Virus record (IMG/VR): IMGVR_UViG_3300042519_004024
Location: 1-64,000 of that record
Length of the DNA: 64,000 bases
Strand: one strand, 5' to 3'
Shown piece after piece: positions 1 to 64,000 of this stretch. The notes beneath the pieces were generated by a model that saw only the letters and a program-made list of their open reading frames with translations, ran no database searches and had not been told where the DNA came from. Numbering within the stretch: the first letter of the stretch is position 1; each line of letters opens with the position of its first letter. The translations under genes and the position numbers were made by a program.

Positions 1-462
1 TTATCCAAAATATTTTTCCAATTTTGATTTATCATGGTCAGATAAAGAATCCCACCATTCATCAACTTCAATTTCACTTAAATGCATATTATCATCAAGT
101 GTGATTCCAGAATCCACACAAATTTCTGTACCAACACTTTCTAAATCGATGGTATCATAACAATCATTATAATCATCATAATTATTATACCCAAATTCAA
201 TAAAATATGGACTTGAAAGATACTCTGAATCATTTTGTAACATCCGTCTAATTGATCCGGGATAATCGTATCTACCGTACCCCCAACCGTTAAAATCATA
301 GTTTCTTAAAGTCAAAGGAATATCTTCAACGGTTTTGACTATAAGTATATCTTCATCTAAACCAATAATTTTAAATGTTAAATCAATACCATATTTGTTC
401 TTAACACTTTCACGAGTAAGAGTGTTAAATAATTTTTCAAGAGTATTAATATTAAAATCCAT
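1..462 (-). CDS. hypothetical acidic protein
   Basis: ORF track 1..573; start moved to MDFNINTL (ATG at 462), 1 nt from the stop of the 464..889 gene. Confidence 0.65.
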   Translation of the reverse strand: MDFNINTLEKLFNTLTRESVKNKYGIDLTFKIIGLDEDILIVKTVEDIPLTLRNYDFNGWGYGRYDYPGSIRRMLQNDSEYLSSPYFIEFGYNNYDDYNDCYDTIDLESVGTEICVDSGITLDDNMHLSEIEVDEWWDSLSDHDKSKLEKYFG

Positions 463-463
463 A

Positions 464-889
464 TTAATTAAATTTAAATCTTTTTTTCTTTTTAATATTA
501 TATGCAAAACGTGTATACCCAAAAGAAACCTCAGAATCCTTAGAATCATCGTAGTTGTAGTCAATACAATCACATTTTACACCCAAATAATCATATACAT
601 AATCAACCATAACTTCAGAAAATATTTTACGTCTAAAGTGGGGAATATATTTTATTAAATCTTCAACAAAATCACTGCTCAATGACAAATCATTTTTACA
701 ACCAGGACTTTTACCTGATTTTTTTCCATAAAAAATTGTCATTATATCACTCCCATTAGAATCATTAATGTCAACCCATTGCTTATTATTACGATCAGAC
801 TCACCAAATGAAAGTTTACCACCTGTGATGGTATCAAGTAAAGTATAAACAAGAAGTTTATATTGTTTTTTTGTGATAATGATTTTCAT
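464..889 (-). CDS. leader-bearing protein (MKIIITxxQY class), unknown function
   Basis: N-terminus MKIIITKKQYKLL; TATTTAT 5 nt upstream (895-901). Confidence 0.8.
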   Translation of the reverse strand: MKIIITKKQYKLLVYTLLDTITGGKLSFGESDRNNKQWVDINDSNGSDIMTIFYGKKSGKSPGCKNDLSLSSDFVEDLIKYIPHFRRKIFSEVMVDYVYDYLGVKCDCIDYNYDDSKDSEVSFGYTRFAYNIKKKKRFKFN

Positions 890-907
890 ATAAGATAAAT
901 ATTACCC

Positions 908-1354
908 CTATAAATAAATTTCACCGTATTTGCGATACATTCCTGAATCTTTATACATTGAAATTTTTTCTGAATATAAATCAGGAAATAGATTAATAAG
1001 TCCTTTTATTAAATCAATATTATAGACGTTATATAATGCATACGCATCTTCACCAAATCTATGTTTAAGATAATCATCAAACACAACTGCACCGACAAAC
1101 CCTGATTTTCTAATAAGTGTTAAACCACGATCCATTAAAAGAATATCACCACCCCTTCTTTCTAAATGTAAATCATCATAATGACTAATAAGATATGAAA
1201 CTATATTTTCTTTATTATTTCCGATGATATCAAGCAAGTTTCCAACCCCACCAACAAGTTCGGCGGTTTCATTCCACCCATCTTGTTCAATTCTATCAAG
1301 AAGTGTGTTATCTAAAGTTTCTTCCTTTAATATTTTTTTAATTAAATTTTTCAT
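908..1354 (-). CDS. leader-bearing protein (MKxLIKKILKEE class) with 'G..T..LVGG..NL' module
   Basis: MKNLIKKILKEE; TATTTAT at 1368-1374. Confidence 0.8.
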   Translation of the reverse strand: MKNLIKKILKEETLDNTLLDRIEQDGWNETAELVGGVGNLLDIIGNNKENIVSYLISHYDDLHLERRGGDILLMDRGLTLIRKSGFVGAVVFDDYLKHRFGEDAYALYNVYNIDLIKGLINLFPDLYSEKISMYKDSGMYRKYGEIYL

Positions 1355-1384
1355 ATAGTCTACTTTAATAAATATATCAAAATA

Positions 1385-1410
1385 AAAAACCCCACTTGAT
1401 AGGGTGGGGG
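1385..1410 (-). terminator. intrinsic terminator
   Basis: CCCCAC/GTGGGG stem followed by a T-run on the minus strand, downstream of 1420..1671. Confidence 0.75.
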
Positions 1411-1419
1411 ATGTATAAT

Positions 1420-1671
1420 TTAAATTTTAGAATCAATTTGTTGAATAACGTCTTTTAGTTTACGAACAAGTCTTCGAATGTTATCCACCTCGTCACCCAT
1501 TTTTTTATAATCTCCTTTTCTTTGTAATGCACCATAGTCATCCATAGATGCTGTTAATCTTCGTGTCACACTTCTTAGTTCATCTTTAACACCTTCTAAA
1601 GACGGGGTATTCTCATTTAACACTTTTTTTACAATTCTTGTAACGTCGTTTTCTGTTATTCTAGTTCTCAT
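1420..1671 (-). CDS. leader-bearing small coiled-coil protein (LTE..RIVK class)
   Basis: MRTRITENDVTRIVKKVLNE; TATTTAT 5 nt upstream. Confidence 0.8.
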   Translation of the reverse strand: MRTRITENDVTRIVKKVLNENTPSLEGVKDELRSVTRRLTASMDDYGALQRKGDYKKMGDEVDNIRRLVRKLKDVIQQIDSKI

Positions 1672-1688
1672 AGTTTATAAATATACGT

Positions 1689-2087
1689 TTATATATAAAT
1701 TTTACCAATAGAGTTTATTTCAATCCCGTGACGATCAAACAACCAATCTTTAATTACATTTCTTGCTCCGTCCTTATCAAGTTTAAATCCAAAACGTAAA
1801 AAATCTGAAAGTTCACTATTAACCTCAACTATTTCAATATCTCGTGTAAATTGCAAAAACAATTTATTCTCATGATTACCAAAATAGTCACCATATTTTC
1901 CATTAACCCTTTTTGTCACCAATAAATCCATAAATTGTATGGGATCATTATCAAATGCCAATTGTGCCAAGGTTTCAGGATCACCAACCAAAGGGTACGT
2001 ACTTTCCCAACCATCCAAATTAACCATACGTTTTAAATCAGATTTAATATTTTCTTCTTTTAATATTTTTTTAATTATATGTTTCAT
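1689..2087 (-). CDS. leader-bearing protein, related to 908..1354
   Basis: MKHIIKKILKEE then DGWESTYPLVG, similar to DGWNETAELVGG. Confidence 0.8.
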   Translation of the reverse strand: MKHIIKKILKEENIKSDLKRMVNLDGWESTYPLVGDPETLAQLAFDNDPIQFMDLLVTKRVNGKYGDYFGNHENKLFLQFTRDIEIVEVNSELSDFLRFGFKLDKDGARNVIKDWLFDRHGIEINSIGKIYI

Positions 2088-2090
2088 TTT

Positions 2091-2564
2091 TTACTTGGTA
2101 CACCAAGGTCTGTTTTTTATGTTTAAAGGTTTACCGGTTCTATCCATACCTTTTCTAAAATATTCACATCTTATATCAGTGTAGTAATCTTGGATTTGAT
2201 TTTTATTAATACCAATTTGATCATACTCACCAAAAAAATCTTTAAAAGGACCATTTACAATTTCATCCTTAACTGAATTAATAGAATCAACTTGATTATT
2301 CTCCTCGTCGGATCCAACCAAAATACTTTCGATTTTTGTTTTATAGTAAGGACCCAACTTTTTAACGGTTTCAGGGCTAATCTCCTTATTTAATTCCTTA
2401 TCGATAACTTTACCATCTATAATTGTATAGTAATCCAATACCTTTTCAATTTGATTTTTAATGTCAGTTATTTTTTGTATCCCCTTTATTTCCGTATCTT
2501 CAGCAATGATACGTTTAACAACACGGATTAATTCTGATTCTGTTAATCTTATAATTTTTTTCAT
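2091..2564 (-). CDS. leader-bearing protein, unknown function
   Basis: MKKIIRLTESELIRVVKRIIAE; TATTTAT 5 nt upstream (2570-2576). Confidence 0.8.
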   Translation of the reverse strand: MKKIIRLTESELIRVVKRIIAEDTEIKGIQKITDIKNQIEKVLDYYTIIDGKVIDKELNKEISPETVKKLGPYYKTKIESILVGSDEENNQVDSINSVKDEIVNGPFKDFFGEYDQIGINKNQIQDYYTDIRCEYFRKGMDRTGKPLNIKNRPWCTK

Positions 2565-2639
2565 ATACAATAAATACCCACAAATAAAAAAGAGGGTGGC
2601 TGGAGAAGATTAAGTGTAAAAAAAATTAGAAATAATGAT

Positions 2640-3329
2640 TTAACAAAGAATCGATTTTCCATTGTCATCCTTTGCGAGAAAATCATTTGTAAAATACATG
2701 TATGTATTATCAAATAAAAGAGGGTTATTTACAAGCTCTCTTGTAAAGGGTACCATTAAATCAAACTGATAATCCTGAAAACTATCGTTATAAAAAAGTT
2801 CACAAATAGCTGCAACATATTTGTCACTAAAGTCCTCCAATTCTTCACCTTTATAAACCACGTTAGACATTATACAATCATACCCAATGTATATATCTTC
2901 GCCACCTGAGGTGTCTATAGTAAAATCCACGAAATCAATATCGCAGTGAAATTGTTTATAGTTTATTTCAGAAATATTAAATAATATATCATCTAATTTT
3001 TTTCTATCATTACCATTAATGTACATCCCCCATTTTGGGAATATATCTGTTTGCAATTTACAAAGTCTTTTCCAATTGTGCCTATATAAATTGTATTCAC
3101 TGTTACTAACAAGTGTTGAGAATTCATTGATAATGTCGTGAATGTAATCAACAACAATAGTTTCGTTACAGGATATGTTTTTTTTATTTTCTAATTCCCA
3201 AAATATTTCATAACCATTTCTACCATCATATAAAACAGGTTTTAAAGTTAACCCATTAAAATCATAGGACTTCTCCAAAAATTGATTATAACAAATTTTT
3301 ATGATTTTATTTATTTCATTGTCATTCAT
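2640..3329 (-). CDS. hypothetical acidic protein
   Basis: 229 aa ORF; TATTTAT 4 nt upstream; no clear leader. Confidence 0.75.
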   Translation of the reverse strand: MNDNEINKIIKICYNQFLEKSYDFNGLTLKPVLYDGRNGYEIFWELENKKNISCNETIVVDYIHDIINEFSTLVSNSEYNLYRHNWKRLCKLQTDIFPKWGMYINGNDRKKLDDILFNISEINYKQFHCDIDFVDFTIDTSGGEDIYIGYDCIMSNVVYKGEELEDFSDKYVAAICELFYNDSFQDYQFDLMVPFTRELVNNPLLFDNTYMYFTNDFLAKDDNGKSILC

Positions 3330-3403
3330 ATAGATAAATATAACATAATAAAAACCCCCAATCTTATTAGGAATGGGGTAACTTATAGTTTTAATTATTT
3401 TTA

Positions 3404-4021
3404 CTAATTCATTTGTTGCAATTTTTCAACAATATAATTAAAAACTTCTTCACCACTTTTCCCATCTTGTACATGTAATTTTGATTGTACAAAAACTCCA
3501 TTGGCTAACCCCCTGTCACCCTCAAATGAATATACCTCACCAAATCCATTATCATCATCACTAATATATAATTCAAAAATTCCATTCATGGTTTCTTTAA
3601 CACTAATAAAAACACCGTTCTCATTTGTCTTTTTGTGAAATAGTTCTTCTTGTTCTTTAATAACACGTTTAAAAATTTCCATTTCATTTAATTTGTTATA
3701 TTCTGTATTTTCTAATTCTAACATAGATTCTTCATAACAATCAGAAATTTTTTCATAATCATCTGATGATATTAATTTTTTTCTCAAGTATCTACTTGCG
3801 GTATTCATGTAATCATCCAGTATTTGAATAATTTTTTCTTTGGTTATCATTCCACTTGGAAAATCGGCATGTACAAGGTATTCCATATTTCTACACAAAT
3901 CATAAGGTATCAACTCATTTTCCGAATCAAATTCTTCGTCATCAGAAAATCTCATCTCACTAATGGTTCGTTTAACAATACGAGTTAAATCAGATTCTGT
4001 AAGTCTTATTATTCTTTTCAT
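3404..4021 (-). CDS. leader-bearing two-module protein
   Basis: MKRIIRLTESDLTRIVKRTISE; internal leader-like LNE..FKRVIKEQ. Confidence 0.8.
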   Translation of the reverse strand: MKRIIRLTESDLTRIVKRTISEMRFSDDEEFDSENELIPYDLCRNMEYLVHADFPSGMITKEKIIQILDDYMNTASRYLRKKLISSDDYEKISDCYEESMLELENTEYNKLNEMEIFKRVIKEQEELFHKKTNENGVFISVKETMNGIFELYISDDDNGFGEVYSFEGDRGLANGVFVQSKLHVQDGKSGEEVFNYIVEKLQQMN

Positions 4022-4099
4022 AATTATTTTTATTTATAAATATGATGACACACCAAAAAGGAAGGGGGCGGGGGGATGGTTCGGTGTAAAAAAAATTTT

Positions 4100-4357
4100 T
4101 TATTTTACATCATCATTTACACCCAAATCACTAAATGAATCGGGATTAATAAATTCAGATTCCAAATGTGAAATAACATCCCGCATTGCCTTTGCCTGAA
4201 GTTCAGGTGTCTTCTCCCCACGTATGGATAATGCAACACCCCCAACAAGAATAGAACGAATATCTTCCATATACAATCCCTTATCTGCCATTATATCAAA
4301 ATAGAATCTCCCGTCTTTAACAGTCACGGAAACTCCAACAAACATTTTATCACCCAT
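4100..4357 (-). CDS. hypothetical protein
   Basis: start moved to MGDKMFV, just after the stop of 4362..4658. Confidence 0.55.
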   Translation of the reverse strand: MGDKMFVGVSVTVKDGRFYFDIMADKGLYMEDIRSILVGGVALSIRGEKTPELQAKAMRDVISHLESEFINPDSFSDLGVNDDVK

Positions 4358-4361
4358 ATGA

Positions 4362-4658
4362 TTAAGAATAAATTTTAGAGATAACTTCCTTACATAATTC
4401 AAACCCCTTATAGAAGTCCTTATCCTTTTCTGATACATCGCTAACATATCTGGCAGAGTGGGTAAACCCAAGGGTGTATTTAGAAAGAAGGTGGTTAAAC
4501 GATCCGTCAGAGTTCATTACCTCCACAGTAAGTCCTGAAGACCCGTTTCTACATTCATACAAAATCTTAAATTTCTTTTCAAACATGGATATAATCTTTG
4601 TTCCAAAGTAATCGCTACTGTTAACGTGTTTTGATTCAAATAATATTTTACATTTCAT
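4362..4658 (-). CDS. hypothetical protein
   Basis: 98 aa ORF in the track. Confidence 0.55.
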   Translation of the reverse strand: MKCKILFESKHVNSSDYFGTKIISMFEKKFKILYECRNGSSGLTVEVMNSDGSFNHLLSKYTLGFTHSARYVSDVSEKDKDFYKGFELCKEVISKIYS

Positions 4659-4682
4659 ATAATAAATTTTTTAAGATGTTAA

Positions 4683-4856
4683 CTATTTCAATTTTTGACT
4701 AAATCCCCTACTTGTAAAGTAAATAAAAAGTATTATACAGGACATTCCAATGTTTGTTGAGATATGAACAAACTTTCCGTTGGTATAATAACAAATTACA
4801 TTACACAATAAAAGAAAAAGTAATGAGAAGAATAAATCGAATTGATACCGTGTCAT
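4683..4856 (-). CDS. small membrane protein (57 aa)
   Basis: translated by hand: MTRYQFDLFFSLLFLLLCNVIC...; two hydrophobic stretches; host-type promoter upstream. Confidence 0.55.
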   Translation of the reverse strand: MTRYQFDLFFSLLFLLLCNVICYYTNGKFVHISTNIGMSCIILFIYFTSRGFSQKLK

Positions 4857-4881
4857 AATAGTTGATATTTAATGTTGAATA

Positions 4882-4913
4882 CAAAGATAATATAATAGTT
4901 GGGATTTACCAAA
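4882..4913 (-). promoter_or_regulatory. Bacteroidota-type sigma promoter (TTTG-N20-TATCTTTG)
   Basis: matches the established -33 TTTG / -7 TAnnTTTG consensus. Confidence 0.75.
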
Positions 4914-4983
4914 AATTTTATGGAAATTTTTTTTGAGATTTGGGGGTATAAAAGATGTGAAAAGTTTTTAGGGGGAAATAATA

Positions 4984-5316
4984 TTATACAGGGTTTACAT
5001 CTAATGTCCAAACAGCAGTATACGTATAATCTTTCATTGGAAAAAACATATCCATTATAAAATCAATCTCTCCTACTAATTCTGAAAAATCACTTGTTGT
5101 TACAATATCATCTTCATCAGAAATATAAATTGTAATTTTAATTTCTGGAGTTGGGATTAAATTTGAATTAAACCAAGTACCCATTTCAAAATCAACGTCT
5201 TTAAACCAATCTACATCAGAAAAGTATTCTATAATAAAGTTCTTTAATACTTTAATTACTTTACGAAACTCTGTCTCGGTTTCTTCTTTGAGTATACGTT
5301 TAATAAGATGTTTCAT
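4984..5316 (-). CDS. leader-bearing protein
   Basis: MKHLIKRILKEE; TATTTAT 6 nt upstream. Confidence 0.8.
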   Translation of the reverse strand: MKHLIKRILKEETETEFRKVIKVLKNFIIEYFSDVDWFKDVDFEMGTWFNSNLIPTPEIKITIYISDEDDIVTTSDFSELVGEIDFIMDMFFPMKDYTYTAVWTLDVNPV

Positions 5317-5339
5317 ATAAGAATAAATATAAGGGGAAA

Positions 5340-5369
5340 TAAAAAACCCCTCTGTTGGGAGGGGGGGTT
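5340..5369 (-). terminator. intrinsic terminator
   Basis: C-run/G-run hairpin with T-tract on the minus strand, after 5376..5792. Confidence 0.65.
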
Positions 5370-5375
5370 AAACTA

Positions 5376-5792
5376 TCAATTGTTTTTTATATTTTTTTCC
5401 ATCCATATAAAGACCGTTTCAGTCAATGCGGAGGATAAATCACTAACATCAATATTTCTTCCATCAAGACTCAAAAAGGAATCAATATGTTCATTGTAAA
5501 TTGATGCATCCATGTTAATGTATTTTCCGTATTTTTGAATAAACTCATTTTGATAATCTGAAATCATTTTTGGTAAATTCATGTTTTTAATACAATTAGC
5601 AAACTCATTTTCAATATCCAAATTCAAGTCCCAATATAAATCATTAGCATACTCATCGGCCTCAACATAAGACTCAATAAATGATTCCTCATCTTCAAAT
5701 CCAAAACCTTCCCAATGGTTTTCATTTTCTTTAACCACCCGTTTAACAATACGTGTTAAATCTGATTCTGTAAGTTTTATAGTTCTTTTCAT
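5376..5792 (-). CDS. leader-bearing acidic protein
   Basis: start moved to MKRTIKLTESDLTRIVKRVVKE; TATTTAT at 5810-5816. Confidence 0.8.
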   Translation of the reverse strand: MKRTIKLTESDLTRIVKRVVKENENHWEGFGFEDEESFIESYVEADEYANDLYWDLNLDIENEFANCIKNMNLPKMISDYQNEFIQKYGKYINMDASIYNEHIDSFLSLDGRNIDVSDLSSALTETVFIWMEKNIKNN

Positions 5793-5913
5793 AATATAAT
5801 GTTTTATACATAAATACCCCGATTTTTCATAAAATTTTTCCAGAATTTTTTTTAATATCATAGGGACTTTTTTCTTATGAATACTTTGCAAAGGGGACTG
5901 TCCCCCCTTTTTA

Positions 5914-6043
5914 CCCCTGACAATGTGTCATATCGGAGGGGGGATACGGGGGAGGGGGCCCCAAATATATAGGGGGGTGGGGTATGCCAAAGTATAGAGG
6001 GGGGTATATAGTCCCCGTCATTTATTAACAGTCAATGTGTCAT
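5914..6043. repeat. G-rich island bracketed by an 11-bp direct repeat (CAATGTGTCAT)
   Basis: six runs of 4 or more G between 5938 and 6004; repeat copies at 5921-5931 and 6033-6043. Confidence 0.8.
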
Positions 6044-6099
6044 GTTAATAACTCTCTAAAAATATATGGGGGAATGTTTTGTAGTCTCATATATAATCC

Positions 6100-6246
6100 G
6101 TACCTTTATGATTGTCAGTGGTTCAGTCCGAGACGGGTCAGGGAAACAAGTTCTTCTCTAAGAGGGTGGACTCCAACCTGCCTTATAGTTTACAAAAGTT
6201 GGGACGTGTTGGAGTCTACTCGGTCCCCATCGTTAGTGACAGTTAC
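6100..6246 (-). ncRNA. candidate structured non-coding RNA, family unknown
   Basis: GC-enriched, with nested stems (9-bp GACUCCAAC/GUUGGAGUC; CCGAG/CUCGG; UGUCA/UGACA), downstream of a host-type promoter; boundaries approximate. Confidence 0.4.
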
Positions 6247-6250
6247 AGAG

Positions 6251-6282
6251 CTAAGGTACGAAAAAGATTTGACATATACAAA
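6251..6282 (-). promoter_or_regulatory. Bacteroidota-type promoter variant (TTTG-N20-TACCTTAG)
   Basis: same 20-nt spacing as six other sites; one mismatch in the -7 box. Confidence 0.55.
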
Positions 6283-6568
6283 CTTGACTGATAAGATATT
6301 TATCATTATTAATTATCATTGTATGAAAGAGGATGTTGTTACTTTATTTATGTGTATGTTATCCCTATTCATATCTTACTTAATAGTTTACATATCTAAC
6401 CATGATGACAATCGTTAATTATCTTCTTATCTCTCTTGGGATTATCTTCTCCCTCTTTTGGGTTGTGATGTTGTACTGTGTGTTCATAGTTGAATACATG
6501 AAAGGATCCAAACAATACTATTGGATTATAAAACATATCCTTACAGACGAGGACTTAGAACCTCTTGA

Positions 6569-6892
6569 TTAATCTTCCCCTCCGAAGAACTTATCTATAT
6601 GTGACATTGCCATATCGATGATTACTTTTCTAACCGTTGGGAAGTCATCCTCAGATAGATTGTAGTATGTGTTTAGAAATGTTAACACGTCAGTCATATC
6701 TGCATCCACTATAACAAACTGTTTTTTATTCATGATGGGTTTCTTACTCCATGACTTCTTAGCAAACTCAAAAAATACAACCCCATCTTCCACTAAGTTG
6801 TTCTTATGTTTGAATAAACATTTGATTCCCTGTTTATCTTCTACTACCTTGGGGATGAATTCTTCCTTTAAAAACTTCTCTACTCCTTCCAT
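6569..6892 (-). CDS. hypothetical protein
   Basis: 107 aa ORF with phage-like composition. Confidence 0.7.
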   Translation of the reverse strand: MEGVEKFLKEEFIPKVVEDKQGIKCLFKHKNNLVEDGVVFFEFAKKSWSKKPIMNKKQFVIVDADMTDVLTFLNTYYNLSEDDFPTVRKVIIDMAMSHIDKFFGGED

Positions 6893-6965
6893 ATTCCTTA
6901 ATGTTGTAACGGTTTACCATTAATTATATTAATGTTTTGTTGATAAATAAATACTAAATTGGTGT

Positions 6966-7616
6966 CTGACAGTATGTCAGGGGGAATGTTGATAACTTTT
7001 TTTTAAAAAAATATGTCATTTTATTTGTTTTTGTCAAAATGTCAGTCGAGCTTCACACAGGGGACAATCCTTTTTACCACTTTTCCCCACCATATTATTC
7101 CACTATTTACCACCATAATCCTTGCTGGTTATAGCTGTACCCTAAAAAATCCCCTCTGTAGGTATCTGTAGACGTATTTTTTTTACTATATACATTTTCC
7201 AGCTAATTAATGTATTAACTATGTAGTTAGCGCGGAGACGAAGTCCTTAAGTATTTCCAACGAATGGAACATGTAAATGTGACATATAATATACCCCAAC
7301 GTATAAAGGATCACTTAGATAAGATATTATAATAGTGGGAAAACGTGGGACAATTTAAAGGAATATGGTACATATAAAATAAACGTGTCCCTTTCTGTCC
7401 CACGTTATATGGTTCGTTTATATAATACTTTATTGTTCACCATACACTATTGTTCAGTTACACTGAACATCCCCTTTTAGTGAACACCTCATCAGTATAG
7501 TATAAGAAACATACATATACATCTTATATAGATTATCCATATAGATAATGGGGGACAGTTTATTAAACCCACTGAATGGGGGGAATTTGTTTACAATAGA
7601 TAGTTTACTGTAAACT
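6966..7616. promoter_or_regulatory. palindrome-rich non-coding control region
   Basis: CTGACAGTATGTCAG (6966-6980); 11-bp inverted repeat 7342-7352/7396-7406; nested inverted repeat 7434-7486; AGTTTACTGTAAACT (7602-7616); no ORF of 60 aa or more between 6923 and 7856. Confidence 0.5.
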
Positions 7617-7855
7617 TATTAATGTGTATTATATTTTAGTGTTGTATGATTATTATATTTTAATGCTAAATGTAAATACTTTTTACAATTGTAAGGTATT
7701 TTGTTAATAGTATATTACATTATGATTTAAGATATGTCCTAAGAATTACCACATAACCTTTATAGAAATGTAAGAGTATAGGATTAAGTTATGAAACGAA
7801 TGTCGTAGTGAATGAAATGAACGGTAGAGATGAGTGAGTAAATTAAATCTATACT

Positions 7856-8569
7856 CTACACATTAATGATAAACCACTCACCATTAAAATCTTCTACTAA
7901 ACAAGTGGAGTTCTCACAAAAGTCTCCTGAGTTCATATAATCTTTATCTAACTTAGGGTGATGAATATGTCCACATACCGCAACATCATATCCCTTCTGT
8001 ATTGTTAGTTGTTTTGCGTTTGTTTCAAAATCAGATACAAAGTTAATTGCTCCCTTTACTGATTGTTTAATTGTGTTTGCTAATGAATGATATGGTAGAT
8101 TAAACTTTCTTCTTATGTAGTTGTATATTGTATTTAATCTTATAACAAAATCATAACTCCATCCACCTATTACCGCTAACCATCTTACTTTCATTATAAC
8201 AAAGTCTAATACATCCCCGTGAAAACAAAAATACTTTCTTCCGTCTAATCCTTTGTGTACATACTTTCTTACAATCTCTATGTTATTCATCTTAAACGGG
8301 ACGAATGGTTTTAAAAAATCGTCGTGATTTCCTCTTATGTATATTACCTTTGTTCCCTGTTCACTTCTTTTCATAAACCTTCTAAATATCTTTGAACAAT
8401 CCTTACTCCATTTACCTTTTGATTTCATTGCCCAACCATCTATTATGTCACCATTTAGAATTAATATATCTGATTCATTCTTCTCTAAGAATTGTAGTAT
8501 CTTAGTTGTTTGTGATTGTCTTGCTCCTAAGTGTAAATCACTCATTATAATTGTTCTCCACTTTTTCAT
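7856..8569 (-). CDS. PlcP/LpxH-like (COG2908-type) metallophosphoesterase
   Basis: motifs SDLHLG, NGDIIDGW, RGNHDD, FHGD, CGHIH, NSGD; ATGA overlap with the upstream glycosyltransferase. Confidence 0.85.
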   Translation of the reverse strand: MKKWRTIIMSDLHLGARQSQTTKILQFLEKNESDILILNGDIIDGWAMKSKGKWSKDCSKIFRRFMKRSEQGTKVIYIRGNHDDFLKPFVPFKMNNIEIVRKYVHKGLDGRKYFCFHGDVLDFVIMKVRWLAVIGGWSYDFVIRLNTIYNYIRRKFNLPYHSLANTIKQSVKGAINFVSDFETNAKQLTIQKGYDVAVCGHIHHPKLDKDYMNSGDFCENSTCLVEDFNGEWFIINV

Positions 8570-9270
8570 TTCCAATATGTGTTATCGTCTGAAAAGAATT
8601 GTTTATTGTTTCTATTCAAAAATGATTTAATCATTAACCTCATCATATACATTACCCCCTTGTTATCAAATCTTCTTGGTGGCGTGAATACTGTGGTGTT
8701 TATTATTTTAAATCTATTTGGTTTAATTTGTTTTGATAGTAGGTAATCCTCTGCAACCTTCGCTTCTTCGTCAAATCCCCCTAATTCGTTAAATGTGTTC
8801 ATTTTAAATAACATAAACCCACCTAAACAAAATGGTGATATGAACTTGGATATCTTCTGTATAAAATCAAACGTTCTAAACACATAGTTATATTTCCCGT
8901 TTGTTGTTCTTATCTTCGTTGTAAGTAAATCAATTCCTCCATATAACATCATTCTTGTTACTGTATTTAAAAGTGTCGGATCAAGTAAATACATATCCGA
9001 ATCAATAAATAAAACGTATGGTGTTTTTACGTATCTTGCTCCGTTGTTTCTTGCCTTTGCTGGTAGTCCCCCTTCTATTATTTTTAAATCAAACTTATCG
9101 TTTGTTCTTGATTCCAATTGATATGTGGTTTCATCGGTGGATGAATCTGAAATAATAACTTTTACGTTATCTATGTTATCTTGGAAATTTAATAGGGATA
9201 GTGTGGAGTCTATTGTTTTTGATTCGTTTTTACACGGAATGACTATTGTTAAAAATTTAGATAGTTCCAT
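8566..9270 (-). CDS. glycosyltransferase family 2
   Basis: IVIPCKNE, DSSTDET, PAKARNNGA, FIDSD (DxD), AEDY. Confidence 0.9.
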   Translation of the reverse strand: MELSKFLTIVIPCKNESKTIDSTLSLLNFQDNIDNVKVIISDSSTDETTYQLESRTNDKFDLKIIEGGLPAKARNNGARYVKTPYVLFIDSDMYLLDPTLLNTVTRMMLYGGIDLLTTKIRTTNGKYNYVFRTFDFIQKISKFISPFCLGGFMLFKMNTFNELGGFDEEAKVAEDYLLSKQIKPNRFKIINTTVFTPPRRFDNKGVMYMMRLMIKSFLNRNNKQFFSDDNTYWK

Positions 9271-9347
9271 ATAATATAACTATCTTTGTAATTGGGTATT
9301 TGGTATTAACAAATCGTTAATAAATTATTTAGTCTTATACTCTTTTA

Positions 9348-9788
9348 TTACATCTCATTTTTGATATAATAATTAATAACCATATTAAATATATCCTTTA
9401 ACACACGACTTGTTAATATGTCATAATTTATATATGCCTCATCTGCCGATTCTTCATCATATCCATAATAATAAAATACAGCAACATCATGTGGGTATAA
9501 CATTTCTATTTGTGTTAATAGATCATCTTCATCCGTTAAAACTAATGGGTTTTCATTCATCTCTATAAAAGTTAGATACTCTTCTTCTGTAGTAAGTACG
9601 ATCTCTTTAATTAATTTAATCTTAATGTCATCTGTAAAATATTCTTTACCTAAAAGATAAATTAGTTCTTTTAACCCCCCGACTAATCTGGATGTATCTA
9701 ATATACCATTATCTTTAATTTGATTAATTAAAAATTGGTTTAGGTTTTCCTCCCTTAATACTTTTCTGATATGTTCTTGTAGGTTCAT
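9348..9788 (-). CDS. leader-bearing protein (MNLQE class) with 'LVGG' module
   Basis: MNLQEHIRKVLREE...GILDTSRLVGGLKEL. Confidence 0.8.
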   Translation of the reverse strand: MNLQEHIRKVLREENLNQFLINQIKDNGILDTSRLVGGLKELIYLLGKEYFTDDIKIKLIKEIVLTTEEEYLTFIEMNENPLVLTDEDDLLTQIEMLYPHDVAVFYYYGYDEESADEAYINYDILTSRVLKDIFNMVINYYIKNEM

Positions 9789-10451
9789 TTAAGTTAATTT
9801 TGTTATAATTTCATCAACAAGTTCTTCTGTTGTTTTTCTTTGTCCGTTTTCAGTGAAAGGATTTATATTTTGTTTACCCATATAAAATTCCCTTACACTG
9901 TTAATTGATTGTTGTATATCATCATCTTTGATTCCATCCTCTAAATTAGGTTGTCCCATCTTTTCCGCTCTGTCTTTTCTAGTTTGTTTTAGGAATTGGA
10001 TGTATGGTTTATCGTTTTCAGGTGAAAAAGGTAAACCAAAAACAAATAAGTTTGGTAGAGTATCTAATAGATCAGAATTTTTTATACTATCCCCACCAAT
10101 ATCCAAAACTACTTTGGTGTCACCATATTTTTGTAACAATTTAGTAAGAACACATCTCTTGTATTCATCATTTGTTGACCCATAATTATGTCCGTCTTCA
10201 GTTCTTGTAATATTAACTTCTACACCAGGTTCTCCCTTACATAATTCTTCATATTCTATACTACCTTCCATTTCATCAACATCTATATGAGGTATTCCCA
10301 ATTTTTCAGCAACCGCTTTAGCAGTTGTTGATTTACCAGCACCTGCCGTTCCAACAAATACAATAGGTTTGCTTTCGTAAACCCTTTGTTCTTCCTCAAT
10401 GATTAACCCCATCATTGATTTCATTCTTGATATGTGCTCTTGTAGGTTCAT
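9789..10451 (-). CDS. leader-fused P-loop kinase (shikimate/nucleotide kinase-like)
   Basis: MNLQEHISRMKSMM leader; Walker A GTAGAGKS followed by HIDVD. Confidence 0.75.
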   Translation of the reverse strand: MNLQEHISRMKSMMGLIIEEEQRVYESKPIVFVGTAGAGKSTTAKAVAEKLGIPHIDVDEMEGSIEYEELCKGEPGVEVNITRTEDGHNYGSTNDEYKRCVLTKLLQKYGDTKVVLDIGGDSIKNSDLLDTLPNLFVFGLPFSPENDKPYIQFLKQTRKDRAEKMGQPNLEDGIKDDDIQQSINSVREFYMGKQNINPFTENGQRKTTEELVDEIITKLT

Positions 10452-10454
10452 ACT

Positions 10455-11252
10455 CTATAAATCTTTAACGTACCCATCAATACCATTTTCGTTTATAAAC
10501 TCTTTAAAATAAATTTGTTTTGTACTACCTATTCCTTTAGTGACAAATTCACCTTCATCATACATCTCACCGAACTTATCATTAACCCATTTTAATACAA
10601 CATCTATAAGTCTTTTCTCATCATCTTTAAAATTATTTAAATTATACCATCTAAATAATAAACCTTCATTCTCATACGAGTCTTTTATATTTTGATCGGT
10701 AGTTGTATCAACATAATTTTTAATAAATTTACTAATTGGAAGTATGTGTCCCGCCGTAGAGAAAAATATATTTCTATCACTATTTAATAAGTTATATTCG
10801 GTGGCTAAAATACAAATATTCACACCTTGAGTTGTATAACCAACCATAGTATATTTATTTAACAAGGTTGCCTTTTCTTCATCCTCGTCATCCCCTCTCA
10901 TTCTTCTCATAGTCTTAAATAACTTAAGAAATTCAGGTGATCTTTCTATTTGTTTGGATCCTCGGACATAATATGAATTTTTAAAAAGCTCATTTAAATA
11001 GTTATATATTAATTTATTTAATAAACTTTCATAATCAATTTCTCCCGATTCTTCTTTTGCCACTTCAGGTTCATAATTAAAATCTTGTTCATTTCCTCCT
11101 GAATTTAAATGGGTGTTATATGCATCCATTTTATCTTTATCTTCTTTAGATAATTCTTCTCCTCGTCCAATCTTATCTAAGATATCGTCAATGTTTTCAT
11201 TAACTAATCCCATCATTGATTGTATTCTATTTATTTGTTCTTGTAAATTCAT
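10455..11252 (-). CDS. leader-bearing protein
   Basis: start moved to MNLQEQINRIQSMMGLVNE (ATGA overlap). Confidence 0.8.
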   Translation of the reverse strand: MNLQEQINRIQSMMGLVNENIDDILDKIGRGEELSKEDKDKMDAYNTHLNSGGNEQDFNYEPEVAKEESGEIDYESLLNKLIYNYLNELFKNSYYVRGSKQIERSPEFLKLFKTMRRMRGDDEDEEKATLLNKYTMVGYTTQGVNICILATEYNLLNSDRNIFFSTAGHILPISKFIKNYVDTTTDQNIKDSYENEGLLFRWYNLNNFKDDEKRLIDVVLKWVNDKFGEMYDEGEFVTKGIGSTKQIYFKEFINENGIDGYVKDL

Positions 11253-12022
11253 TTTGTTATATCTATATACCAAACTTTTATTGGTTCTATCCCCATCTGT
11301 AATGCTGTTGATGTTCTTTTGAATCCACCAATTAAAACATAATCATTACCTTCTTTTTGTGTGAAGTATTTTACAACAAATGCTGGTGGTAGTTTTCTTT
11401 CTTCACCCCTTCTTGCGTAATCTCTATAATCATCTATGTTTTTTGCCAATCTTCTTGGGTCTTCTTCATCTGAATCTTTTAGTCGTTGTGATACTCTTGA
11501 CGATACGCCTTTTTCTGGTGATTTATTCCATAAGAAATCTGTTATTTTTCCCATATAATCTGTGTTGTCCACATTGTCAACATATTCACCGGTTTCTGGA
11601 TCTATCCCTTTCCATACTTTCATTTCACCAAGACCAAAGAATTTATACCCTTCTTCTATACATTGTTGGTCATTCATCAATATATCTTTTAATTCATTCC
11701 ATCTTTTTTCTTCTTTTAAAAGAGATATCATATTTTGATTTAAAAGTATGTCCTTAATTTCACCTTCACTTTCTACTTCTTCACCTTTGGCAAATTCAGC
11801 AATTGTTTTAAATGTGTGTGGCATAATACGATAAACAGTATCGTAGTTGTCGGGATTAAAAAACTCTTGTTCTGTAAACCTACCAGGGTTTCCTAGTAAC
11901 TCACTTAATTCTTGTGTAAAATATTCCTTTGTTGGGTATTCCCATTCAACTTTGTATGGGTTTGATACTTCATTTAATCCCATCATTGACTGTATTCTTG
12001 ATATTTGTTCTTGTAAGTTCAT
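11249..12022 (-). CDS. leader-fused protein with C-terminal ParB/sulfiredoxin-like domain
   Basis: LPPAFVVK...YVLIGGFKRTSTALQMGIEPIKV resembles the ParB/Srx GxxR motif. Confidence 0.6.
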   Translation of the reverse strand: MNLQEQISRIQSMMGLNEVSNPYKVEWEYPTKEYFTQELSELLGNPGRFTEQEFFNPDNYDTVYRIMPHTFKTIAEFAKGEEVESEGEIKDILLNQNMISLLKEEKRWNELKDILMNDQQCIEEGYKFFGLGEMKVWKGIDPETGEYVDNVDNTDYMGKITDFLWNKSPEKGVSSRVSQRLKDSDEEDPRRLAKNIDDYRDYARRGEERKLPPAFVVKYFTQKEGNDYVLIGGFKRTSTALQMGIEPIKVWYIDITK

Positions 12023-12023
12023 A

Positions 12024-12797
12024 TTATTTAGACTCAGGTAATTTCATATCCTTTATAAATTTATCGTGAGACTTTTTATAAGATTTCTGTGACTCATCAT
12101 TTGAATCTTTAGTGTATTGCCAATTCCAATAAAGTTTGTTGTTAGGTTTGAACCCATAATACTCATGACTTTCTTTTTGTGTTTCAGTAACATTCTCACC
12201 ATTCCAATTTTGTCCAACACAAATAAATCCTGATTCAATATCTTTAATTAAATTAGACTCACCTAAGGTTGAGTGTCTATTTTGAATCCATGTAAGTCTT
12301 TCCATTAAGTTTTGGTAATACATATTTGCTTGTCCCCATCTTACAGATGAAAAGAATACCACCGCATCTGATTCAAATAATTCTTTACTAACCTTCCATA
12401 GTTCATCTGATGGTTCATTAATATTTACCCAACATCTATGATGTCCTGTGGGGTTCTTTTTCTTGTCTTTAAGAGCCGCTTTTAATAATCCACAAGAGTT
12501 TCCATCAGCTCTTGATACATTACCCTCACATGGTAATATTTTAAGTTCTGTGATATCCATATAAGTTGCCTTGTTACCCAATTCTTCTTTAATGTGTAAT
12601 GCCAACAATCTTGATTTAGGAATGTCCATATTATTCTCATCCCAATTATATCTATTGGAACAACTTAGTAATAAAACTTTCTTTTTATTTTTAAGTATTT
12701 TAATTGTTTCTTCTAATACTTTCCATCCGTCAGATTGTACCATCTCTTCGGATAACATTATTGATTTCATTCTTGATATTTGTTCTTGTAGATTCAT
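12024..12797 (-). CDS. leader-fused flavodoxin-fold NAD(P)H:FMN reductase / iron-sulfur flavoprotein-like protein
   Basis: KVLLLSCSNR, ILPCEG..C..C, DAVVFFSSVRWG, LMERL. Confidence 0.8.
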   Translation of the reverse strand: MNLQEQISRMKSIMLSEEMVQSDGWKVLEETIKILKNKKKVLLLSCSNRYNWDENNMDIPKSRLLALHIKEELGNKATYMDITELKILPCEGNVSRADGNSCGLLKAALKDKKKNPTGHHRCWVNINEPSDELWKVSKELFESDAVVFFSSVRWGQANMYYQNLMERLTWIQNRHSTLGESNLIKDIESGFICVGQNWNGENVTETQKESHEYYGFKPNNKLYWNWQYTKDSNDESQKSYKKSHDKFIKDMKLPESK

Positions 12798-13288
12798 TAT
12801 TTTTTCTTTTTAACACAATTAGGGTATTGTTTACCAAACATTGTTTTCATTCCTTTTTGAGTATATCCTTTCCAACACTTTTCTGTTAACTCACCTTCTT
12901 TCATTTCAATTTCAGAAGAATCTGTATCAAAAATTATATCACCTATTACATCTAATGTTTTTTTGTTTGTGGCGTTTTTAATTACCTTCGGGGCTTTTCC
13001 TTCATCGTATGCTTCTTTCCATCTTTTTGCACATAAACACCATCTATCTCCGCTTTTTAACATAGATAAATCATTTCCTTTTGATTTTGTAAACTCAAGG
13101 AATTCATCATCCACTTCACTACAAACCGTGTGTGTACCTCCATCTGTACTATCTGTCTTGCAATAACCATCCCTGAAATAACCTGTAATTGGATTTTTCC
13201 CGCATATTTGTAATGGTTTATCTAATATATTCATATCAGATATATCCATCATTGATTTCATTCTTGATAATTGTTCTTGTAGGTTCAT
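12797..13288 (-). CDS. leader-fused DUF2237-family protein with C-terminal Cys mini-module
   Basis: PITGYFRDGYC, HTVC, GND, GDRWCLCAKRW; tail CWKGY...PNCV; TATTTAT 4 nt upstream. Confidence 0.8.
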   Translation of the reverse strand: MNLQEQLSRMKSMMDISDMNILDKPLQICGKNPITGYFRDGYCKTDSTDGGTHTVCSEVDDEFLEFTKSKGNDLSMLKSGDRWCLCAKRWKEAYDEGKAPKVIKNATNKKTLDVIGDIIFDTDSSEIEMKEGELTEKCWKGYTQKGMKTMFGKQYPNCVKKKK

Positions 13289-13310
13289 AGTAATAAATAC
13301 TATAAAAATA

Positions 13311-13337
13311 AAAAACCCCACCTATAATGGATGGGGA
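13311..13337 (-). terminator. intrinsic terminator
   Basis: CCCCA/TGGGG stem plus T-run after the nitroreductase. Confidence 0.65.
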
Positions 13338-13343
13338 CTTTTA

Positions 13344-13973
13344 TTATTTTTTAATGAAGAACTTTTCGTTATCCCACCTTACTTTCTTTAGTGACGCAAG
13401 ATAATCATTTTCACCATCTCTATATCCTAATGGTAGAAGTGCTACTGACATTAAACCTAATTCTTGTAATCCTAAGATTCTATCTACCGCAGCAGGATTG
13501 AATCCTTCCATTGGTGTTGAATCCACTTCCTCTGTTGCTGCCGCCACTAAAGCAAATCCTAAACCAATATATGCTTGTCTTTGTGCCCATGTAACTTTTT
13601 GTTCATGTTCCATATTAGATAGTGAACCCTTAACCATATCACCTAATCCATTTAACGATTCTACAGGGATTTCTCTTTGTCTTGCAATCTCATTCATATA
13701 AATGTCTACCGCATCGTCTGATACGTCGTCCCATGTAGCAAACACAAGTACTGCCGATGAGTCTGCTAATTGTGATTGTCCGTAAGCGGCTCCTTGTAGT
13801 TCTTCTTTTAATTTCTGATCCTCTACAACAATAACATTGTATGGTGTAAGTCCGTATGAGCTCGGTGCAAGTCTTGTGACTTCTAAGATTCTTTCTAATT
13901 TATCCTGTGGGATTTTCTCCCCATTCATTTTCTTGGTGGCATATCTCCACTCTAATGATTTTAATAGTTCCAT
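13344..13973 (-). CDS. nitroreductase family NAD(P)H-dependent oxidoreductase
   Basis: WRYATKK, LAPSSYGL.P, AAYGQ.Q, STPMEGF; no leader. Confidence 0.9.
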   Translation of the reverse strand: MELLKSLEWRYATKKMNGEKIPQDKLERILEVTRLAPSSYGLTPYNVIVVEDQKLKEELQGAAYGQSQLADSSAVLVFATWDDVSDDAVDIYMNEIARQREIPVESLNGLGDMVKGSLSNMEHEQKVTWAQRQAYIGLGFALVAAATEEVDSTPMEGFNPAAVDRILGLQELGLMSVALLPLGYRDGENDYLASLKKVRWDNEKFFIKK

Positions 13974-14075
13974 AATTATTTTTGTTTTACTCTCAATTAT
14001 AGAACTTTTAAATTTTATTGTAAACAAAAAATAGGGTTATTTACCCCCATCGATATTTGTTTTTGTATATTCATA

Positions 14076-14534
14076 TTATATAATTATTAAATCCCAAGCT
14101 TTACACCCATACTTATCGTTTATTAAATTTAAAAGACTTTCTTTCCAATTCATTTGTGGACCAAAGTAGTTTTCAATATCTTCGGCAAAGTCCTGATAAA
14201 ATACAATTACATTAAAACGTGGATCTTTAACATCAGGGAAATCATAACAAGGTTCAGGTAATTCATCTCTTAATTCTTTAGGGTAATCCCCATCATCATC
14301 GTATTTAGTATCATCAACCAATTTAAATATATAATCTTCATAATGATGTGTCGGTAAAACAAACCCGATAGCATATGGATCACAACATACCCCCATACCA
14401 CAGTTATAGTTTGCCCAATCGTAGTACATATCATCAAACCCATCAAACAACATATTAAGTAGGTTGTGTAGTACGGGTTTAATGTTTGTTTCTTCCCTTA
14501 ATACTTTTTTTATGTGTTCTTTTTTACTTCTCAT
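14076..14534 (-). CDS. protein with degenerate leader
   Basis: MRSKKEHIKKVLREE; start overlaps the 3' end of 14524..14826. Confidence 0.7.
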   Translation of the reverse strand: MRSKKEHIKKVLREETNIKPVLHNLLNMLFDGFDDMYYDWANYNCGMGVCCDPYAIGFVLPTHHYEDYIFKLVDDTKYDDDGDYPKELRDELPEPCYDFPDVKDPRFNVIVFYQDFAEDIENYFGPQMNWKESLLNLINDKYGCKAWDLIII

Positions 14535-14826
14535 CACAATTTGTGTTTGTTATAATAGCAAATAAGGATACAGGTATATATGCTTTTAAAGAAACTTCCA
14601 ATTTTTCATTTAAATAATTACCTGAATCCCCATTATATAGTACAAGTATTATATATGTATTTTCCACATACACAGCAACTACATCACATACATTTTCCTC
14701 ACCAAGATAACTTATTGTGAGTTCCTCCAAAAGATCAGAAAATTTACCTTTATTTACAGTTTCTTTTTTAAACTTCTTTATGGTTTCTTCCCTTAATACT
14801 TTTATTATGTGTTCTTGTAGGTTCAT
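14524..14826 (-). CDS. leader-bearing single-module protein (VCD..YIP..C module)
   Basis: MNLQEHIIKVLREE; body resembles the repeats in 17367..19274. Confidence 0.8.
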   Translation of the reverse strand: MNLQEHIIKVLREETIKKFKKETVNKGKFSDLLEELTISYLGEENVCDVVAVYVENTYIILVLYNGDSGNYLNEKLEVSLKAYIPVSLFAIITNTNCDEK

Positions 14827-15422
14827 TGCTGTAATTGGTTTTTAACCGTATTATAAAAATATTCACTAACTTTTTTTGGTGAGTCAATATTTTTTCCTTT
14901 CATGTCTCTTTTATAATGACTAATCATCATTGATATTTGTTGTAATGAAATATTTTTGTACATTTGTGGTGGTGTAAATGAACCAATTAGTCCCATCTTT
15001 TGAAGTTGTCTGATTTTCCTTGCCGCGAATTCATCTGCAACTTCCTCTGTATTTTTCATAAACTCAGCGGCATGTCTTTCTGAAACATCACCCAAATAAC
15101 AACGATACATAAGTTCTTCACCATACTTTTTAAATTGATATTGGTGCGCAACTTCGTGAAGTATAACAAACAACAAAAATGGTAATGGTCTATTAAGTAC
15201 TGTTGAATTAATTAAAACCCCAGTTTCTAATGCGATACCTAATGCTGGTACACTAAAACTTGAGAAGTTTATTCTTTTACAGTTTGATTCTTCAATAAAC
15301 TTTTTTACGAATTCTTTTAGTTCATCTGACATATCATGTGTATTTGATAATTCATCTAAGAATACATCAATACCTTCTGTCTCTTCCTTTAATATTCTTC
15401 TTATATGTTCTTGTAAATTCAT
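14823..15422 (-). CDS. leader-fused HExxH zinc metallopeptidase (ImmA/IrrE-like)
   Basis: FVILHEVAHQY and EEVADEFA. Confidence 0.7.
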   Translation of the reverse strand: MNLQEHIRRILKEETEGIDVFLDELSNTHDMSDELKEFVKKFIEESNCKRINFSSFSVPALGIALETGVLINSTVLNRPLPFLLFVILHEVAHQYQFKKYGEELMYRCYLGDVSERHAAEFMKNTEEVADEFAARKIRQLQKMGLIGSFTPPQMYKNISLQQISMMISHYKRDMKGKNIDSPKKVSEYFYNTVKNQLQQ

Positions 15423-15423
15423 A

Positions 15424-15792
15424 TTAATATGTAACGTGTTCTGCTTCTGTATCAAACTCACTATTAAACCAATCTATAACATACGTTGCTGCGTCTTCAC
15501 CTAAATAATTTTCAAGCGTTTTATATATTTCTGGATTCATATGTAGTTCTCTTTTTGTAGGGGTATACGACGCATATATATGATCGGTTTTATTATCAAA
15601 ACATTCATATAAAAAACTATCCCAAAACAATGGTCGTCTTTCTTTTAAGTGTGCACCATCTTTATTAAAGTTTGGATAAAGTGCCTTTAATATTGAATCA
15701 ACGGCACTAATGTTTTTAATTATTTGGTTACTGTAGTCTTCCTGTGGAAACTCCTCGATTAATACTTTTCTTATATGTTCTTGTAGATTCAT
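15424..15792 (-). CDS. leader-bearing protein
   Basis: MNLQEHIRKVLIEE; TATTTAT 7 nt upstream. Confidence 0.8.
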   Translation of the reverse strand: MNLQEHIRKVLIEEFPQEDYSNQIIKNISAVDSILKALYPNFNKDGAHLKERRPLFWDSFLYECFDNKTDHIYASYTPTKRELHMNPEIYKTLENYLGEDAATYVIDWFNSEFDTEAEHVTY

Positions 15793-15837
15793 ATTATAGA
15801 TAAATATATCCCTAACACAATTATGTTGTTGTGTAGG

Positions 15838-16251
15838 TTATATTATATGACAACCGTTAGCCCAATTACTTACTTCACTTGTTATGGGTATACCAACATT
15901 ATTAAATGAAGAACTTCTATGTATATTAACATATGTATCCGCATTGTTTGCCATATCTATACCACCATATAAATCTTTATAGTAATCTGATGATTTTATC
16001 ACAATAGTCTTTGGTTCTGGTAAATTAATTACTTCCATATAGATTTTAAACATCTTTTCAGGTAAGTAAGTTTTTAATTTTGATTCAATTGTTATTTTAT
16101 TTCTTAGTTTAACTAAATGAAAGAGACTACTAAGTGTGTCTGATTTTTTTGCATCAAAAAGTTTTGTGATATGATATACATCATCTTTTACTTCTACCTT
16201 AATATTATCGGCGTCTAATATGTCTATTATATATTTTATTATATGATCCAT
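15838..16251 (-). CDS. hypothetical protein
   Basis: start moved to MDHIIKY; TATATTTG 4 nt upstream. Confidence 0.7.
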   Translation of the reverse strand: MDHIIKYIIDILDADNIKVEVKDDVYHITKLFDAKKSDTLSSLFHLVKLRNKITIESKLKTYLPEKMFKIYMEVINLPEPKTIVIKSSDYYKDLYGGIDMANNADTYVNIHRSSSFNNVGIPITSEVSNWANGCHII

Positions 16252-16262
16252 TATACAAATAT

Positions 16263-16296
16263 AAAAAAAATCCCTCATTTATACAAATGAAGGATT
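16263..16296 (-). terminator. intrinsic terminator
   Basis: TCCCTCATTT/AAATGAAGGA stem plus T-run. Confidence 0.65.
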
Positions 16297-16330
16297 AACT
16301 ATTTTTATATATACCTAGCTGTTGTCGTTA

Positions 16331-16720
16331 TTAACCATTAAATTCGTCTTGCATTATATGGTAAATTAAAGTTACCTTTGTGTCATTGTTTAAGTTCCAA
16401 TTACAACCAATAAATAACATTTGAAGGTATCTATCATTTGTTTTAACTAATGTCCCATTTGTTTTAAATTCATAATCTTTAATTATGTTATACAGTTCAG
16501 TATCGCATCTATCAATTTCGTGTGTAAACTGCCCCATATCCGGATCTTCACATTGTGTTGATACTTCAAAATAACATTCAAACTGCTGCCATCTATCGTC
16601 ATACCTAACCTCACGAACTGAAATTTCTTTTATAATTTTTGAATTTGATTCAACAATATAACTCAAAGTCTGAAACGACTTTGTTGCATTTTCTATTAAT
16701 TTTTCTACACTATATTCCAT
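16331..16720 (-). CDS. hypothetical protein
   Basis: 129 aa ORF in operon. Confidence 0.75.
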   Translation of the reverse strand: MEYSVEKLIENATKSFQTLSYIVESNSKIIKEISVREVRYDDRWQQFECYFEVSTQCEDPDMGQFTHEIDRCDTELYNIIKDYEFKTNGTLVKTNDRYLQMLFIGCNWNLNNDTKVTLIYHIMQDEFNG

Positions 16721-16722
16721 AA

Positions 16723-17361
16723 TTATTGTCCTCTTACTCTTTTCATTTCTTCTGAACGAAGTTTATCTACATATAATTTATCAATATACCCAGGAGTTTC
16801 TTTTTCTTTTTTAATTAAATCGTTTGCTTTCCATAAAGTATTTTTAACAATAAAATCAATCATTTCATCATTTGTAACTCCTTCAGGTTTTGAAACAGGA
16901 GGAACGCAAATTTGAGTTTTTTCTGGATGTACAGAAAATTCATCTACTGTTATATCATTTCTTCCCATTTTATTTTGGATTGTTTCTAAAAATGTGTCTT
17001 CAAACCAATCTTGAATAACATATTTTAAATAGTTTTTTCTTACGGGAATGTCTGAATTTAATTCATCAAATATATCTTTAGGTATTTGTAATTCACCACT
17101 TTCAAAATCTCTTTCTTCCGTTTTTCTTTTATCATCAAAAACATTTTCATCATGGAAGAATAATATAACACTCATTATTTCTTTTCCGTCGTTACACCAT
17201 TCAAAATCATGTCTTGTTTCCCAAGATTTGTCATGATACATTTGCGCACCATCAACATAGTCGTTTAACCACCTATAGATAAGTTTATCCACACTTGGTG
17301 TTGGCTTTGAGTATTTTTTATTTACCTCCTGTAATAATATTTTTTTAATTAAGTTTTTCAT
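16723..17361 (-). CDS. leader-bearing protein
   Basis: MKNLIKKILLQE. Confidence 0.8.
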   Translation of the reverse strand: MKNLIKKILLQEVNKKYSKPTPSVDKLIYRWLNDYVDGAQMYHDKSWETRHDFEWCNDGKEIMSVILFFHDENVFDDKRKTEERDFESGELQIPKDIFDELNSDIPVRKNYLKYVIQDWFEDTFLETIQNKMGRNDITVDEFSVHPEKTQICVPPVSKPEGVTNDEMIDFIVKNTLWKANDLIKKEKETPGYIDKLYVDKLRSEEMKRVRGQ

Positions 17362-17366
17362 ATTAG

Positions 17367-19274
17367 TTAATTATACATTGGTTTCCACCCACAATTAGGT
17401 TTACCATAACTTCCGACATTTAAATTATCGATTGGTAAATAACTTTTTATTGCTTCTTTAACTACCGTTATTTTTTTCCTAATGTAATGGTATTTCCCAT
17501 CATGTGTAAATTTATCATTTAATTCTTCTGTTCCAAAAACTAAATAAACAGAATACATATCATCTTCGTCGTCATACCACATATCAATATCACAAACACC
17601 CTCATCATTTTTGAATGGTTCGACAATATCTTTTAATAATTCTATATAGTTAGTTTTTTCTTTTTGTTCTCTTAGATAAATGTTTTCTTTTCCACAGTCT
17701 TTAACGTATTTTGAATATATTTCAAGTGAAATCCCTGTATAATCCCAAACCGTTTCCCATATATCGTCTAATACGTCGTCATACATTTTTTGAACCGCCT
17801 GTGTTTGTGGCCACATTTTTGTACCATAACCTCCAATAAATGTTACAGTAACTCCTGGGTAATTAATAACATTATCTAAAGATTTATCGTCAACATTTTT
17901 TAATTCAAATCCACATATAACGTGTTCATATTGTGGTAAAACTAAAGTATTTAAAACTGTGGTAATAAGTTCGTTTGTTGATTTCTCTTTGGATTCATTT
18001 ATATCTCTATCGAAATGTATATAGTATTTGAAGTCCATAGGAAATACTTCCAAGTCTTCCATGACTTGTTTCCCAACTCTTTTAATGACAGAGTTAATTC
18101 CTCCACCCAATCTAATCGAGTCTTCAACATTAAAGAATATATTAACAATAACATCATCGTGTGTGTCATCATAATACACAGTAAATTTTTTAACACTTGG
18201 GTATTCGTTTGTGTTTAAATAATCTTCTATTTTTTGAATCAATTTATTAAACTTTCTTTCTTGTTTAGATTCGTCAGATTCATTCATGAACTCAACCTCA
18301 TCCTCACAATTTTTTACATACCACGGGGTATAGATATATACCCTTATACCCATAGAACTTAGTGTATTTTCTAAAGATTCTAATTCTTGTTCTATGTCAT
18401 TATCACCAAAATAAGATGCTGTAGTTTTTGATCTTATTTCATATTCCTCATCTTCAGGATTGTATTCTACCCATATATCACAAAGTCCGTCCCAACTGAC
18501 TAAAGATAATAATGTGTTTATAACTTTTAGATTCTTTTCTATTTCTGTATCTTTGTTTTCTTTAATTGTTTCCTTACATCTTGTACTATCATATGAAACA
18601 AACGCCATTTCTATTATTGGTAAATATGTTTCTAGTGTATTTTTCATTTCTGTTCGTTTCTCACTGAATACATCATATCCAGGATATCTTCCTTTTTTGT
18701 AATATAAAACAATTTGTAAAGCATCTTCACCTGCATTTAAAAAAAACTCCGTTCTATATCCGCACAAGTCATCTTCATTTACTATACCATAAACAATACT
18801 GTCTATAACATCTTGGTACTGTTTAAACTCCTCTTCTTTTGGGTGCGGTTTTATTCCTTCTACAATATATTCATCACCTTTTCCTGAACCTTCATAAATC
18901 AATTTTATTGCGTCTCTTGGTATGTTTTCAAACGTTACAATGTGTTTTGACCTCGATTCAAAATGTCTATCTTTATACCACTTAACATTTGGTATTTTTG
19001 TTGTATCAATTTCCCATACATCATCGTCATATGTTGAATCGAACCAAGCTCTTTTGTTTGATGAGTTGGTTGCAAATATCGCGGGTTTACATTTTGTTCC
19101 ATATCCAACATATATTCTATAACATTCTCCATCTTTAACCTTTAATCCTTGTTCTTCAATTTTATTTCTAAACATAGGATTTGATTGATGAAATACTTTT
19201 TCATTTGGAATTATTTCTTTTCCTGCCGGTGAATAAGTTTCTTCTCTTAATATATGTCTAATTAGTTCTTTCAT
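17367..19274 (-). CDS. leader-bearing multi-module protein: ADP-ribosyltransferase-like module plus five ~100-aa modules
   Basis: VFHQS..I.EQGL..AIFAT..VWEIDT..ENIPRDAIK; linkers IVE, IKE, MNE, INE, LRE. Confidence 0.7.
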   Translation of the reverse strand: MKELIRHILREETYSPAGKEIIPNEKVFHQSNPMFRNKIEEQGLKVKDGECYRIYVGYGTKCKPAIFATNSSNKRAWFDSTYDDDVWEIDTTKIPNVKWYKDRHFESRSKHIVTFENIPRDAIKLIYEGSGKGDEYIVEGIKPHPKEEEFKQYQDVIDSIVYGIVNEDDLCGYRTEFFLNAGEDALQIVLYYKKGRYPGYDVFSEKRTEMKNTLETYLPIIEMAFVSYDSTRCKETIKENKDTEIEKNLKVINTLLSLVSWDGLCDIWVEYNPEDEEYEIRSKTTASYFGDNDIEQELESLENTLSSMGIRVYIYTPWYVKNCEDEVEFMNESDESKQERKFNKLIQKIEDYLNTNEYPSVKKFTVYYDDTHDDVIVNIFFNVEDSIRLGGGINSVIKRVGKQVMEDLEVFPMDFKYYIHFDRDINESKEKSTNELITTVLNTLVLPQYEHVICGFELKNVDDKSLDNVINYPGVTVTFIGGYGTKMWPQTQAVQKMYDDVLDDIWETVWDYTGISLEIYSKYVKDCGKENIYLREQKEKTNYIELLKDIVEPFKNDEGVCDIDMWYDDEDDMYSVYLVFGTEELNDKFTHDGKYHYIRKKITVVKEAIKSYLPIDNLNVGSYGKPNCGWKPMYN

Positions 19275-19286
19275 TTAATAAAAAGA

Positions 19287-20657
19287 TTATACTGTTGTAG
19301 TGGTTGGTTTAGCACAGAATGGTATTTCAAATGGTCCTTTTGGATCACCAATAACATCATAAATTGTTTCACCTTTTGAATTTTTAACTAAGACTCTTAC
19401 GGATTCTTCATGCGCTTTAGGATGACTAGGAGTGCTTTCTAAAATCAAAAATTTATCATTATTTGCAACTGCCTTATCATATATCGCTTTAGCCTTCTCA
19501 TCATCAATTGTAAAGACATTATATCTATAATTCCCTGCAGGAAAACAAGCGGTATTTCTGTCTTTACTTGTTTTAAGTGTTTGGGCGTTTTTAGTAGTTT
19601 CACAACATTCGTGTGTCCTATTCCATTTAAGACTTGTTAACTGTTCTTTATCAGGTAAAACTTGTATATCCATAGTACCAATTTTTCCAGGGGCATTTTT
19701 ATCTTGAACTGAGTTACCTTTGGCATCTTTTACAGTTAAATAAAAATCATTACCCGTATTGTCGTTTTCTTGCCCCGCACTAGCATTGTTAACACTTGCG
19801 TACAATTTACCATCATCTCTGACTATTGGCTCACCATTTAATGTTAATTTAAATCTACCTCTATTACAACAGTGAGCGGCTTTTGGTGTTGCTTCAACAA
19901 CTTCGTCATAGTTAAACTCAACCGTTAATCCTTTAATACAAGCCAAATCAGGATTTCTTTCTCCTTTATACTCACATATTGTCCCGTTGAATAGGACTAT
20001 TTGTCCTGGATTAGGATAACTTGCGGTATCTCTATTTTCGTCTATCCTTCCACCCGTATCAACTATATGAGACTCTATTACTGGCGTATCTATAAACACA
20101 ATTCTGTTTTTTGTTAAAAGGGGTTTCATTGATTTCCATAAGTTATTTGCTCTGTCTGCAGCATATTTAAGATCATCATCAAAAAATACTTGGTATTCTG
20201 GATAATTTAAATCATTTATTCCCGCACCTGATAACACGGTATTATAGGAAGTTTTATCGTATGTTTTTACCACATAATTATTATCCATAGTAGGTAAAAC
20301 TGCTCTACCACCAGTAGATGAATATTGTACATATTTATTATTTCTATCACTTCTCACCCTATTTGATGCACACCCAATTAATGTTACTTTACTAATACCT
20401 AAAAATGTTCCTAATTGCCATTTACTATATAAATCAGGTAAATTTGTATTAACATATTCTAAAATACCATTTATAAATTCTTGAGCTCTTTCATTAGTGG
20501 CTGCCTGAGCGGCACTAAACTCTTTTGAGTAATCTTTAAGATTTAAACACGTTCCCTCAACTGTTGATGTTGCGTCTTTTTCCTCACTAAGAATAATTCT
20601 CTTAATGTTCATTAAATCTTGGATTCTAAATATTTCTTCTTTTAATAAATTTTTCAT
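19287..20657 (-). CDS. leader-bearing large protein, possible OmpA-C-like region
   Basis: MKNLLKEEIFRIQDLM..ILSEE; KVTLIGCASN and AADRANNL. Confidence 0.7.
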   Translation of the reverse strand: MKNLLKEEIFRIQDLMNIKRIILSEEKDATSTVEGTCLNLKDYSKEFSAAQAATNERAQEFINGILEYVNTNLPDLYSKWQLGTFLGISKVTLIGCASNRVRSDRNNKYVQYSSTGGRAVLPTMDNNYVVKTYDKTSYNTVLSGAGINDLNYPEYQVFFDDDLKYAADRANNLWKSMKPLLTKNRIVFIDTPVIESHIVDTGGRIDENRDTASYPNPGQIVLFNGTICEYKGERNPDLACIKGLTVEFNYDEVVEATPKAAHCCNRGRFKLTLNGEPIVRDDGKLYASVNNASAGQENDNTGNDFYLTVKDAKGNSVQDKNAPGKIGTMDIQVLPDKEQLTSLKWNRTHECCETTKNAQTLKTSKDRNTACFPAGNYRYNVFTIDDEKAKAIYDKAVANNDKFLILESTPSHPKAHEESVRVLVKNSKGETIYDVIGDPKGPFEIPFCAKPTTTTV

Positions 20658-21139
20658 CTAACAAACATATAATAATTTATATTTATGTCTTTTTCATGAA
20701 CATTTATTTTACCAAAGATATCTTGTCTTTCTTCTTTCATTTTATATTCATTAGGAATCAATTCATACATTTCTTCAAAAAGTGTTTTAATTTTTTTACT
20801 TTCAATATATGGGTCATCATCTAATAAACTAAAATCTAATAAACTAAATGGATAAGCAAAACTTTCTTTTCGCTCAATTTGTTCATCTATTACGTCAGGA
20901 TATTTTAAATAATAATCTTTAAATGGTAAGTCGTAATATTCTTTAACTTTATCAACATTAACCTTTAAATCAATGTATAAATAATACTTACTTTCATCAT
21001 AATCTCCATTTTTTTCCCAACCGACAATAAAAGGAAATGTTTTATTTACTACCTTAACTACAATATCAATACCTTTATCGATCATATTATAATCGTTTTC
21101 AACTTCTTCTTTTAATATTCTTCTAATTAGTTGTTTCAT
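20654..21139 (-). CDS. leader-bearing protein
   Basis: MKQLIRRILKEE. Confidence 0.8.
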   Translation of the reverse strand: MKQLIRRILKEEVENDYNMIDKGIDIVVKVVNKTFPFIVGWEKNGDYDESKYYLYIDLKVNVDKVKEYYDLPFKDYYLKYPDVIDEQIERKESFAYPFSLLDFSLLDDDPYIESKKIKTLFEEMYELIPNEYKMKEERQDIFGKINVHEKDININYYMFVR

Positions 21140-21678
21140 TTTGATTCTAATTTATCTATAATTCTTTGTACATTATCTTTTTCCATTCTTCCGTAAAAGG
21201 CGGATGAGTCTTCTATACTTACACCATTGATTTCCGCTAAGGTAAGAAAGTTATCGGATCTTTTTTTTTCTAATTCAGGACAATCAAAATGAGCAATCTC
21301 AAAAGAACCTTCCTGTTCAAAACTATCTATTATATATGCATTGAAGAAGTCTATTTCCTCTTCTGTTAGTTTAGACTCGTCGTATTTAACATTTATATCT
21401 GCCCAACTATTGGTTCTCCATTTATTCCAATGTTCGTCTACAATATCAAAATCTAAAGTTATACAAGGGCAGTGTGCAAGATCATAATTAATATTAACCT
21501 TACCATTTGCCCCCCCAATTCTTTTTAAAATATTTGGGTTATCCCTGAATATACTTTTTAAGTTATCAACCCCACCAACATATCTTACTACAGAAAAAAT
21601 ACCTTCTCTGTTAATCATATCTAATAAATCATTAGACATGTTAGTTTCTTTTAATATTTTTCTAATCAGTTGTTTCAT
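21136..21678 (-). CDS. leader-bearing protein with 'VGG' module
   Basis: MKQLIRKILKET..EGIFSVVRYVGGVDNL. Confidence 0.8.
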   Translation of the reverse strand: MKQLIRKILKETNMSNDLLDMINREGIFSVVRYVGGVDNLKSIFRDNPNILKRIGGANGKVNINYDLAHCPCITLDFDIVDEHWNKWRTNSWADINVKYDESKLTEEEIDFFNAYIIDSFEQEGSFEIAHFDCPELEKKRSDNFLTLAEINGVSIEDSSAFYGRMEKDNVQRIIDKLESK

Positions 21679-21680
21679 AA

Positions 21681-22070
21681 TTAAAAATTAACCCAAGCCT
21701 GTGCCTTGAATTCTAAGTCTATTGGACAACCATATAACAAAGTGTCAAAGTCAAAATAATTTTTGAAAATATTTAAAACATCTAACTTTATTGGACTTTT
21801 TGGTCTTATTTCTTCTTTCTTTAAATCTTTAAATTTTAATGTCACAACTAATACCTCCACTCTAGGGTTTTCCATACCTAACCTTATAGATCCTAAAAGA
21901 ACATTTTTTTTTCTGTATTCAACATCAACAAGGTTTGGGTGTTCTGATTTAATGTAATCAATAATTGTATCTTTACTTCTTTCAAACCTTTCAAGTTCAT
22001 TGTAGTAATTATCAATAAACTCTTGTCCTTGAAGTTCCTCTTTTAATATATTTTTAATTAGTTTTTTCAT
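21681..22070 (-). CDS. leader-bearing protein
   Basis: start moved to MKKLIKNILKEE; two TATTTAT at 22107-22120. Confidence 0.8.
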   Translation of the reverse strand: MKKLIKNILKEELQGQEFIDNYYNELERFERSKDTIIDYIKSEHPNLVDVEYRKKNVLLGSIRLGMENPRVEVLVVTLKFKDLKKEEIRPKSPIKLDVLNIFKNYFDFDTLLYGCPIDLEFKAQAWVNF

Positions 22071-22156
22071 TATCTCATATTTATAGGTTTCCTTAAACCG
22101 TCTTTTATAAATAATAAATATTACTTTAAATGTATTTATGTTAAAAATAAAGTAAA

Positions 22157-22279
22157 ATGGCAAAGGCAAAAAAAGAAGGTAAAAAAGGTAAGTCAAGAAA
22201 AAGTATTTTAAAAACTATTAGACTAATCGAGAACAATAACAAGTTAATTAAAAAGTACTATGAAGAATTAGAAAAATAG
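22157..22279 (+). CDS. small basic protein (40 aa), not in ORF track
   Basis: MAKAKKEGKKGKSRKSILKTIRLIENNNKLIKKYYEELEK; TATTTAT at 22133-22139. Confidence 0.6.
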   Translation: MAKAKKEGKKGKSRKSILKTIRLIENNNKLIKKYYEELEK

Positions 22280-22303
22280 ACTGTTTTTTTGTATCTTTAC
22301 GAT

Positions 22304-22594
22304 ATGAAAGAACTACTAAAATATCTTATTATTCGTTGCACAACTCGTCACGCAAAAACGGCAATTGAGGTTTATAACACCTTATACCCAAAACAAAAAG
22401 AAATTGTTTACATTGAGAAGCCTATTATCACGCAGGTTGAAAACAATCTATCCGTAACCTCAGTACCAAAAACAAAGTCAAAAAGAGATGAGATTATGGA
22501 ATCACTATCTTATCTTAGAAGTAAAAAAGTAAAAACCAAACAAGATAAGGAATCAATCTACTCTTTAGAAATGGTTTTAAATAATATGAAATAA
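22304..22594 (+). CDS. hypothetical protein
   Basis: start moved to MKELLKY; followed by a bidirectional terminator. Confidence 0.7.
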   Translation: MKELLKYLIIRCTTRHAKTAIEVYNTLYPKQKEIVYIEKPIITQVENNLSVTSVPKTKSKRDEIMESLSYLRSKKVKTKQDKESIYSLEMVLNNMK

Positions 22595-22624
22595 AAAAGG
22601 GAGTTTTTTAACTCCCTTTCTTTT
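22593..22624. terminator. bidirectional terminator
   Basis: AAAGGGAG/CTCCCTTT stem between convergent genes. Confidence 0.75.
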
Positions 22625-23376
22625 TAAATCATCTCTTCAGCAAGTTCCCAAAGTTTTGTGTTTACTTGGTTTACCGCCATTATGTTTTGTAGTCCTCTGA
22701 GTTTAGTTCTTCGTCCGTTTGGTGATGAATACTCCATCCCTCCTCTGACAAACTTCTCCTGTACTACATTGAATACTTTCCACATATCGTCACCTTCATC
22801 CTCAAAACGGTTTGGTGTCAATAGTCCGACGATTTCTAAGTCGTTCAAGACTTTTTCTTTACTGAAACGAATCTCAGCCGACTTACGAACAAAATCAATC
22901 TTCTCGTCCGTTGTCATCTCACGTTCCATCATTCGGTTAACAGATCCTTCAATCTTTGGTAGTTTACCTGCGAATGACTCTGTAAGTCGTTTTACGTCAT
23001 CCAAATCAAATCGTTGGTGTCTTACATTAAATGACTCAGCAAGTGCCGTAGGAACTGTAAGTCCGTTTGAACATACAAGTCGGTGAAGTCCCGCACTTAC
23101 TCCAAGTGTAGTCATACCGTTGTGTGAGTTACGGATGATTGCTTCAACCAATGTGTCACCCACTTTTGGTAGTTCCCCATTACGTAAACGTATCTCGTGT
23201 ACTCCGTGTAATCCACGTCCTGTTTGTTTTGCGGATGCTATTTCCCATCCTTCTCTTTCAAAATTTTCAAGAATGTCCATAGTTGGAACAAATACATACT
23301 TGTCAGACATCTTTGGAGATGCTGAAGTTGCGAATACTGAAGGTGTTGCCGATTTAAGTTGTTCAAGTGTCATCAT
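22624..23376 (-). CDS. DUF932-family protein
   Basis: SDKYVFVPT, IIRNSHNG, GLHRLVCSNGL. Confidence 0.85.
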   Translation of the reverse strand: MMTLEQLKSATPSVFATSASPKMSDKYVFVPTMDILENFEREGWEIASAKQTGRGLHGVHEIRLRNGELPKVGDTLVEAIIRNSHNGMTTLGVSAGLHRLVCSNGLTVPTALAESFNVRHQRFDLDDVKRLTESFAGKLPKIEGSVNRMMEREMTTDEKIDFVRKSAEIRFSKEKVLNDLEIVGLLTPNRFEDEGDDMWKVFNVVQEKFVRGGMEYSSPNGRRTKLRGLQNIMAVNQVNTKLWELAEEMI

Positions 23377-23400
23377 GTGTATATCGTTTTAATTGTTTTA

Positions 23401-23432
23401 CAAAGATATGTAAATTATTATAAACTTCCAAA
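23401..23432 (-). promoter_or_regulatory. Bacteroidota-type promoter TTTG-N20-TATCTTTG
   Basis: consensus match upstream of the DUF932 gene. Confidence 0.75.
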
Positions 23433-23455
23433 TTTTTTTTAATATATTTATCATT

Positions 23456-23950
23456 ATGGACAAAAAAATTAAAAAACTAATAGATCAAAACGTTTTCAAT
23501 AGTGACTTATTAGATTATGACATTGAAATAGAAGACGAATATTTTGATGAAGAACTCGTAACACTTAAATTAACAATATATGTAGATTCATATAAGTTAT
23601 ATAAAAGTTCAGGATATTTTAATGAAGAGTATTATAATCTTATTACTGATTTAGCGGAGGGTAATTTTGATGAAGAACTTTTTGATTTTTTACCTATGGT
23701 TGGTTATAGTTTTTCATCTCTTGAGTTATTTTATGATAAATCTAACTTAGGGGGTTATAAACAAATATTTTACGCTCTTGATGAATTGTCATATCGATAT
23801 GAGATGATTGATCGTTATCATTCAAGTCCATGGTTATACATTAAATACAATATCAGTGATAGTAAATTTACTACCGATTTGTATAAAATGATTAATGATG
23901 AATTTGATATTGACGTAGACGACATTGTCCTTATACCATCTCAGTTCTAA
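23456..23950 (+). CDS. hypothetical acidic protein
   Basis: 164 aa; TATTTAT 4 nt upstream. Confidence 0.75.
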   Translation: MDKKIKKLIDQNVFNSDLLDYDIEIEDEYFDEELVTLKLTIYVDSYKLYKSSGYFNEEYYNLITDLAEGNFDEELFDFLPMVGYSFSSLELFYDKSNLGGYKQIFYALDELSYRYEMIDRYHSSPWLYIKYNISDSKFTTDLYKMINDEFDIDVDDIVLIPSQF

Positions 23951-23976
23951 TTATTGTTTGATGTTATTTAAAAAAC

Positions 23977-24003
23977 AAAAACCACCTCAAGGGTGGTTTT
24001 TTA
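23977..24003. terminator. bidirectional terminator
   Basis: AAAACCACC/GGTGGTTTT. Confidence 0.75.
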
Positions 24004-24005
24004 TT

Positions 24006-24830
24006 TTAAGCCGTTTGTGCTCCTGATGGTGGTGGTGTTGGTGCTCCTGATAAAGGTGCTGGTTGTGTTGGCGCCGCTGCGGGTGCAGGTGTTGTGGCAC
24101 ATGAAGTTAATCCAGCGGCTTTCATTTGATCTGCAGGTATTACTTCACAACAAGGTTTACCATTAAGAGTGTCTTGGTATTGTTTTAATTGTTCAGGTTT
24201 CATTGTTGCCTTGAACTTAGTTAAATTTTTAAACCAAGTGTTACATTGTTGTTCTTGTTCTTTAGTTGCTCTTTTTTGTTGTCTTGCGTCTTGTCTATCG
24301 TCTCTTTTTTGTTGTCTATCCGCCTTGTTATCGGCTCTTTGTTGTTGTCTTGCGGCTTGGTTAGCATCTTGTCTTTGTTGTCTTAAATCTTGTCTTGATG
24401 CTAATTGTGGTGTTGTTGAACCTGATGCTAGTCCTTGTAATTGTGTTGCTCCTGATGATGTTGTACTCAAACTACTTGCAACTTCAGTAGCGGATTTAGG
24501 TTTTAATTCTAAATTTGGTTGTGTTACTTGTGTAGATTTATCAGGTTGAGCAACATTCAATATTTTATCTTGAATTGCTTTTACACCATCAGGTTTAGTT
24601 TGTTCAATCCATTTAGGTTGTCCGCCATTAGATGTGTCGCCTTTTTTAGCATAAAAAACTTTACCACCTTCACCTTTATATTGGTAAGGATCACCTGCGG
24701 CTCCTTGAACTACTTGTCCGTTTAATGCTTCTTCATGTATGAAATTTTTTTGTATTTCAAACATTGTTTTATGCATATTTAATATCCTACTTTTTTCTGA
24801 TTCCGTAATTAAAAGATTTCTTCTATTCAT
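24006..24830 (-). CDS. leader-bearing protein with Q/R/D-rich repeats and P/A-rich tail
   Basis: LLITESEKSRILNMH; RQQRQD-type repeats; TATTTAT at 24844-24850. Confidence 0.8.
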   Translation of the reverse strand: MNRRNLLITESEKSRILNMHKTMFEIQKNFIHEEALNGQVVQGAAGDPYQYKGEGGKVFYAKKGDTSNGGQPKWIEQTKPDGVKAIQDKILNVAQPDKSTQVTQPNLELKPKSATEVASSLSTTSSGATQLQGLASGSTTPQLASRQDLRQQRQDANQAARQQQRADNKADRQQKRDDRQDARQQKRATKEQEQQCNTWFKNLTKFKATMKPEQLKQYQDTLNGKPCCEVIPADQMKAAGLTSCATTPAPAAAPTQPAPLSGAPTPPPSGAQTA

Positions 24831-24868
24831 AATATTTTTTATTATAAATATATATTAAAAAGAAAAAA

Positions 24869-25180
24869 TCAATCAACACTTAATTTAGATGATGATATTT
24901 TTTTCACTAAAAGGTTTGGGTAAGTTTTATTAAAGTATTTCTTAATTGCTATTTTTTTATGTTTAGCAATACTCCTTGAGAACGTATTATTAATTTCTTT
25001 TTCAATTGAGTTCTTATCAAAGAATAGTTCGTATCTTTTTTTATCGTAATACATGATACCTTTATTGTTGGCACCTATCATAACCATGTATTCTTCCTGA
25101 TCTGAGACTTCATCGACGGATTCTAAAATAAAATCCGTCATGTTGTCTATCACTTTTTCAATTTCTTTTAAATTAACCAT
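24869..25180 (-). CDS. hypothetical protein
   Basis: 103 aa; C-terminus resembles other cargo bodies. Confidence 0.7.
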   Translation of the reverse strand: MVNLKEIEKVIDNMTDFILESVDEVSDQEEYMVMIGANNKGIMYYDKKRYELFFDKNSIEKEINNTFSRSIAKHKKIAIKKYFNKTYPNLLVKKISSSKLSVD

Positions 25181-25284
25181 TCTTTTCTATATTTGCCTGT
25201 CCGTAAGCATCGCAATTTGTTTTTGTTGACTTACAAGAGACAAAAATAGTCAAAATAATTAATAAAACAATAATTTTTTTCATT

Positions 25285-25599
25285 TTAATTCAGTAATAGA
25301 TTAGTAACTAATTCTTTGATACTTTGTTCAGCAATCACACCAACTTTAGTTTCTTTAACTTCTTTACCATCAAATACTTTAATTGTAGGAATACTTCTTA
25401 CACCATATTTCATCGCAATTTCTTTATTTTCATCAATGTTTAATGTGTACATTTGAACGTCAGTTTCGTTGTTTTGTGCAACTCTTTCAAAAACAGGTTT
25501 TAACATTCTACATGGTCCACACCAAGGCGCCCACATTTCTACAATAACCTTTTCACCATTTTGGATTTTTTCTTCTAAATCTTTTGCATTAATTTCCAT
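25285..25599 (-). CDS. trxA: thioredoxin
   Basis: WAPWCGPC, LNIDEN, YGVRSIPT. Confidence 0.9.
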   Translation of the reverse strand: MEINAKDLEEKIQNGEKVIVEMWAPWCGPCRMLKPVFERVAQNNETDVQMYTLNIDENKEIAMKYGVRSIPTIKVFDGKEVKETKVGVIAEQSIKELVTNLLLN

Positions 25600-25856
25600 T
25601 ACTTTTGTTTTAACATGTTTTTTAAATAATCGTGGATTTTATATGTTTGTTGGTAGTATCCACCATTAAATGATTTATTTACTTCACGATCATAATAACC
25701 TTTCATATAGGAATTATTAACCATGTGTTCTTCGTCTTTTTCTTTACTTTTTATATACTTTTGAACCTCCTCTAAAACATTTTTAACTTCATCATTTGTA
25801 TGTGAATTTTTTTTATCTTCTAACCAAGTGTGTAAGTTTTGTCGGAATGTTTTCAT
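25599..25856 (-). CDS. hypothetical protein
   Basis: 85 aa; stop overlaps the thioredoxin start. Confidence 0.7.
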   Translation of the reverse strand: MKTFRQNLHTWLEDKKNSHTNDEVKNVLEEVQKYIKSKEKDEEHMVNNSYMKGYYDREVNKSFNGGYYQQTYKIHDYLKNMLKQK

Positions 25857-25910
25857 AGTGAATAAAATATAATTTATTAATTTATTAATGTCAAATAATT
25901 ATTATTTGGT

Positions 25911-26486
25911 TTACATGTACTTACTTCTATAATAATGAATCAATTTTTGTATTGGTTCGAACAGTAATTTAGGATATTCATTATTTAAAAAGTTAATTAG
26001 TTCTGAAATAGATTTAAATTTTTTTGGTGTGTGACTTGTTGTAATTCCTTGGTTGTCATAATCGTCATAACTATCTTTAGATTCCATGTCTTCAAAATAT
26101 GAACCGTCAACAGGTGTTCTGCAATTACCGTCCCAATAAGGTGTTGCAAAACCAACTAATTTAGAATCAATATCTTCATATTCAAAAATAAGATAACCAC
26201 CAAAACCGTCCCATTGTAGTTCTAAACTAACTGTGTCATCTTCAAAACTATACTTTTTATTTACTAAATCAGTGTGACTAAAAAGCATAGATACAAGTTG
26301 ATAAGCAAATCCACAATCAATATGTATTTCTTTATCTTTTAAAAGAAAAAGTATTTGTTCTAAATCTAACCCAGTATATTCTGAAATATCATAAAAATTC
26401 ATCCCATCATTCCACATTTTATAAATGAGTTTAGAATTCTTTTCAAAAAGATTATTATATTGTGATTCTGTTATTATTATTTTCAT
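25911..26486 (-). CDS. leader-bearing protein
   Basis: MKIIITESQYNNLFE. Confidence 0.8.
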   Translation of the reverse strand: MKIIITESQYNNLFEKNSKLIYKMWNDGMNFYDISEYTGLDLEQILFLLKDKEIHIDCGFAYQLVSMLFSHTDLVNKKYSFEDDTVSLELQWDGFGGYLIFEYEDIDSKLVGFATPYWDGNCRTPVDGSYFEDMESKDSYDDYDNQGITTSHTPKKFKSISELINFLNNEYPKLLFEPIQKLIHYYRSKYM

Positions 26487-26860
26487 GCATCAATTGTTTT
26501 GATATCGTAGTTAAAATTATCTTTAAACCATTTTTTAAATACAGGTTTCCATAATTCACCAAATTGATTTAATAACTCAATTTTATTGTAGTCTTCAATA
26601 AACAACACAGGACTTTCCATTAAAATATAATCATCCATTTTTTCATAACTTTGTTGGTATAAAATAAATTCCATTGTCCCGTGACTAAAGTCCCCACTAT
26701 AAAAATAAATATCGTCTGATATAACATACTCACGGTTATCAAAATCATATATTTCCTGTTCACCATAAGATATGTCACTAACATCGTACAAATCATTTAT
26801 ATAATCATAAATGTGTTGTTCCATTTCATTAAGTTGGTTCTCTGTAATTATTATTTTCAT
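26483..26860 (-). CDS. leader-bearing protein
   Basis: start moved to MKIIITENQLNE (TAATG overlap). Confidence 0.8.
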   Translation of the reverse strand: MKIIITENQLNEMEQHIYDYINDLYDVSDISYGEQEIYDFDNREYVISDDIYFYSGDFSHGTMEFILYQQSYEKMDDYILMESPVLFIEDYNKIELLNQFGELWKPVFKKWFKDNFNYDIKTIDA

Positions 26861-27264
26861 TACCAATTGAAGTCTTTTCTTTTATTAATTATTTCTCCTA
26901 TTTCTAAAGTAACGAATCCACCCCCAATAATGTTTCTTGCCTCCACCTGCAGTTCATAAATAAAGTTATCTAAATTGTTATATTCGTGTATTGAATCAAC
27001 ATAACAATTAACTTTTATGTGTATAACATCCATTTTATTTTTTTCAAAATAATCCATAGATGTTACTTTTGATACGTCTACTACTTTAATTTCTTCAATC
27101 ATATCTACAGGGTCACAAATAAGATTTTGATGTGATCTAATATAATATCCACCTTCACAATTTTCTTTTACCTGATCAAAAGCCATGTCAATAAGACTTT
27201 GCATGGAATCTGTATTTGACTCCAACAACATTTTATACTGACTTTCTGTTAATATTATTTTCAT
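26860..27264 (-). CDS. leader-bearing protein
   Basis: start moved to MKIILTESQYKMLLE (ATGA overlap). Confidence 0.8.
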   Translation of the reverse strand: MKIILTESQYKMLLESNTDSMQSLIDMAFDQVKENCEGGYYIRSHQNLICDPVDMIEEIKVVDVSKVTSMDYFEKNKMDVIHIKVNCYVDSIHEYNNLDNFIYELQVEARNIIGGGFVTLEIGEIINKRKDFNW

Positions 27265-27821
27265 TCTTTTATCCAACATAAATTTGTGTCAACCATTATT
27301 CCTGTTTTTTTAGTTACTTCTTGATATAATATATCTTCAATTATTCCCCTAATTTCACTATCAATTTCCCACCACAAGTCTTCATTTTCTTCTAAATCTT
27401 TTAAATAGTGGGTTTCGCCATCAGTCATTATTAAAGTTACTTTACCGTCACTTTCAATTGGTCCATTAACAAATATCAAATTATCTTCTTCATAGTCACT
27501 ATGAAACTGCGGTTTAAACTTAAAATTATATCCACCCCTAAAATCATAATCCATAGTGTCAAATGTTCTATCCATTAGTTGGAAAGCCTTTTCAATCATT
27601 TTATCCCAACCACCAAGAAAATCCCTATACATTTCGTAAATTTCTTTCCTGTCTTGTGGTTTATAATTTACGTAATCAGCAATTTTTGGATCGAAATCTA
27701 TCGTACCTGTACTATCCAATTCATTTTGCCAAAGTTTAAAAAACAACTTTTTAGCCATTTTATCTTCTTCAGAATAGGATTCTAATATTTTGTATTGTGA
27801 TTCAGTTATTATTATTTTCAT
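27261..27821 (-). CDS. leader-bearing protein
   Basis: MKIIITESQYKILE. Confidence 0.8.
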   Translation of the reverse strand: MKIIITESQYKILESYSEEDKMAKKLFFKLWQNELDSTGTIDFDPKIADYVNYKPQDRKEIYEMYRDFLGGWDKMIEKAFQLMDRTFDTMDYDFRGGYNFKFKPQFHSDYEEDNLIFVNGPIESDGKVTLIMTDGETHYLKDLEENEDLWWEIDSEIRGIIEDILYQEVTKKTGIMVDTNLCWIKE

Positions 27822-28393
27822 TATTTTACCATTAAATCTACATGTATTGGTAATCCAATAGGTTTTAATACTTTTGAAAAGTATGAATACGCCTCATCTC
27901 TTAAAAACTGTACGAAATCATCGGTGTCGTATTCTAATAGACTATACTGTTCAAATATATCCATGTTTGGTACCATATCCATCATTTCAGTATCTTCATT
28001 ATAAACATACCCATCAACCGTACCGTAAACAACTCTACATATAATATCAACCATACCACCTTGTTCTCTTTCGCCGTAAGAGTAAACTTCATCAATAAAA
28101 ATAACCATGTCTAAGTTACTATCTCCTTTTATTTGTATCTCATCGTGTTCTATTTCATCTTTGATTGATTGTAATAAATGTTTGTATCCACCTCTGTAAT
28201 CATACCATATAGGTCTTATCGTATTATAATCATCATTAGAATCTTTTCTAATGTCAGTAACATGATAAATGATATCATCTAAAACAGGTTCCATTCCTTG
28301 TTTTTTTTGGTTGTCCCAAAAAGAAAATAAAAACTGTCTAAGGTTATCCTCAGTCATTTTTTTATATTCGGCTTCTGTTAAAAATAGTTTCAT
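27821..28393 (-). CDS. leader-bearing protein, likely paralog of 27261..27821
   Basis: MKLFLTEAEYKKMTE; FLFSFW vs LFFKLW. Confidence 0.8.
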   Translation of the reverse strand: MKLFLTEAEYKKMTEDNLRQFLFSFWDNQKKQGMEPVLDDIIYHVTDIRKDSNDDYNTIRPIWYDYRGGYKHLLQSIKDEIEHDEIQIKGDSNLDMVIFIDEVYSYGEREQGGMVDIICRVVYGTVDGYVYNEDTEMMDMVPNMDIFEQYSLLEYDTDDFVQFLRDEAYSYFSKVLKPIGLPIHVDLMVK

Positions 28394-29247
28394 TATTTCT
28401 TGTTTGGCACAACATTTCCAAATTTATGTTTACCTATTGTTATAGTTGGTACCCACTTGGTTGTGTCGGTATTTTTAGTCCATGATGGTGTGACGTATGT
28501 TGCGTGATAATATTGAGCACCTCCCGTTATGTCACTAATAGAGTCTATCGATTTGGCTATTGTTATTGCGTTTTGCATTTGACTATGCTCTCTAAATTTG
28601 TCATAGACATCTTGTAAAACTTCATCCCCTTCATTATAATCATTCCACATTGAAAACTGATAATCAGCTAAAGCTTGACTTTGTGGTGTCGCTCCATAAC
28701 CATTGTGATTTGCGTCCGCTCTATTTTTTAAAACATTAGCAACCGCAGTCATTCCCTTAACCGGATTAGTTTCACCACCAGCTTCACCAATTAATGTACA
28801 AACTATTATTTTTTGAGTTTTTGTTAATTGATTAAAAAGTTTTAGTGCGTCACTTTTGGTTACTTTTTCTGATGTGGTTGTTACTTCTTTTTCAGGTGTA
28901 TCATTTTCAGGTGTTTCGTCCCCTTCTAATTTTTCAACAGTTTTTTTACCTATCTGAGTTCCTTTAACTTCACTGGGTTCCCAAAGTTTTTTAACAGCCT
29001 CTTGTGTTTTCTCACCGTAGTAACCATTATAGCTTTTAGTATCCAACAACCCTTTATCCTGTAACATTTTTTGTATTTTTACAATTGCTGAGGTTTCACT
29101 TGAATTGCAATACCCCTTTTCTATTATTGAACCATTTTTTACTTGATCTAATGTTATTAGTGTGTCTTCTTTTTTACCTTCAGGGCACGGGTTTGTAGAC
29201 TCCTTTAATAGAAGATTAAATTGACTTTCTGTTATTATTATTTTCAT
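28393..29247 (-). CDS. leader-fused peptidoglycan-binding domain plus SleB/Hydrolase_2 cell wall hydrolase
   Basis: VKIQKML..NGYYGEKTQEAV; TLIGEAGGE, AVANVLKNR, YQFSMWN, GAQYYHA. Confidence 0.85.
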   Translation of the reverse strand: MKIIITESQFNLLLKESTNPCPEGKKEDTLITLDQVKNGSIIEKGYCNSSETSAIVKIQKMLQDKGLLDTKSYNGYYGEKTQEAVKKLWEPSEVKGTQIGKKTVEKLEGDETPENDTPEKEVTTTSEKVTKSDALKLFNQLTKTQKIIVCTLIGEAGGETNPVKGMTAVANVLKNRADANHNGYGATPQSQALADYQFSMWNDYNEGDEVLQDVYDKFREHSQMQNAITIAKSIDSISDITGGAQYYHATYVTPSWTKNTDTTKWVPTITIGKHKFGNVVPNKK

Positions 29248-30776
29248 TCGCATATAACTTTTTCTTTTTCAACATAAGGTACTGTTTTTACCATAGGAAT
29301 TAATTCATCCTTATTTTTATATCTAAAAGTCCTTATTTCATTAATTTTTTCTTTTATTCTAAATCTAATTGATAGTCTTTTTTCGTTACAACCTCTTTGT
29401 CCTTTATTAGACCAATATAAATCGATGTACTCTATAGGTACAATAGTGTCATACTCATATATAATTCCACCTATTTGTGATTTTACTTTTTCTAAGTAAT
29501 CTGTAGCCGACGGGTTTGATACTAACCAGTCAAACACTCTCTGAATTAATTCATTATACATTTCAACATATTCTCCTTTGAATGCTATTTTTTCAGTTTC
29601 TTTAAATATTGAGAAAAATTCAGATAAGTAACTATCAATAAATGGATCCATTTTTTTTACTTCAAAATGTGTTCCTGATGGGAATATTAACTCACCGTTA
29701 TATGTCAAATCTTTTTTGCTAACAATGTCTGCTTTTAAATAATAAGATCCTTGTGTTAATGATTTTTCAATACATCTTGTCATCTGTTCAAAAACAATAT
29801 CTAAAGTTCTTTCTTCAGATTTAACTTGTGTTAGTATATCAAATAATGTTTGTTTTGCATCGTCATCACAATAATGATTTAATCTTAAAAATGTTGATTT
29901 TTTTTCAAAATGATCACCAACAAATCTTTGTTCGTATTTTTGATGTTCGGCAGTTTTTGCTTGTCTGGCTAAATCATCAACATCTTCAATTTCAATATCT
30001 TTTCTATTTTTTTGTCTATTAATGATTCTTTTTGTTTCAGTATCATCATAGTCATCATCCCAAACGAAATCAGAAATTAATTTTAAATAATTTATTGTTC
30101 TACCCTCATCTTTAAGTGCCAAATCAACTATAATTGGAAACATTCCTACATTTTTAAATCTAAAATACCTATCTAAATCTTCCATAGCAACATCTAACTC
30201 CACTTGTTCATCTTCACTTAATTTTTTTCTCATCTCGTAAAGACTACAAAACGGTTTATTTTCTTTTTGGTTATAACATAGTTTTTGAACTACGTTTTCA
30301 TATCTCTTTGCTAATTCATTAAGATGTTCGTATTGTTCTTCTGTAATAATTATATTAATTTTTTTTGAGTTATTAGACATCATAGACTCGTCAGTTTTTT
30401 CTTTCTTTTTTCCTTTTTCAGGTATTTCATGTTCTTTTGGTAAAATATCAATTCCTATTTTTTTACCAAATATTATTAAAAATGGTGTTACAGGAATTGG
30501 TATTGGGATTATTGAGATAACAATCATTAATAAATTTTTAATTACGTCTCCTGATTGTCCTTGGATAAACTCAACATCTTTTTTATCTAAATCAAACTCT
30601 CTTGTTTTTGAATATGATTTAACTGCATGGGTTAATATTCGAGCCAATGCCCTTGTTTCTTCCATTTCAGACTTTGCTCTACTTTTAATGTCTTTGAATT
30701 TGGATAATATTTTTTTTAATACTCCTTCTTCACTTTTATTTTCGGATAGTAATAAATCCCTTTTTTTAAATTCCAT
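29244..30776 (-). CDS. two-part protein with an internal leader; C-terminal PD-(D/E)xK-like motif
   Basis: internal KKINIIITEEQYEHLNE; KAD..FEVK; TATTTAT 4 nt upstream. Confidence 0.7.
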   Translation of the reverse strand: MEFKKRDLLLSENKSEEGVLKKILSKFKDIKSRAKSEMEETRALARILTHAVKSYSKTREFDLDKKDVEFIQGQSGDVIKNLLMIVISIIPIPIPVTPFLIIFGKKIGIDILPKEHEIPEKGKKKEKTDESMMSNNSKKINIIITEEQYEHLNELAKRYENVVQKLCYNQKENKPFCSLYEMRKKLSEDEQVELDVAMEDLDRYFRFKNVGMFPIIVDLALKDEGRTINYLKLISDFVWDDDYDDTETKRIINRQKNRKDIEIEDVDDLARQAKTAEHQKYEQRFVGDHFEKKSTFLRLNHYCDDDAKQTLFDILTQVKSEERTLDIVFEQMTRCIEKSLTQGSYYLKADIVSKKDLTYNGELIFPSGTHFEVKKMDPFIDSYLSEFFSIFKETEKIAFKGEYVEMYNELIQRVFDWLVSNPSATDYLEKVKSQIGGIIYEYDTIVPIEYIDLYWSNKGQRGCNEKRLSIRFRIKEKINEIRTFRYKNKDELIPMVKTVPYVEKEKVICE

Positions 30777-30796
30777 AATAATAAATACCATAAAAA

Positions 30797-30827
30797 CAAA
30801 AAAAGTCAGGAGTTAATCCTGACTTTT
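30797..30827 (-). terminator. intrinsic terminator
   Basis: AAAAGTCAGG/CCTGACTTTT. Confidence 0.75.
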
Positions 30828-30845
30828 GATATATAATGGATGGGT

Positions 30846-31097
30846 TTAAACTAACCCGTAAAGTGCCGCCTTATCACCCATCAATTCTATTGCTTTAGCA
30901 ACCGCCTCATCTTTAGTTTTTAAATTACCTAAGGACAGTTTTTTTGCGTGTAGGATATTATACACTGTAGATTTTACATCACCTTTAGTGAACTTATACT
31001 TACTTTCTTTTTTTGGTTTCATTGTGTCCTTAGCGTAGATGTCCAAGTAACCAACTTTGCAAATGTAACGTCCTTTGTTTCCTGATTTTGTTGCCAT
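30846..31097 (-). CDS. small basic hypothetical protein
   Basis: 83 aa; host-type promoter upstream. Confidence 0.75.
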   Translation of the reverse strand: MATKSGNKGRYICKVGYLDIYAKDTMKPKKESKYKFTKGDVKSTVYNILHAKKLSLGNLKTKDEAVAKAIELMGDKAALYGLV

Positions 31098-31135
31098 AAT
31101 TTTTCTTGTTTATGTTTAAATAATTAATACTTGTA

Positions 31136-31167
31136 CAAATATATATATTCTTTTTTGATTAATCAAA
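31136..31167 (-). promoter_or_regulatory. Bacteroidota-type promoter TTTG-N20-TATATTTG
   Basis: consensus match. Confidence 0.75.
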
Positions 31168-31170
31168 CAA

Positions 31171-31833
31171 TCATTCTAAATTTCTTTTGTTAAAATGAAA
31201 GTTATAGTATGGCGTCATACGCTCATCATTATATAAACCCATCATTTCAAGTGTATTAAGTAATTCAACGGAAATTTCGTGTCTATACATTTGTGTTATT
31301 TTATATTCTTTTCCGTCTTTTTTATCAACATCAATGAATAGTTGTAATATTGGTCTTCTAACCCCTTCGTTTTGTTTTAAAAAATAATCATGTAAACTAA
31401 AATCTAAAGGTATCCCCTCACCGTATGTTTCTGAAAGTTGTGACATAACTTTAATTGCTATTTTTATACCTTCAATATTAAACCCATTCTTTTCTATTTC
31501 TTCTTCTTTAGATTCTTTTAAATGTTTCTTTCTTCCTTGGCAATGTGCTCTTTGTGAGAAACCTTTTGGGTTACTACAGTTAATACTTTTTTTATATTTT
31601 TCAGTCCACTTCTCTGTAACCTCTTCTTCTTTTTTATAGTTTTTCCAAAAGTTTTCAAGTTCTTCGTAGTTATGTTTTTCTTTTGCAGAATCATAACCAC
31701 ACATATGACAAAGATATGGGTGTTTGTATTCTTTTTCTATTTTCCAAGAATGGTTACACTTTTCACAACTAAATTTTTTAGTTGCGTTTTCTCTAATTTC
31801 TTCTAATTGTTTTTGCGTTATTATTACTTTCAT
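31171..31833 (-). CDS. leader-bearing modular protein: Zn ribbon, Cys mini-module and third module
   Basis: MKVIITQKQLEEIRE; CEKC..CHMC; VTE-KW..SINCSNPKGFSQRAHC..LKE. Confidence 0.75.
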   Translation of the reverse strand: MKVIITQKQLEEIRENATKKFSCEKCNHSWKIEKEYKHPYLCHMCGYDSAKEKHNYEELENFWKNYKKEEEVTEKWTEKYKKSINCSNPKGFSQRAHCQGRKKHLKESKEEEIEKNGFNIEGIKIAIKVMSQLSETYGEGIPLDFSLHDYFLKQNEGVRRPILQLFIDVDKKDGKEYKITQMYRHEISVELLNTLEMMGLYNDERMTPYYNFHFNKRNLE

Positions 31834-32960
31834 TAGATATAATCGTGAAACATTTCATTTATGTTTTTTTTAGTTAAACTCCAATCAGGGTATTCAGGTA
31901 TTCTAAAATCAATACATTCAATGTAATCATTGTAAATCATAGAATTAATTAACTCTTCAAAACTACCATAATAATCTAACTGTGAATCGTTGTACCCACT
32001 TCCTTTATTGTTATCTAAAAAATTTGATACTAAACTTATGAAGTTATTTATTTTAATGTAATTATCATATTTAGTAATTGTGGTGCCGTCACTTCTTTTT
32101 ACTTGTCTTGGTGTTTCTTCTATTCTTCCTTCAAAATATTCATTTAAACCTTCATATACTAAAGAATAAACCTCATCTTCATACGCACTATTTTCTGCCC
32201 AATGATATAAACTTCTTAGATTAGAACCCAATTCCTCTAAGTCTTTTTTACATAATTCGTTAATTGCATTTTCGTCTTTTAATAAATCATCTAAATCTTC
32301 ACTTCTTATAATAAAATAATCTTCAGTTCCTTGTTCTTCTGATAATTGTTCAAAAAAATCAGAATCATAATCTTCAAGAGACATTTCTTGATTTCCTATT
32401 TCTTTAAAAATAATGTTTTTTAAAGATGCAAAGTTAGATTCGTCTAACTCATCTATGGTATCACTAGGGTTTCTATCGTAATCAAAATACCAATCGTGTC
32501 CTAAACCCTCTTCACTAAATATTTGTTTTGCAACGTCTTTAGCTCCATAATCATTTCGTCCACCACCACAAAAGAATTTAGATAAATCTTCACGGTCCCT
32601 TAAATATAAATAAAACCCGTCTTTTCTTACTTGAACGTCGGTTAATAAATTTTGTGTTATATACTCAACGGCCCATTCGTAATTATGTTCTAAATGGTGA
32701 AGTAAAAAGTGATTTTTAAATTCTTCAGGAATGTAGTCATAGTTAGTATTTGATAAAATGTCGTTTTCAACTAAAAACTCAAACAGTTCATCATCAAAAT
32801 CTCTAGATGGTATTTCACCTAAATCAATTTCATCTAATAAATTATATTTTTTTACATAATTTAAAAATGTCATTAAATCATTGAAGTAAGGTTCAATTTC
32901 GTCTACAAATTGTCCATTATTAAATTTTTGTATTAAGTCCCTTACAGCATCTAAACTCAT
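31833..32960 (-). CDS. large acidic hypothetical protein
   Basis: 375 aa ORF. Confidence 0.8.
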   Translation of the reverse strand: MSLDAVRDLIQKFNNGQFVDEIEPYFNDLMTFLNYVKKYNLLDEIDLGEIPSRDFDDELFEFLVENDILSNTNYDYIPEEFKNHFLLHHLEHNYEWAVEYITQNLLTDVQVRKDGFYLYLRDREDLSKFFCGGGRNDYGAKDVAKQIFSEEGLGHDWYFDYDRNPSDTIDELDESNFASLKNIIFKEIGNQEMSLEDYDSDFFEQLSEEQGTEDYFIIRSEDLDDLLKDENAINELCKKDLEELGSNLRSLYHWAENSAYEDEVYSLVYEGLNEYFEGRIEETPRQVKRSDGTTITKYDNYIKINNFISLVSNFLDNNKGSGYNDSQLDYYGSFEELINSMIYNDYIECIDFRIPEYPDWSLTKKNINEMFHDYI

Positions 32961-32962
32961 TA

Positions 32963-33835
32963 TTAAAATTGTATTGGCTCTTCTTCAAATTGAATGTTTT
33001 TATCGTCTAATATTGTGAACTTACCTTCTGTCTTTTTAAAAACGTAAACTTCGTCTTTATCTGAGGAGGCGAACACAAAATAATCAACAGGTTTTTTATC
33101 TAAATTTTTTATATTGTAACTTTCTATTTTATAACCATTTTTAATTTTTTCAATACTACCTAAAGGTTTAACTTGAAACTTAGCTTCATCGTTATTTTTA
33201 TTAACCATTACAAAGTCAACTCCGTCTCTATCTTTTTTAGAACCAGGTACCGACCTTCCTTTTAGTTTCCAACCCTTTATATTTTTTAAAACGTCACTTA
33301 AAAAGTCATAAGCCTTTCTTTCGTTTAACTCTCCTTGATATAGAGATTCTACGTTTTTTTGTATTAAGTCGTTTAATATTGGTCCGTTTTTAAAAATTTT
33401 ATTTCGGTTTTTTGACATCCACTTTATGAACTCTTCCATTACTTTAGTGTTATCCATAATTTTACCGGTTTCTTTTTCATATAAACCAACAATAGTGTTT
33501 CTAACTTGTGGATTTGTGTCAAAATAATTTAATATTGACCAATCACCACCTTCTGGATCATAATCAGTTAGACCCTTTTTTTGTAATAAATCATAAACGG
33601 TGTGAACGTTAACAACACCTCCACCACCACCAGGCCCTCGACTTCTATCACTATCCCAATTTGATTTATATAAATCTTTTAAAATGAAATATACTTTTTC
33701 TTTAAACCGTAATGTAAATTCATCTGAATTTAAATTAATGGGGGTGGCATCACCAGTAAAAAGAGAAAGTTGATCATCATTTTCAACCAACATTAACTCT
33801 TTAATTCTATTTATATTTTCTTGTAATTTTTCCAT
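32963..33835 (-). CDS. leader-fused PD-(D/E)xK nuclease-like protein
   Basis: MEKLQENINRIKELMLVE; GELNE..GVDFV..FQVKP. Confidence 0.6.
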   Translation of the reverse strand: MEKLQENINRIKELMLVENDDQLSLFTGDATPINLNSDEFTLRFKEKVYFILKDLYKSNWDSDRSRGPGGGGGVVNVHTVYDLLQKKGLTDYDPEGGDWSILNYFDTNPQVRNTIVGLYEKETGKIMDNTKVMEEFIKWMSKNRNKIFKNGPILNDLIQKNVESLYQGELNERKAYDFLSDVLKNIKGWKLKGRSVPGSKKDRDGVDFVMVNKNNDEAKFQVKPLGSIEKIKNGYKIESYNIKNLDKKPVDYFVFASSDKDEVYVFKKTEGKFTILDDKNIQFEEEPIQF

Positions 33836-34593
33836 TAAATTATTTTAACTTCAGTAATCTCTTGATGTTCTGTATCTTCGTAATATTGTGAATGTGATAT
33901 AGTTACTTTCTTTTCTTCTAAATTTATTGTTACTGTTCCATCAGCACCTTCGTTATTTTCCCAACCACCAAAAAATAAATCAATAATTTCGTATGCAATA
34001 TTTAAAACATCGTCGTTATATGATAAACTACTATCTATTTCACCACTATCTCCGTAACCATTATATGGGAATTCAAAAAAAGTTTCTCCATTATGTTTAT
34101 TAATTAACTCTTGAATGTATTCATCACTTTTTAATTTTGTATATACACGGTCTTGATTAGCAGCATACCATGGTAATGGTTGGTTAAAAATTTCATCAAA
34201 TGTTTTATTTTGATAAAAATCTTCAGACTTTTTTACATATGCATCAAATCCTAATGTAAAAATTTTTGTTTGTGGGTTATATGTTAAATATATACTACCG
34301 TTTCTTGCATATTCATCATCTAAATAATCATAAAAATTATCTTCATTTTGTTTAACAATATTATCTGCAAGCTCGCACATGATATCATAACCAGGATCTT
34401 CAGGTGCCAACTCATCTTTTCTTTCCCATCCATGACTTATATTTGGTGTTGGTCCATCTAAGCTCTCCATCCCATCATCATAATATATGTAACTAGTCCA
34501 ACTAACACCATTATCCCCTAAAACAGCGTTTAAATATAAATTATATTTATCAAATATTTTTTTTTGTTCTTCGTTTAGTTTTATTTGTTCCAT
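33835..34593 (-). CDS. protein with C-terminal DUF6878-like domain
   Basis: YNGYGDSGEI, GWENNEGADG. Confidence 0.6.
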   Translation of the reverse strand: MEQIKLNEEQKKIFDKYNLYLNAVLGDNGVSWTSYIYYDDGMESLDGPTPNISHGWERKDELAPEDPGYDIMCELADNIVKQNEDNFYDYLDDEYARNGSIYLTYNPQTKIFTLGFDAYVKKSEDFYQNKTFDEIFNQPLPWYAANQDRVYTKLKSDEYIQELINKHNGETFFEFPYNGYGDSGEIDSSLSYNDDVLNIAYEIIDLFFGGWENNEGADGTVTINLEEKKVTISHSQYYEDTEHQEITEVKII

Positions 34594-34596
34594 ATA

Positions 34597-35061
34597 TTAA
34601 CCAATTTTTTTTATTCGTTCTATTTCATCATCAGTTATTTCAGTGTCATGTACATCGGTATCAAAATTATTTCCTTCGTAATAATAGTACTCATCAGTAT
34701 TATTTAGTTGATATAACATATCAGAATCAACAGGATAATAACTATCAATTATTGATGAGTAATAATTAGTTTGATACCTTCTTTCTGTTTCTGAATGTAT
34801 AACCTCATATTTACCTAATGTCGGTTTCACTATTGGTTCTGTTTCATAGTCAGGATTAAGGTTCCATAATTGAATAAAAAAAGATCTATCTGTATAAGTT
34901 TTTAATTCAATACCAAAATACCCACAAATACTATTTATTTCTTGCTCACAATCAATATCAAATGGTTCATAATCAAAATCGCAATCTCCGTCATCTTGTC
35001 GTTTATGCATTTCTTGAAGTATCATTTTTAAAACGTTATCAGGAAGTGTGCTATAATCCAT
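34597..35061 (-). CDS. acidic hypothetical protein
   Basis: 154 aa; TATTTAT at 35076-35082. Confidence 0.75.
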   Translation of the reverse strand: MDYSTLPDNVLKMILQEMHKRQDDGDCDFDYEPFDIDCEQEINSICGYFGIELKTYTDRSFFIQLWNLNPDYETEPIVKPTLGKYEVIHSETERRYQTNYYSSIIDSYYPVDSDMLYQLNNTDEYYYYEGNNFDTDVHDTEITDDEIERIKKIG

Positions 35062-35096
35062 AAGTTTTTTTAATTATAAATATATCTTAATTACTT

Positions 35097-35450
35097 TTAG
35101 TCTTCAAACTCTAACTTTTGAGTTCGTGTTGCCCATAAAGGTCTTTGTTTATTTTCTATAATTAAGAACCATTCTCTTGCTGTTGGTATATATCCATCAC
35201 AATCTTCTTTTACATGTTGCTCTCCAACATATCGAGTATAAACAGTTTTACCGTCACTATTTTTAAATTCAGCACCAAACCTTTGTTCCATCTCAAAAAT
35301 ACCTTCTGAGTGGTGTCTCCACATCCTGTGAAAGGAATGTCCGTACCATCCCTTAGTTTCGTCCATCCAGTTATGAAGGTGGATATAATCTTCCCAAATT
35401 CCTCCAAACTTTTTGGCAGAACTTTTTGCATGTAATATTGGGTGAGCCAT
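35097..35450 (-). CDS. DUF6915-like His-rich protein
   Basis: MAHPILHAKSSAKKFGG..RHHSEGIF..VGEQHVKED. Confidence 0.7.
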   Translation of the reverse strand: MAHPILHAKSSAKKFGGIWEDYIHLHNWMDETKGWYGHSFHRMWRHHSEGIFEMEQRFGAEFKNSDGKTVYTRYVGEQHVKEDCDGYIPTAREWFLIIENKQRPLWATRTQKLEFED

Positions 35451-35467
35451 AATATTTTTTGATTTAA

Positions 35468-35869
35468 TTATAAGTTTTTTTCATCGGAAGGTAAATTAAC
35501 ATATTCTTCTTCACCATAAAAAGTTAGATATATTGATATTGGAAAATCTTTTAACTTGTCTTCGTAGATTGCACTTTCTAATGTTTGTATATACCATTCA
35601 CGATCATCGTAATTGTTTTCAACCCAATCGTAGTAATAGTCATCACCGTCTCTTTGTATGTCACTTATTATAACGTTAATACCCGCAACGGTTCTATCAC
35701 CTTCACCTAAAACTTTACCAACTTCCATATAATATTTGAAGGTGTACTTTTCATAAACCGACTCGTCGTCATTCCAACTATTCACCTCGTCTTCAAAAGA
35801 AGTTTCATGTTCTTGGTTTTCGTAAAGTTTTTTAAGTATGTTTTTTATTTTTAAGTTTTCTTCTATCAT
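35468..35869 (-). CDS. acidic hypothetical protein with weak leader
   Basis: KIKNILKKLYE. Confidence 0.7.
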   Translation of the reverse strand: MIEENLKIKNILKKLYENQEHETSFEDEVNSWNDDESVYEKYTFKYYMEVGKVLGEGDRTVAGINVIISDIQRDGDDYYYDWVENNYDDREWYIQTLESAIYEDKLKDFPISIYLTFYGEEEYVNLPSDEKNL

Positions 35870-35871
35870 GA

Positions 35872-36225
35872 TTATTTTTTTGGCATTATAAAATTTAAAA
35901 AGTGTCTAATTGTTTTAATTATTCTTTGTCTATTTTTATCTAAATAATTAGTGTTGTACACTCCTAAATCAGCTATTTCATTCTCCTCTAACATATTAAT
36001 GATTTTTCTTTCCATATCTTTTCTACTACTAAAAGAATTAAATCCGTAACCTGGTAAATCACTGAATGAAATCTCTATAACATTAATTGGATATTCGTCG
36101 TCACCAATTTGCCTTTCTTTTTTTTCCGCCCTTCTTAATAGAAAATTCATAAGTTTTCTATCAATTTCTTCATGTTTGTTTGTAATGTCTTCTTTGTCAG
36201 ACTCAAATAAAAAAATTCTTTCCAT
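35872..36225 (-). CDS. leader-like protein
   Basis: MERIFLFESDKEDITNKH; TATTTAT 4 nt upstream. Confidence 0.7.
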   Translation of the reverse strand: MERIFLFESDKEDITNKHEEIDRKLMNFLLRRAEKKERQIGDDEYPINVIEISFSDLPGYGFNSFSSRKDMERKIINMLEENEIADLGVYNTNYLDKNRQRIIKTIRHFLNFIMPKK

Positions 36226-36237
36226 AATCATAAATAC

Positions 36238-36594
36238 CTATTCGTTTAGTATTGGGAATTCATCAACTAATTCATTAAACGCAAAGTTAACTGGAATATT
36301 TTCTTCTAATAGGATATTGAAGAAATCTTTTGATTTTTTTTCTGTGATAATGTCAAAAAAAAGTTTAGCTAGTTCTGATTGAAAATCTTTATGGTGATAT
36401 GGTAACCCGGTTATTTCTTCTATTTTACCCCAAACCAACGTAATCTTTACTCTACCAACTCTACCGATATCTATGTAGTTTCTTTTACTATAAGTTTCGT
36501 TAGAATCATGTAACATAATTTGTTTATGTTTAGGATCATAAGTTATTTCATAAAAATTCCTGACATAATCTCTTATTGCGTTTTTTATTGCCAT
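36238..36594 (-). CDS. hypothetical protein
   Basis: 118 aa; TATTTAT 5 nt upstream. Confidence 0.7.
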   Translation of the reverse strand: MAIKNAIRDYVRNFYEITYDPKHKQIMLHDSNETYSKRNYIDIGRVGRVKITLVWGKIEEITGLPYHHKDFQSELAKLFFDIITEKKSKDFFNILLEENIPVNFAFNELVDEFPILNE

Positions 36595-36612
36595 ATAAGA
36601 TAAATATGTTTT

Positions 36613-36993
36613 TTACTTTTTGAAGTTTAATAACGTCTCAACCTCTTGATTTTTTGTTTCTACGATTGGCGCCCACTCCCCTTTATATGTTATACCTCTT
36701 ACAGGTTTATTATCAATCCACACGTATTCTTCATCGTCCATACATCTTGGTTTGTCAGTGATTAGATCGTGAAATTTAAACCCATGTTTCCATAACCAAG
36801 CAAGGGTTAATCCTTTATCTTTATATTCTCTTGCGGTAAAGAAAACTATTTTATTACCTTCATCATAAAGTTTATTAATTTCTTCTTTGGAACCTTCGTA
36901 TGGTTTTGCCTCCTTATATAAATGACTGTCTTCATTTTTTATATCGTCACAGACTGTCCCGTCAATATCAATCAAATAAACTCTTTTTTTCAT
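36613..36993 (-). CDS. HAD-superfamily phosphatase
   Basis: IDIDGT, FFTAR, KP, WIDNK. Confidence 0.85.
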   Translation of the reverse strand: MKKRVYLIDIDGTVCDDIKNEDSHLYKEAKPYEGSKEEINKLYDEGNKIVFFTAREYKDKGLTLAWLWKHGFKFHDLITDKPRCMDDEEYVWIDNKPVRGITYKGEWAPIVETKNQEVETLLNFKK

Positions 36994-37304
36994 ATACCTA
37001 AATTGTTTTTATAGTTCATATCCAAAATATAAGTTTTTAAGTTTTTAACTAAAGATTCGGCATCACTTTTTTCATACATTCCAGGATATCTTTCCGCAAG
37101 TTGATTTGTTTCTTCCATATCACGACAACTATGTAGTATATCCTGTAACATAGATTTTAACATATGTTCTTTATCATAGTTGTCCTGAATGTTTTTTTCA
37201 AATACTTGCCCTTCAAGTTCTTGAGTATATTCAATAAGTTCTTGGACTTCAGGTTTTTCAAGAAGATCAGGTCGTCTACGAAATAGTTGTTTTATGTTTT
37301 TCAC
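36990..37304 (-). CDS. hypothetical protein
   Basis: 104 aa; ATGA overlaps at both ends. Confidence 0.7.
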   Translation of the reverse strand: MKNIKQLFRRRPDLLEKPEVQELIEYTQELEGQVFEKNIQDNYDKEHMLKSMLQDILHSCRDMEETNQLAERYPGMYEKSDAESLVKNLKTYILDMNYKNNLGI

Positions 37305-37879
37305 GTTAAATAATTTAATATTTTTTCTTTTACACCTGATTGTTTAATACCTTCGTTTGATTTTGGTGTCAACACAAAATTATCAATTGCCCACTCATCT
37401 TTCCATGGCTCACCAATCTTACCCATATTTAAATCATCTATAGAAACCCAATGAGTAATCTCAGGGTGATCGTGAAGATATTGTTTAATTTCAATAGTTC
37501 GTAATTGTTCTGACTCCCATCGTGGTGACCACATAAATAAATTACCATGAACCGTACAATTCTGTATGTTTGGTGTTAACTCAATCGGTCGTTTGATAAT
37601 ACCTTGACTTTCGTAATAATCACCAAGTTCTTCAAGTGTTGCATATAATTTCCAATCTGAACTTACAACAATTTCAGCTCCCGTTTCTTCAAGTATCTCA
37701 TTAAGAACTTTAACCGCCTTTGTGTCAAAATCATCAAAACGATATTCAACAGGGGCATCTTTTTTTTCCTTACTACTGTCAGGATTTTCACTTCGGTATT
37801 TTGCCCATTTTTTTGTTCGTCCACCCCAATTATTGGAAAGACATATAACTCCGTCGTTGTCTAAAAATATAACTTTCAT
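37301..37879 (-). CDS. HAD domain protein of the Swiss-Army-Knife RNA-repair-like type
   Basis: IFLDNDGV, IVVSSDWK, WVSIDD; TATATTTG 4 nt upstream. Confidence 0.8.
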   Translation of the reverse strand: MKVIFLDNDGVICLSNNWGGRTKKWAKYRSENPDSSKEKKDAPVEYRFDDFDTKAVKVLNEILEETGAEIVVSSDWKLYATLEELGDYYESQGIIKRPIELTPNIQNCTVHGNLFMWSPRWESEQLRTIEIKQYLHDHPEITHWVSIDDLNMGKIGEPWKDEWAIDNFVLTPKSNEGIKQSGVKEKILNYLT

Positions 37880-38125
37880 AGTACAAATATAATAAAACTT
37901 TTTTAAACAAACAACCCCCCAATATTTCTACTGAGGGGTTTATATGATTTGGTTCAAGTTATTAAAAAAGCTCAAATTTTAAGAGTTTTAAGGTTTAATA
38001 AAATGACTTTTGAGTGTTTGAATTTTCTGTTAAAATTAGGACATTACTTAATCACAATCAATTATCAACTATACAGTTTTCTATGTAGAACAAGCCATAC
38101 TTTTTAACACTATCTTCAAATCATA

Positions 38126-38560
38126 TTATATTGTAGTTGTTGCGTTAAACACATCCAACTCATCTTGAATTTTTTCTACTTTCTCTTCTAACACTTTTAC
38201 CATTTCATTTCTTACAACTAAAGATATTTCTGAAGTTAAAACTATTTCACTTTCAAGACGGTATCTATCTCTATTTGATTTACCTTCGGTGCAATCCATT
38301 TTTTTAAGGGAGGCAATTAAAGATTTTGTTTCTGACATTTCAAAAATCTTATTTAACACGGGTGTGTTTGCTATATGGATTTTAGTTTTTAAAGTCGCTA
38401 ATTCGTCCATATCAAGTGATATTCTATCATATAGTGTTGCTGGACTATATGGTCTTTTATTACCAACTTCAACTGAGTTGTATTGTTGCATCAACTTAGT
38501 ATTTTCAGTAATACTTTTGATTAACTTGTTTTTTTGTTTAAGTGCTTGTTTGATATTCAT
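38126..38560 (-). CDS. coiled-coil protein (DIP1984-like, tentative)
   Basis: ALKQKNKL..LKTKIHIAN..IQDELDVFNATTTI. Confidence 0.6.
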   Translation of the reverse strand: MNIKQALKQKNKLIKSITENTKLMQQYNSVEVGNKRPYSPATLYDRISLDMDELATLKTKIHIANTPVLNKIFEMSETKSLIASLKKMDCTEGKSNRDRYRLESEIVLTSEISLVVRNEMVKVLEEKVEKIQDELDVFNATTTI

Positions 38561-38596
38561 AATGTTAAGTATATAATTTATTTTTTAATATGTCAA

Positions 38597-39133
38597 TTAA
38601 TATTTAATAACTTTTACACACCAAGGATTAAAAAAGTTATCTGTATCGCATTTTTTTATTTCATGGTAATATGCGTCGTAATATAAATCACCATTTTTGA
38701 TTTTACCAAACATGGATGGTTTATACATTTCACCACCTATTTCTATCACATCATTTAAATCTGAATGTACTTGACATAATGTTGTATACCAACCTTTTTT
38801 ATTTACAAGTTTTCCCTCTTTTCCACACAACTCACAAGTTATGGAACTTTCATTGGTATATTCAGAAATAACTTCAAAACCTTTTTTAGGTAACTCGTTG
38901 GTATAAAATCTTAGTGTTCCAAATTTCTCTTTAACCTGTATAATTTGTTTGTCCCATCCAAGTTTAATTAAATCCTTAATAAGGTTTTCTATAATACCTA
39001 ACCAACCGTTACCAACAGAAAAATAACCTCTACTTAAAATTGGTTTCTCGCCAATTCTGTAACCGTTTTCTAATCCATTTATAGATGCTAAAAAATCTTC
39101 AAATTCAGCATCAGTTTTATAATTTTGATTCAT
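38597..39133 (-). CDS. phage protein with CxxC Zn motif
   Basis: GWL.II, QVKEKFGTLRFY, CELCG, TLC. Confidence 0.75.
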   Translation of the reverse strand: MNQNYKTDAEFEDFLASINGLENGYRIGEKPILSRGYFSVGNGWLGIIENLIKDLIKLGWDKQIIQVKEKFGTLRFYTNELPKKGFEVISEYTNESSITCELCGKEGKLVNKKGWYTTLCQVHSDLNDVIEIGGEMYKPSMFGKIKNGDLYYDAYYHEIKKCDTDNFFNPWCVKVIKY

Positions 39134-39548
39134 TTTGTTTTTTTTTCTCCATTTTAATCATAGTTAAAGCATTAAACAATGTGTAATAAGAATCCCAAAA
39201 ACCACCTCTGTCGTCAAGGAATATATTGGCATATATCTTACCATTTATACCATATGGTTTATCCCACTCCGGATGCATTTTATTAACTCCGTGTACAACA
39301 ATTCCAAGTTCTTCCACTTGTTGTTTTGCCTTTTCTAATTGGTATTCACTTCTTGCGGTATTAATTAAAAATATAATACCTTCTTTTTGACACTCTAAAA
39401 TCAAATCAACCATTTTTTTACAGTTGTCTTTAATTTCCTCATTGTAAGGAATAATAGTGTCGTCAAGATCACAACCAATGATAATCTTACCGTTTTTTAA
39501 CCATTCGGTTGTCAATCTATTTACGTAAAAATTTGCGTGGTGTCTCAT
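39117..39548 (-). CDS. HAD-like phosphatase
   Basis: CDLDDT, INTAR, KIYANIFLDDR. Confidence 0.75.
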   Translation of the reverse strand: MRHHANFYVNRLTTEWLKNGKIIIGCDLDDTIIPYNEEIKDNCKKMVDLILECQKEGIIFLINTARSEYQLEKAKQQVEELGIVVHGVNKMHPEWDKPYGINGKIYANIFLDDRGGFWDSYYTLFNALTMIKMEKKKQNESKL

Positions 39549-39698
39549 TTAATCAATTCTAATAACGTCCATAATTCTTAATTGTGCTAGTAACGCACAA
39601 CCCCAACCCATAGCAGCAACCCAGTTTTCTGAGTAAATACACATCCCGGTATTAAGGAGGTAAAGTAATGCCAAAGGTATTTCATATTTTCTATTCAT
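39549..39698 (-). CDS. small membrane protein (49 aa), not in track
   Basis: translated by hand: MNRKYEIPLALLYLLNTGMCIYSENWVAAMGWGCALLAQLRIMDVIRID. Confidence 0.55.
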   Translation of the reverse strand: MNRKYEIPLALLYLLNTGMCIYSENWVAAMGWGCALLAQLRIMDVIRID

Positions 39699-39876
39699 AA
39701 CAATTTTCTTCTTTTATTATTTTTATTTCACCCATTGTTCTTGAGTAATACTCTTCTAAATCGTAACCACTTTTACCACATTCGCAAACTTGCATATCCC
39801 ATCTTTTATTAGATTGTGATTCGTGTTGTTTGTTACAACTTAAACATTCCCAAGTAACTTTTTTATATTTTCCCAT
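39691..39876 (-). CDS. small Zn-ribbon protein
   Basis: CLSC..CECG. Confidence 0.65.
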   Translation of the reverse strand: MGKYKKVTWECLSCNKQHESQSNKRWDMQVCECGKSGYDLEEYYSRTMGEIKIIKEENCYE

Positions 39877-39881
39877 CTTTA

Positions 39882-40046
39882 TTAATTAAAATAACCACCT
39901 GTCATTAATAATGTAAAATAAATTCCAACACTAATAAGTGTAACCCAAAAACTGTAATTCCCTGTTCTTTCTTTTCCGTGATAGTGTGCCCCAAATAGTA
40001 AGTTAAGGGTTAATAACACTAACATTATTATTTGACTTGTTCCCAT
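39882..40046 (-). CDS. small two-TM membrane protein
   Basis: start moved to MGTSQII. Confidence 0.65.
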   Translation of the reverse strand: MGTSQIIMLVLLTLNLLFGAHYHGKERTGNYSFWVTLISVGIYFTLLMTGGYFN

Positions 40047-40065
40047 ATTTTTTTTTATTTTTAAT

Positions 40066-41091
40066 TTATTTTCCAAATCCTACTTTACCACCACCCTTAA
40101 TTGTTGGTGCCTTTTTTAATCCCTCCAAGTTATCGATAGTCTCCTCAAAACTTCTACCCATAACAATAACCGAAATTACAACTTCTTTCAAATGTGACAA
40201 TGACATTCCCTCAGTTTTTTTAATCCACTCTTCAATGTTGATGTTTTTTAAATCATCCTCATTTAATTTATGTTCAATGTATGCTCTTCTGATATCATCG
40301 TTGGGTAACTCAACTTTATATCGTCTGTCAAAACGAGAAGGTCTATTTGTTATTCGTTCTTGTAATTTTTCAGGGTAGTTGGTTGTTGCTATATAAACAA
40401 CCCCCTCAATTTGTTTAACACCATCAAGAATGTTTAATAGTCTTGCCGTCTGATATCTATTTTCGCCAGCAAGTGAATCAATATCCTCCAATAGAACAAC
40501 TAACGGTCTGTTTGGTTCAACCTTTCTGAATGTTGCAATGAATGATGTAAATCTATCAACGTCTTCCTCATCTTTAACATTTATAACAATACCGTCTTTC
40601 TCAATTAACTGCTGAGAAATTAATTGTATAATTCCTGATTTTCCACATCCTGGTTCACCATACATCAGGATTCCTCGTTTGTGTATGTAATTGTATTTTT
40701 TATAATTTTCAGCCCTATTCCAAAAGTTATCAATATCTTTTAAAATGTCGGTAATCTCATAAGATGGTAGATGATACAACTCGTCTGTCTTGAATGGTTG
40801 TTTTTTCAAAGTATGTGTTTGTAAATTTCCATTCCAACCAATTTCATAAACACCGGCAGGGACTTTAGGTACTGTAACGTAAGCCGGAGCATATTCATCA
40901 TTTTTTAAGTTACTCCAACAAGAAGGAACATCAACATCTTTTTTTTCTTCGTTGTTTGGAATATTTATTTTTTTACGGATGATTGGTTCTTCTTCCTCAG
41001 AATAACCTGTATATTCAATAGCCTCATCAATATATTCTTCGCTCATGTTATTTCTTTTTAAAATTTTTTTTAATTCTTCTTTCCATTCCAT
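40066..41091 (-). CDS. AAA+ ATPase
   Basis: GEPGCGKS, LLEDID, LNILDG, TTNYPE, RPSRFD. Confidence 0.9.
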   Translation of the reverse strand: MEWKEELKKILKRNNMSEEYIDEAIEYTGYSEEEEPIIRKKINIPNNEEKKDVDVPSCWSNLKNDEYAPAYVTVPKVPAGVYEIGWNGNLQTHTLKKQPFKTDELYHLPSYEITDILKDIDNFWNRAENYKKYNYIHKRGILMYGEPGCGKSGIIQLISQQLIEKDGIVINVKDEEDVDRFTSFIATFRKVEPNRPLVVLLEDIDSLAGENRYQTARLLNILDGVKQIEGVVYIATTNYPEKLQERITNRPSRFDRRYKVELPNDDIRRAYIEHKLNEDDLKNINIEEWIKKTEGMSLSHLKEVVISVIVMGRSFEETIDNLEGLKKAPTIKGGGKVGFGK

Positions 41092-41264
41092 TTTTCAATT
41101 TTTTCCCAATCGTCTTTTTTTACAGCAACTCTTACACCATCAATGGTAAAGAATACCTCATTAGGAAAAACCATAGGATCTTCTATTTTTTCAGGGTTTA
41201 TTTTTATAGAATTATAATAAACCCCCTCATTTGCAAATCTAACTAATACTTCAATCTTTTCCAT
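41070..41264 (-). CDS. hypothetical protein
   Basis: 64 aa, in operon. Confidence 0.6.
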   Translation of the reverse strand: MEKIEVLVRFANEGVYYNSIKINPEKIEDPMVFPNEVFFTIDGVRVAVKKDDWEKIEKWNGKKN

Positions 41265-41466
41265 TTTTATTATTAAATGCTGACATTATCATACCATATT
41301 CTAAAACTATCAAAATAACTCTACCCCATATACTGGTTAATAACCACCAATTAAACGGATTTAAATCAAAATAAATTAAAGAGAATATAGAATACCAAAC
41401 AAAATTAAAAACAATTAATTCTGTGATTTTTAAACCTAAAGGTTTTTCTTTTTTATCTAAGGACAT
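41251..41466 (-). CDS. small membrane protein
   Basis: two hydrophobic segments. Confidence 0.65.
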   Translation of the reverse strand: MSLDKKEKPLGLKITELIVFNFVWYSIFSLIYFDLNPFNWWLLTSIWGRVILIVLEYGMIMSAFNNKNGKD

Positions 41467-41695
41467 AACTATGAATAATAATTAACACTTCTTCAATTCT
41501 ATCAGTTTTCATAACAATAGCTCGATCTTCTTTAACAACTATATCCATAATTCCAAGATCCTCTTTTAATCTATCGGATTGTATTTTAACTTCTTTTTTT
41601 GCGTCACCCTCATTTTTAAAGAACCCAAAATATGAGTCACAATTTCCTGTTTTGTCACATACTCCATAAATAATTTCTCTTGCTGGTTGTATCAT
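41453..41695 (-). CDS. hypothetical protein
   Basis: 80 aa, in operon. Confidence 0.65.
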   Translation of the reverse strand: MIQPAREIIYGVCDKTGNCDSYFGFFKNEGDAKKEVKIQSDRLKEDLGIMDIVVKEDRAIVMKTDRIEEVLIIIHSYVLR

Positions 41696-41719
41696 AATTT
41701 TAATTTTTTATAAGTTTAA

Positions 41720-41750
41720 TAAAAAAAGGTGACTCTATCAATGAGAGTCA
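41720..41750 (-). terminator. intrinsic terminator
   Basis: GGTGACTCT/AGAGTCACC plus T-run. Confidence 0.7.
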
Positions 41751-42871
41751 CCAACATTATTTTTTTCTCCGTATATTAAGTAGTCAGGGTTTATTACTTT
41801 AGATACTTTTCTACGATCACCAGTTACAGATTTCACAACTATACCTTCATGTGGTACTTTACCCCCTTCTATGTTGTTATTAAACACAAAAGTATCTTGT
41901 ATCTCTTTAACCCATATACCTTTGTATAGTAACTCAACTTGTGGTAATTGTAGACAATCAAAGTGTACTGTTTCATTTATGTATGGTTGGTACACTCCAT
42001 CAACTTCAACATCAAATCCTGCGAATTTAACATCGGTCAAACCGTACTCATAGTTTTTTTGTATACCAGCCCCGTATATCTCGCCGTATATAACAACACC
42101 TTCATTTAAGTCAGTTGGTTCGTAAGTATCTTTTACGTGATCCCACAACTTACCTCTTATGTCGTAAGTGTTCGCCACAGTTTTCCATACATCAGTATCG
42201 TAAAACCCTTGTGAATCAGAACCCTTCTCAACGTTATGAGAACCATAAACATATTCAAATGCTGCCCATTGATTTCCAAAGAACATTTTAACACGATCCC
42301 ATATAGATAGTTTTTTCTTTCTAACTATACCGTAACGAGCATTAGTTCCATGAAGTTTACGAGTTATAACAACTTCATCTTCCTCACTGAACATATCAGG
42401 TACGTTCTTTTGGTTAGGGAACTTGTAGTAAACTTTGAAGTTAGGGTTTTGGTGGTATTTTATTTTACGTCCACCAACACTTAACTGAACGGTTTTAACT
42501 GGTGGTTCGTATTTAGTTATACCAAGTATTCCCATCATATCATCACCTTCATTAACGTTGTTCTCCAATGATTTTGGTGCCAAGTATTTGAATGGTATTA
42601 ATAAACATTCAGAGTAAACACCTCGAAGTTTAACGGTACGAACTCTTTGTCCTTTACGAAGGTAGTTAGTTACTTCCATCAAGTCAGATAAAGCTTGTGG
42701 TATTACCGCATCAGTAGTTGCAACAACAACCTTATCGTCTACTTTGTATTCGCCTTTCTTGGTTATGGCGTTCCACCCACCAACAGTAACTAACTCTATG
42801 TTATCGGCGTTTGGTATTTCAGATATAGAACCTATCTTACCAACATATGCAACACTATTTAAATTTTCCAT
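41738..42871 (-). CDS. RNA ligase, DRB0094/Rnl2-type with N-terminal OB-like domain
   Basis: IPNADNIE; motif I KLHGTN; IYGEIYG; FDV; EGIVVK; KVINPDY. Confidence 0.9.
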   Translation of the reverse strand: MENLNSVAYVGKIGSISEIPNADNIELVTVGGWNAITKKGEYKVDDKVVVATTDAVIPQALSDLMEVTNYLRKGQRVRTVKLRGVYSECLLIPFKYLAPKSLENNVNEGDDMMGILGITKYEPPVKTVQLSVGGRKIKYHQNPNFKVYYKFPNQKNVPDMFSEEDEVVITRKLHGTNARYGIVRKKKLSIWDRVKMFFGNQWAAFEYVYGSHNVEKGSDSQGFYDTDVWKTVANTYDIRGKLWDHVKDTYEPTDLNEGVVIYGEIYGAGIQKNYEYGLTDVKFAGFDVEVDGVYQPYINETVHFDCLQLPQVELLYKGIWVKEIQDTFVFNNNIEGGKVPHEGIVVKSVTGDRRKVSKVINPDYLIYGEKNNVGDSH

Positions 42872-42873
42872 TT

Positions 42874-43134
42874 TTATATATTTTCAAATTCTTTTTTTAC
42901 TGAATCTATTTCTTCTTTCAATCTTTCAAGTTCTTTAGATATCATTTCTTTAATAGCACCTTTGTTATAAAGACTAACCTCATCTTTTCTTGGAAAAGAC
43001 CCCCCTATTGAGTATCCAATTGTTACACCTAAAGAACAAGATTTTAACGCAGATTCTAATTTATACTTCTGTCTTTCCAACCTATCAAGTTCTTCTTTAA
43101 TTTTTTTTGCTTGTTCAAATTTTTCTAATTCCAT
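42874..43134 (-). CDS. hypothetical coiled-coil protein
   Basis: start moved to MELEKF. Confidence 0.65.
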   Translation of the reverse strand: MELEKFEQAKKIKEELDRLERQKYKLESALKSCSLGVTIGYSIGGSFPRKDEVSLYNKGAIKEMISKELERLKEEIDSVKKEFENI

Positions 43135-43265
43135 CAATCTTTCATTTTTAAACCCGGTGTTAATAATAAAGCCCAAAGACAATTACCATTTTGAGTAACG
43201 TACACTGCGGCTCCTATCAATCCGAAGAAACCTAAATAAATTAAACTAATTCCTAAATATTTCAT
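43134..43265 (-). CDS. small membrane protein (43 aa), not in track
   Basis: MKYLGISLIYLGFFGLIGAAVYVTQNGNCLWALLLTPGLKMKD; TATATTTG 4 nt upstream. Confidence 0.6.
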   Translation of the reverse strand: MKYLGISLIYLGFFGLIGAAVYVTQNGNCLWALLLTPGLKMKD

Positions 43266-43289
43266 ACCACAAATATATAAATAATTTTT

Positions 43290-43814
43290 CTATTCGTCAC
43301 TATCTTCTTCAAGATAATTTATTTTCATAGATCTTGGTTCAGTAAAGTCCCACTTCTTACTTTCAAACTCTGTGATCCATTCACTAACATCTTCTCTTGT
43401 CCAATGTGGAGCAAAAGAAGGACGATACTTAAATGGTAAATTTTTACTTTCATCCCACTCATCAAGTCGTTTTGTTACATCTTCAATAAGGTTTTTAGTC
43501 TTAGTGTGTTTAATCCACTCTCTGTAATCATCCTCGGATTTAATAAACATAACATCACCATAATTATAAAACTCCATTTCAGGAAATTCTAAATTAGGGT
43601 TGTTGGTATAAACATCAACAATACCATTGTCACCGTAATATGAATCACAAAGTTCTTTTAAACCATATATACTACTTGGTCTTTCTTCCCAAACACTACC
43701 GAACTGACGAACAGAACAGATATACAAATACCCATCTTCATAAGAATTTATTTTATATTCAATTTTATTTCGTAGTGAAATAAGTTCGTCCATTGTTAGT
43801 TTTTCTAAATTCAT
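43290..43814 (-). CDS. hypothetical protein
   Basis: 174 aa ORF. Confidence 0.75.
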   Translation of the reverse strand: MNLEKLTMDELISLRNKIEYKINSYEDGYLYICSVRQFGSVWEERPSSIYGLKELCDSYYGDNGIVDVYTNNPNLEFPEMEFYNYGDVMFIKSEDDYREWIKHTKTKNLIEDVTKRLDEWDESKNLPFKYRPSFAPHWTREDVSEWITEFESKKWDFTEPRSMKINYLEEDSDE

Positions 43815-43837
43815 ATTGTTCGTGTACTGTTTGCGTT

Positions 43838-44050
43838 TTAAATTAATCTCATTTTTTCAACTATTTCTTCAGGTGTTTCTTTAACTTCAGATACCGAACC
43901 ATTATGCCCTACTTTAGTGAGTTTTTCAATGATTGGTTTACCTTCATAATATTTGTCCCCCATTTGTCTTTCATAGAAGTAATCAATTTTATCAATATTG
44001 ATGTAAATCGGTTCATCGTTTTTATATGATGTTAATTTAATTAGTTTCAT
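43838..44050 (-). CDS. FlbD-like small protein
   Basis: MKLIKLT..IYINIDKI..VKETPEEI. Confidence 0.55.
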   Translation of the reverse strand: MKLIKLTSYKNDEPIYINIDKIDYFYERQMGDKYYEGKPIIEKLTKVGHNGSVSEVKETPEEIVEKMRLI

Positions 44051-44051
44051 A

Positions 44052-44474
44052 TTACAAAGATAAATGTTTTTTTGCGTTTTCTAAAAATTTCTCAATATTT
44101 TCTTTTCCTGCAGGATTTGCCGAATGAACCAAATATTTTGGTAATGGTACGTTCTTGTTTACACAATACTCAACAAGGAACTTTGCACAATCAAGTCCAG
44201 TTTTTTCCATAGAACCAAATTTCATATTCATTTCATCTTCAGACATACCTTCATAATCTTCAGGTTTAAAGTCATAGTGAAAATCAGCCAAGTCGTGATC
44301 AAAAGATACAAACTCAGGAACACCATTATCTTCAATGTATTTGACAAACTCATCGTGGTTTGTTACTATATCCCAATCATTCTCCCAATAAAATTTATTG
44401 AATGATGACGGTATTAATCTTATTGCGTCTTTTGGAATTCTGAAGTCATCCAAAAATAATTTATTATTTTTCAT
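44052..44474 (-). CDS. cyclic-phosphate-processing receiver-like domain protein
   Basis: LFLDDFR.P, VSFDHDL, TGLDCAKFL, VHSANPAG. Confidence 0.8.
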   Translation of the reverse strand: MKNNKLFLDDFRIPKDAIRLIPSSFNKFYWENDWDIVTNHDEFVKYIEDNGVPEFVSFDHDLADFHYDFKPEDYEGMSEDEMNMKFGSMEKTGLDCAKFLVEYCVNKNVPLPKYLVHSANPAGKENIEKFLENAKKHLSL

Positions 44475-44934
44475 TTGTATATTTTCTTAATAGTTTGAAT
44501 ATCTCTGTAATATCTGTAAATTCAGATGGTGGACTATCGTTTCTACCAGGAAGAAAGATTATTGTAAATCCGTGATTTCCTTCAAATCTTTCAGTCACTC
44601 TTTTACCGCAGATTTCAGTAATATAAACCCAAGGAAAGTTCCCTGATAGTTTTACATCAATTCCAATTTTTTTCAATCTTTCTACAAATACTGTGATTTT
44701 ATCTCCAGTTAGTTTTGTACTTGTTTCTGTTTCCATTTCTGTATATGTTCCAAATTTAGTTTCTTTTATTTTCATACTAGAATTTTTCCATTCTTTCCAA
44801 ACATCAAAGTCTTTAAGTTTTTCTAAAAACTCATTATCCATTTCTTTGGCTTGTTCAATTACTTCATAGATACATTTTCCTTCATTCTCTATTTGGTCAT
44901 ATAACCATTCTACTGCTGTCTGTTTTACTTCCAT
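44464..44934 (-). CDS. hypothetical protein
   Basis: 156 aa, in operon. Confidence 0.7.
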   Translation of the reverse strand: MEVKQTAVEWLYDQIENEGKCIYEVIEQAKEMDNEFLEKLKDFDVWKEWKNSSMKIKETKFGTYTEMETETSTKLTGDKITVFVERLKKIGIDVKLSGNFPWVYITEICGKRVTERFEGNHGFTIIFLPGRNDSPPSEFTDITEIFKLLRKYTNEK

Positions 44935-45091
44935 AACATTCTAATTTTTTATTTTTAACATTCCACAAATCTTTTTTTCCTTCAGTCATATGACAATTGT
45001 GTTTCTTACCGGTTCTCTCAGCAAAATCAACAATAGTATCGTTGTGACGATTACGAATGAAGTGCGGACATTCTTTACAAGGTTTTTTCAC
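44897..45091 (-). CDS. small Cys-rich protein
   Basis: GTG start; PCKECP..HNCH..C; promoter 4 nt upstream. Confidence 0.65.
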   Translation of the reverse strand: MKKPCKECPHFIRNRHNDTIVDFAERTGKKHNCHMTEGKKDLWNVKNKKLECYGSKTDSSRMVI

Positions 45092-45095
45092 CTAA

Positions 45096-45127
45096 CAAAG
45101 GTAAGAAATGTTTTTTAATAAAACAAA
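45096..45127 (-). promoter_or_regulatory. Bacteroidota-type promoter TTTG-N20-TACCTTTG
   Basis: consensus match. Confidence 0.75.
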
Positions 45128-45493
45128 TTATTTTTTAATTGGTACAGTATCAACAATTTCAAGTGTTACAGGTATTACTCCTCTTTTTAGGAAATCCATT
45201 TGTTTGGCAGTACCATAGGATAAATCAATAATATGACTTGATGACTTTGGTAATCTGTCATTAATTTTAACGTATCTAACAGAGTCATTTATAAGGTTTG
45301 TTACTTTCACTACGGTTCCAAACTTGAATGTTTTGTGTGCTGCGGTTAGACTATCTTTATGGAATCTTTCTCCTGATGCTGTTAATCTACCTGTGTAGTT
45401 TTTACCGTAATATGTTGCGGTTCCTTTATGTACTTTAATAGGGTTAATAAAAGATAGTGTCAGTATTGATATAAGTAATAATATTTTTTCCAT
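45128..45493 (-). CDS. rlpA: RlpA-family (DPBB) lytic transglycosylase-like protein
   Basis: signal-like N-terminus; GTATYYG, TASGERF, TAAHKT, INDR, IIDLS. Confidence 0.85.
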   Translation of the reverse strand: MEKILLLISILTLSFINPIKVHKGTATYYGKNYTGRLTASGERFHKDSLTAAHKTFKFGTVVKVTNLINDSVRYVKINDRLPKSSSHIIDLSYGTAKQMDFLKRGVIPVTLEIVDTVPIKK

Positions 45494-45538
45494 ACCATTA
45501 AAATAAAAAATCCTTTACAAAAAGTAAAGGATCTCATA

Positions 45539-46792
45539 TTAACGTTTGAATTTAAACTCAGTCTCTATTTTTCTTCTTCCGTATTTTTTCTCCATTATCT
45601 TTTGGTGTAGATCCCAATTAATTATAGATTCGTTTGTTTGCTCTTTTTCATCAGGAATAAGTGAATATATTTTACCAAGTCTTTTAATTAATTTTGTTGC
45701 AACATAATTAAATCTTTCACATTCATCAACAAAAAATTGATCCTCTTTCTTTTGGTATCTAGCAAGGTGACTTAAAAACTTGTGTCTGACTTTTTCAAAT
45801 TCTTTGTCATCTTCATTATTTTTTACCATATGCCCCATACCTAACATTCTCATAAATCCTGCCATTCTACTATTACCATCCTCTGTCATTCTATCAAAAA
45901 CATCTCTTTTAGCACTTATTAAATTAATGTAAACCAAATCCATAATTTCTTTTATTTTTTGCTCTTCAGTCATATCTTCATATGGTGCACCCGCATGTTC
46001 TAATAAAGCATCAATACGATCCATTTGTTCGTATAGTTTTTCAATTAAATTAGAATAACTAAAATCTCTAATTTGTTTTAATTCTTTAACAACTTTATCG
46101 TTTTCAAAAAATTCTCTAAATTTTTCTTTTGTGATACCAGTTAATTTCATTCTTGTTGCTATTTCAGTTGGTCTAACAAGGTTTTCAACATGTTGAATGA
46201 AATAACTATATCTCATAAAATCATTGATGACTGGAATTCCAAAGTTTAGTCCTTGACTTGCATAAGCTTGGTAATCAGCGTCTTTTCCTATCAAATCAGT
46301 TTCTTTTTTTTGTTTATCAAACTTATGTTTAATTTCATGAGCGATTACAGATATCATATCAACCTTATCTTTAGTGAAACAATTGTAAACATCTTGCGAA
46401 TCCCAATTATCACCATTTGATGCAAAATTAATAGATAACTCAATAATATTGTCTAATTTATGAACCTTCATTAAAATTTTTCTATCGAATTTAAATTCAT
46501 TTGCAACACCAGCAGAAATCATTTCTAATGGACCATCATAATCATCCATTTCATGAATTTCAACTCGTAACTCTAACTCGTTTATTGTATAATCAGATAT
46601 TATTAAATCTAAATCATCTTCAGTAAATGTTTGTATTGTCTTGTAATCCACCATACCTTTTAATAGGTTTGCAACGATTTCGTATAGTTCTTCAGCCGAT
46701 TCAATAATTCCTTCAGGGACACCAACGGCTTCACTTAATAGATTTTTCACTATTAAATTCATTTGTTTTTCTGTAATAATAATTTTTGCCAT
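45539..46792 (-). CDS. leader-fused HExxH metallopeptidase-like protein
   Basis: MAKIIITEKQM..LLSE; VIAHEIKHKFD; TATTTAT 4 nt upstream. Confidence 0.65.
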   Translation of the reverse strand: MAKIIITEKQMNLIVKNLLSEAVGVPEGIIESAEELYEIVANLLKGMVDYKTIQTFTEDDLDLIISDYTINELELRVEIHEMDDYDGPLEMISAGVANEFKFDRKILMKVHKLDNIIELSINFASNGDNWDSQDVYNCFTKDKVDMISVIAHEIKHKFDKQKKETDLIGKDADYQAYASQGLNFGIPVINDFMRYSYFIQHVENLVRPTEIATRMKLTGITKEKFREFFENDKVVKELKQIRDFSYSNLIEKLYEQMDRIDALLEHAGAPYEDMTEEQKIKEIMDLVYINLISAKRDVFDRMTEDGNSRMAGFMRMLGMGHMVKNNEDDKEFEKVRHKFLSHLARYQKKEDQFFVDECERFNYVATKLIKRLGKIYSLIPDEKEQTNESIINWDLHQKIMEKKYGRRKIETEFKFKR

Positions 46793-46817
46793 ACATATAA
46801 ATATATTGGGGTTTGGT

Positions 46818-47471
46818 TTATCCCACAACCCCAACTAAATTGTCTAAATGGTGATCATTAATCATATCTGAAGCAACCATTCTTTTATCCATTATTTTAA
46901 TAATTTCAGAAATACTGTAAGGATCCAATCCATTACCGTCTACTCCAACATCCATTTTTTTACCGTTACCAAATTTACGGTTTTCAGGTAAGTGAACGTG
47001 TCCGTGAAGATGAATAACACCTTTGTTCATACCATTCCAACTTTGAAGTGGGTAGTGGCATAAAACAAAATCTTTTCCCTCAATGTTTACTTCCAAGTAG
47101 TGTTGTACACTTAAAAATCTTCCTTGAACGTAATCACGATTATTTTCAATGTGGTGATCGTGGTTTCCAAGTATTAAATGAATGTTATGACAAACAAGTC
47201 TTTCAAGAAAAATTCCAATGTTATCGAATCCACCGAATGAAACATCACCCAACATAATAAGTGTATCGTCTTGCCCAACAAGATTATTAATACCATCAAC
47301 AAGTCTTTCATTCATTTGTTCAATAGTTTGAAAATCCCTTGTTGATTCAACAGGTACTTCACCATCTTGTGTTCTCCAATTGGTTGCTCCTCTTACAATA
47401 TTTTTATGTCCAAAGTGCGTGTCTGATGTTATCCACACTTTTCCTGACGTTAATAATTTTTTAAAACTCAT
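46818..47471 (-). CDS. calcineurin-like metallophosphoesterase
   Basis: SDTHFGH, LGD, GNHD, CHYP, HGHVH. Confidence 0.9.
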   Translation of the reverse strand: MSFKKLLTSGKVWITSDTHFGHKNIVRGATNWRTQDGEVPVESTRDFQTIEQMNERLVDGINNLVGQDDTLIMLGDVSFGGFDNIGIFLERLVCHNIHLILGNHDHHIENNRDYVQGRFLSVQHYLEVNIEGKDFVLCHYPLQSWNGMNKGVIHLHGHVHLPENRKFGNGKKMDVGVDGNGLDPYSISEIIKIMDKRMVASDMINDHHLDNLVGVVG

Positions 47472-47857
47472 AACTTTATTTCAAATCTTTGACACATTTG
47501 TTCTATTTTATCTTCCGGCACACCGTGTGTATTTTTACCACCGTGTCTATTTTCGACAACAACTGAAAAAACAGTATACCCATATTCTTTTGCCATATCA
47601 AAATATGGTTTCATTTCCCATTCTTGTGTTGATGTATTTGAAACCACAATCTTTGGATATTCTAAAATCATATCGGATTTTACAAACCCCTGACACCATT
47701 GATGAGCATTTTTGATTTTAGTTGAATCAAATTGGTAGTTACCGTCCACGTCAATGAAGAACATATCAGCTTCGTAGTGTTGCCCACCCAATGTTTTAGC
47801 AAATGTAGATTTACCACTTCCCGGTATTCCTCTTACTATGTATAAAACTTTTTCCAT
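47468..47857 (-). CDS. P-loop kinase (polynucleotide-kinase/AAA_33-like)
   Basis: RGIPGSGKST, EAD, VSNT, HGVP. Confidence 0.85.
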   Translation of the reverse strand: MEKVLYIVRGIPGSGKSTFAKTLGGQHYEADMFFIDVDGNYQFDSTKIKNAHQWCQGFVKSDMILEYPKIVVSNTSTQEWEMKPYFDMAKEYGYTVFSVVVENRHGGKNTHGVPEDKIEQMCQRFEIKL

Positions 47858-47861
47858 ATTA

Positions 47862-47893
47862 CAAATATACAATTATTGTTTTAATCTATCAAA
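47862..47893 (-). promoter_or_regulatory. Bacteroidota-type promoter TTTG-N20-TATATTTG
   Basis: consensus match; back-to-back with a + strand TATTTAT at 47895-47901. Confidence 0.75.
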
Positions 47894-47910
47894 CTATTTA
47901 TAATATTATT

Positions 47911-48282
47911 ATGGAACATCTGATTAGAAAAATATTATTGCAGGAAACTTTTGGTAGAGATCGTTGGGATGCTGAGTATTCGGATGAATATCCAAAATAT
48001 AAAAATATGTTAACAACAGCAATTAAAATGGATATAACGGCATCAGGTAAAAGTGAAACTTCAATCATGCTTGGTGACTCAAATGGAAATATTTTAATTC
48101 ATTTTAAAATTGGTAGTAAAACTCTTTATTATGACTATAATTGGTCAGAAGACATTGAAAAGTTAATGCCTTGGCATATTTATGTTAGGCATTTTAAATA
48201 CGCATTGGCTGATTATTTTATCAGTATATTTCCTGACGTATTAATAAAAGATGTGACAGGAGCACATATTACATCATACTAA
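47911..48282 (+). CDS. leader-bearing protein
   Basis: MEHLIRKILLQE; TATTTAT 9 nt upstream. Confidence 0.8.
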   Translation: MEHLIRKILLQETFGRDRWDAEYSDEYPKYKNMLTTAIKMDITASGKSETSIMLGDSNGNILIHFKIGSKTLYYDYNWSEDIEKLMPWHIYVRHFKYALADYFISIFPDVLIKDVTGAHITSY

Positions 48283-48284
48283 CT

Positions 48285-49865
48285 ATGAAAATAATTTTAA
48301 CAGAAGAACAATACAAATACATACTTGTTGAAAGTACTTTAAAAGACACGTTAAATGATTTAAAAATAAACTCAGGTGTTTTATTTACCTTTGGTACTGG
48401 TATAGGCGCGTTCATTAATCCAGTTGAAAGATTACTTTCAGGTTCAGGATTCTCAATGGATGAGAAAGATATTATATTACTAATCATAACATCATTTGCA
48501 CTTATTATAAAAGACTCTGAGGGGTCAACATTATTAGAAAAAGTTAGAGAAAAGGGTTTAATGCCGGCACTTAAGGGTGTTATAAACTTTGTTACAAACG
48601 TAAAAGATGTTTTAAACGCAATTTCAAAGAATCTGATTGGCGTAACGTATTCTTTATTAGATATATTAGGTTTCACACTTCTTTTAAACCCAACAATGAA
48701 AATCATAGATGAGGTGATTAAAGATAACAATATCGGTTTAGATAATACCGAACGACTCTTGTCAGGAGCAGCATTAGCAACAACCGTTTATTCACTTAAA
48801 AGTGTGTTTGGTAAACTTAAAGATAAGTTTAAAAAAAATGTAAATGAGGATATTGAACCTTCTGATGAAGCAATAAAAAACATTTGTGATTCAGAAAAGT
48901 TTTGTAATGCTCAAGGTAAAATAACATTCGGACAACTAAAGGCGTTAGTTGAAAACGCATCAACAAATAGATTAATACAACATGTTGGTGAGGGTGGATT
49001 TAAGGCAACTCTTAGATTACTTCCTTGGTTTTTACCACAACTGGCAATCGCAGGATTTGTTACCTCATCAATAAGAGCGGTTAATAAAATATTAAGACCA
49101 ACATTAGAGGAAACAGAAAACTACAAAACTTGGTGGGGTAAGGTTATTTTAAAATCGTTTAATCTATCTGAAGGTGAGCTTGGTTTATCGGATCCCTTAT
49201 CAAGAGTATTTTTTATATCGGACGGTTTAATGACGATGTTAAATGATAGATATAAAGTTAAGTTTGCAAAATATATTGCAGAAATTGCAAGTGAAATGCC
49301 TGATGATGAACCTGTTCCTGAATTTTTTGTTGAAAATGAATTAAGACATTGGTTAAACGATAAGTTCTTACTAAATCCACCTTTACAACCAAAATCATTT
49401 AAGGAAGTCCCTAATGCTGACGAATCTTTAAATGAAAACTATGTTAGATTCACAGAAGATAATACGTCAGATTTAATTGAAGACTTAATGTCTATGGGAT
49501 TTGATAGAGAAACTTCAATACATGAATTTAATGAACTAGTTTCAATTTATGAGAACTTACCAAATACTATGGTTTTGTATCGTTTGGTTTTTTCGGACAG
49601 TCAAGAAGAGATAGATACTCAGTACCCAGGTTACCACTATACCAGAAAGAAAAAAGATTTATTAGATAATCATTATTTTCAAAGTTATAGAGACTCAAGT
49701 ACAGGTGAAAACCCATATATTATTAAAGTTAGAATACAAAAACAAATGATTGATTTTTACGAATCAATAAAGAATAACATCCTTTATCCGGGTGAAAAAG
49801 AAATAACATTAAAGGATAAGGGATTTGGCGCTAAAATAGTAGAAATAATGCCGGTTAATATTTAA
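48285..49865 (+). CDS. leader-bearing three-module protein: hydrophobic module, second module, C-terminal ADP-ribosyltransferase-like module
   Basis: MKIILTEEQY; linkers VNE and LNE; VLYR..YIIKVRI..YPGEKEITL (ExE). Confidence 0.65.
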   Translation: MKIILTEEQYKYILVESTLKDTLNDLKINSGVLFTFGTGIGAFINPVERLLSGSGFSMDEKDIILLIITSFALIIKDSEGSTLLEKVREKGLMPALKGVINFVTNVKDVLNAISKNLIGVTYSLLDILGFTLLLNPTMKIIDEVIKDNNIGLDNTERLLSGAALATTVYSLKSVFGKLKDKFKKNVNEDIEPSDEAIKNICDSEKFCNAQGKITFGQLKALVENASTNRLIQHVGEGGFKATLRLLPWFLPQLAIAGFVTSSIRAVNKILRPTLEETENYKTWWGKVILKSFNLSEGELGLSDPLSRVFFISDGLMTMLNDRYKVKFAKYIAEIASEMPDDEPVPEFFVENELRHWLNDKFLLNPPLQPKSFKEVPNADESLNENYVRFTEDNTSDLIEDLMSMGFDRETSIHEFNELVSIYENLPNTMVLYRLVFSDSQEEIDTQYPGYHYTRKKKDLLDNHYFQSYRDSSTGENPYIIKVRIQKQMIDFYESIKNNILYPGEKEITLKDKGFGAKIVEIMPVNI

Positions 49866-50566
49866 CCGACATTATCTACAAATTCTAACTCATTTGTTTC
49901 AGGATCCCAATCAACAGTCACCGGTTTGTTTCGGAACTCATATCGTCCGTTTAAGACCGCCGCATTTATGAAGTGAGTTGTTCCATCAAACACATATCCA
50001 AAACCTTCATGTATGTGACCACAAACGTGTATCTTTGGTTTTATTTCTTGTATCTTCATTAACAAGTCTTCACATCCAACGTTTAATCCGTCATATGGAA
50101 CAAAATCCAATTTACCATGTGCTGGACCGTGAGTAACCAAGATATCAACATCAGTTGGTATTAAGTTCCACTTTTCCATAAGTTTTTCACCACGAGGAAG
50201 GTTGAACGCCCAATTATGGAACTCAGGTTGCCATGGGCTTCCCCATATTTTAACAAGGTTATCGTATTCTTCACCAACCAACATCCAATCGTCTTGAAGA
50301 TAATCTATGGTTTTGTATCCTGTAAGTAATCCTTTAACTTTTTCATGATCGTCTTGGAATCCAAAGTCGTGATTACCACATATGAACACTTTTGTATCGT
50401 AATTATCTATTTTGTCGTACCACTTAGCAAAGTTTTCTATTTCATTTATGTAACCTCGACTAGTTAAATCACCCGCATGTATTAAGATATCACCACCAGG
50501 TAAAAAACCATCCAATTTATTATGTTTGGTATGAGTGTCGCTTATAAATGTGATTCTTTTTTTCAT
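49862..50566 (-). CDS. metallophosphoesterase (MPPED2-like)
   Basis: SDTH, HAGD, GNHD, THGP, CGHIHE; TATATTTG 4 nt upstream. Confidence 0.9.
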   Translation of the reverse strand: MKKRITFISDTHTKHNKLDGFLPGGDILIHAGDLTSRGYINEIENFAKWYDKIDNYDTKVFICGNHDFGFQDDHEKVKGLLTGYKTIDYLQDDWMLVGEEYDNLVKIWGSPWQPEFHNWAFNLPRGEKLMEKWNLIPTDVDILVTHGPAHGKLDFVPYDGLNVGCEDLLMKIQEIKPKIHVCGHIHEGFGYVFDGTTHFINAAVLNGRYEFRNKPVTVDWDPETNELEFVDNVG

Positions 50567-50581
50567 AATACAAATATAATA

Positions 50582-50785
50582 TTATTTTCTTAATATGTTA
50601 CGTAATGTTTTTGTTTTTTCATTATAAAATTTATAAATAAAGTTTACCATATCAAAACACTCCAATTTATTTTCCCACTTTAATTTAAAGTTATCAAACA
50701 TTTTTACAGAAGTTGTTAGTTGTCCTTCTGTTTGTGACGATTTTAAAACTTTTAAGATAAAGTCGAATTGATTTGATGCTGTCAT
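50582..50785 (-). CDS. hypothetical protein
   Basis: 67 aa; TATATTTG at 50810-50817. Confidence 0.65.
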   Translation of the reverse strand: MTASNQFDFILKVLKSSQTEGQLTTSVKMFDNFKLKWENKLECFDMVNFIYKFYNEKTKTLRNILRK

Positions 50786-50822
50786 TTTATAGGTTTTTAA
50801 TTACTCCTACAAATATAATAAA

Positions 50823-51233
50823 TTATTTTGAATTATTTTCAATTAGTTCTAAAATTCTTTTTCTTCCTTTTTCACCAATAGGGATTGGGTGTCCTTCTTC
50901 ATCAATATGGACAAACTTTATATGTGTTTTTAAAACAACTACTTGTTTACCTGTATATACGTTATGTGCTCTCGCCTCCATATATAAAGTAACGGAACTA
51001 TTTCCCACTTCTGCAGGTTTACCGTATATTTTTAATAATTGTCCTTCTCTTGCTGGTTTTTCAAAATTACACTTATCAATTGAAACGGTAACCATTCTTG
51101 GTGTATCACAAAGTTGCATAGCGTACCCAGCAGCGGAAGCATCTATCCACGCAAGTAACTTTCCACCAAAAAGATTACCGTGAAAACCTAAGTCCGATTT
51201 TTTAATCGGGTGTGAGTTTAATTGTTCCATCAT
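50823..51233 (-). CDS. acyl-CoA thioesterase (hotdog fold)
   Basis: HGNLFGGKLLAWID, VTVSID, VGNSS, KFVHID. Confidence 0.9.
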   Translation of the reverse strand: MMEQLNSHPIKKSDLGFHGNLFGGKLLAWIDASAAGYAMQLCDTPRMVTVSIDKCNFEKPAREGQLLKIYGKPAEVGNSSVTLYMEARAHNVYTGKQVVVLKTHIKFVHIDEEGHPIPIGEKGRKRILELIENNSK

Positions 51234-51386
51234 TTTAATTTATTTTAAATTTATATCCAAATAAAACTGAAAACATAATAATACTCCCATGACATATACA
51301 CATTTATCCTCATATGATATAGTTAAACCTAAACCAAAACCAGGAAAAAAATTACCAATAAAGTTTATTCTATTTTTATCCATCAT

Positions 51387-51758
51387 TTATACTTTTATCC
51401 ATTTATTGTCACTATCTAAAACAAAAGAACCAATGTGTTCGTATTTCCATTCATTAGGACCAATTAATGATAAGAAAGTTTCTTTATTTTTTCCATAGTA
51501 TAAATGATATATTTCACCAACAACAGGTTCAAAATTAAACTTAGATTTATAAATTATATCATTCCAAAGATGTTCTTCTAACAGTTTTTCGTATTCACTT
51601 TTTAATTCTAAAAAACGTTTTTCAAATTGTTTATTAAGTTTATGAACTTTAGATAACTTCCAAGAATGAACATCATCCACTTTAATTGCGGGAGCACCAA
51701 TATTAGAACCATAGGGTAATAAACTTGGATTGTCGGCTACGTTATCCGGTTTTTTCAT
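51387..51758 (-). CDS. DUF2452-family protein
   Basis: LLPYGSNIGAPAI, KFNFEPVVGEIYHLY, FLSLI.P.EW. Confidence 0.75.
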   Translation of the reverse strand: MKKPDNVADNPSLLPYGSNIGAPAIKVDDVHSWKLSKVHKLNKQFEKRFLELKSEYEKLLEEHLWNDIIYKSKFNFEPVVGEIYHLYYGKNKETFLSLIGPNEWKYEHIGSFVLDSDNKWIKV

Positions 51759-52075
51759 TAATACCTATCAATTTGATTTTTAATTTTTTCTAATATTTCT
51801 TTGTTTGAGACATCGGTTAATACTTCTTCCAATAATTCTTTAATGTCTTTCTTAGATCTTTCTTTTGCCTTTCTTGTAGTCTTTAACTCAACTTCATATA
51901 AGTAATAAGCAACTTCGTCAACGGTTTTTAATTTTTGAATGTACTTTTCAATTCTTTGATCAAGTTTTCTACTACCATACACATCAAGTAGTTCAGGAAA
52001 AGATTTGTATAACTCATCCAATCTACCCTTTAGGTATTGTATTTCTCCGTATTTTAAAATATCTTCTTTTGTCAT
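51758..52075 (-). CDS. hypothetical protein
   Basis: 105 aa, in operon. Confidence 0.7.
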   Translation of the reverse strand: MTKEDILKYGEIQYLKGRLDELYKSFPELLDVYGSRKLDQRIEKYIQKLKTVDEVAYYLYEVELKTTRKAKERSKKDIKELLEEVLTDVSNKEILEKIKNQIDRY

Positions 52076-52076
52076 A

Positions 52077-52313
52077 TTAACTTATAATTTTAATTTCACT
52101 TTCAGTTTCAATTACCACTCTTGCGCCACAACTAAGAATTGGTTTTTTATCTCCACTACCACAATACTTTATCTTACTCGGGCCGAGTATTTCTACTTCA
52201 TTACAGTACGTATTTGTTTTACCCTCTTTAATTGTAATAACAGGAAGATCCGTGTCCTTTGTTTTATTGGACCTAACGTGGTGTTGGTTAACGTGGATTC
52301 TTTTTATCCCCAT
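52077..52313 (-). CDS. conserved small phage protein
   Basis: IHVNQH..PVITIK..GPS..LSCGARVVIET. Confidence 0.75.
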   Translation of the reverse strand: MGIKRIHVNQHHVRSNKTKDTDLPVITIKEGKTNTYCNEVEILGPSKIKYCGSGDKKPILSCGARVVIETESEIKIIS

Positions 52314-52555
52314 CCTCTACCCGATTGTGACATCGCATTTATTCTTTGTTGTTCTAACCAACCTAAAAATTTAAATAGTTTTTTCATCTTTTTAACGGTT
52401 CTTTTTTAAAAAAATATCCTGAAATATCCATATATCTCATCACTTCTTTATCGCCTTCAATGGTTGTTGTTCCATTTCCAGCCTTTAACATTATTATTTT
52501 ATAACCAAAACAATTTGACAACCATTTGATAAATTTTACGTGTATTCTTTTCATA

Positions 52556-52978
52556 TTAATCAGTTACATCTGTCAGGTATTGTCCTGAGTTAAGTTTTAC
52601 TTTATAACAACCTTCTTGGTTATCCATCTCATCCATCCAATTATCCCAATTTTTATCCAATAAGTCAACAAAGGAATCGTTATTACCTCTGTCTTTATAT
52701 CTTTGGATATACTCGTCCTTGATGTCTCTATTTGGATATACTAACACATAAGGTATTCCTTTTTTAAGTAGAGCGTCTCTTACGTCTTTATGTGATGATA
52801 CAAGGATCTTATCAACTTTAGGGTCTTGGATGTTTCTTTCAATATGATCAATGTAGTTTGCAGGAAAGTTTTTCTTATCAAACTTTGAACTATCGCTGTC
52901 CAATACGTTTTTATCTGTGGTGTTAAAATAAGTCGTTTTTCCTACACCAGGGAATGCTGAATATACTTTTGTTATCAT
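52556..52978 (-). CDS. P-loop NTPase/kinase-like protein
   Basis: SAFPGVGKT, DSDSS. Confidence 0.75.
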   Translation of the reverse strand: MITKVYSAFPGVGKTTYFNTTDKNVLDSDSSKFDKKNFPANYIDHIERNIQDPKVDKILVSSHKDVRDALLKKGIPYVLVYPNRDIKDEYIQRYKDRGNNDSFVDLLDKNWDNWMDEMDNQEGCYKVKLNSGQYLTDVTD

Positions 52979-53982
52979 TTAATATTATTTTTAATTTTAT
53001 TTATATACCCTTCAAGTAATACGATCTTTCTTCTAATACCAATCTTATCCATATCAGATAACATTTTCAAATAATCGTTTAATTCGTCAAGTTGTGATTG
53101 TGGTTCAACTTCCTTTTGAATTTCAATATCCGGAAATGTGTTTTTAAGTGCGTTCTGTTGTCTGATTGGCATATCACCATCTGATAATTGTGGATCATCC
53201 CACGATGTGTCTCTTTCCATAGTGTTTTCTTTTATAAAGTTTTCTATCTCTTCTGTTGTTGCGGTAGCAATACCACCATTGTCTGTAAACCTTTTAATAA
53301 ATTCATCTTTTAGGTGTTTTGGTATAACCTTTTGTTTCATAATTAGATTCATCTCACCGCCCAATACATATTTTTCCAAATAAAAAGCCATATAACTATC
53401 AGGTTCCATAGGTGTTCCTGTTAAATATGGTGGTTCTTTTCTATCAACACTTTTAGTTTTAAAAACACCTCTTACCATAATACCTCTCTCACCTTTTACT
53501 TTATATTCTTCAGGATTGTCCAATACGTCATCTAATAACTTATGAATATCATTTCTCAATGTTAATTCATCATTAGCTCCTGATACATCTTGAGCCATTT
53601 CAGGTGACCAAGTTAATACAATTTTTTTTGTTGGTTCAAATGTCATTGGATCATATAAAACTGGTGTGATTAATGCACCATTCTTAACCGGTGTATGTAA
53701 TGAGTTTGGATCAAACATTTCAGGAGTAAAACTTAAATTATATAAGAAAACTTTCCCATCAAATTTTGTATTATCACCAAGTTTCATTGTTTGTGCGGAA
53801 TATGTTTTTCCCTCAATTTCTTGTACCGGTATATCCATAAATTCAATTCCATCACATTCAGAAAATTCATCACATTTTAATAGTTCTTCTTTTAGTGGTT
53901 CCAATTTTAATTTTCCTAATTGATCGTTTGGATAAGACACATTTTCACCAAATATGTTAGTTAGTAATTCTTTTAGTTTCAT
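52975..53982 (-). CDS. hypothetical protein
   Basis: 335 aa ORF. Confidence 0.75.
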   Translation of the reverse strand: MKLKELLTNIFGENVSYPNDQLGKLKLEPLKEELLKCDEFSECDGIEFMDIPVQEIEGKTYSAQTMKLGDNTKFDGKVFLYNLSFTPEMFDPNSLHTPVKNGALITPVLYDPMTFEPTKKIVLTWSPEMAQDVSGANDELTLRNDIHKLLDDVLDNPEEYKVKGERGIMVRGVFKTKSVDRKEPPYLTGTPMEPDSYMAFYLEKYVLGGEMNLIMKQKVIPKHLKDEFIKRFTDNGGIATATTEEIENFIKENTMERDTSWDDPQLSDGDMPIRQQNALKNTFPDIEIQKEVEPQSQLDELNDYLKMLSDMDKIGIRRKIVLLEGYINKIKNNIK

Positions 53983-54217
53983 ATTTTAATCCCCATTTTT
54001 CACTTATCTCAGTGAATTTATCGTTTATTGTTTCTTCTTTAATTCCATTTAAAGATGAGAAATCTTTTTCAAATTGTAAACCGTGTTCCTTGTTTGCATC
54101 CATAATTTTTTGTCTAAGAATGGAAAGTTCGTTTGAGGTAAAGAATTCCGTACCATAGTCAACAATTCTAAGTTCCACAAGGATCTTATCATCAAAAGTT
54201 TTTATTTGGTGTGTCAT
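53957..54217 (-). CDS. hypothetical protein
   Basis: 86 aa. Confidence 0.65.
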   Translation of the reverse strand: MTHQIKTFDDKILVELRIVDYGTEFFTSNELSILRQKIMDANKEHGLQFEKDFSSLNGIKEETINDKFTEISEKWGLKYETKRITN

Positions 54218-54221
54218 AATT

Positions 54222-54470
54222 TTAATTATTTAATAGATAAACAACTGTAGCCCCTAATGCATATCCAATCGCTGACGCCATTGCCATTTTTATTCTTTCT
54301 GTCCATGTTTTTGATTCAACCATATATCCAACAAAAGGTAACCCTAAGAACGGACCCATTGATGCCCAAAATATCATATAGACACTCCTTTCAGCAACGG
54401 TAGCAATATACATTGTTGATGCCGTTTCTAAAATGAATGCTGCTAGACCTATGATAAAGTATTTTTTCAT
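54222..54470 (-). CDS. small membrane protein
   Basis: three hydrophobic segments. Confidence 0.7.
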   Translation of the reverse strand: MKKYFIIGLAAFILETASTMYIATVAERSVYMIFWASMGPFLGLPFVGYMVESKTWTERIKMAMASAIGYALGATVVYLLNN

Positions 54471-55549
54471 TAATTTGATAATGGTGCTTTAATTGATGGG
54501 TGTGATTGATAATTTTCAACAACAAAATCAGTATTTTCTAAATGATTAAATAAAGATATGTCTTCAGATAGTGATTTAAAAAACTCGTCTGTTTTCATAA
54601 ACTTTAAAGTAGGTAATTGATAAGGTTCTCTTGTAATTTGTTGTCCAGCTTGTGTTAAATGGTTTTCATACAAATGAACATCACCCAAGTTACCAATTAA
54701 TTCATCAGGAACCATATTAACTTCTTTTGCAATGATTTCTAATAACAAGCCGTAAGATGCAATGTTGAATGGTAAACCTAAGAATGTATCTACTGAACGT
54801 TGATTCCACATTAAAGAGATTGCTCGTTTGGGGATGTTTGCCTGATTTACATCTAATTCTGCCAAACTACATTCATACCAACCTGCATTATTTGTTTGGA
54901 TTTTTTCTACACCGTATATTTCAACTCTTTCCTCCAAACTCAACTCTCTTGTATAAACTTGAAATCCATAATGACAAGGTGGAAGGACCATTTGGTCTAA
55001 TTCACCAACATTCCAAGCTGAAACCATTAATCGTCTTGAGTCTGGGTTTGTTTTAAGGTCATTGATTAGGTTTGCGATTTGGTCTATGACCTTTTCCCCA
55101 ACTAATGTATGTAGACCGTTGTGTCCTATTGTTACATTTTCACCAGTTCCCCACTTTCTCCACTGTTTACCATAAATAGGACCTAACTCACCCCACTTCT
55201 TAGCAAACTCATCATCTGTTTTAATTAATTCAATGAATCTTTCCATTGAAGTTTCTTCATCCGTGTAGTAAGTAAACCTTTTATACACGTCACCATTCCA
55301 AATATGACAATTGTTATCAACCAGGAACTTAATGTTTGTATCACCACGTAGAAACCATACTAATTCTGTTGTGATTGTTTTGAATGGCATTTTTTTAGTG
55401 GTAAGCAAAGGAAACCCATCTGACATCTTGTGTCGGATCTGTCTACCAAATACTGATCTGGTTCCCGTTCCTGTTCTATCATTTTTTTTAATACCATTTT
55501 GAATTATATCAAATAATAATTCTTGGTAATTTCTATCTAGTTGGTTCAT
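54470..55549 (-). CDS. thyA: thymidylate synthase
   Basis: DRTGTGT, FPLLTTKK, GPIYGKQWR, LPPCH, QRSVD..GLPFN, GDVHLY. Confidence 0.97.
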   Translation of the reverse strand: MNQLDRNYQELLFDIIQNGIKKNDRTGTGTRSVFGRQIRHKMSDGFPLLTTKKMPFKTITTELVWFLRGDTNIKFLVDNNCHIWNGDVYKRFTYYTDEETSMERFIELIKTDDEFAKKWGELGPIYGKQWRKWGTGENVTIGHNGLHTLVGEKVIDQIANLINDLKTNPDSRRLMVSAWNVGELDQMVLPPCHYGFQVYTRELSLEERVEIYGVEKIQTNNAGWYECSLAELDVNQANIPKRAISLMWNQRSVDTFLGLPFNIASYGLLLEIIAKEVNMVPDELIGNLGDVHLYENHLTQAGQQITREPYQLPTLKFMKTDEFFKSLSEDISLFNHLENTDFVVENYQSHPSIKAPLSN

Positions 55550-55856
55550 AATGTTCTAATTGATTTTCGTTGAAGATGTGTAATAATCCGTATTCATCCA
55601 TTTCTCCGATTACCCGTACTTCACCAGCAATAGTTTCAAATACACCTACAATTGTACAAGGAAATTTATAACCTTTTGGTTTGTGAGTCTTGTCCCCAAC
55701 TTTAAATTTTGTTTCTGTTTGATTAATGATACCTTTGAGTCGTTTAATTTCCTCAATCACATCATCGCCCAATTCAATCTTGGACATCATTGTTAGATCA
55801 ATTACTTGACCATATAACACATTAATTAACTCGTCTTTTGCTTGTTCTTTATTCAT
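55533..55856 (-). CDS. hypothetical protein
   Basis: 107 aa. Confidence 0.7.
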   Translation of the reverse strand: MNKEQAKDELINVLYGQVIDLTMMSKIELGDDVIEEIKRLKGIINQTETKFKVGDKTHKPKGYKFPCTIVGVFETIAGEVRVIGEMDEYGLLHIFNENQLEHYEPTR

Positions 55857-56015
55857 CTTTATTTTTATTTAATCTCCTTTCAATTATAGATTCAAGTTCT
55901 GTTATTATTTCTTCCTCAATGTCATCATCCAAGTTATACCACCAATCATCAAATCCATTTCTATCACATAATGAATCTACGATCTCTAAAACACATTTTT
56001 TGATTTCTCGTTTAC

Positions 56016-56246
56016 TCATTTGTATATTGATGGTCTTGAACCATTAAGTTTCTGACTCAATAATGTTTCCTTGAAACACTTAATGAATTCTTCTTTTATG
56101 TCTTCAACAACGATATCGTTACCGTACACCATTACATCTTTCTTAACCCTGTCTTTCCAGTGATAATTTGTTGGGTAGTTGTATAAAAGGAAGTTCTCCA
56201 TTTCCTCCATAGTAAAGGAAAGTTCTATTTTAATTTGTTTACTCAT
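56016..56246 (-). CDS. hypothetical protein
   Basis: 76 aa. Confidence 0.6.
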   Translation of the reverse strand: MSKQIKIELSFTMEEMENFLLYNYPTNYHWKDRVKKDVMVYGNDIVVEDIKEEFIKCFKETLLSQKLNGSRPSIYK

Positions 56247-56653
56247 CTTTGTTTTATTTTACTATTTAATACCAATTCCCTCTCCGTCAATGTATGTTAA
56301 CTTTACCGTTTCGCCATCACCTATAATTGTTAAAGTGGGATATTCATCATCTGGAACAGGATAGGTGGGTTTTATTTCATAACGATATTCATAACAAATT
56401 TTATCCACTTTATCAAGAAACTCTTTCATTTTATTTGTCATCTTCAGTTTTGTTTAATAACTCCCAACCTTCTTCCCATATTGGTGATCCGTACATATAA
56501 GGATGTTCAATAACATCTTCAAGAAATTCCTCAAGTTCTTTTATTCTATTATCCTTTTCTTCTTCCGTCATCTTTTAAAATATGATTTAATTTTCATCCA
56601 AACTATTTCAGGATAGTTCCATAACCACCAAAAAAATATATAAAATTTTCTCA

Positions 56654-56938
56654 TCAGTCAATCATTTTATATGTTGTTGATTTAACTTTATTGTCTTCGT
56701 CAATTTGGTATCTATTTTTATGTCCTTCAATTACTTTTAGGGCATCTTCTTCATTACCATATTTTGCAGTAATTGTAGTTGATGCACCAAACGCTTCTCC
56801 AATCTTATGGATATTATACCAAACAAGTTCTTGTGTTTGTCTGAACATTCTTTTTTTTATTTCTAACTTACAAACTTGAGGTATGTAAACCCTTTGTCCA
56901 CTATTTCTTTCTTCAATTTTGATTCTGTAGTAAGTCAT
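56654..56938 (-). CDS. hypothetical protein
   Basis: 94 aa. Confidence 0.65.
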   Translation of the reverse strand: MTYYRIKIEERNSGQRVYIPQVCKLEIKKRMFRQTQELVWYNIHKIGEAFGASTTITAKYGNEEDALKVIEGHKNRYQIDEDNKVKSTTYKMID

Positions 56939-57206
56939 ATGTTATTCTTTTTCAATTTCTATTTCAGGTTTAACCTTTGGTTTACGTCCTCTTTTCTTAA
57001 CTGGTTCTTCATTAACCTCATCTTCAATAACAATCGTTACAGGTTCAGGGAAAAACATATTCAACCCAACACCTAAATTCACTTCAATTTTTTTCATTTC
57101 CATATTTTTTTCTTAAGTATTCTGCCCACGCAGCTTGTTTCCTACCATTAACGAAGAACCATCCAAAGTTCATCTCAAACCATTTTACAATTCTTTTCAT
57201 ACTATT

Positions 57207-57392
57207 TTAAAACATTAAACCGATTAATAACCCAACACCAAATCCTGACATAAAAATTGATACCAATGCGATAACTAAATATTTTCTAATTGATTTAAAA
57301 TCAAAAGGTAATTGGTTTGTTGGGGGTTGAAAACTCTTCATCATTTTATCCAAATTCTTCATCATGTTTGGATCGAACATATTGTAATTCAT
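57207..57392 (-). CDS. small membrane protein
   Basis: C-terminal TM segment. Confidence 0.65.
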   Translation of the reverse strand: MNYNMFDPNMMKNLDKMMKSFQPPTNQLPFDFKSIRKYLVIALVSIFMSGFGVGLLIGLMF

Positions 57393-57407
57393 ACTAATTA
57401 TTTTTTA

Positions 57408-58010
57408 TTAGAAATTTAAACATTTTGGTAGATATAGTAAAGTGGGGTTCTTCTTTTGTATATCAATATCAGGAAATTTTTCTTTAAAAGTTTTAACGTC
57501 AAACTTACTGGTGATTAAGTGATAACCATTTTTAGTCGGTAGTACAGTTTCAACTTTTACACCTTCAGGTTTTAGTGATGTAATAAATCTACTAACTTCC
57601 ATTACCGCATGATAATCTGAGACATCAATATCTACAACCCACCTTTTCTCCATTGTTTTTATTTGTCCAACAACAGAATCAAATAAACCTTTTTGATTTG
57701 ACACACCGTCTCTGATACGTTCAGCAAGTGTTGCCAACATATTTAAGGACACGTCTTTATGGTTTTGTTTTTGAACGTGGATGTACGCACGTGCTTTAAA
57801 CATCTCACACAGTTGTTTAATCTCATCATATCTTTTTTCAAGATATTCAATAGAGTCGACGCAGTAAGTTTTAATTGTTCTTACTGACTGATGATTATCT
57901 CTTTCATCTTCAGGTTGATCCTTTTTACGTTTAAAGACATATAACATGTAAAAATCACCAGGATGCGAGAAGTTTAATAATGGTTTTATAAGTTCTAAAT
58001 TATCAATCAT
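57408..58010 (-). CDS. protein with AEP/primase-polymerase-like motifs
   Basis: WVVDID and TKNGYHL. Confidence 0.5.
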   Translation of the reverse strand: MIDNLELIKPLLNFSHPGDFYMLYVFKRKKDQPEDERDNHQSVRTIKTYCVDSIEYLEKRYDEIKQLCEMFKARAYIHVQKQNHKDVSLNMLATLAERIRDGVSNQKGLFDSVVGQIKTMEKRWVVDIDVSDYHAVMEVSRFITSLKPEGVKVETVLPTKNGYHLITSKFDVKTFKEKFPDIDIQKKNPTLLYLPKCLNF

Positions 58011-58151
58011 TTTTTACAATTTTGTAATTGTTCAATTTTAACCATTCTAAAAAATTAAGTGCCGTCCATTCTTCAGGATCTAATTCACCAAGAGGACCAT
58101 CACCAAACTGATTAATAAAACCAGGTAAGTAATCGTATTCTATTTCTTCCA

Positions 58152-58391
58152 TTATTCTTCAATCTTATTTATGAATGATTGTCTTTTAATTCTTACCAAA
58201 TCCTCAAGTGGCCAAATAACTGTATATTGATAATTGTTCCAATATTTATCAGGAGTGTTAGTTCTTAATTGTTTTGCAAAATTACTAATCAATTTTAAAG
58301 CAGTAAATGTCTGTTGGTGTGTCTCACAAGAATCAATTACTTTTTCAATCCAGTTTGATACGTCTCCGTAGTGTGTGCTTCTATTTTCCAT
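58152..58391 (-). CDS. hypothetical protein
   Basis: 79 aa; promoter 4 nt upstream. Confidence 0.7.
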   Translation of the reverse strand: MENRSTHYGDVSNWIEKVIDSCETHQQTFTALKLISNFAKQLRTNTPDKYWNNYQYTVIWPLEDLVRIKRQSFINKIEE

Positions 58392-58395
58392 AAGT

Positions 58396-58427
58396 CAAAG
58401 ATACAAAACTTTTTTTAAAAAAACAAA
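58396..58427 (-). promoter_or_regulatory. Bacteroidota-type promoter TTTG-N20-TATCTTTG
   Basis: consensus match, adjacent to a terminator (58420-58451). Confidence 0.75.
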
Positions 58428-58455
58428 CCCCAACTTTTAGAATTGGGGTTAAATA

Positions 58456-58707
58456 TTATTTCTCAATAGGTTTGACCATCTTTATATTAACGGTTGGTGT
58501 GTCCATCCATTGTCCGTTACACATTTTTATGGTACTCATTCCACTTTCATATGATAATACCTGTGTTGCTTCAATTTGTGATCCATCATTTAATATTACT
58601 AACTCATCACAAACTTCACTCTTTTTGAATGAAAAATAAACCATTCCTGCAGATAATGAAAATGTTAATATTACTATTAAAATTATACCGATGTTTTTTC
58701 TTATCAT
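58456..58707 (-). CDS. small membrane-anchored protein
   Basis: N-terminal TM segment. Confidence 0.7.
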   Translation of the reverse strand: MIRKNIGIILIVILTFSLSAGMVYFSFKKSEVCDELVILNDGSQIEATQVLSYESGMSTIKMCNGQWMDTPTVNIKMVKPIEK

Positions 58708-58723
58708 TTTATTTTTTTACTTT

Positions 58724-59098
58724 TTAATAATTTACAAACACACAATTTTCTAATTCATAAAGATGGTTTCCTCTTGTTGATCTTACGTATAAATTTACAC
58801 TATGTCCATATACTTCAAACTTTTTACGTTCTTCACCTTTTTTAACTGATTTTAATGATTCTTTAAAATTTGTATGAAGTCCCATATTTGGTTCAATATT
58901 TTTAACTTTGTCAGTCCAAGTAGATAACCCATACTTACCGTCATATCTAAACTCTTTACCTACGAGTTTTGACAAATCAAAACAATAGTTATCATCCTCG
59001 TTATCAACTAATAATGGATTTTTTTCTCCTGTTAATTCCTCATAGTACGGATTTAACTCACCCGTATATGGATCGTGGGTTGGTATTTCATGGTTCAT
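58724..59098 (-). CDS. hypothetical protein
   Basis: HDPYTGELNPYYEELTG motif. Confidence 0.7.
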   Translation of the reverse strand: MNHEIPTHDPYTGELNPYYEELTGEKNPLLVDNEDDNYCFDLSKLVGKEFRYDGKYGLSTWTDKVKNIEPNMGLHTNFKESLKSVKKGEERKKFEVYGHSVNLYVRSTRGNHLYELENCVFVNY

Positions 59099-59374
59099 TT
59101 AAAATATACTTTTCATTTGATTCATCAATTCAATTAATCTTTTTTCTAATTTTTCAATTTCTCTCTTATCTTCTTCAGTAAGTTCGAAGTTTCTACCTTT
59201 TATTTCTCCAATTTGGTTGGATACGTTTCTGTGCTGATTTAACAGACTTTCATAAAGTAATTTTTTATTTTCCATTTTTAAATATTATTGAGGTTAATGA
59301 AAGTATTCCTGTTGCCACTATTGCAAGATACCCTACGGCAAACAGAAAAAACATTCTAAAAATTTTATATACCA

Positions 59375-59623
59375 TCATTTGACAATTGCCTTTGTTAGTT
59401 TATTTATCAATATCTGTACTTCTTCAAAATCATAAAATCTAACCAATGGATCCGTATTAAAAAATTCAACGTACCAATCACCGTCTTTTATTTCATCATT
59501 TGTTGGTGTAATGAATGTTAATCCATCTACGATGTCAAGTACATAGTAATATGAATCATCTTCATCATGTTCTTTTATTTCTTCACTTTTAAGTCCTAAA
59601 AGTATTATTTCTCTTTCTGTCAT
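59375..59623 (-). CDS. hypothetical protein
   Basis: 82 aa. Confidence 0.7.
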   Translation of the reverse strand: MTEREIILLGLKSEEIKEHDEDDSYYYVLDIVDGLTFITPTNDEIKDGDWYVEFFNTDPLVRFYDFEEVQILINKLTKAIVK

Positions 59624-59624
59624 G

Positions 59625-59882
59625 TTATTTATCTAATGTTTTATCTATTAAAATATATGGTGGTGTGATTCTCACTTCACTTCCATCACTATTAAAGTAA
59701 TAAATCGTGTCTCCATCAAAACTAATAGTGTCGGTGTACCATATGGCATCATGTAAACCACTTACACCGTTTGTTGGTACATAAACCTTACCGTGTATCT
59801 CGTATCTATATTTATCTCTTTCACAAGAAGAAAAAATTATAGTTAACAATATTAATATACTAAATAACTTTTTCATCTTCAA
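59625..59882 (-). CDS. putative lipoprotein
   Basis: MKMKKLFSILILLTIIFSSC lipobox-like Cys. Confidence 0.65.
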   Translation of the reverse strand: MKMKKLFSILILLTIIFSSCERDKYRYEIHGKVYVPTNGVSGLHDAIWYTDTISFDGDTIYYFNSDGSEVRITPPYILIDKTLDK

Positions 59883-60013
59883 CGATTTTTGTTAGTGATA
59901 AAGATGTGTGCCCCGTAACCCCATTTGGTAGTACGTATACCACTTTTTTTCCACCTAAATAGTGAAAGTCATTTTTAATGGTTGCCTCAACAACTTGTTC
60001 AGAAACCAAAATT

Positions 60014-60208
60014 TTAATTTTCTTGTTTTTCATATTGTATTATTTTATCTGTAAAAATATTATCTTCAGGATCATGTATACCTAAATTGTATGTTATAAA
60101 TGTACCATTTTCAAAGTATACTTTCAACATAAGAAACCCTAATTCTGAAATATAAATTTTATTTAACTCTCCAACACCTTTAGGTGTTTGTATCATCGGG
60201 CTTCCCAT
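60014..60208 (-). CDS. hypothetical protein
   Basis: 64 aa. Confidence 0.6.
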   Translation of the reverse strand: MGSPMIQTPKGVGELNKIYISELGFLMLKVYFENGTFITYNLGIHDPEDNIFTDKIIQYEKQEN

Positions 60209-60620
60209 AATTTGAAATTTTATCGTGGATTTTTTGTAATGTGTTAGTAATCTGAGATTTTATTTCTTTCTCGTACTCGGTTCTAATTTCATCAACCTTT
60301 TTATCATATTGTTTTGTAATTTTTTCAGCATCTCTTTTAGCTAATTTAATCACATAATGATAAACATGATTTGTAATTTCAACTTTTTGATCCTCAATGA
60401 TTATAAAAATATCTAAAGACTTATTAATAAGATATCTTTTTCCAGATAATGGTGCGATTGTAAACTTTGTGTCTGAATGATTAATCATTTTTCTAATTAT
60501 AGCGGTACAAATCTGCTCATAACCACTATTTTCATCATAGGTTTTTAAAAATGAACCTTGTTCCCATTTATAAAATTTAACCTTAAATCTTTTATATTGT
60601 CTTCTAAACCATTTTTTCAT
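60180..60620 (-). CDS. hypothetical protein
   Basis: 146 aa; TATATTTG at 60639-60646. Confidence 0.7.
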   Translation of the reverse strand: MKKWFRRQYKRFKVKFYKWEQGSFLKTYDENSGYEQICTAIIRKMINHSDTKFTIAPLSGKRYLINKSLDIFIIIEDQKVEITNHVYHYVIKLAKRDAEKITKQYDKKVDEIRTEYEKEIKSQITNTLQKIHDKISNYGKPDDTNT

Positions 60621-60669
60621 ATAACACGTTTAATAGTACAAATATAAAAAAAATAATTTAATCAGACAA

Positions 60670-61596
60670 CTAAGATGGGAGTTTTTTTCCTTTGTGATGT
60701 GTTTTTTCGTTTTCTACTTTAATCTTAATCTTTGGTTCGTGTCCCTTTGGTAGTTTGTTTTTAATTCCTACCATTTCCCCCATGTCATTATCCATTCTAA
60801 CAGTAACTTCTTTTTTGTCAAGATTCAACATTATTTGTCCTGTAGTTTGCATGTTGTACATATTCTTAGTTCTGTATGGATTTAAAAATGGATTCTTATC
60901 GTATTTTTGTTTTAATCTGTCAATTACCTCACTGTCTGTTTTTACATCCTCTAAATGTTTTTTAGCAAAGTCTAATCTCATATGAGATGATTTTTTCTTT
61001 TCACCTTTAGTATAACCAACACTTTTATGGTATATTCCGTGGTTAGTTCTTACAATTACTTTTGTTTCTTTTTTTAATTTTTTAATAATAGGCGAATGTT
61101 TAGATGTCATTTCAATAACATAAACACCATTAGAATCTGAAACAAACGTTTCCCCCTTTAACCCAACATCTTTTTTATCTTTACCACTAAACCCAACAAT
61201 AGATTTTATTACTTGTGGTAATGTTTTTTGTGATAATGCCTTTCTTATTTTTTCACCATCATAAGATTTAATTCTGGTTTCAGTTGCATCGTTATTCCTT
61301 TTCTTTTGTACTTCTTTTCCTTCTTTTTCGTCTTGATTAACAAGTAAGCTAGAATTTACTATACCTATACCATATTCATTCATTCCTTCACTCCAATCAG
61401 TATCAACATCTCTCCAATACACCACTTCAACGCCATCAATAAGTTCGTGAACAATCTCAACTTTTGCTTTATACCCCCTGTCTCTATTTTTTGCAAGAAC
61501 AACACTATCACCAAGCCTAACCGCAGCTATTGTACATTCCTTTATTAACTCAGGTTGGGTTTCTTCTATTAATATTTGTTTAATTAAATTGTTCAT
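60670..61596 (-). CDS. leader-fused Ntn-hydrolase (peptidase C45 / choloylglycine-hydrolase-like)
   Basis: LIKE|CTIAA..LAKNRDR..EGMNEYGIGIVNS..RTNHG. Confidence 0.75.
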   Translation of the reverse strand: MNNLIKQILIEETQPELIKECTIAAVRLGDSVVLAKNRDRGYKAKVEIVHELIDGVEVVYWRDVDTDWSEGMNEYGIGIVNSSLLVNQDEKEGKEVQKKRNNDATETRIKSYDGEKIRKALSQKTLPQVIKSIVGFSGKDKKDVGLKGETFVSDSNGVYVIEMTSKHSPIIKKLKKETKVIVRTNHGIYHKSVGYTKGEKKKSSHMRLDFAKKHLEDVKTDSEVIDRLKQKYDKNPFLNPYRTKNMYNMQTTGQIMLNLDKKEVTVRMDNDMGEMVGIKNKLPKGHEPKIKIKVENEKTHHKGKKLPS

Positions 61597-62252
61597 TTAA
61601 ATTTTTTCACTCTTTCTTTTGTTCTCATTTTATTTGCGTAGTCTAACCAAACTTCTTTAACTTTTTTCCATTCTTTTTTTGGATTTTTAAACTTTCTTTT
61701 GTTTTCGTCAAACCATTCATCCATGGCGTCCTCCAAAGATATTTTTTTTGTTTTAGATCTTTTTATCAGTCCTCTAACATAAGCAGGTATTTCAACATTA
61801 GATGTTAAATATTTAAAATTATAATCTTCATCTTCTTCATCATATTCTTCATCATTTTTTACATACATATCGTCAAAATTTTGTTGCTCAACATGTTCTA
61901 ATTCATGTTCAATAGTTTCTTTTACTTCAGCAACTAAATCATTCATACTTTTAGGGAACTCGTCAGGGTTGTAGGTTATTTCAATTTCTATTTCTTGCAT
62001 ATCACCAGATCCCCTAACAGAAAACGGATCTTCCATTTTTTTATCTTCTATAAAATAACAAAAGAAATCAAAATTAGCATATTCATCACCTTTTTCAAAA
62101 TGAATATTCTGTAATTCAAAATCTTTTTTATTTTTAAACTGATTAATAACAAATCTAGATAAAGCCAATGATAGTTCATCTGTTTTTCTTTCTGTAATAA
62201 TTTTTTTTGAGATTTTTTTTACAATCCCCTCTAATAGTGTTTTTTTGTACAT
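61593..62252 (-). CDS. leader-fused HExxH zincin-like protein
   Basis: KKIITE; TIEHELEHVEQ..EIPAY; TATTTAT 4 nt upstream. Confidence 0.65.
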   Translation of the reverse strand: MYKKTLLEGIVKKISKKIITERKTDELSLALSRFVINQFKNKKDFELQNIHFEKGDEYANFDFFCYFIEDKKMEDPFSVRGSGDMQEIEIEITYNPDEFPKSMNDLVAEVKETIEHELEHVEQQNFDDMYVKNDEEYDEEDEDYNFKYLTSNVEIPAYVRGLIKRSKTKKISLEDAMDEWFDENKRKFKNPKKEWKKVKEVWLDYANKMRTKERVKKFK

Positions 62253-62308
62253 ACTAATAAATATCATTTAAAAAAAAAGTATTATATTTGTATCTAAATA
62301 AAATAGAT

Positions 62309-62878
62309 ATGAGATTTTTTGTTGTACTTTTTTTCTTGATTATTAATAATTTTTTACTTTCTCAACAAATTAATAATCAAAATTTTAACTCTTCGGAGAT
62401 GAACCGTGTTTTGTTAAAAACTTTTAACGAATTTCGTAAATCTAAAGGTTTGGATACCCTTATTTATTCTGAAACAGTGTTTGATAGTCTTTCTTACCCA
62501 AACTGTGTTGAGGTTTCTTCTTCTTGTAAATTTTACCATCCGTCGCTTACTAATAGATGGAAAAACAAAACTTTAAGAGAGTTAATTGTAAACGAATCTT
62601 ATAATAAAATTGGTGGTAACGTAATGAGACATTCTTCAGGACTTCCTTGGATGGATACTTGGGAAAATGCCTTTAGATCTTATGGAATCTTTACTAGTTA
62701 TGAAGAAATTGCAAAAATAGCAATTGAAAGTTGGGAAAATTCTCTTGGACATAGTAGAGTTCAAAATATGTCTTTTGAGTCTGGTGGGTTACCGGGGTTA
62801 TTTTCTTGTCATTCGGCTTATGGTAAGAACGGTTACATTTACATATATATAAATTTTGTTACCGTACACAGAAATTAA
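62309..62878 (+). CDS. secreted CAP/SCP-domain protein
   Basis: signal peptide; NEFRKSKGL; WENSLGH; TATATTTG at 62283-62290. Confidence 0.7.
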   Translation: MRFFVVLFFLIINNFLLSQQINNQNFNSSEMNRVLLKTFNEFRKSKGLDTLIYSETVFDSLSYPNCVEVSSSCKFYHPSLTNRWKNKTLRELIVNESYNKIGGNVMRHSSGLPWMDTWENAFRSYGIFTSYEEIAKIAIESWENSLGHSRVQNMSFESGGLPGLFSCHSAYGKNGYIYIYINFVTVHRN

Positions 62879-62881
62879 TTT

Positions 62882-63490
62882 TTACTGTTGTAGATGTGTC
62901 ATAAGAACACCACCTAACGCAGTTGCATGTACTTGTAAATGGTTAATCGATTCCATATCAAGTCTTGTTTTTCTTTTTGTATAATCTAAACCTAAAGTTC
63001 CAATAAACTTATCATCAATTGTTTTAATTGCAAATAAGTAACCAGACTTACAGTTAGTATCTTCTGCAATATATTTTAAACCATATGTAGCAATTGATTC
63101 ATCCTTGTAATCAGGAATTTCAATAACGTCGTTACTTAGTAATTGATTTATAGATTTTGAAAATAGGTTTACTGGTATGTTATGAAAATTTGTTTGGACT
63201 GATGTGACTCCAGGATGTACCGTTTCATACATTATAGAAAACTTAGCCATTGATTTTCCTGTTGGGTAAAAGTTACCCCCATTGTGGAATTGTGTTATCC
63301 AAACCCTATCAGCATTAAACTCTTCTTTTATGTGTTCTATTTTGTTTGTTACAAGCTCTGAAACCCTTAAAGTTTCTTTAACCATATCAGGTTTTTCCTT
63401 CTTCTCAAGCTTACTCTTTATATAAAGAACTAAGATTGGTCCGATAACTCCCGTTATAAATGCAATAATAATCCCCACGTATTCACTCAT
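62882..63490 (-). CDS. single-TM protein with GAF-like domain; T4 gp t-like holin candidate
   Basis: N-terminal TM; ADRVWITQFHNG, YET, IEIPD, FIGTLGLDY. Confidence 0.55.
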   Translation of the reverse strand: MSEYVGIIIAFITGVIGPILVLYIKSKLEKKEKPDMVKETLRVSELVTNKIEHIKEEFNADRVWITQFHNGGNFYPTGKSMAKFSIMYETVHPGVTSVQTNFHNIPVNLFSKSINQLLSNDVIEIPDYKDESIATYGLKYIAEDTNCKSGYLFAIKTIDDKFIGTLGLDYTKRKTRLDMESINHLQVHATALGGVLMTHLQQ

Positions 63491-63499
63491 AATATTTTT

Positions 63500-63748
63500 T
63501 TAATTTGATCCAGAATAATTTCTTTTATTTTCCATTTTTTCATAATAACCTTCTTTAGAACCTTTCCAATCCCAAGGCAAATTATTTTTCATATTGTATT
63601 CCAACTTATCTTTAGAAATTCCTTTTAATTTCATCATAAGTTTTTTATAAAAAGATTCATCATTATTATCCTCCTTATCTTTTTCTAATATAACTTTTTT
63701 GACAATTCTTGTCAAATCAGTTTCGGTTAATCTTGTAAATCTTTTCAT
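63500..63748 (-). CDS. leader-bearing small protein
   Basis: MKRFTRLTETDLTRIVKKVILE; TATTTAT 8 nt upstream. Confidence 0.8.
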   Translation of the reverse strand: MKRFTRLTETDLTRIVKKVILEKDKEDNNDESFYKKLMMKLKGISKDKLEYNMKNNLPWDWKGSKEGYYEKMENKRNYSGSN

Positions 63749-63774
63749 ACTAATTAATAAATATACCGTTAATC

Positions 63775-63801
63775 TAAAAACCCCCACTTTTGGTGGGGGT
63801 T
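63775..63801 (-). terminator. intrinsic terminator
   Basis: AACCCCCAC/GTGGGGGTT plus T-run. Confidence 0.75.
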
Positions 63802-63823
63802 AGTTACTAATTTTAATAAAAAT

Positions 63824-63991
63824 TTATTTCTTGTCAACAATAGACCAAATAGCCCCTGTTAATGTCATAGCACCACCAACTATTTCAGTAACAGTTGTTT
63901 CATCCACTAAACCTTTCATTACTAAGATACCACCAACAAATGTCAATGCATGTCTGATGATTCCCATAATTTGTTCTTTAGTTAATTTCAT
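63824..63991 (-). CDS. small two-TM holin-like protein (55 aa), not in track
   Basis: MKLTKEQIMGIIRHALTFVGGILVMKGLVDETVVTEIVGGAMTLTGAIWSIVDKK. Confidence 0.65.
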   Translation of the reverse strand: MKLTKEQIMGIIRHALTFVGGILVMKGLVDETTVTEIVGGAMTLTGAIWSIVDKK

Positions 63992-64000
63992 AATATAAAT

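What the first reader, a model, noticed from the sequence alone, without database searches (positions are those of the whole stretch)
464..63748. About 40 unrelated proteins share short N-terminal leaders with [I/L/V]-x-E: candidate capsid-targeting, protease-processed cargo system
Seen in the sequence: roughly six leader classes. MK(I/V)I(I/L)TExQ occurs about 10 times (e.g. 25911-29247, 45539, 48285). MKxxI(R/K)LTExDLxRIVKxxxxE occurs 5 times (1420, 2091, 3404, 5376, 63500). MKxLI(K/R)xIL(K/R)E occurs about 10 times. MNLQEHIxKVLxEE occurs about 5 times, MNLQExIxRxxSMM..E about 7 times, and LxTESEKxRI about twice. The leaders are amphipathic, charged and have no hydrophobic core, and the sequences after them are unrelated. 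Established: T4 internal proteins carry a roughly 10-residue capsid-targeting sequence, T4 gp21 cuts after (I/L)-x-E, phiKZ/SPN3US head proteases cut after (S/A/G)-x-E, and T4 injects processed cargo such as Alt. Inference: these leaders are packaging tags removed during head maturation, which would give this phage a very large, modular injected arsenal. I do not know of this leader family being described, but cannot check the literature.
Basis: partly seen in the sequence, partly recalled or inferred. Interest (0 to 1): 0.92.

Follow-up and report, generated by a model that had tools for sequence, protein, structure and literature searches.

The report
Capsid-address tags on many phage proteins
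A roughly 287-kb T4-like phage of freshwater Bacteroidota puts short, interchangeable N-terminal tags ending in a head-protease-type cut site on at least 60 unrelated late proteins, most likely to load them into the capsid for delivery into the next host.

Summary
38 ORFs in the window, and at least 61 in about 169 kb of the same genome, begin with related 12-22-residue leaders on unrelated bodies. Conservation is at the protein level: synonymous codons vary. The leaders sit at true N-termini and stop abruptly at a hydrophobic-hydrophobic-x-Glu motif. They are virus-only and very common in uncultured freshwater phages: one class alone marks 8,082 protein clusters.

The window's own genome encodes a T4-type head module with a gp21-family (Peptidase_S77) protease. 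The predicted maturation site of its major capsid protein, L-I-N-E|A, aligns exactly with T4 gp23 E65|A66. It has the same form as the leader ends.

Leader genes carry the promoter motif that precedes the head genes, not the host-type motif of presumed early genes. Orthologous bodies carry different leader classes, so the classes are interchangeable.

Best explanation (confidence about 0.6): these are capsid-targeting propeptides, analogous to the T4 CTS and cut off by the prohead protease, which load a very large variable cargo. Packaging, cleavage and injection are inferred; no proteomics exists.

This is a new leader family at unprecedented scale, so a new variant of a known kind.

The parts
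464..889 (-). Class A leader ORF (degenerate: Lys replaces the Glu at position 7), 141 aa
   Evidence: P2 motif 5 nt upstream
908..1354 (-). Class C leader ORF, 148 aa
   Evidence: preceded by a terminator-like hairpin and a P2 motif at 1368-1376
1420..1671 (-). Class B leader ORF (shortened variant), 83 aa
   Evidence: P2 at 1677-1685
1689..2087 (-). Class C leader ORF, 132 aa
2091..2564 (-). Class B leader ORF, 157 aa; true start is an internal Met of the longest ORF
3404..4021 (-). Class B leader ORF, 205 aa; query for the protein searches
   Evidence: first row of alignment A1
4984..5316 (-). Class C leader ORF, 110 aa
   Evidence: P2 at 5323-5331 after a G/C hairpin
5376..5792 (-). Class B leader ORF, 138 aa (start moved to the motif Met)
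   Evidence: identical copy in IMG/VR loci L020 and L066
9348..13288 (-). Array of six head-to-tail MNLQE-type leader ORFs, starting at 9788, 10451, 11252, 12022, 12797 and 13288 on the minus strand. Bodies include a P-loop kinase-like domain and DUF2237.
   Evidence: The DUF2237 profile starts at residue 20, so the leader is an N-terminal addition.
14076..15792 (-). Array of four leader ORFs of the MNLQEHIxKVLxEE type; the one at 14076-14534 is a variant without MNLQE
16723..19274 (-). Two class C leader ORFs (212 aa and 635 aa)
19287..20657 (-). Leader ORF of the loose xxEIxRIQxLM type, 456 aa
20654..22070 (-). Three class C leader ORFs (161, 180 and 129 aa)
24006..24830 (-). Leader ORF of the (L/I)ITE-x-EK-x-RI type, 274 aa
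   Evidence: The same leader type sits on PG_binding_1 and head-module proteins elsewhere in the genome.
25911..29247 (-). Array of six class A leader ORFs. The last (28393-29247) is a cell-wall hydrolase with PG_binding_1 plus Hydrolase_2.
31171..31833 (-). Class A leader ORF with Gln in place of Glu at position 7, 220 aa
32963..33835 (-). Leader ORF of the xxNINRIKELM type, 290 aa
45539..46792 (-). Class A variant (Met-Ala-Lys start), 417 aa
   Evidence: P2 at 46797-46805
47911..49865 (+). Plus-strand pair: class C ORF (47911-48282) and class A ORF (48285-49865, 526 aa)
60670..61596 (-). Class C leader ORF, 308 aa
63500..63748 (-). Class B leader ORF, 82 aa, just downstream of the holin gene that lies past the window end
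15800..15808 (-). Example of the late-promoter-like P2 motif (TATATTTAT), 7 nt before a leader ORF
   Evidence: The same motif precedes 74/80 protease genes of relatives.
24844..24852 (-). P2 motif, 13 nt before the leader ORF at 24006-24830
63757..63765 (-). P2 motif after a terminator-like hairpin, 8 nt before the class B ORF

Best explanation
The window is the first 64 kb of a roughly 287-kb T4-like myophage of freshwater Bacteroidota. Its short N-terminal leaders are capsid-targeting propeptides.

The proposed mechanism has four steps.
1. A leader-bearing protein is made late, from the same promoter type as the head genes.
2. The beta-strand and amphipathic-helix part of the leader binds a component of the assembling prohead core, so the protein is enclosed when the shell forms.
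3. The gp21-family (Peptidase_S77) prohead protease cuts after the invariant Glu of the terminal hydrophobic-hydrophobic-x-Glu motif. This is the same kind of site at which it matures the major capsid protein.
4. The freed cargo stays in the head with the DNA and enters the next host at infection.

SHOWN here:
- The leaders exist, are N-terminal, are conserved as protein, end sharply at h-h-x-E, and are modular and interchangeable.
- They are virus-only and very widespread.
- The genome has the protease, and the capsid protein has a matching site at the position of the T4 cleavage site.
- Leader genes share the head-gene promoter motif.

INFERRED:
- Binding to the prohead core.
- Actual cleavage.
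- Presence in virions.
- Ejection.
For: - Counts: 38 leader ORFs in the window and at least 61 in about 169 kb of the genome. The bodies are unrelated.
- Class B logo from 114 non-redundant IMG/VR proteins: the positions not enforced by the search pattern (MKKIIR, R-V-I, and Glu in 113/114) are conserved. Conservation then collapses within one or two residues.
- Codons vary synonymously at every position, including AGA/CGT/CGA switches.
- Position: 130/132 class B matches lie 5-7 residues after a Met. For classes A, C and D, at least 88% have no upstream in-frame Met.
- Spread: 8,082 clusters at 50% identity carry the class B leader, nearly all at residues 1-28. There is only one hit in 185,579 bacterial and archaeal genomes.
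- The same genome holds TerL, Portal_T4, Peptidase_S77, an acidic scaffold-like protein and a Gp23-family capsid protein. The protease is 32% identical to T4 gp21 and keeps the ELNHP and GVSSRG motifs.
- Capsid-protein alignment: an invariant E|A column puts L-I-N-E60|A61 opposite T4 L-T-E65|A66. T4 removes a 65-residue propeptide there (PMC9958956).
- Leader ends have the same form: V-I-(N/K)-E, I-L-K-E-E and V-L-R-E-E, and a junction K-I-V-N-E|A-P-V in one ortholog family.
- Orthologous bodies carry B, C, D1 or A-like leaders, joined by a variable 3-8-residue acidic linker.
- The P2 motif precedes 74/80 protease genes and 72/74 scaffold-like genes, and the head genes of this genome. In the window the counts are: leader genes P2 15 / P1 2; other genes P2 4 / P1 9; p=0.002.
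- Some cargo bodies bind or cut peptidoglycan (Hydrolase_2, PG_binding_1, LysM) yet have no signal peptide. That fits delivery from the virion.
- AF2 places the leader as a separate helix, joined by a loop to a confident body.
- Precedent: the T4 10-residue CTS and gp21 cleavage after Glu (PMC9026906, PMC5694885).
Against: - There is no proteomic or experimental evidence of any kind.
- No cultured phage carries the leaders. The nearest cultured relative has the protease but no leaders, so the protease does not by itself imply the system.
- The leaders show no detectable similarity to T4 CTS peptides.
- Cargo bodies are mostly acidic (median pI 5.1), unlike the basic T4 internal proteins.
- Sixty or more different cargo proteins per genome is far beyond any known case and may strain capacity or copy number.
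- Some database proteins carry second or third internal copies of the motif, which a strictly N-terminal tag does not require.
- In classes A and D2 the terminal Glu is less regular.
- The late function of P2 is inferred from its position only.
- The capsid cleavage site is predicted by alignment only.
Confidence: 0.6

Rival explanations
1. Uncleaved docking tag. The leader is a small strand-plus-helix module that recruits late proteins to a common partner other than the prohead interior, and is never removed. The partner could be a phage chaperone (the genome encodes ClpB-like and DnaJ proteins), the inner membrane, an assembly site, or the outside of the virion.
For: - The motif forms a capping box plus an amphipathic helix.
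- Internal copies exist in fusion proteins, so it can work away from the N-terminus.
- Phage-encoded chaperones are present.
- Late expression fits any assembly-linked role.
Against: - It does not explain why conservation stops at an invariant Glu preceded by two hydrophobic residues, the same form as the capsid protein's predicted maturation site.
- It does not explain the variable acidic linker that follows.
- It does not explain the junction E|A in an ortholog family.
Confidence: 0.18
2. Expression or recombination cassette. The late promoter together with the first 12-22 codons forms a conserved 5' module. It gives efficient translation of near-leaderless, Shine-Dalgarno-free mRNAs, or it serves as a homology patch for shuffling accessory genes. 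The peptide itself has no role.
For: - P2 ends only 4-17 nt before the ATG, so the mRNAs would have very short 5' UTRs.
- Leader codons are A/T-rich.
- Leader genes are mobile, moron-like units, often bounded by terminators.
Against: - Synonymous codons vary freely, including six-fold switches, while the amino acids stay fixed.
- Head genes with the same promoter have no leader.
- Internal copies lie far from any start codon.
- Different leader classes sit on one body.
Confidence: 0.06
3. Export signal. The leaders route late proteins across the inner membrane, or through holin lesions, to the periplasm or cell surface.
For: Several bodies are peptidoglycan-binding or peptidoglycan-cleaving (Hydrolase_2, PG_binding_1, LysM) and lack a Sec signal.
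Against: - The leaders are charged and have no hydrophobic core.
- Other bodies are cytoplasmic-type enzymes: a P-loop kinase, DUF2237 and a SprT-like domain.
- Genes in this genome with classic signal peptides use the host-type promoter and have no leader.
- The canonical endolysin and holin have no leader.
Confidence: 0.05
4. Pro-sequence without delivery. The leaders are cut by the head protease, but the proteins are transient assembly factors or core components that are degraded or expelled during maturation. They are not an injected arsenal.
For: - In T4 most core proteins (gp22, gp67, gp68) are cut and lost (PMC9026906).
- Some leader genes lie inside or next to head modules.
Against: - The bodies are enzymes and diverse folds that vary from phage to phage. 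That pattern fits accessory conflict genes rather than assembly parts.
- They are not conserved in the nearest relative with the same head module.
Confidence: 0.1

Closest known systems
T4 capsid targeting sequence (CTS) of internal proteins IPI/IPII/IPIII and Alt, and the variable IP loci of T-even phages
   Same: - A short N-terminal peptide on otherwise unrelated proteins.
- It ends in (L/I)-x-E. In T4 IPII, IPIII and gp24 the motif ends at residue 10.
- A gp21-family protease is present in the same genome.
- The head module is T4-type: portal gp20 and capsid gp23.
- The cargo varies between related phages (PMC9026906).
   Different: - No detectable sequence similarity (leader HMMs score 1 bit or less).
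- Length is 12-22 residues rather than 10.
- Several interchangeable classes are built from two sub-motifs.
- At least 60 genes per genome rather than about 4, and thousands of cargo families.
- The bodies are mostly acidic.
- Occasional internal copies.
- Function is untested here.
Propeptides of head and ejection proteins of giant phages phiKZ, 201phi2-1 and SPN3US
   Same: - Jumbo phages with a gp21-related protease that cuts after Glu.
- Many internal head proteins.
- Paralogs with conserved N-termini, for example the identical first 15 residues of SPN3US gp53 and gp54 (PMC5694885).
   Different: - Those propeptides are mostly over 100 residues long.
- Their cleavage motif is (S/A/G)-x-E.
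- They involve about 8 processed proteins.
- There is no short shared tag across dozens of unrelated proteins.
Encapsulin cargo-loading peptides
   Same: A short peptide addresses diverse enzymes into an HK97-fold shell.
   Different: They are usually C-terminal, are not cleaved, belong to cellular nanocompartments, and deliver nothing to another cell. This comparison rests on my own knowledge and was not tested here.
Phage P1 Dar anti-restriction proteins packaged in the head
   Same: Accessory anti-defence proteins are loaded into the capsid and injected. The P1 paper PMC9024508 came up in the literature search on capsid targeting sequences but was not read.
   Different: That system uses hierarchical protein-protein loading, has no shared short tag, and has a different head type. 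This rests on my own knowledge.

Membership tests
T4-type CTS / gp21-processed head cargo | The genome encodes a gp21-family (Peptidase_S77) prohead protease | tested here: met
   L223:13576-14283 lies on the same JGI contig that overlaps the window. It matches PF03420 and is 32% identical to T4 gp21, E=1e-21.
T4-type CTS / gp21-processed head cargo | T4-type head module (gp20 portal, gp23 capsid protein, core or scaffold gene between protease and capsid gene) | tested here: met
   Portal_T4, a Gp23-family protein and an acidic 480-aa protein lie in T4 gene order.
T4-type CTS / gp21-processed head cargo | A short propeptide at the extreme N-terminus of otherwise unrelated proteins | tested here: met
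T4-type CTS / gp21-processed head cargo | The propeptide ends in the protease's cleavage motif (hydrophobic-x-Glu) | tested here: met
   The Glu is invariant and P3/P4 are hydrophobic. The form is the same as the predicted capsid-protein site, which aligns to T4 E65|A66. This is sequence evidence only.
T4-type CTS / gp21-processed head cargo | Expressed late, together with the head proteins | tested here: inconclusive
   A shared upstream motif P2 is found. There are no transcript data.
T4-type CTS / gp21-processed head cargo | The tag is homologous in sequence to the T4 CTS | tested here: not met
   Leader HMMs score 1 bit or less on the N-termini of T4 IPI, IPII, IPIII, gp24, gp67, gp68, gp21 and gp22. 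Peptides this short may simply retain no signal.
T4-type CTS / gp21-processed head cargo | The protein is found in the mature virion with the propeptide removed, and enters the host | not testable with these tools
   This needs virion proteomics. No cultured member is known.
phiKZ-like giant-phage head propeptides | Long (over 100 aa) propeptides and an (S/A/G)-x-E motif | tested here: not met
   The leaders are 12-22 aa, with Ile, Leu or Val at P3.
Sec/Tat/lipoprotein signal peptides | A hydrophobic core of 10 or more residues, or a twin-arginine motif | tested here: not met
   The leaders are amphipathic and highly charged. True signal peptides occur on other genes of the genome.

The most novel reading that the evidence does not exclude
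A large, abundant lineage of freshwater T4-like phages uses a combinatorial peptide 'address code'. The code is a few interchangeable 12-22-residue leaders, each ending in the head protease's site. With it the phages load dozens of different accessory proteins per virion type into the capsid and inject them. The pool would comprise at least 8,000 distinct protein families for one leader class alone. Proteins with internal leader copies would be polyprotein cargo cut into pieces inside the head. If so, the leaders would let injected phage effectors be read directly from metagenomes.
Probability: 0.45. Interest if true: 0.9.

Novelty: new variant of a known kind. Interest (0 to 1): 0.78.

Why it matters
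- If the leaders are capsid-address tags, they give a sequence-only way to list the proteins a phage brings into the cell before any gene is expressed. That class includes anti-defence and takeover factors, and it is almost invisible in uncultured phages.
- The scale would change the view of how much protein a tailed phage can deliver: at least 60 genes in one genome, and thousands of cargo families across lakes.
- The tags are short and modular. Like the T4 CTS, they could be used to load foreign proteins into capsids.
- The promoter pair found here (host-type TAnnTTTG versus TATATTTAT) also gives an early/late map for an abundant but uncultured phage group.

Tried and rejected
- **GenBank relatives.** Searches of GenBank phages with window DNA, a whole leader protein and two 22-24-aa leaders found nothing.
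- **Known families.** Pfam and PHROGs have no family for the leaders. Rfam finds no RNA family in the window. A full-text search for the motif strings found only unrelated papers.
- **Hidden paralogy of the bodies.** Rejected by phmmer.
- **DNA-level conservation.** Rejected by codon tables.
- **The 381-aa class B protein next to the protease in L057/L099 as the scaffold.** Rejected: it is an insertion found in 2 of 80 related head modules.
- **Synteny anchor from the window to the head module.** It failed; only one small gene is shared. I therefore walked the contig with 12 look-ups.
- **Picking out this genome's protease from protein-database hits by contig length.** This failed.
- **Leaders in the nearest cultured phage (Flavobacterium phage immuto).** None were found, and no homologs of the cargo.
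- **Homology to the T4 CTS.** Not detectable.
- **The gene-poor stretch at 5.9-7.85 kb.** No repeats or RNA of note.


Full report
**1. What the window is.**
- The window has 30% G+C, and nearly all genes are on the minus strand.
- It matches nothing in GenBank phages at the DNA level.
- Exact-protein look-ups place it on two abutting contigs of JGI freshwater metagenome 3300042327: Ga0453920_0000010 (157,584 bp) and Ga0453920_0000016 (128,044 bp).
- It is the first 64 kb of IMGVR_UViG_3300042519_004024 (coordinates).
- The longest contig carrying the same proteins is 286,821 bp, so the genome is about 287 kb.
- Several lines point to a Bacteroidota host:
  - There is no Shine-Dalgarno sequence, and a TAnnTTTG promoter-like motif precedes many genes. 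That this motif is typical of Bacteroidetes is my own knowledge.
  - CHU_C and T9SS-associated domains occur in structural genes.
  - The only hit in 185,579 prokaryotic genomes is a 3.3-kb contig binned with a Bacteroidetes MAG.
  - The nearest cultured relative by capsid protein is Flavobacterium phage vB_FspM_immuto, at 41.6% identity.

**2.
- After removing the N-terminus the bodies are unrelated.
- Known domains on the bodies are few:
  - a cell-wall hydrolase with a peptidoglycan-binding domain (28393-29247);
  - DUF2237 (12797-13288), whose profile starts at residue 20, so the leader is an addition;
  - a P-loop kinase-like protein (9789-10451).
- The same detector finds 0 leaders in 141.6 kb of phage immuto, against 36 in the window.
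- Walking the contigs shows the system continues well outside the window. At least 61 distinct leader ORFs (about 13.5 thousand residues) lie in about 169 kb.

**3. Anatomy of the leaders.**
Of 132 matches, 130 lie 5-7 codons after a Met.
- In 114 non-redundant proteins, positions that the pattern did not enforce are conserved: M-K-K-I-I-R before the core, R-V-I after it, and Glu in 113/114. Information content then falls from over 3 bits to under 0.5 within two residues.
At least 88% of those matches have no upstream in-frame Met.
- The classes end as follows:
  - class C ends I-L-(K/R)-E-E at residue 12;
  - the D1 sub-type ends V-L-(R/K)-E-E at residue 14;
  - class A has an invariant hydrophobic residue at 13 and frequent Glu at 15;
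  - the D2 sub-type is least regular.
- The classes share two sub-motifs, so they are variants of one design:
  - a short strand plus helix cap (h-T-E-x-D/Q-h, a capping box with a hydrophobic staple);
  - an amphipathic helix ending h-h-x-E.
- AF2 on one family models the leader as a separate helix (residues 3-14, pLDDT about 63). A loop joins it to a confident helical body (pLDDT 80-92).

**4. Protein, not DNA.** Within the window and across IMG/VR every leader position uses several synonymous codons. These include Arg AGA/CGT/CGA and Leu TTA/CTA/CTT.

**5. Distribution.**
- A profile of the first 30 residues of 94 class B proteins was searched against 1.84 billion representatives. It finds 8,082 clusters at E up to 0.001 and 699 at 1e-10. 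Almost all matches start at residue 1.
- All named hits are 'hypothetical protein'.
- Some proteins hold two or three copies, including internal ones.
- The literature search found no description of this family.

**6. The protease test.**
- Near class B genes in IMG/VR I found T4-type head modules: Portal_T4, Peptidase_S77 and Gp23. The protease clade is very abundant, with at least 7,994 database proteins.
- Walking contig Ga0453920_0000016 from the window's left end reaches tail and baseplate genes, then the head module. In order it holds TerL, Portal_T4, 242-aa and 149-aa proteins, Peptidase_S77 (235 aa), DUF4494, an acidic 480-aa scaffold-like protein and a Gp23-family capsid protein. It lies about 58 kb from the window.
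- The protease is 32% identical to T4 gp21 and keeps the ELNHP and GVSSRG motifs.
- The N-terminal alignment of capsid proteins has an invariant Glu-Ala column. It reads H-L-I-N-E60|A61 here, I-V-S-E|A in immuto and L-T-E65|A66 in T4.
- T4 gp21 removes exactly 65 residues from gp23 (PMC9958956) and cuts glutamyl-alanyl bonds (PMC9026906).
- The leader ends V-I-(N/K)-E, I-L-K-E-E and V-L-R-E-E have the same form. One ortholog family has the junction K-I-V-N-E|A-P-V or K-V-V-K-E|A-P-V.

**7. Timing.**
- Two upstream motifs separate the genes.
  - P1 (TAnnTTTG) precedes non-leader genes and genes with signal peptides.
  - P2 ((A/T)ATATTTAT, ending 4-17 nt before the ATG and often after a hairpin plus T-run) precedes leader genes.
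- In the window the counts are: leader genes P2 15 / P1 2; other genes P2 4 / P1 9. Fisher p=0.002, and random 45-mers carry P2 at 2.6%.
- P2 precedes the protease, the scaffold-like gene and neighbouring head genes of this genome. In relatives it precedes 74/80 protease genes and 72/74 scaffold-like genes, with P1 at 0/80.
- P2 also precedes 51%, 36% and 24% of IMG/VR class A, C and D genes.
- I infer that P2 is the late promoter and that leader genes are late genes.

**8. Interchangeability.**
- One body family (conserved YMFFSNLEQ helix bundle) carries B-type, C-type, D1-type or A-like leaders in different phages. A variable 3-8-residue acidic linker sits after the terminal Glu.
- A second family swaps B-type and C-like leaders.
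- Leader genes also appear as insertions inside head modules in a few relatives.

**9. Interpretation.**
- The data fit a T4-like capsid-targeting and processing system: late synthesis, docking to the prohead core, removal of the tag by the S77 protease, and storage of the cargo in the head.
- T4 shows that a 10-residue tag is enough, and that T-even phages vary their tagged cargo (PMC9026906, PMC5694885).
- The peptidoglycan-directed cargo without signal peptides fits delivery from the virion.
- The rivals explain the sharp Glu boundary, the match to the capsid site and the free synonymous variation less well. They are an uncleaved docking tag, a 5' expression or recombination cassette, an export signal, and transient assembly factors.
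- Weak points:
  - there is no experiment and no cultured member;
  - the immuto relative has the protease but no leaders;
  - the cargo is acidic;
  - internal copies exist;
  - there is no similarity to the T4 tag;
  - the number of cargo genes is very large.

**10. Verdict.**
- It is a new leader family and a new scale for a known principle.
- Confidence in the full mechanism is about 0.6.

Noticed in passing
L126:1146-12958 (JGI contig Ga0453920_0000010, just right of the window end): A cluster of 24 tRNA genes, interspersed with small genes that carry the host-type promoter motif.
   Followed up: partly
L001:5375-7954 (about 2-5 kb past the window's right end): The phage encodes a GAF/PAS histidine kinase (707 aa) and a response regulator, next to a GH19 endolysin and a holin. 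A two-component system is unusual cargo for a phage.
   Followed up: no
window upstream regions, e.g. 37880-37900, 50567-50590, 60621-60640: A host-type TAnnTTTG (Bacteroidetes -7-like) motif precedes non-leader genes, and TATATTTAT precedes leader and head genes. Together they give a candidate early/late promoter pair for this uncultured lineage.
   Followed up: yes
proteins P0259, P0260, P0269, P0273, P0291, P0364: Database proteins carry two or three copies of the class B motif, some of them internal. They may be fused cargo genes or polyprotein-like cargo. They were not checked for gene-calling or recoding artefacts.
   Followed up: partly
L223:12810-12998 (minus strand, inside the head module): A ribosomal protein S21-like gene (PF01165) lies between the portal-side core genes and the protease. 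It is conserved in relatives (L213-L218).
   Followed up: no
window:5900-7850: A gene-poor stretch with G-runs and a local loss of the strong negative GC skew. No Rfam hit and no notable repeats were found.
   Followed up: partly
window:47911-49865: This is the only plus-strand leader genes in the window (a class C gene and then a class A gene, 526 aa). They are inverted relative to all their neighbours. The class A body has a hydrophobic segment right after the leader.
   Followed up: no
L221:16766-18805, L129:2734-3726: The phage encodes a ClpB-like AAA+ protein and a full DnaJ. Relatives also carry an Hsp70-like gene (L110). This amounts to a phage-borne chaperone set.
   Followed up: no
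window:60180-60620: This 146-aa gene is the only window gene with a homolog next to the head module of relatives, for example L150:11519-11935. There it sits on the opposite strand, downstream of the capsid gene.
   Followed up: partly

What the first reader, a model, noticed from the sequence alone, without database searches (positions are those of the whole stretch)
895..63763. Two promoter-like motifs split the genes: TATTTAT before leader-bearing units, TAnnTTTG before leaderless genes
Seen: sense-strand TATTTAT lies 4-17 nt upstream of the first gene of most leader-bearing units (895, 1368, 1677, 2570, 4036, 5323, 5810, 13293, 15800, 24844, 30781, 36230, 46797, 47895, 62257, 63757) and a few acidic ORFans. 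TAnnTTTG, six times with TTTG exactly 20 nt upstream (4882, 23401, 31136, 45096, 47862, 58396), precedes only genes without a leader. Established: TTTG/TAnnTTTG is the Bacteroidota housekeeping promoter. Inference: host-polymerase early genes versus a phage-specific late promoter; late expression is what virion cargo would need.
Basis: partly seen in the sequence, partly recalled or inferred. Interest (0 to 1): 0.7.

Follow-up and report, generated by a model that had tools for sequence, protein, structure and literature searches.

The report
Late promoter box of Bacteroidota T4-like phages
A lake-water giant phage of Bacteroidota marks its virion genes, and a large family of genes with a shared N-terminal tag, with a TATTTAT box that is most likely its late promoter, a variant of phage T4's TATAAATA read by a phage sigma factor, while other genes carry the host's own TTTG/TAnnTTTG promoter.

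Summary
All 16 TATTTAT and all 6 TTTG-N20-TAnnTTTG sites are at the stated coordinates. TATTTAT is not over-represented in the window overall (59 against 62 expected); what is non-random is where it sits.

- **Placement.** It is the most enriched 7-mer upstream of gene starts genome-wide (60 genes against 4.5 expected). It marks operon heads (45/113 gapped genes against 1/139 tightly packed). It has no -35 partner.
- **Conservation.** It is kept in 16 of 18 orthologue pairs with a relative at about 50% protein identity, although the flanks have diverged.
- **Late genes.** It also precedes baseplate, tail tube and sheath genes here, the prohead protease in a relative, and terminase, portal, sheath, tube and hub in the cultured Flavobacterium phage immuto.
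- **Sigma factors.** The genome encodes two. A divergent one is distantly related to T4 gp55 and is shared with immuto. The other resembles Bacteroidota sigma-A, and immuto lacks it.
- **Leader genes.** 15 of 16 head-of-unit leader genes carry TATTTAT and none carries TAnnTTTG.

The clean two-way split is too simple. Two thirds of TATTTAT sites precede genes without a leader, a third promoter class (TTGACA-N17-TATAAT) exists, and one leader-like gene has TAnnTTTG. Late timing and the transcription start are inferred, not measured. I rate this a new variant of a known kind.

The parts
895..901 (-). TATTTAT box, 5 nt before ATG of 464-889 (MKIIITKK, leader family 2)
1368..1374 (-). TATTTAT box, 13 nt before 908-1354 (MKNLIKKILKEE, leader family 1); follows a hairpin plus T-run terminator
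1677..1683 (-). TATTTAT box, 5 nt before 1420-1671 (MRTRITENDVTRIV, leader family 3)
2570..2576 (-). TATTTAT box, 5 nt before 2091-2564 (MKKIIRLTESEL, leader family 3)
3334..3340 (-).
4036..4042 (-). TATTTAT box, 14 nt before 3404-4021 (MKRIIRLTESDL)
5323..5329 (-). TATTTAT box, 6 nt before 4984-5316 (MKHLIKRILKEE); terminator upstream
5810..5816 (-). TATTTAT box, 17 nt before ATG at 5792 (MKRTIKLTESDLTRIVKR); my automatic start at 5861 was too long
13293..13299 (-). TATTTAT box, 4 nt before 12797-13288; single box heading six tightly packed MNLQE-leader genes (9348-13288); box and spacing kept in L024 while the flanks differ
15800..15806 (-). TATTTAT box, 7 nt before 15424-15792; heads a four-gene leader array (14076-15792)
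22107..22120 (-). Two overlapping-phase TATTTAT boxes, 36 and 43 nt before 21681-22070 (MKKLIKNILKEE), head of a leader array
22133..22139 (+). TATTTAT box, 17 nt before 22157-22279 (40-aa basic ORF), divergent from the previous unit
23445..23451 (+). TATTTAT box, 4 nt before 23456-23950 (acidic ORFan)
24844..24850 (-). TATTTAT box, 13 nt before 24006-24830 (MNRRNLLITESEK)
30781..30787 (-). TATTTAT box, 4 nt before ATG at 30776 (MEFKKRDLL); heads the unit that holds six MKIIITE-leader genes (25911-29247), after a terminator
35076..35082 (-). TATTTAT box, 14 nt before 34597-35061
36230..36236 (-). TATTTAT box, 4 nt before ATG at 36225 (MERIFLFES)
36600..36606 (-). TATTTAT box, 5 nt before 36238-36594
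46797..46803 (-). TATTTAT box, 4 nt before 45539-46792 (MAKIIITEKQ)
47895..47901 (+). TATTTAT box, 9 nt before ATG at 47911 (MEHLIRKILLQE); the unit continues with 48285-49865 (MKIILTEEQ)
62257..62263 (-). TATTTAT box, 4 nt before 61593-62252; the unit continues with 60670-61596 (MNNLIKQILIEE)
63757..63763 (-). TATTTAT box, 8 nt before 63500-63748 (MKRFTRLTETDL); terminator upstream
4882..4913 (-). TTTG-N20-TATCTTTG (host sigma-A type), 25 nt before a 57-aa ORF starting at 4856
16256..16287 (-). TTTG-N20-TATATTTG, exactly 4 nt before 15838-16251; box and spacing kept in L030
20662..20669 (-). TATGTTTG 4 nt before 19287-20657 (leader-like MKNLLKEEIFRIQ); lies inside the upstream gene and has no -33 TTTG; the one exception to the split
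23401..23432 (-). TTTG-N20-TATCTTTG, 24-27 nt before 22624-23373; kept in L030 and G001
31136..31167 (-). TTTG-N20-TATATTTG, 38 nt before 30846-31097
37884..37891 (-). TATATTTG, 4 nt before 37301-37879; head of a long run of small genes
43270..43283 (-). TATATTTG 4 nt before 43134-43265, overlapped by a TATTTAT (43277-43283)
44055..44062 (-). TATCTTTG, 4 nt before 43838-44050
45096..45127 (-). TTTG-N20-TACCTTTG, 4 nt before a GTG at 45091
47862..47893 (-). TTTG-N20-TATATTTG, 4 nt before 47468-47857 (P-loop protein)
50571..50578 (-). TATATTTG, 4 nt before ATG at 50566 (MKKRITFISDTH, metallophosphatase-like)
50810..50817 (-). TATATTTG, 24 nt before 50582-50785
58396..58427 (-). TTTG-N20-TATCTTTG, 4 nt before 58152-58391
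60639..60646 (-). TATATTTG, 18 nt before 60180-60620
62283..62290 (+). TATATTTG, 18 nt before ATG at 62309
25866..25894 (-). Third class: TTGACA-N17-TATATT, 9 nt before 25599-25856
38568..38596 (-). Third class: TTGACA-N17-TATACT, 7 nt before 38126-38560

Best explanation
TATTTAT, usually preceded by a purine, is the -10-type box of this phage lineage's late promoters. It works like T4's TATAAATA box. It stands alone without a -35 element, has A/T-rich DNA downstream, and sits at the head of transcription units, often just after a terminator. It is most likely read by host core RNA polymerase carrying a phage-encoded sigma factor. The best candidate is the divergent 249-aa sigma at 212955-213704, which is distantly related to T4 gp55.

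Genes with TTTG-N20-TAnnTTTG are read by the host sigma-A holoenzyme with no phage help, so they are probably early genes.

Because the same box heads both the tail, baseplate and head genes and every unit of genes with the N-terminal peptide leader, the leader proteins are predicted to be made together with the virion parts. That is what T4-style capsid-targeted internal proteins would need.

In about a third to a half of sites the box ends 4-5 nt before the ATG. Transcripts would then start at the A of the start codon, giving leaderless mRNA.

Shown: motif placement, conservation, the gene classes involved, and the presence of the sigma genes. Inferred: promoter activity, timing, which sigma reads the box, the transcription start, and packaging of the leader proteins.
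For: Placement:
- Top-enriched 7-mer upstream of starts, against composition-matched permutations and within-intergenic shuffles.
- Operon heads only. 45/113 genes with a gap of at least 25 nt against 1/139 tightly packed genes, p = 2e-17. Internal leader genes score 0/29 although they share the same N-terminus.
- Distance to the ATG varies from 4 to 43 nt, so it is not a ribosome-binding element.
- No -35 or -33 element upstream in 127 sites.

Conservation:
- The same enrichment and spacing appear in 17 related loci.
- It is again the top 7-mer in relative G001.
- Across 64 orthologue pairs at a median 50% identity, the box is present in both members of 16 pairs, in one member of 7, and in neither of 41. 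p = 5e-9, with the flanks diverged.

Late genes:
- Here: gp25-like and gp6-like baseplate wedge, baseplate hub, tail tube and sheath, and virion structural proteins.
- Relative G002: gp21-like prohead protease and other genes of the head module around the gp23-like capsid gene.
- Cultured Flavobacterium phage immuto: terminase, portal, sheath, tube, hub and tape measure, where TATTTAT is among the three most enriched 7-mers together with two that overlap it.

Sigma factor:
- The 249-aa protein has a weak Sigma70_r2 hit and viral sigma-family look-alikes.
- Its family profile finds only gene 55 in the whole T4 genome (E 0.0018) and finds an orthologue in immuto (E 7e-36).
- The same profile reaches PDB gp55 at E 0.097.
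- The AlphaFold model (pLDDT 90) has sigma factors as nearly all of its top Foldseek hits.
- Immuto lacks the other phage sigma.

Leaderless geometry:
- The host -7 box lies at -12 to -5 (PMC9723704).
- Base -1 is a pyrimidine in 90% of sites with 4-5 nt spacing, against 49% elsewhere, p = 1e-11.

T4 late promoters are an 8-bp TATA box with no -35 conservation and about 50 sites per genome (PMC2988020).
Against: - No transcript start or time-course data. The metatranscriptome contigs were too sparse to help.
- The box also precedes superoxide dismutase, DnaB and a glycosyltransferase operon, so it may be a middle-plus-late class or a general phage class rather than strictly late.
- Similarity of the 249-aa sigma to gp55 is marginal. 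It is longer than gp55, and its C-terminal helices may form a region-4-like domain.
- Neither a T4-type clamp (gp45) nor gp55 itself was found by direct search.
- In this genome the 249-aa sigma gene lies at the end of an operon that is itself headed by a TATTTAT, so something else would have to start its expression.
- The contig is only about 71% complete.
Confidence: 0.7

Rival explanations
1. TATTTAT is a promoter, but it is read by the other phage sigma, the 271-aa Bacteroidota sigma-A-like protein at 108525-109340, acting as a variant of the host -7 box.
For: - The 271-aa protein is a complete sigma with regions 1.2, 2 and 4.
- Its nearest cellular relatives are Bacteroidota sigma-A, at 38-45% identity.
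- It keeps the Bacteroidota-type residues in region 2.4.
- TATTTAT(W) would occupy the same place as TAnnTTTG and shares TA and two T positions with it.
Against: - The complete immuto genome has TATTTAT before its late genes but no homologue of this sigma.
- The factor has a conserved region 4.2, yet TATTTAT sites have no -35 or -33 partner.
- A separate class with a -35 element (TTGACA-N17-TATAAT) exists that suits it better.
Confidence: 0.13
2. TATTTAT is a weak variant of the host sigma-A -7 box, used by unmodified host polymerase with no phage-specific factor. Any timing difference would come from promoter strength or DNA replication.
For: - It has the same geometry relative to the ATG as TAnnTTTG, with the 4-nt spacing class in both.
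- Host flavobacteria tolerate variant -7 boxes, SM1-3 and SM5 (PMC9723704).
Against: - The position matching the invariant G of TAnnTTTG is G in 1 of 59 sites.
- There is no TTTG at -33, whereas 25 of 57 TAnnTTTG sites have TTG there.
- The two classes serve different gene sets.
- The phage carries two sigma genes.
Confidence: 0.1
3. TATTTAT is not a promoter. It is an RNA-processing or translation-initiation signal, or sequence carried along with duplicated leader cassettes.
For: - It lies very close to start codons.
- Many leader genes are paralogues that could have been copied together with their upstream DNA.
Against: - It is absent before 138 of 139 internal operon genes, including 29 leader genes with the same N-terminus.
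- Spacing ranges from 4 to 43 nt.
- It is often placed directly after terminators.
- It precedes unrelated structural genes in four phages.
Confidence: 0.05

Closest known systems
Phage T4 late promoters (TATAAATA) read by gp55 with gp33 and the gp45 sliding clamp
   Same: - A single TA-rich box of 7-8 bp at the -10 position, with no -35 conservation and A/T-rich DNA downstream.
- Tens of sites per genome, placed before head, tail and baseplate genes of a T4-like myovirus (PMC2988020).
- A phage-encoded sigma whose family profile picks out T4 gene 55.
   Different: - The box is TATTTAT(A/T), not TATAAATA. The two central bases differ.
- The sigma has 249 aa, against 185 for gp55, and the similarity is only marginal.
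- No gp45-type clamp or gp33 was detected.
- Many sites sit 4-5 nt from the ATG, which predicts leaderless mRNAs.
- The host is Bacteroidota.
Bacteroidota sigma-A promoter (-33 TTTG, -7 TAnnTTTG)
   Same: The second motif class fits fully. It reads TAtnTTTG, with TTG starting 22-23 nt upstream of the box, is enriched before genes, and is conserved in relatives (PMC9723704).
   Different: - In the phage, 7 of 20 intergenic sites, and more after start correction, sit exactly 4 nt from the ATG. That predicts leaderless mRNAs, against 5.5% in F. psychrophilum.
- TATTTAT itself fails this definition. It has no terminal G and no -33 element.
T4 internal proteins with a capsid targeting sequence (CTS)
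   Same: - Otherwise unrelated proteins share a short conserved N-terminus containing an I/L-x-E motif (seen directly in the sequences).
- A gp21-type prohead protease is present in the lineage.
- The loci are hypervariable.
- The genes share the promoter of the virion genes.
   Different: - There are about 48 genes in three leader families, not a handful.
- Packaging and cleavage are untested.

Membership tests
Bacteroidota sigma-A promoter | -7 box TAnnTTTG with invariant terminal G | tested here: met
   For the TAnnTTTG class: 25 sense copies in intergenic DNA against 7.3 expected; logo TAtnTTTGt. For TATTTAT the feature is not met: G at the matching position in 1 of 59 sites.
Bacteroidota sigma-A promoter | -33 TTTG about 19-21 nt upstream of the -7 box | tested here: met
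   TTTG-N17-23-TAnnTTTG: 13 sense and 2 antisense against 0.25 expected. Seven N20 sites in the window against 0.87 expected. Absent upstream of TATTTAT.
Bacteroidota sigma-A promoter | Box at -12 to -5 relative to a mapped transcription start | not testable with these tools
   No usable 5'-end data. The positions are taken from PMC9723704.
T4-type late promoter and gp55 system | 8-bp box TATAAATA | tested here: not met
   The invariant core is TATTTAT followed by A or T. TATAAATA is seen only by accident where TATTTAT is followed by AAATA.
T4-type late promoter and gp55 system | No -35 conservation; A/T-rich DNA downstream of the box | tested here: met
   Information content over 127 sites: nothing upstream except a purine at -1; downstream is A-rich.
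T4-type late promoter and gp55 system | Located before head, tail and baseplate genes | tested here: met
   this genome; G002; immuto; G001.
T4-type late promoter and gp55 system | gp55 homologue | tested here: inconclusive
   The single T4 gp55 sequence finds nothing. The profile of the 249-aa sigma family hits only gene 55 in T4 (E 0.0018) and PDB 7d7c_F (E 0.097). The fold is sigma-like.
T4-type late promoter and gp55 system | gp45 sliding clamp and gp33 co-activator | tested here: inconclusive
   gp45 protein and Pfam PF09116 give no hit in this genome, G001, G002 or immuto, while T4 itself is found. The contig is incomplete and the model may be too narrow. gp33 was not searched.
T4 capsid-targeting-sequence internal proteins | Short conserved N-terminus on otherwise unrelated proteins, with a prohead-protease site (I/L-x-E) | tested here: met
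   N-terminal clustering gives 25, 14 and 10 members. The motifs ITE, LTE, LKE and LQE are visible in the sequences. Bodies mostly have no Pfam domain; the one clear match over the family threshold is a cell-wall hydrolase.
T4 capsid-targeting-sequence internal proteins | gp21-type prohead protease in the phage | tested here: met
   Found in relative G002 (phrog_207, E 7e-45). This contig ends before the head module.
T4 capsid-targeting-sequence internal proteins | Protein present, and cleaved, in virions | not testable with these tools
   Needs virion mass spectrometry.
phiKZ/AR9-type phage multisubunit RNA polymerase promoters | Phage-encoded beta/beta'-like polymerase subunits | tested here: not met
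   PF00562 gives no hit in the genome. The giant proteins have no Pfam domains. PF00940 also gives none, but that search matched nothing in the control genomes either, so it shows nothing. Two sigma genes point to use of host core polymerase.

The most novel reading that the evidence does not exclude
This abundant freshwater lineage of T4-like jumbo phages of Bacteroidota runs a three-step sigma cascade.
- Host sigma-A reads TTTG/TAnnTTTG.
- An early-expressed phage copy of sigma-A with a shortened region 3 reads TTGACA-N17-TATAAT.
- A gp55-related sigma reads TATTTAT.

The late box is placed so that many late messages are leaderless. It drives a hypervariable arsenal of about 50 capsid-targeted proteins that are injected into the host.
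Probability: 0.3. Interest if true: 0.75.

Novelty: new variant of a known kind. Interest (0 to 1): 0.55.

Why it matters
- **Annotation.** It gives a simple, testable way to pick out late genes in Bacteroidota T4-like phages, which are numerous in lakes and poorly annotated. That includes the cultured phage immuto, whose gp55-like sigma is still labelled 'hypothetical'.
- **Leader proteins.** It ties a large family of N-terminally tagged proteins of unknown function to virion-gene expression. That makes the idea that they are packaged and injected directly testable by virion mass spectrometry.
- **Leaderless mRNA.** It predicts unusually frequent leaderless messages in a phylum that does not use Shine-Dalgarno sequences.
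- **Sigma specificity.** It offers natural sigma-promoter pairs for studying how sigma specificity shifted from TATAAATA to TATTTAT.

Tried and rejected
- **Nucleotide search.** One window gene pair searched against the phage collection gave no match.
- **Direct T4 searches.** T4 gp55 and gp45 proteins searched against the genome gave nothing. Pfam gp45-slide_C found nothing in this genome, G001, G002 or immuto. This says nothing about absence.
- **PDB.** The single 249-aa sigma sequence against PDB gave nothing. Only the family profile reached sigma factors and gp55.
- **RNA evidence.** Seven metatranscriptome runs hold parts of the tube and sheath genes. They hold them only as 150-390-nt contigs at depth 2-5, so they give no ends and no timing. 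I did not use the second read-laying run.
- **Close relatives.** Aligning orthologous upstream regions in close relatives mostly failed, because the leader-gene region has little synteny. The more distant genome G001 gave the usable footprint instead.
- **Unit-level test.** A first test of leader genes by unit-head promoter was weak (p = 0.07). My start calls were wrong for several genes, and chance TAnnTTTG copies inside coding sequence were counted. I replaced it with the head-of-unit test.
- **Polymerase families.** PF00562 and PF00940, and Pfam on the 2320-, 2129- and 1272-aa proteins, gave no hits.
- **Rfam.** Nothing in the window.
- **Literature.** I found no paper on TATTTAT as a phage promoter or on late promoters of Flavobacterium phages in the library searched.
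- **Chance.** I rejected chance in A/T-rich DNA as an explanation, even though the raw count equals expectation.

Full report
**Context.** The window is the first 64 kb of a 213,924-bp virus record from lake water. It has 30% G+C and is rated 71% complete. Most genes lie on the - strand. The phage is a T4-like myovirus.
- Tail sheath, tail tube, gp25-like and gp6-like baseplate wedge, baseplate hub, family-B DNA polymerase, DnaB and a UvsX-like recombinase were found.
- The head genes lie beyond the contig end. In the 120-kb relative G002 they are a gp23-like capsid protein, a gp21-like prohead protease and a large terminase.
- The host phylum is Bacteroidota. Genes carry the canonical Bacteroidota promoter, no Shine-Dalgarno sequences are visible, the nearest cultured relative infects Flavobacterium, and one phage sigma factor is closest to Bacteroidota sigma-A.

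**The observation.** 'Leader' means a shared N-terminal peptide.
- Clustering the first 32 residues of all proteins gives three families: MKxLIKKILKEE/MNLQEHI..., MKIIITESQ... and MKKIIRLTESDLxRIV....
- Together they cover about 48 genes, 35 of them in the window.

**Is it more than chance?** The raw number of TATTTAT copies in the window is what shuffling predicts (59 against 61.7). Their placement is not.
- TATTTAT is the most enriched 7-mer in the 40 nt before the 280 called genes (60 genes against 4.5 expected).
- 29% of all copies lie within 30 nt upstream of a same-strand start, against 2-14% for the 20 permutations of the same letters.
- Within intergenic DNA alone there are 63 sense and 29 antisense copies, against a shuffle mean of 12.6.
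- TTTG-N17-23-TAnnTTTG occurs 13 times in sense and twice in antisense, against 0.25 expected.

**A transcription signal, not a translation signal.**
- TATTTAT stands before 45 of 113 genes that have an upstream gap of at least 25 nt, but before only 1 of 139 genes packed tightly behind another (p = 2e-17).
- None of the 29 internal leader genes has it, although they share the same N-terminal coding sequence. The six-gene MNLQE array at 9348-13288 has a single box at its head.
- The distance to the ATG ranges from 4 to 43 nt, with peaks at 4-5 and 11-16 nt.
- Several boxes follow a hairpin and T-run directly.
- Over 127 non-redundant sites, nothing upstream is conserved except a purine at -1, and the downstream stretch is A-rich.
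- TAnnTTTG sites, by contrast, have TTG starting 22-23 nt upstream of the box.

**Conservation.**
- In 17 related loci the same enrichment and spacing hold, and the downstream genes are overwhelmingly leader-bearing.
- In G001, a relative at a median 50% protein identity, TATTTAT is again the top 7-mer.
- Among 64 orthologue pairs, the box is present in both members of 16 pairs, in one member of 7, and in neither of 41 (p = 5e-9). The flanking upstream DNA is no longer alignable.

**Which genes carry TATTTAT.**
- In this genome: baseplate wedge and hub, tail tube and sheath (with 31-39-nt leaders), several large virion proteins, and also superoxide dismutase, DnaB and a glycosyltransferase operon.
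- In G002: the prohead protease and other genes of the head module around the capsid gene, whose own upstream region has no box within 70 nt.
- In the cultured Flavobacterium phage immuto: terminase, portal, sheath, tube, hub, tape measure and a virion structural protein. There TATTTAT is among the three most enriched 7-mers, together with two that overlap it.
The box does sit before head-module and tail genes elsewhere, though not directly before either major capsid gene examined.

**Sigma factors.** No polymerase gene was detected in the 214 kb. Two sigma genes were found.
- **The 271-aa sigma, 108525-109340.**
  - It has regions 1.2, 2 and 4.
  - It is 38-45% identical to Bacteroidota sigma-A.
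  - It keeps that group's region 2.4 and 4.2 residues but has a shortened region 3.
- **The 249-aa sigma, 212955-213704.**
  - It has only a weak region-2 match, and its look-alikes are viral sigma families.
  - A profile of 77 diverse relatives finds exactly one place in the T4 genome, inside gene 55 (E 0.0018), and an orthologue in immuto (E 7e-36).
  - The same profile reaches PDB gp55 at E 0.097.
  - Its model (pLDDT 90) has sigma factors as nearly all of its top Foldseek hits.
  - The immuto orthologue is annotated 'hypothetical protein'.
- Immuto has the TATTTAT late boxes and the 249-aa sigma family but no homologue of the 271-aa sigma. That co-occurrence, and the lack of a -35 element, make the 249-aa protein the better candidate reader of TATTTAT.

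**Comparison with T4.** T4 late promoters are an 8-bp TATA box one helical turn upstream of the start. They show no -35 conservation, have A/T-rich DNA downstream, number about 50 per genome, and are read by gp55 (PMC2988020). The present box has the same architecture and the same kind of target genes, but a different sequence: TATTTAT(A/T) instead of TATAAATA. I could not detect a T4-type clamp.

**Leaderless geometry.**
- In Flavobacterium psychrophilum the sigma-A box lies at -12 to -5, and only 5.5% of messages are leaderless (PMC9723704).
- Here 7 of 20 intergenic TAnnTTTG boxes end exactly 4 nt before the ATG, and 20 of 57 TATTTAT boxes end 4-5 nt before it.
- In the related loci, 53 of 98 TATTTAT boxes have that spacing.
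- At those sites base -1 is a pyrimidine in 90% (TATTTAT) and 76% (TAnnTTTG) of cases, against 49% elsewhere.
- That is the usual pyrimidine(-1)/purine(+1) start preference (my own knowledge), so these messages probably begin at the A of the AUG. This is a prediction, not an observation.

**The leader link.**
- Among head-of-unit genes, 15 of 16 leader genes have TATTTAT within 30 nt. The sixteenth has it 36-43 nt upstream. None has TAnnTTTG.
- Of 97 genes without a leader, 30 have TATTTAT and 20 have TAnnTTTG.
- The leaders resemble T4's capsid targeting sequence, a short conserved N-terminus on otherwise diverse internal proteins (PMC3012670). Each holds an I/L-x-E motif of the kind cut by gp21-type proteases (my own knowledge), and that protease is present in the lineage.
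- One leader protein is a cell-wall hydrolase.
- Packaging remains untested.

**What does not fit the simple split.**
- A third class, TTGACA-N16-18-TAnnnT, is enriched in sense intergenic DNA (6 against 0.25 expected). It precedes the DNA polymerase, other non-structural genes and a tRNA. It may be a middle class read by the 271-aa sigma, whose gene has a TAnnTTTG promoter in G001.
- The leader-like gene 19287-20657 has TATGTTTG 4 nt upstream.
- Many units show no recognisable box.

**Verdict.** I rate it a new sequence variant of the T4-type late promoter system in Bacteroidota phages. The papers I searched do not describe it.

Noticed in passing
window 25866-25894 and 38568-38596 (- strand); genome 189.6 kb, 158.2 kb, 118.5 kb, 90.6 kb, 70.5 kb: A third promoter-like class with the canonical sigma-70 look, TTGACA-N16-18-TAnnnT. 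It is enriched in sense intergenic DNA (6 against 0.25 expected). It stands before the DNA polymerase, other non-structural genes and a tRNA. It may be a middle class.
   Followed up: partly
genome 108525-109340 (L003:4525-5340, - strand): A phage copy of Bacteroidota-type sigma-A: 271 aa, 38-45% identity to Bacteroidota sigma-A, with a shortened region 3. Very many near-identical copies occur in lake metagenomes. Its orthologue in G001 has a TAnnTTTG promoter of its own. It is absent from Flavobacterium phage immuto.
   Followed up: partly
genome 212955-213704 (L008:8955-9704, + strand); immuto NC_055915.1 78174-78872: A divergent 249-aa sigma. Its family profile hits only gene 55 in T4. The immuto orthologue is annotated 'hypothetical protein'. 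In three phages the next gene downstream starts with a TATTTAT box.
   Followed up: yes
window 9348-33835 and related loci L015-L031: The leader-gene region is hypervariable. Close relatives (87-91% identity in the 635-aa query protein) share few orthologues there, much like the internal-protein loci of T-even phages.
   Followed up: partly
window 28393-29247 (- strand): A leader-bearing protein (MKIIITESQ...) with a peptidoglycan-binding domain and a Hydrolase_2 cell-wall hydrolase domain. This would fit an injected or virion-borne wall-degrading enzyme.
   Followed up: no
window 5862-6235 and 6893-7855: Two gene-free stretches of 374 and 963 nt with runs of C and G unlike the rest of the window. 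No Rfam family and no tRNA were found.
   Followed up: partly
genome 184475-185194 (+ strand): An iron/manganese superoxide dismutase gene with a TATTTAT box 4 nt upstream, kept at 18 nt in G001. It is an auxiliary gene on the virion-gene promoter.
   Followed up: no
genome about 70-80 kb: tRNA-like 3' ends and large gaps between called genes suggest a tRNA cluster. Several TAnnTTTG promoters and one TTGACA-type promoter lie there. No tRNA scan was run outside the window.
   Followed up: no

What the first reader, a model, noticed from the sequence alone, without database searches (positions are those of the whole stretch)
7856..9270. PlcP-like phosphoesterase coupled to a GT2 glycosyltransferase: possible phage-encoded membrane-lipid remodelling
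Seen: a translationally coupled pair (ATGA overlap). The phosphoesterase has GNHD rather than the GNRD of LpxH, plus the W..SYD..LN and SLA..K..VK.A.NF.SDFE segments I associate with COG2908/PlcP. Established: PlcP with a neighbouring glycosyltransferase replaces phospholipids with glycolipids under phosphate starvation in marine heterotrophs. Inference: the phage frees phosphate from host lipids for DNA synthesis or alters the cell envelope.
Basis: partly seen in the sequence, partly recalled or inferred. Interest (0 to 1): 0.6.

Follow-up and report, generated by a model that had tools for sequence, protein, structure and literature searches.

The report
Lake phage PlcP-like lipid-remodelling gene pair
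A large freshwater phage carries a translationally coupled pair, a small GT2 sugar-transferase and a PlcP-type (not LpxH-type) lipid phosphoesterase, which most likely turns host phospholipids into phosphorus-free glycolipids; the pair is common in environmental phages, where the esterase is annotated as "lpxH".

Summary
GT2 (8566-9270, minus strand) and a 237-aa metallophosphoesterase (7856-8569, minus strand) share an ATGA stop/start overlap. The record is a tailed jumbo phage found in lake-water metagenomes.

The esterase is not LpxH:
- It scores 40.7 bits against a 134-bit LpxH cut-off.
- In trees it sits with the second, non-LpxH paralogue of bacterial genomes, split from true LpxH by a 100%-supported long branch.
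- That paralogue has the plcP-agt signature: a glycosyltransferase lies directly downstream in 52 of 80 bacterial loci, and at least five relatives are GT4-esterase fusions.

Of the 80 best viral loci, 49 carry this GT2 next to the esterase, in either order, and 21 carry a GT4 instead. GT2 and GT4 swap beside closely related esterases, so the GT2 probably does Agt's job of glycosylating diacylglycerol.

Phospholipase C activity, the GT2 acceptor and the benefit to the phage (phosphate supply or envelope change) are inferred, not shown. I found no paper describing a phage PlcP; viral surveys list such genes as lpxH. I rate it a new variant of a known pathway, of moderate to good interest.

The parts
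8566..9270 (-). GT2-family (GT-A fold) glycosyltransferase, 234 aa. Carries a DxD motif (D90, D92), an ED pair (E174, D175), an RR pair (R199, R200) and a basic/aromatic C-terminal helical tail. Proposed diacylglycerol glycosyltransferase.
   Evidence: Pfam PF00535 58.6 bits; PF13506 (GT21) 34.9 bits against a 21.7 cut-off. 27 of 31 family members also hit PF13506. Invariant residues from alignment A3. AlphaFold model pLDDT 93.3; generic GT-A matches in the PDB. Adjacent to the esterase in 49 of 80 viral loci.
7856..8569 (-). PlcP-type metallophosphoesterase, 237 aa. Has an LpxH-like fold with a two-helix cap at residues ~119-191 and all metal-ligand motifs (SDxH, GD, GNHD, HGD, GHIH). Proposed Mn-dependent phospholipase C that releases diacylglycerol.
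   Evidence: Pfam Metallophos. LpxH models far below cut-off. Invariant D11, H13, D41, N81, H82, H117, H201, H203. Trees. AlphaFold model pLDDT 89.2; the top 25 PDB matches are all LpxH.
8566..8569 (-). ATGA overlap: the esterase start ATG (8569-8567) overlaps the GT2 stop TGA (8568-8566). This is translational coupling.
   Evidence: Read directly from the sequence. The same 4-nt overlap occurs in 27 of 35 related viral loci with GT2 upstream.
9271..9347 (-). 77-nt AT-rich spacer between the preceding gene (9348-9788) and the GT2 start. No Pho box. The only promoter-like consensus match nearby lies inside the upstream gene (9416-9388).
   Evidence: These are consensus scans only and do not show function.

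Best explanation
The pair is a phage-borne version of the bacterial PlcP-glycosyltransferase lipid-renovation pathway.

Proposed steps:
1. The esterase is cytoplasmic and has no signal peptide. It docks on the inner membrane through its helical cap and, with a two-metal centre, cuts the phospho-head group off phosphatidylethanolamine or phosphatidylglycerol, leaving diacylglycerol.
2. The co-translated GT2 transfers a sugar from a nucleotide sugar onto that diacylglycerol. The membrane keeps a bilayer-forming, phosphorus-free glycolipid in place of the phospholipid.
3. The net effect during infection in phosphorus-poor lakes is to move lipid phosphorus into the soluble pool, where it can feed synthesis of a >200-kb genome, while the cell stays intact until lysis.

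Shown: gene anatomy and coupling, PlcP-clade membership, LpxH-type fold, conserved pairing with a GT in phages, and GT2/GT4 interchange.

Inferred: substrate, product, sugar, timing and benefit.
For: 1. Not LpxH. NF003743 scores 40.7 bits against a 134 cut-off and TIGR01854 32.3 against 190. In ten bacterial genomes (nine with two paralogues, one with only the low-scoring one) the LpxH-type paralogue scores 62-336 bits and the other 38-57 bits, which is the window protein's range.
2. Trees. LpxH is split from everything else by a 100%-supported branch of length 2.6. The window protein lies in a viral clade (support 93) that joins Bacteroidota and Verrucomicrobiota non-LpxH paralogues with 100% support (the same picture).
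3. The non-LpxH clade contains homologues from Pseudomonas, Rhizobium, Agrobacterium and Methylocystis, which are the same or sister genera to organisms where PlcP was characterised (PMC8528852, PMC4796936, PMC9239053). In 33 of 80 bacterial loci a GT4 lies directly downstream, in 18 a Glyco_trans_1_3 GT and in 1 a GT2. This is the published plcP-agt operon signature.
4. Rosetta-stone fusions. Five representatives at 36-43% identity are GT4-esterase fusion proteins.
5. Phage loci. 49 of 80 have this GT2 adjacent (35 upstream, 14 downstream) and 21 have a GT4 downstream. GT2- and GT4-partnered esterases are sister tips, e.g. L163/L166 with 99% support.
6. Fold. The top 25 PDB matches are all LpxH, a lipid-binding metallophosphoesterase with a cap inserted at the same place.
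7. The GT2 passes the Pfam GT21 cut-off. GT21 is one of the three families known as glycoglycerolipid synthases (PMC8231724).
8. Phosphate link. The Pelagibacter phage Mosig homologue lies next to a PstS gene. The closest annotated-record homologue sits beside ppk1 and ppx. The phage occurs in lake water from about 17 studies and carries PhoH.
Against: - No enzyme of this viral or Bacteroidota subclade has been assayed.
- I could not place the characterised PlcP sequences themselves in the tree, only homologues from the same or sister genera.
- The partner is a GT2, not the characterised GT4. Its closest PDB folds are teichoic-acid and polysaccharide transferases, which says nothing about a lipid acceptor.
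- No Pho box lies near the pair and there is no RNA evidence.
- A complete related phage (196,980 bp, terminal repeats) has the esterase but no such GT2, so the GT is dispensable.
- The host is unknown.
- PstS was not found in the 214 kb held.
Confidence: 0.6

Rival explanations
1. Envelope change rather than phosphate supply. The same two reactions occur, but the selected benefit is an altered membrane or surface: exclusion of other phages, altered receptor display, or membrane stabilisation before lysis.
For: The chemistry is the same as in the best explanation, so all the family evidence applies. The GT partner is kept in 70 of 80 phage loci, which a pure phosphate-mining role does not require. 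Lipid renovation is known to change membrane proteins and is discussed in relation to phage receptors (PMC9804370). No Pho box or PstS is present in this phage.
Against: Glycolipids made at the inner membrane are not obviously exposed. Esterase-only phages exist. The Mosig homologue sits beside PstS. The habitat is typically phosphorus-poor (my own knowledge).
Confidence: 0.2
2. LPS pathway interference. The esterase acts like LpxH on UDP-2,3-diacylglucosamine and the GT2 modifies LPS or another envelope glycan, as the automatic 'lpxH' and 'cell wall glycosyltransferase' labels imply.
For: Source annotations call the relatives LpxH. The phage records name the homologues UDP-2,3-diacylglucosamine hydrolase. 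The fold is LpxH-like. A weak PHROG hit links the GT2 to GtrB-like O-antigen conversion. The nearest PDB folds of the GT2 are wall-polymer transferases.
Against: Scores are far below both LpxH equivalog cut-offs. The protein is separated from true LpxH of the same bacterial genomes by a 100%-supported long branch. Its clade is defined by lipid-GT neighbours and fusions. The GT2 is 234 aa and the model shows no transmembrane segment, unlike GtrB.
Confidence: 0.1
3. An unrelated phosphodiesterase role, for example a nuclease or a degrader of nucleotide signals, with the GT2 modifying DNA or a protein.
For: The best PHROG hit is labelled 'DNA repair exonuclease' (44 bits). Mre11/SbcD folds appear lower in the structure search. 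Phages often glycosylate DNA (my own knowledge).
Against: The LpxH-type cap insertion and the clade membership argue for a lipid substrate. The partner alternates with Agt-like GT4 enzymes. The phage has a separate SbcC-like protein elsewhere.
Confidence: 0.05

Closest known systems
PlcP phospholipase C with the Agt glycosyltransferase (Sinorhizobium meliloti SMc00171, Phaeobacter MED193_17359, Pelagibacter HTCC7211, Pseudomonas aeruginosa PA3219/PA3218)
   Same: Same metallophosphoesterase clade: 35-45% identity to bacterial homologues, including those from Pseudomonas, Rhizobium and Methylocystis genomes. Same two-gene logic of an esterase plus a glycosyltransferase, often overlapping. Related to LpxH but separate from it.
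   Different: It is carried by a phage. The protein is shorter (237 aa against about 265-300). The partner is a GT-A-fold GT2, not the GT-B-fold GT4, and it sits upstream instead of downstream. No Pho box is present. Activity is untested.
LpxH (UDP-2,3-diacylglucosamine diphosphatase)
   Same: Same fold with a helical cap inserted in the metallophosphoesterase core; the best structural matches have TM 0.52-0.59. Same metal-ligand motifs.
   Different: 15-21% identity in structural alignments. Fails both NCBIfam equivalog cut-offs. Forms a separate clade. Reads GNHD where proteobacterial LpxH reads GNRD.
Pgt processive diacylglycerol glycosyltransferases (GT21) and other lipid-acceptor GT2-clan enzymes
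   Same: The phage GT2 passes the Pfam GT21 gathering score. pgt lies next to plcP in some bacteria (PMC4796936).
   Different: The GT21 hit is secondary; the best hit is generic GT2. The phage protein is small. No sequence-level orthology to Pgt was tested.
Phage phosphate-stress auxiliary genes (pstS, phoH, phoA of cyanophages and pelagiphages)
   Same: Same ecological logic. The Mosig homologue is adjacent to pstS, and this phage has phoH.
   Different: The target would be membrane lipid phosphorus, not external phosphate uptake.

Membership tests
PlcP (metallophosphoesterase phospholipase C of lipid renovation) | Calcineurin-like metallophosphoesterase with intact metal-binding motifs | tested here: met
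   Pfam PF00149 58.7 bits. D11, H13, D41, N81, H82, H117, H201 and H203 are invariant across 46 family members.
PlcP (metallophosphoesterase phospholipase C of lipid renovation) | Groups with the non-LpxH paralogue and apart from LpxH | tested here: met
   Trees: the LpxH split has 100% support and the window protein sits inside a 100%-supported clade with Bacteroidota and Verrucomicrobiota paralogues.
PlcP (metallophosphoesterase phospholipase C of lipid renovation) | Operon with a glycolipid glycosyltransferase | tested here: met
   ATGA-coupled to a GT. 70 of 80 viral loci and 52 of 80 bacterial loci have an adjacent GT. Here the GT is a GT2, not the characterised GT4.
PlcP (metallophosphoesterase phospholipase C of lipid renovation) | Direct sequence comparison with the experimentally characterised proteins | not tested
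Only homologues from Pseudomonas, Rhizobium, Agrobacterium and Methylocystis genomes were used.
PlcP (metallophosphoesterase phospholipase C of lipid renovation) | Pho-box / PhoB-controlled expression | tested here: not met
   The proteobacterial Pho-box pattern gave 7 matches against 6.97 expected by chance, and none lies near the pair. This is not expected of a phage with an unknown host, so it is weak evidence.
PlcP (metallophosphoesterase phospholipase C of lipid renovation) | Mn-dependent release of diacylglycerol from phospholipids | not testable with these tools
   Needs an enzyme assay or lipidomics.
LpxH | Reaches the curated equivalog score | tested here: not met
   NF003743 40.7 bits against 134; TIGR01854 32.3 against 190.
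LpxH | GNRD in motif III | tested here: not met
   The window protein reads GNHD. All four proteobacterial LpxH read GNRD, but three Bacteroidota LpxH-type proteins also read GNHD, so the feature is not universal.
LpxH | Metallophosphoesterase core with an inserted helical lipid-binding cap | tested here: met
   The model has helices 119-126, 129-155 and 163-191 inserted in the core. The top 25 PDB hits are LpxH. The cap has lower confidence (pLDDT 56-78 in parts).
Agt (GT4 diacylglycerol glucosyl/glucuronosyl transferase) | GT-B fold with Glyco_transf_4 plus Glycos_transf_1 domains | tested here: not met
   The window GT is a GT-A-fold GT2.
GT21 / Pgt-type lipid glycosyltransferases | Match to the Pfam Glyco_transf_21 model above its gathering score | tested here: met
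   34.9 bits against 21.7. 27 of 31 family members match at E <= 0.001. This is a secondary hit within the GT2 clan, so it is suggestive only.
GtrB-like polyprenyl-phosphate glycosyltransferases | C-terminal transmembrane helices after the GT-A domain | tested here: not met
   The protein is 234 aa and the model ends in short amphipathic helices at 199-227. PHROG 841 scores only 20.6 bits.

The most novel reading that the evidence does not exclude
Large numbers of environmental phages (at least 568 IMG/VR loci) run their own phospholipid-to-glycolipid conversion, using a largely virus-specific GT2 that has repeatedly swapped with Agt-type GT4 enzymes. If so, the 'lpxH' auxiliary genes listed in aquatic viromes are really lipid-phosphorus mining genes, and viral infection is an unrecognised driver of membrane lipid remodelling and phosphorus flow in phosphorus-limited lakes and oceans. 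The GT2 may also make a glycolipid that no host enzyme makes.
Probability: 0.4. Interest if true: 0.75.

Novelty: new variant of a known kind. Interest (0 to 1): 0.6.

Why it matters
Membrane phospholipids are one of the larger phosphorus stores of a small bacterial cell. A phage with a genome above 200 kb needs a lot of phosphorus. A phage-encoded PlcP pathway would be a new class of phosphate-stress auxiliary gene that acts on the host's own membrane, not on uptake.

It would also correct a routine mis-annotation. Viral 'lpxH' is currently counted under LPS biosynthesis (PMC10653327).

It gives a testable candidate for a new diacylglycerol glycosyltransferase family with a GT-A fold.

It links viral infection to the glycolipid signatures used as markers of phosphorus stress in natural waters.

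Tried and rejected
- **Pho box.** The proteobacterial pattern gave chance-level matches and none near the pair.
- **Expression.** No run recorded as RNA holds the stretch. The two 'RNA?' runs are probably DNA and hold only diverged relatives, so there is no expression evidence.
It was not run and no claim of binding is made.
- **Rfam** over the whole window found nothing.
- **Capsid searches.** T4 Gp23 and NCLDV capsid Pfam searches of the record found nothing, and the controls did not ring either, so they are uninformative.
- **PstS** was not found in the 214 kb held.
- **PDB by sequence** gave only one weak LpxH match, E = 0.0066.
- **PHROG label** 'DNA repair exonuclease' was rejected as a superfamily-level hit.
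- **Bacteroidota GT2 search.** In 301 genomes the best matches were distant (about 100 profile bits; pairwise E 1e-8 to 1e-12) and none lay next to a PlcP-like gene.
- **First tree.** It contained one mis-extracted LpxH row (L094, wrong strand) and one very divergent row (L106), each with a branch length near 10. I rebuilt it.
- **Rows left out of the second tree:** L106; 45 viral rows more than about 80% similar to a kept row; 39 of the 80 bacterial loci, dropped for size.
- **Papers not held.** Wei et al. 2018 (PlcP Mn dependence and residues) and Devers et al. 2011 were not available.
- **Other conditions.** No alternative genetic code was used. Read laying was given 3,501 letters.
- **Costly protein search.** I used the large representative search because the family scans left the protein open between LpxH and PlcP.

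Full report
**1. What is in the sequence**

Two minus-strand ORFs fill 7856-9270. The upstream one is a 234-aa GT2 glycosyltransferase, from ATG 9270 to a TGA stop at 8568-8566. The downstream one is a 237-aa metallophosphoesterase, from ATG 8569 to a stop ending at 7856. The sequence at the junction is ATGA, so the esterase start overlaps the GT2 stop by four bases. ORF-calling also lists a TTG two codons upstream, but homologues start at the ATG.

Pfam gives Metallophos 58.7 bits and Glycos_transf_2 58.6 bits. There is a secondary Glyco_transf_21 hit of 34.9 bits, above its 21.7 cut-off.

**2. What the genome is**

The window is the first 64 kb of a 213,924-bp IMG/VR virus record, about 71% complete. 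It has about 30% G+C and nearly all genes are on one strand.

Phage hallmark and common phage genes:
- a T4 gp6-like baseplate wedge protein, a tail protein and an SbcC-like protein;
- a T4-type RNA ligase and a thymidylate synthase;
- PhoH.

It is therefore a large tailed phage. Near-identical DNA is held by lake-water metagenomes from about 17 studies, and two of them carry 100%-identical pieces. The host is unknown.

**3. PlcP or LpxH?**

*Model scores.* The two LpxH equivalog models score 40.7 and 32.3 bits against cut-offs of 134 and 190. By sequence, the PDB gives only one weak LpxH match.

*Family size and fusions.* An exhaustive search of cluster representatives found 4,465 relatives at E <= 0.001. 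Five of the closest, at 36-43% identity, are fusion proteins with an N-terminal GT4 (Agt-type) glycosyltransferase and a C-terminal esterase.

*Bacterial neighbourhoods.* A scan of one genome per species returned 80 bacterial loci at 35-45% identity. They include Pseudomonas, Rhizobium, Agrobacterium, Methylocystis, Bradyrhizobium, many Bacteroidota, Verrucomicrobiota and Campylobacterota. In 69 loci a same-strand ORF follows the esterase directly:

| Downstream gene | Loci |
|---|---|
| GT4 | 33 |
| Glyco_trans_1_3 (Bacteroidota type) | 18 |
| GT2 | 1 |
| Patatin-like phospholipase | 2 |

. This is the plcP-agt arrangement described for marine bacteria, Pseudomonas aeruginosa and Methylosinus (PMC4796936, PMC8528852, PMC9239053).

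*Paralogues in the same genomes.* I searched ten of these genomes with the LpxH model. Nine hold two paralogues:
- one scores 243-336 bits in gamma/beta-proteobacteria, 95-105 bits in Bacteroidota and 62 bits in Arcobacter;
- the other scores 38-57 bits, which is the window protein's range.

The tenth genome has only the low-scoring paralogue.

*Tree.* In the cleaned tree, LpxH is separated from all else by a 100%-supported branch of length 2.6. The window protein sits in a clade of 16 viral sequences (support 93). That clade joins the Bacteroidota and Verrucomicrobiota non-LpxH paralogues with 100% support. The first tree gave the same topology.

*GNHD.* All 79 non-LpxH sequences in the tree read GNHD or GNHE. 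The four proteobacterial LpxH read GNRD, but the three Bacteroidota LpxH-type proteins also read GNHD.

*Structure.* The AlphaFold model has pLDDT 89.2, and its top 25 PDB matches are all LpxH structures. The protein shares LpxH's core plus a helical cap inserted at the same position, which fits a membrane-lipid substrate. No PlcP structure exists for comparison.

**4. The GT2**

Its relatives are mostly viral, in both the language-model atlas and the word search. In 301 Bacteroidota genomes the best matches are distant, and none is next to a PlcP-like gene. One alphaproteobacterial MAG has a moderately similar GT2 right after its PlcP-like gene.

The family keeps a DxD motif, an ED pair, an RR pair and a basic/aromatic C-terminal helical tail. 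The model (pLDDT 93.3) matches generic GT-A enzymes such as TarS, TarP, WrtF and an archaeal mannosyltransferase, which does not identify the acceptor.

27 of 31 members also match the GT21 model. GT21 is one of the three families known to make glycoglycerolipids and includes the Pgt enzymes (PMC8231724).

**5. The pair in other phages**

Among the 80 best:

| Arrangement | Loci |
|---|---|
| This GT2 upstream of the esterase | 35 |
| This GT2 downstream of the esterase | 14 |
| GT4 downstream of the esterase | 21 |
| Neither | 10 |

. The 4-nt overlap recurs in 27 of the 35 GT2-upstream loci.

In a second viral clade, GT2-partnered and GT4-partnered esterases are sister tips. In one comparison (L150 against L166) the upstream gene and the esterase are shared at the DNA level, while the downstream partner differs. 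Adjacency kept through changes of order, together with exchange against a characterised type of diacylglycerol glycosyltransferase, is my main reason to assign the GT2 the same job.

The GT is not obligatory. A complete 196,980-bp relative with terminal repeats has the esterase but no such GT2.

Among cultured phages, Pelagibacter phage Mosig has a homologue at 37% identity next to a PstS gene, and Synechococcus phage S-SRM01 has one at 30%. Both are annotated as UDP-2,3-diacylglucosamine hydrolase or diphosphatase. The best hit in the phage collection, MT836169, is really a Bacteroidales-like chromosomal fragment. It carries TyrRS, TatD, the esterase coupled to a Glyco_trans_1_3 GT, then ppk1 and ppx.

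**6. Mechanism and rivals**

Most likely the esterase removes the phospho-head group from host phospholipids, and the GT2 caps the resulting diacylglycerol with a sugar. I put phosphate supply ahead of envelope alteration as the benefit, for these reasons:
- the habitat is lake water;
- the Mosig homologue is adjacent to PstS;
- a bacterial relative sits beside ppk1 and ppx;
- esterase-only phages exist.

The near-universal retention of a GT keeps the envelope reading alive. An LpxH-like role in LPS synthesis is contradicted by scores, trees and neighbourhoods. A nuclease or signalling role is unlikely given the cap and the clade. Nothing here shows enzyme activity, expression or the identity of the sugar.

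**7. Novelty**

Full-text searches for PlcP together with phage, virus or auxiliary-gene terms found no description of a phage PlcP. One virome study lists 'lpxH' among surface-water LPS auxiliary genes (PMC10653327), which is probably this family.

The pathway itself is known in bacteria. What is new is its carriage by phages, its frequency there, and the GT2 partner.

Noticed in passing
window 9348-15792, minus strand: Nine consecutive or near-consecutive genes start with the same N-terminal peptide, in two flavours: MNLQEQISRMKSMMGL... and MNLQEHIRKVLREE.... Their bodies are unrelated (P-loop kinase-like, DUF2237, unknowns). The DNA upstream of each is not conserved. No other ORF in the 214-kb record has this leader. 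Summed contig depth peaks over two of the leaders (9691-9807, 10393-10500), and contig joints connect one leader to other genes in relatives. It may be a capsid-targeting or cleavable leader as in T4 internal proteins (it contains an LxE), or a recombination module.
   Followed up: partly
window 4984-5316 and 5376-5891, minus strand: Two further small proteins carry related N-terminal helices (MKHLIKRILKEETE...; ...KRTIKLTESDLTRIVKRVVKENE...). They resemble the second flavour of the MNLQE leader.
   Followed up: no
window 6893-7855 and 5892-6568: Two stretches of about 960 and 680 nt have no convincing ORF on either strand, directly downstream of the esterase, in an otherwise tightly packed genome. 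There is no Rfam family, no tRNA and no strong repeats or terminators.
   Followed up: partly
window 7845/9370 (joint seen in runs X19 and X20): Contigs of related phages join 7845 to 9370 with 34 other letters between. This would remove exactly the GT2-esterase pair (1,524 nt) and suggests the pair behaves as a cassette. The evidence is weak: only 26 letters lie on the shorter side, at 85% likeness.
   Followed up: no
P0250, P0265, P0269, P0287, P0375; loci L016, L044, L077: Natural GT4-esterase fusion proteins of about 560-660 aa occur among the closest representatives. ORFs of 609-648 aa that span the esterase match in Verrucomicrobiota and a Pseudomonas MAG look like the same fusion, but their N-terminal parts were not scanned.
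   Followed up: partly
L004 (MT836169.1, 'Bacteriophage sp.', unverified): This 12-kb record in the phage collection looks like a bacterial (Bacteroidales-like) chromosomal fragment. It carries TatD, tyrosyl-tRNA synthetase, a PlcP-like esterase overlapping a Glyco_trans_1_3 GT, polyphosphate kinase 1 and exopolyphosphatase.
   Followed up: yes
L014, L046 (Campylobacterota loci): In Campylobacterales and Arcobacter the PlcP-like gene is followed by a patatin-like phospholipase, not a glycosyltransferase. This is a different lipid-degrading pairing.
   Followed up: no
G000:C1:128485-129687 (L008:4485-5687, minus strand) and G000:C1:209539-210150: The same phage has a second, unrelated glycosyltransferase (Pfam GlcNAc PF11397, PHROG 24687) inside the tail/baseplate region, and a PhoH gene near the far end of the record.
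   Followed up: no
window 54470-55549, 41738-42871, 40066-41091, minus strand: A thymidylate synthase 359 aa long, which matches its PHROG profile (335 positions) end to end with about 80 extra residues; a T4 RnlA-type RNA ligase; and an AAA ATPase.
   Followed up: no
L139 (IMGVR_UViG_3300032291_002550, 196,980 bp, direct terminal repeats): A complete related phage genome has the PlcP-like gene (53% identity) but no homologue of the GT2.
   Followed up: partly
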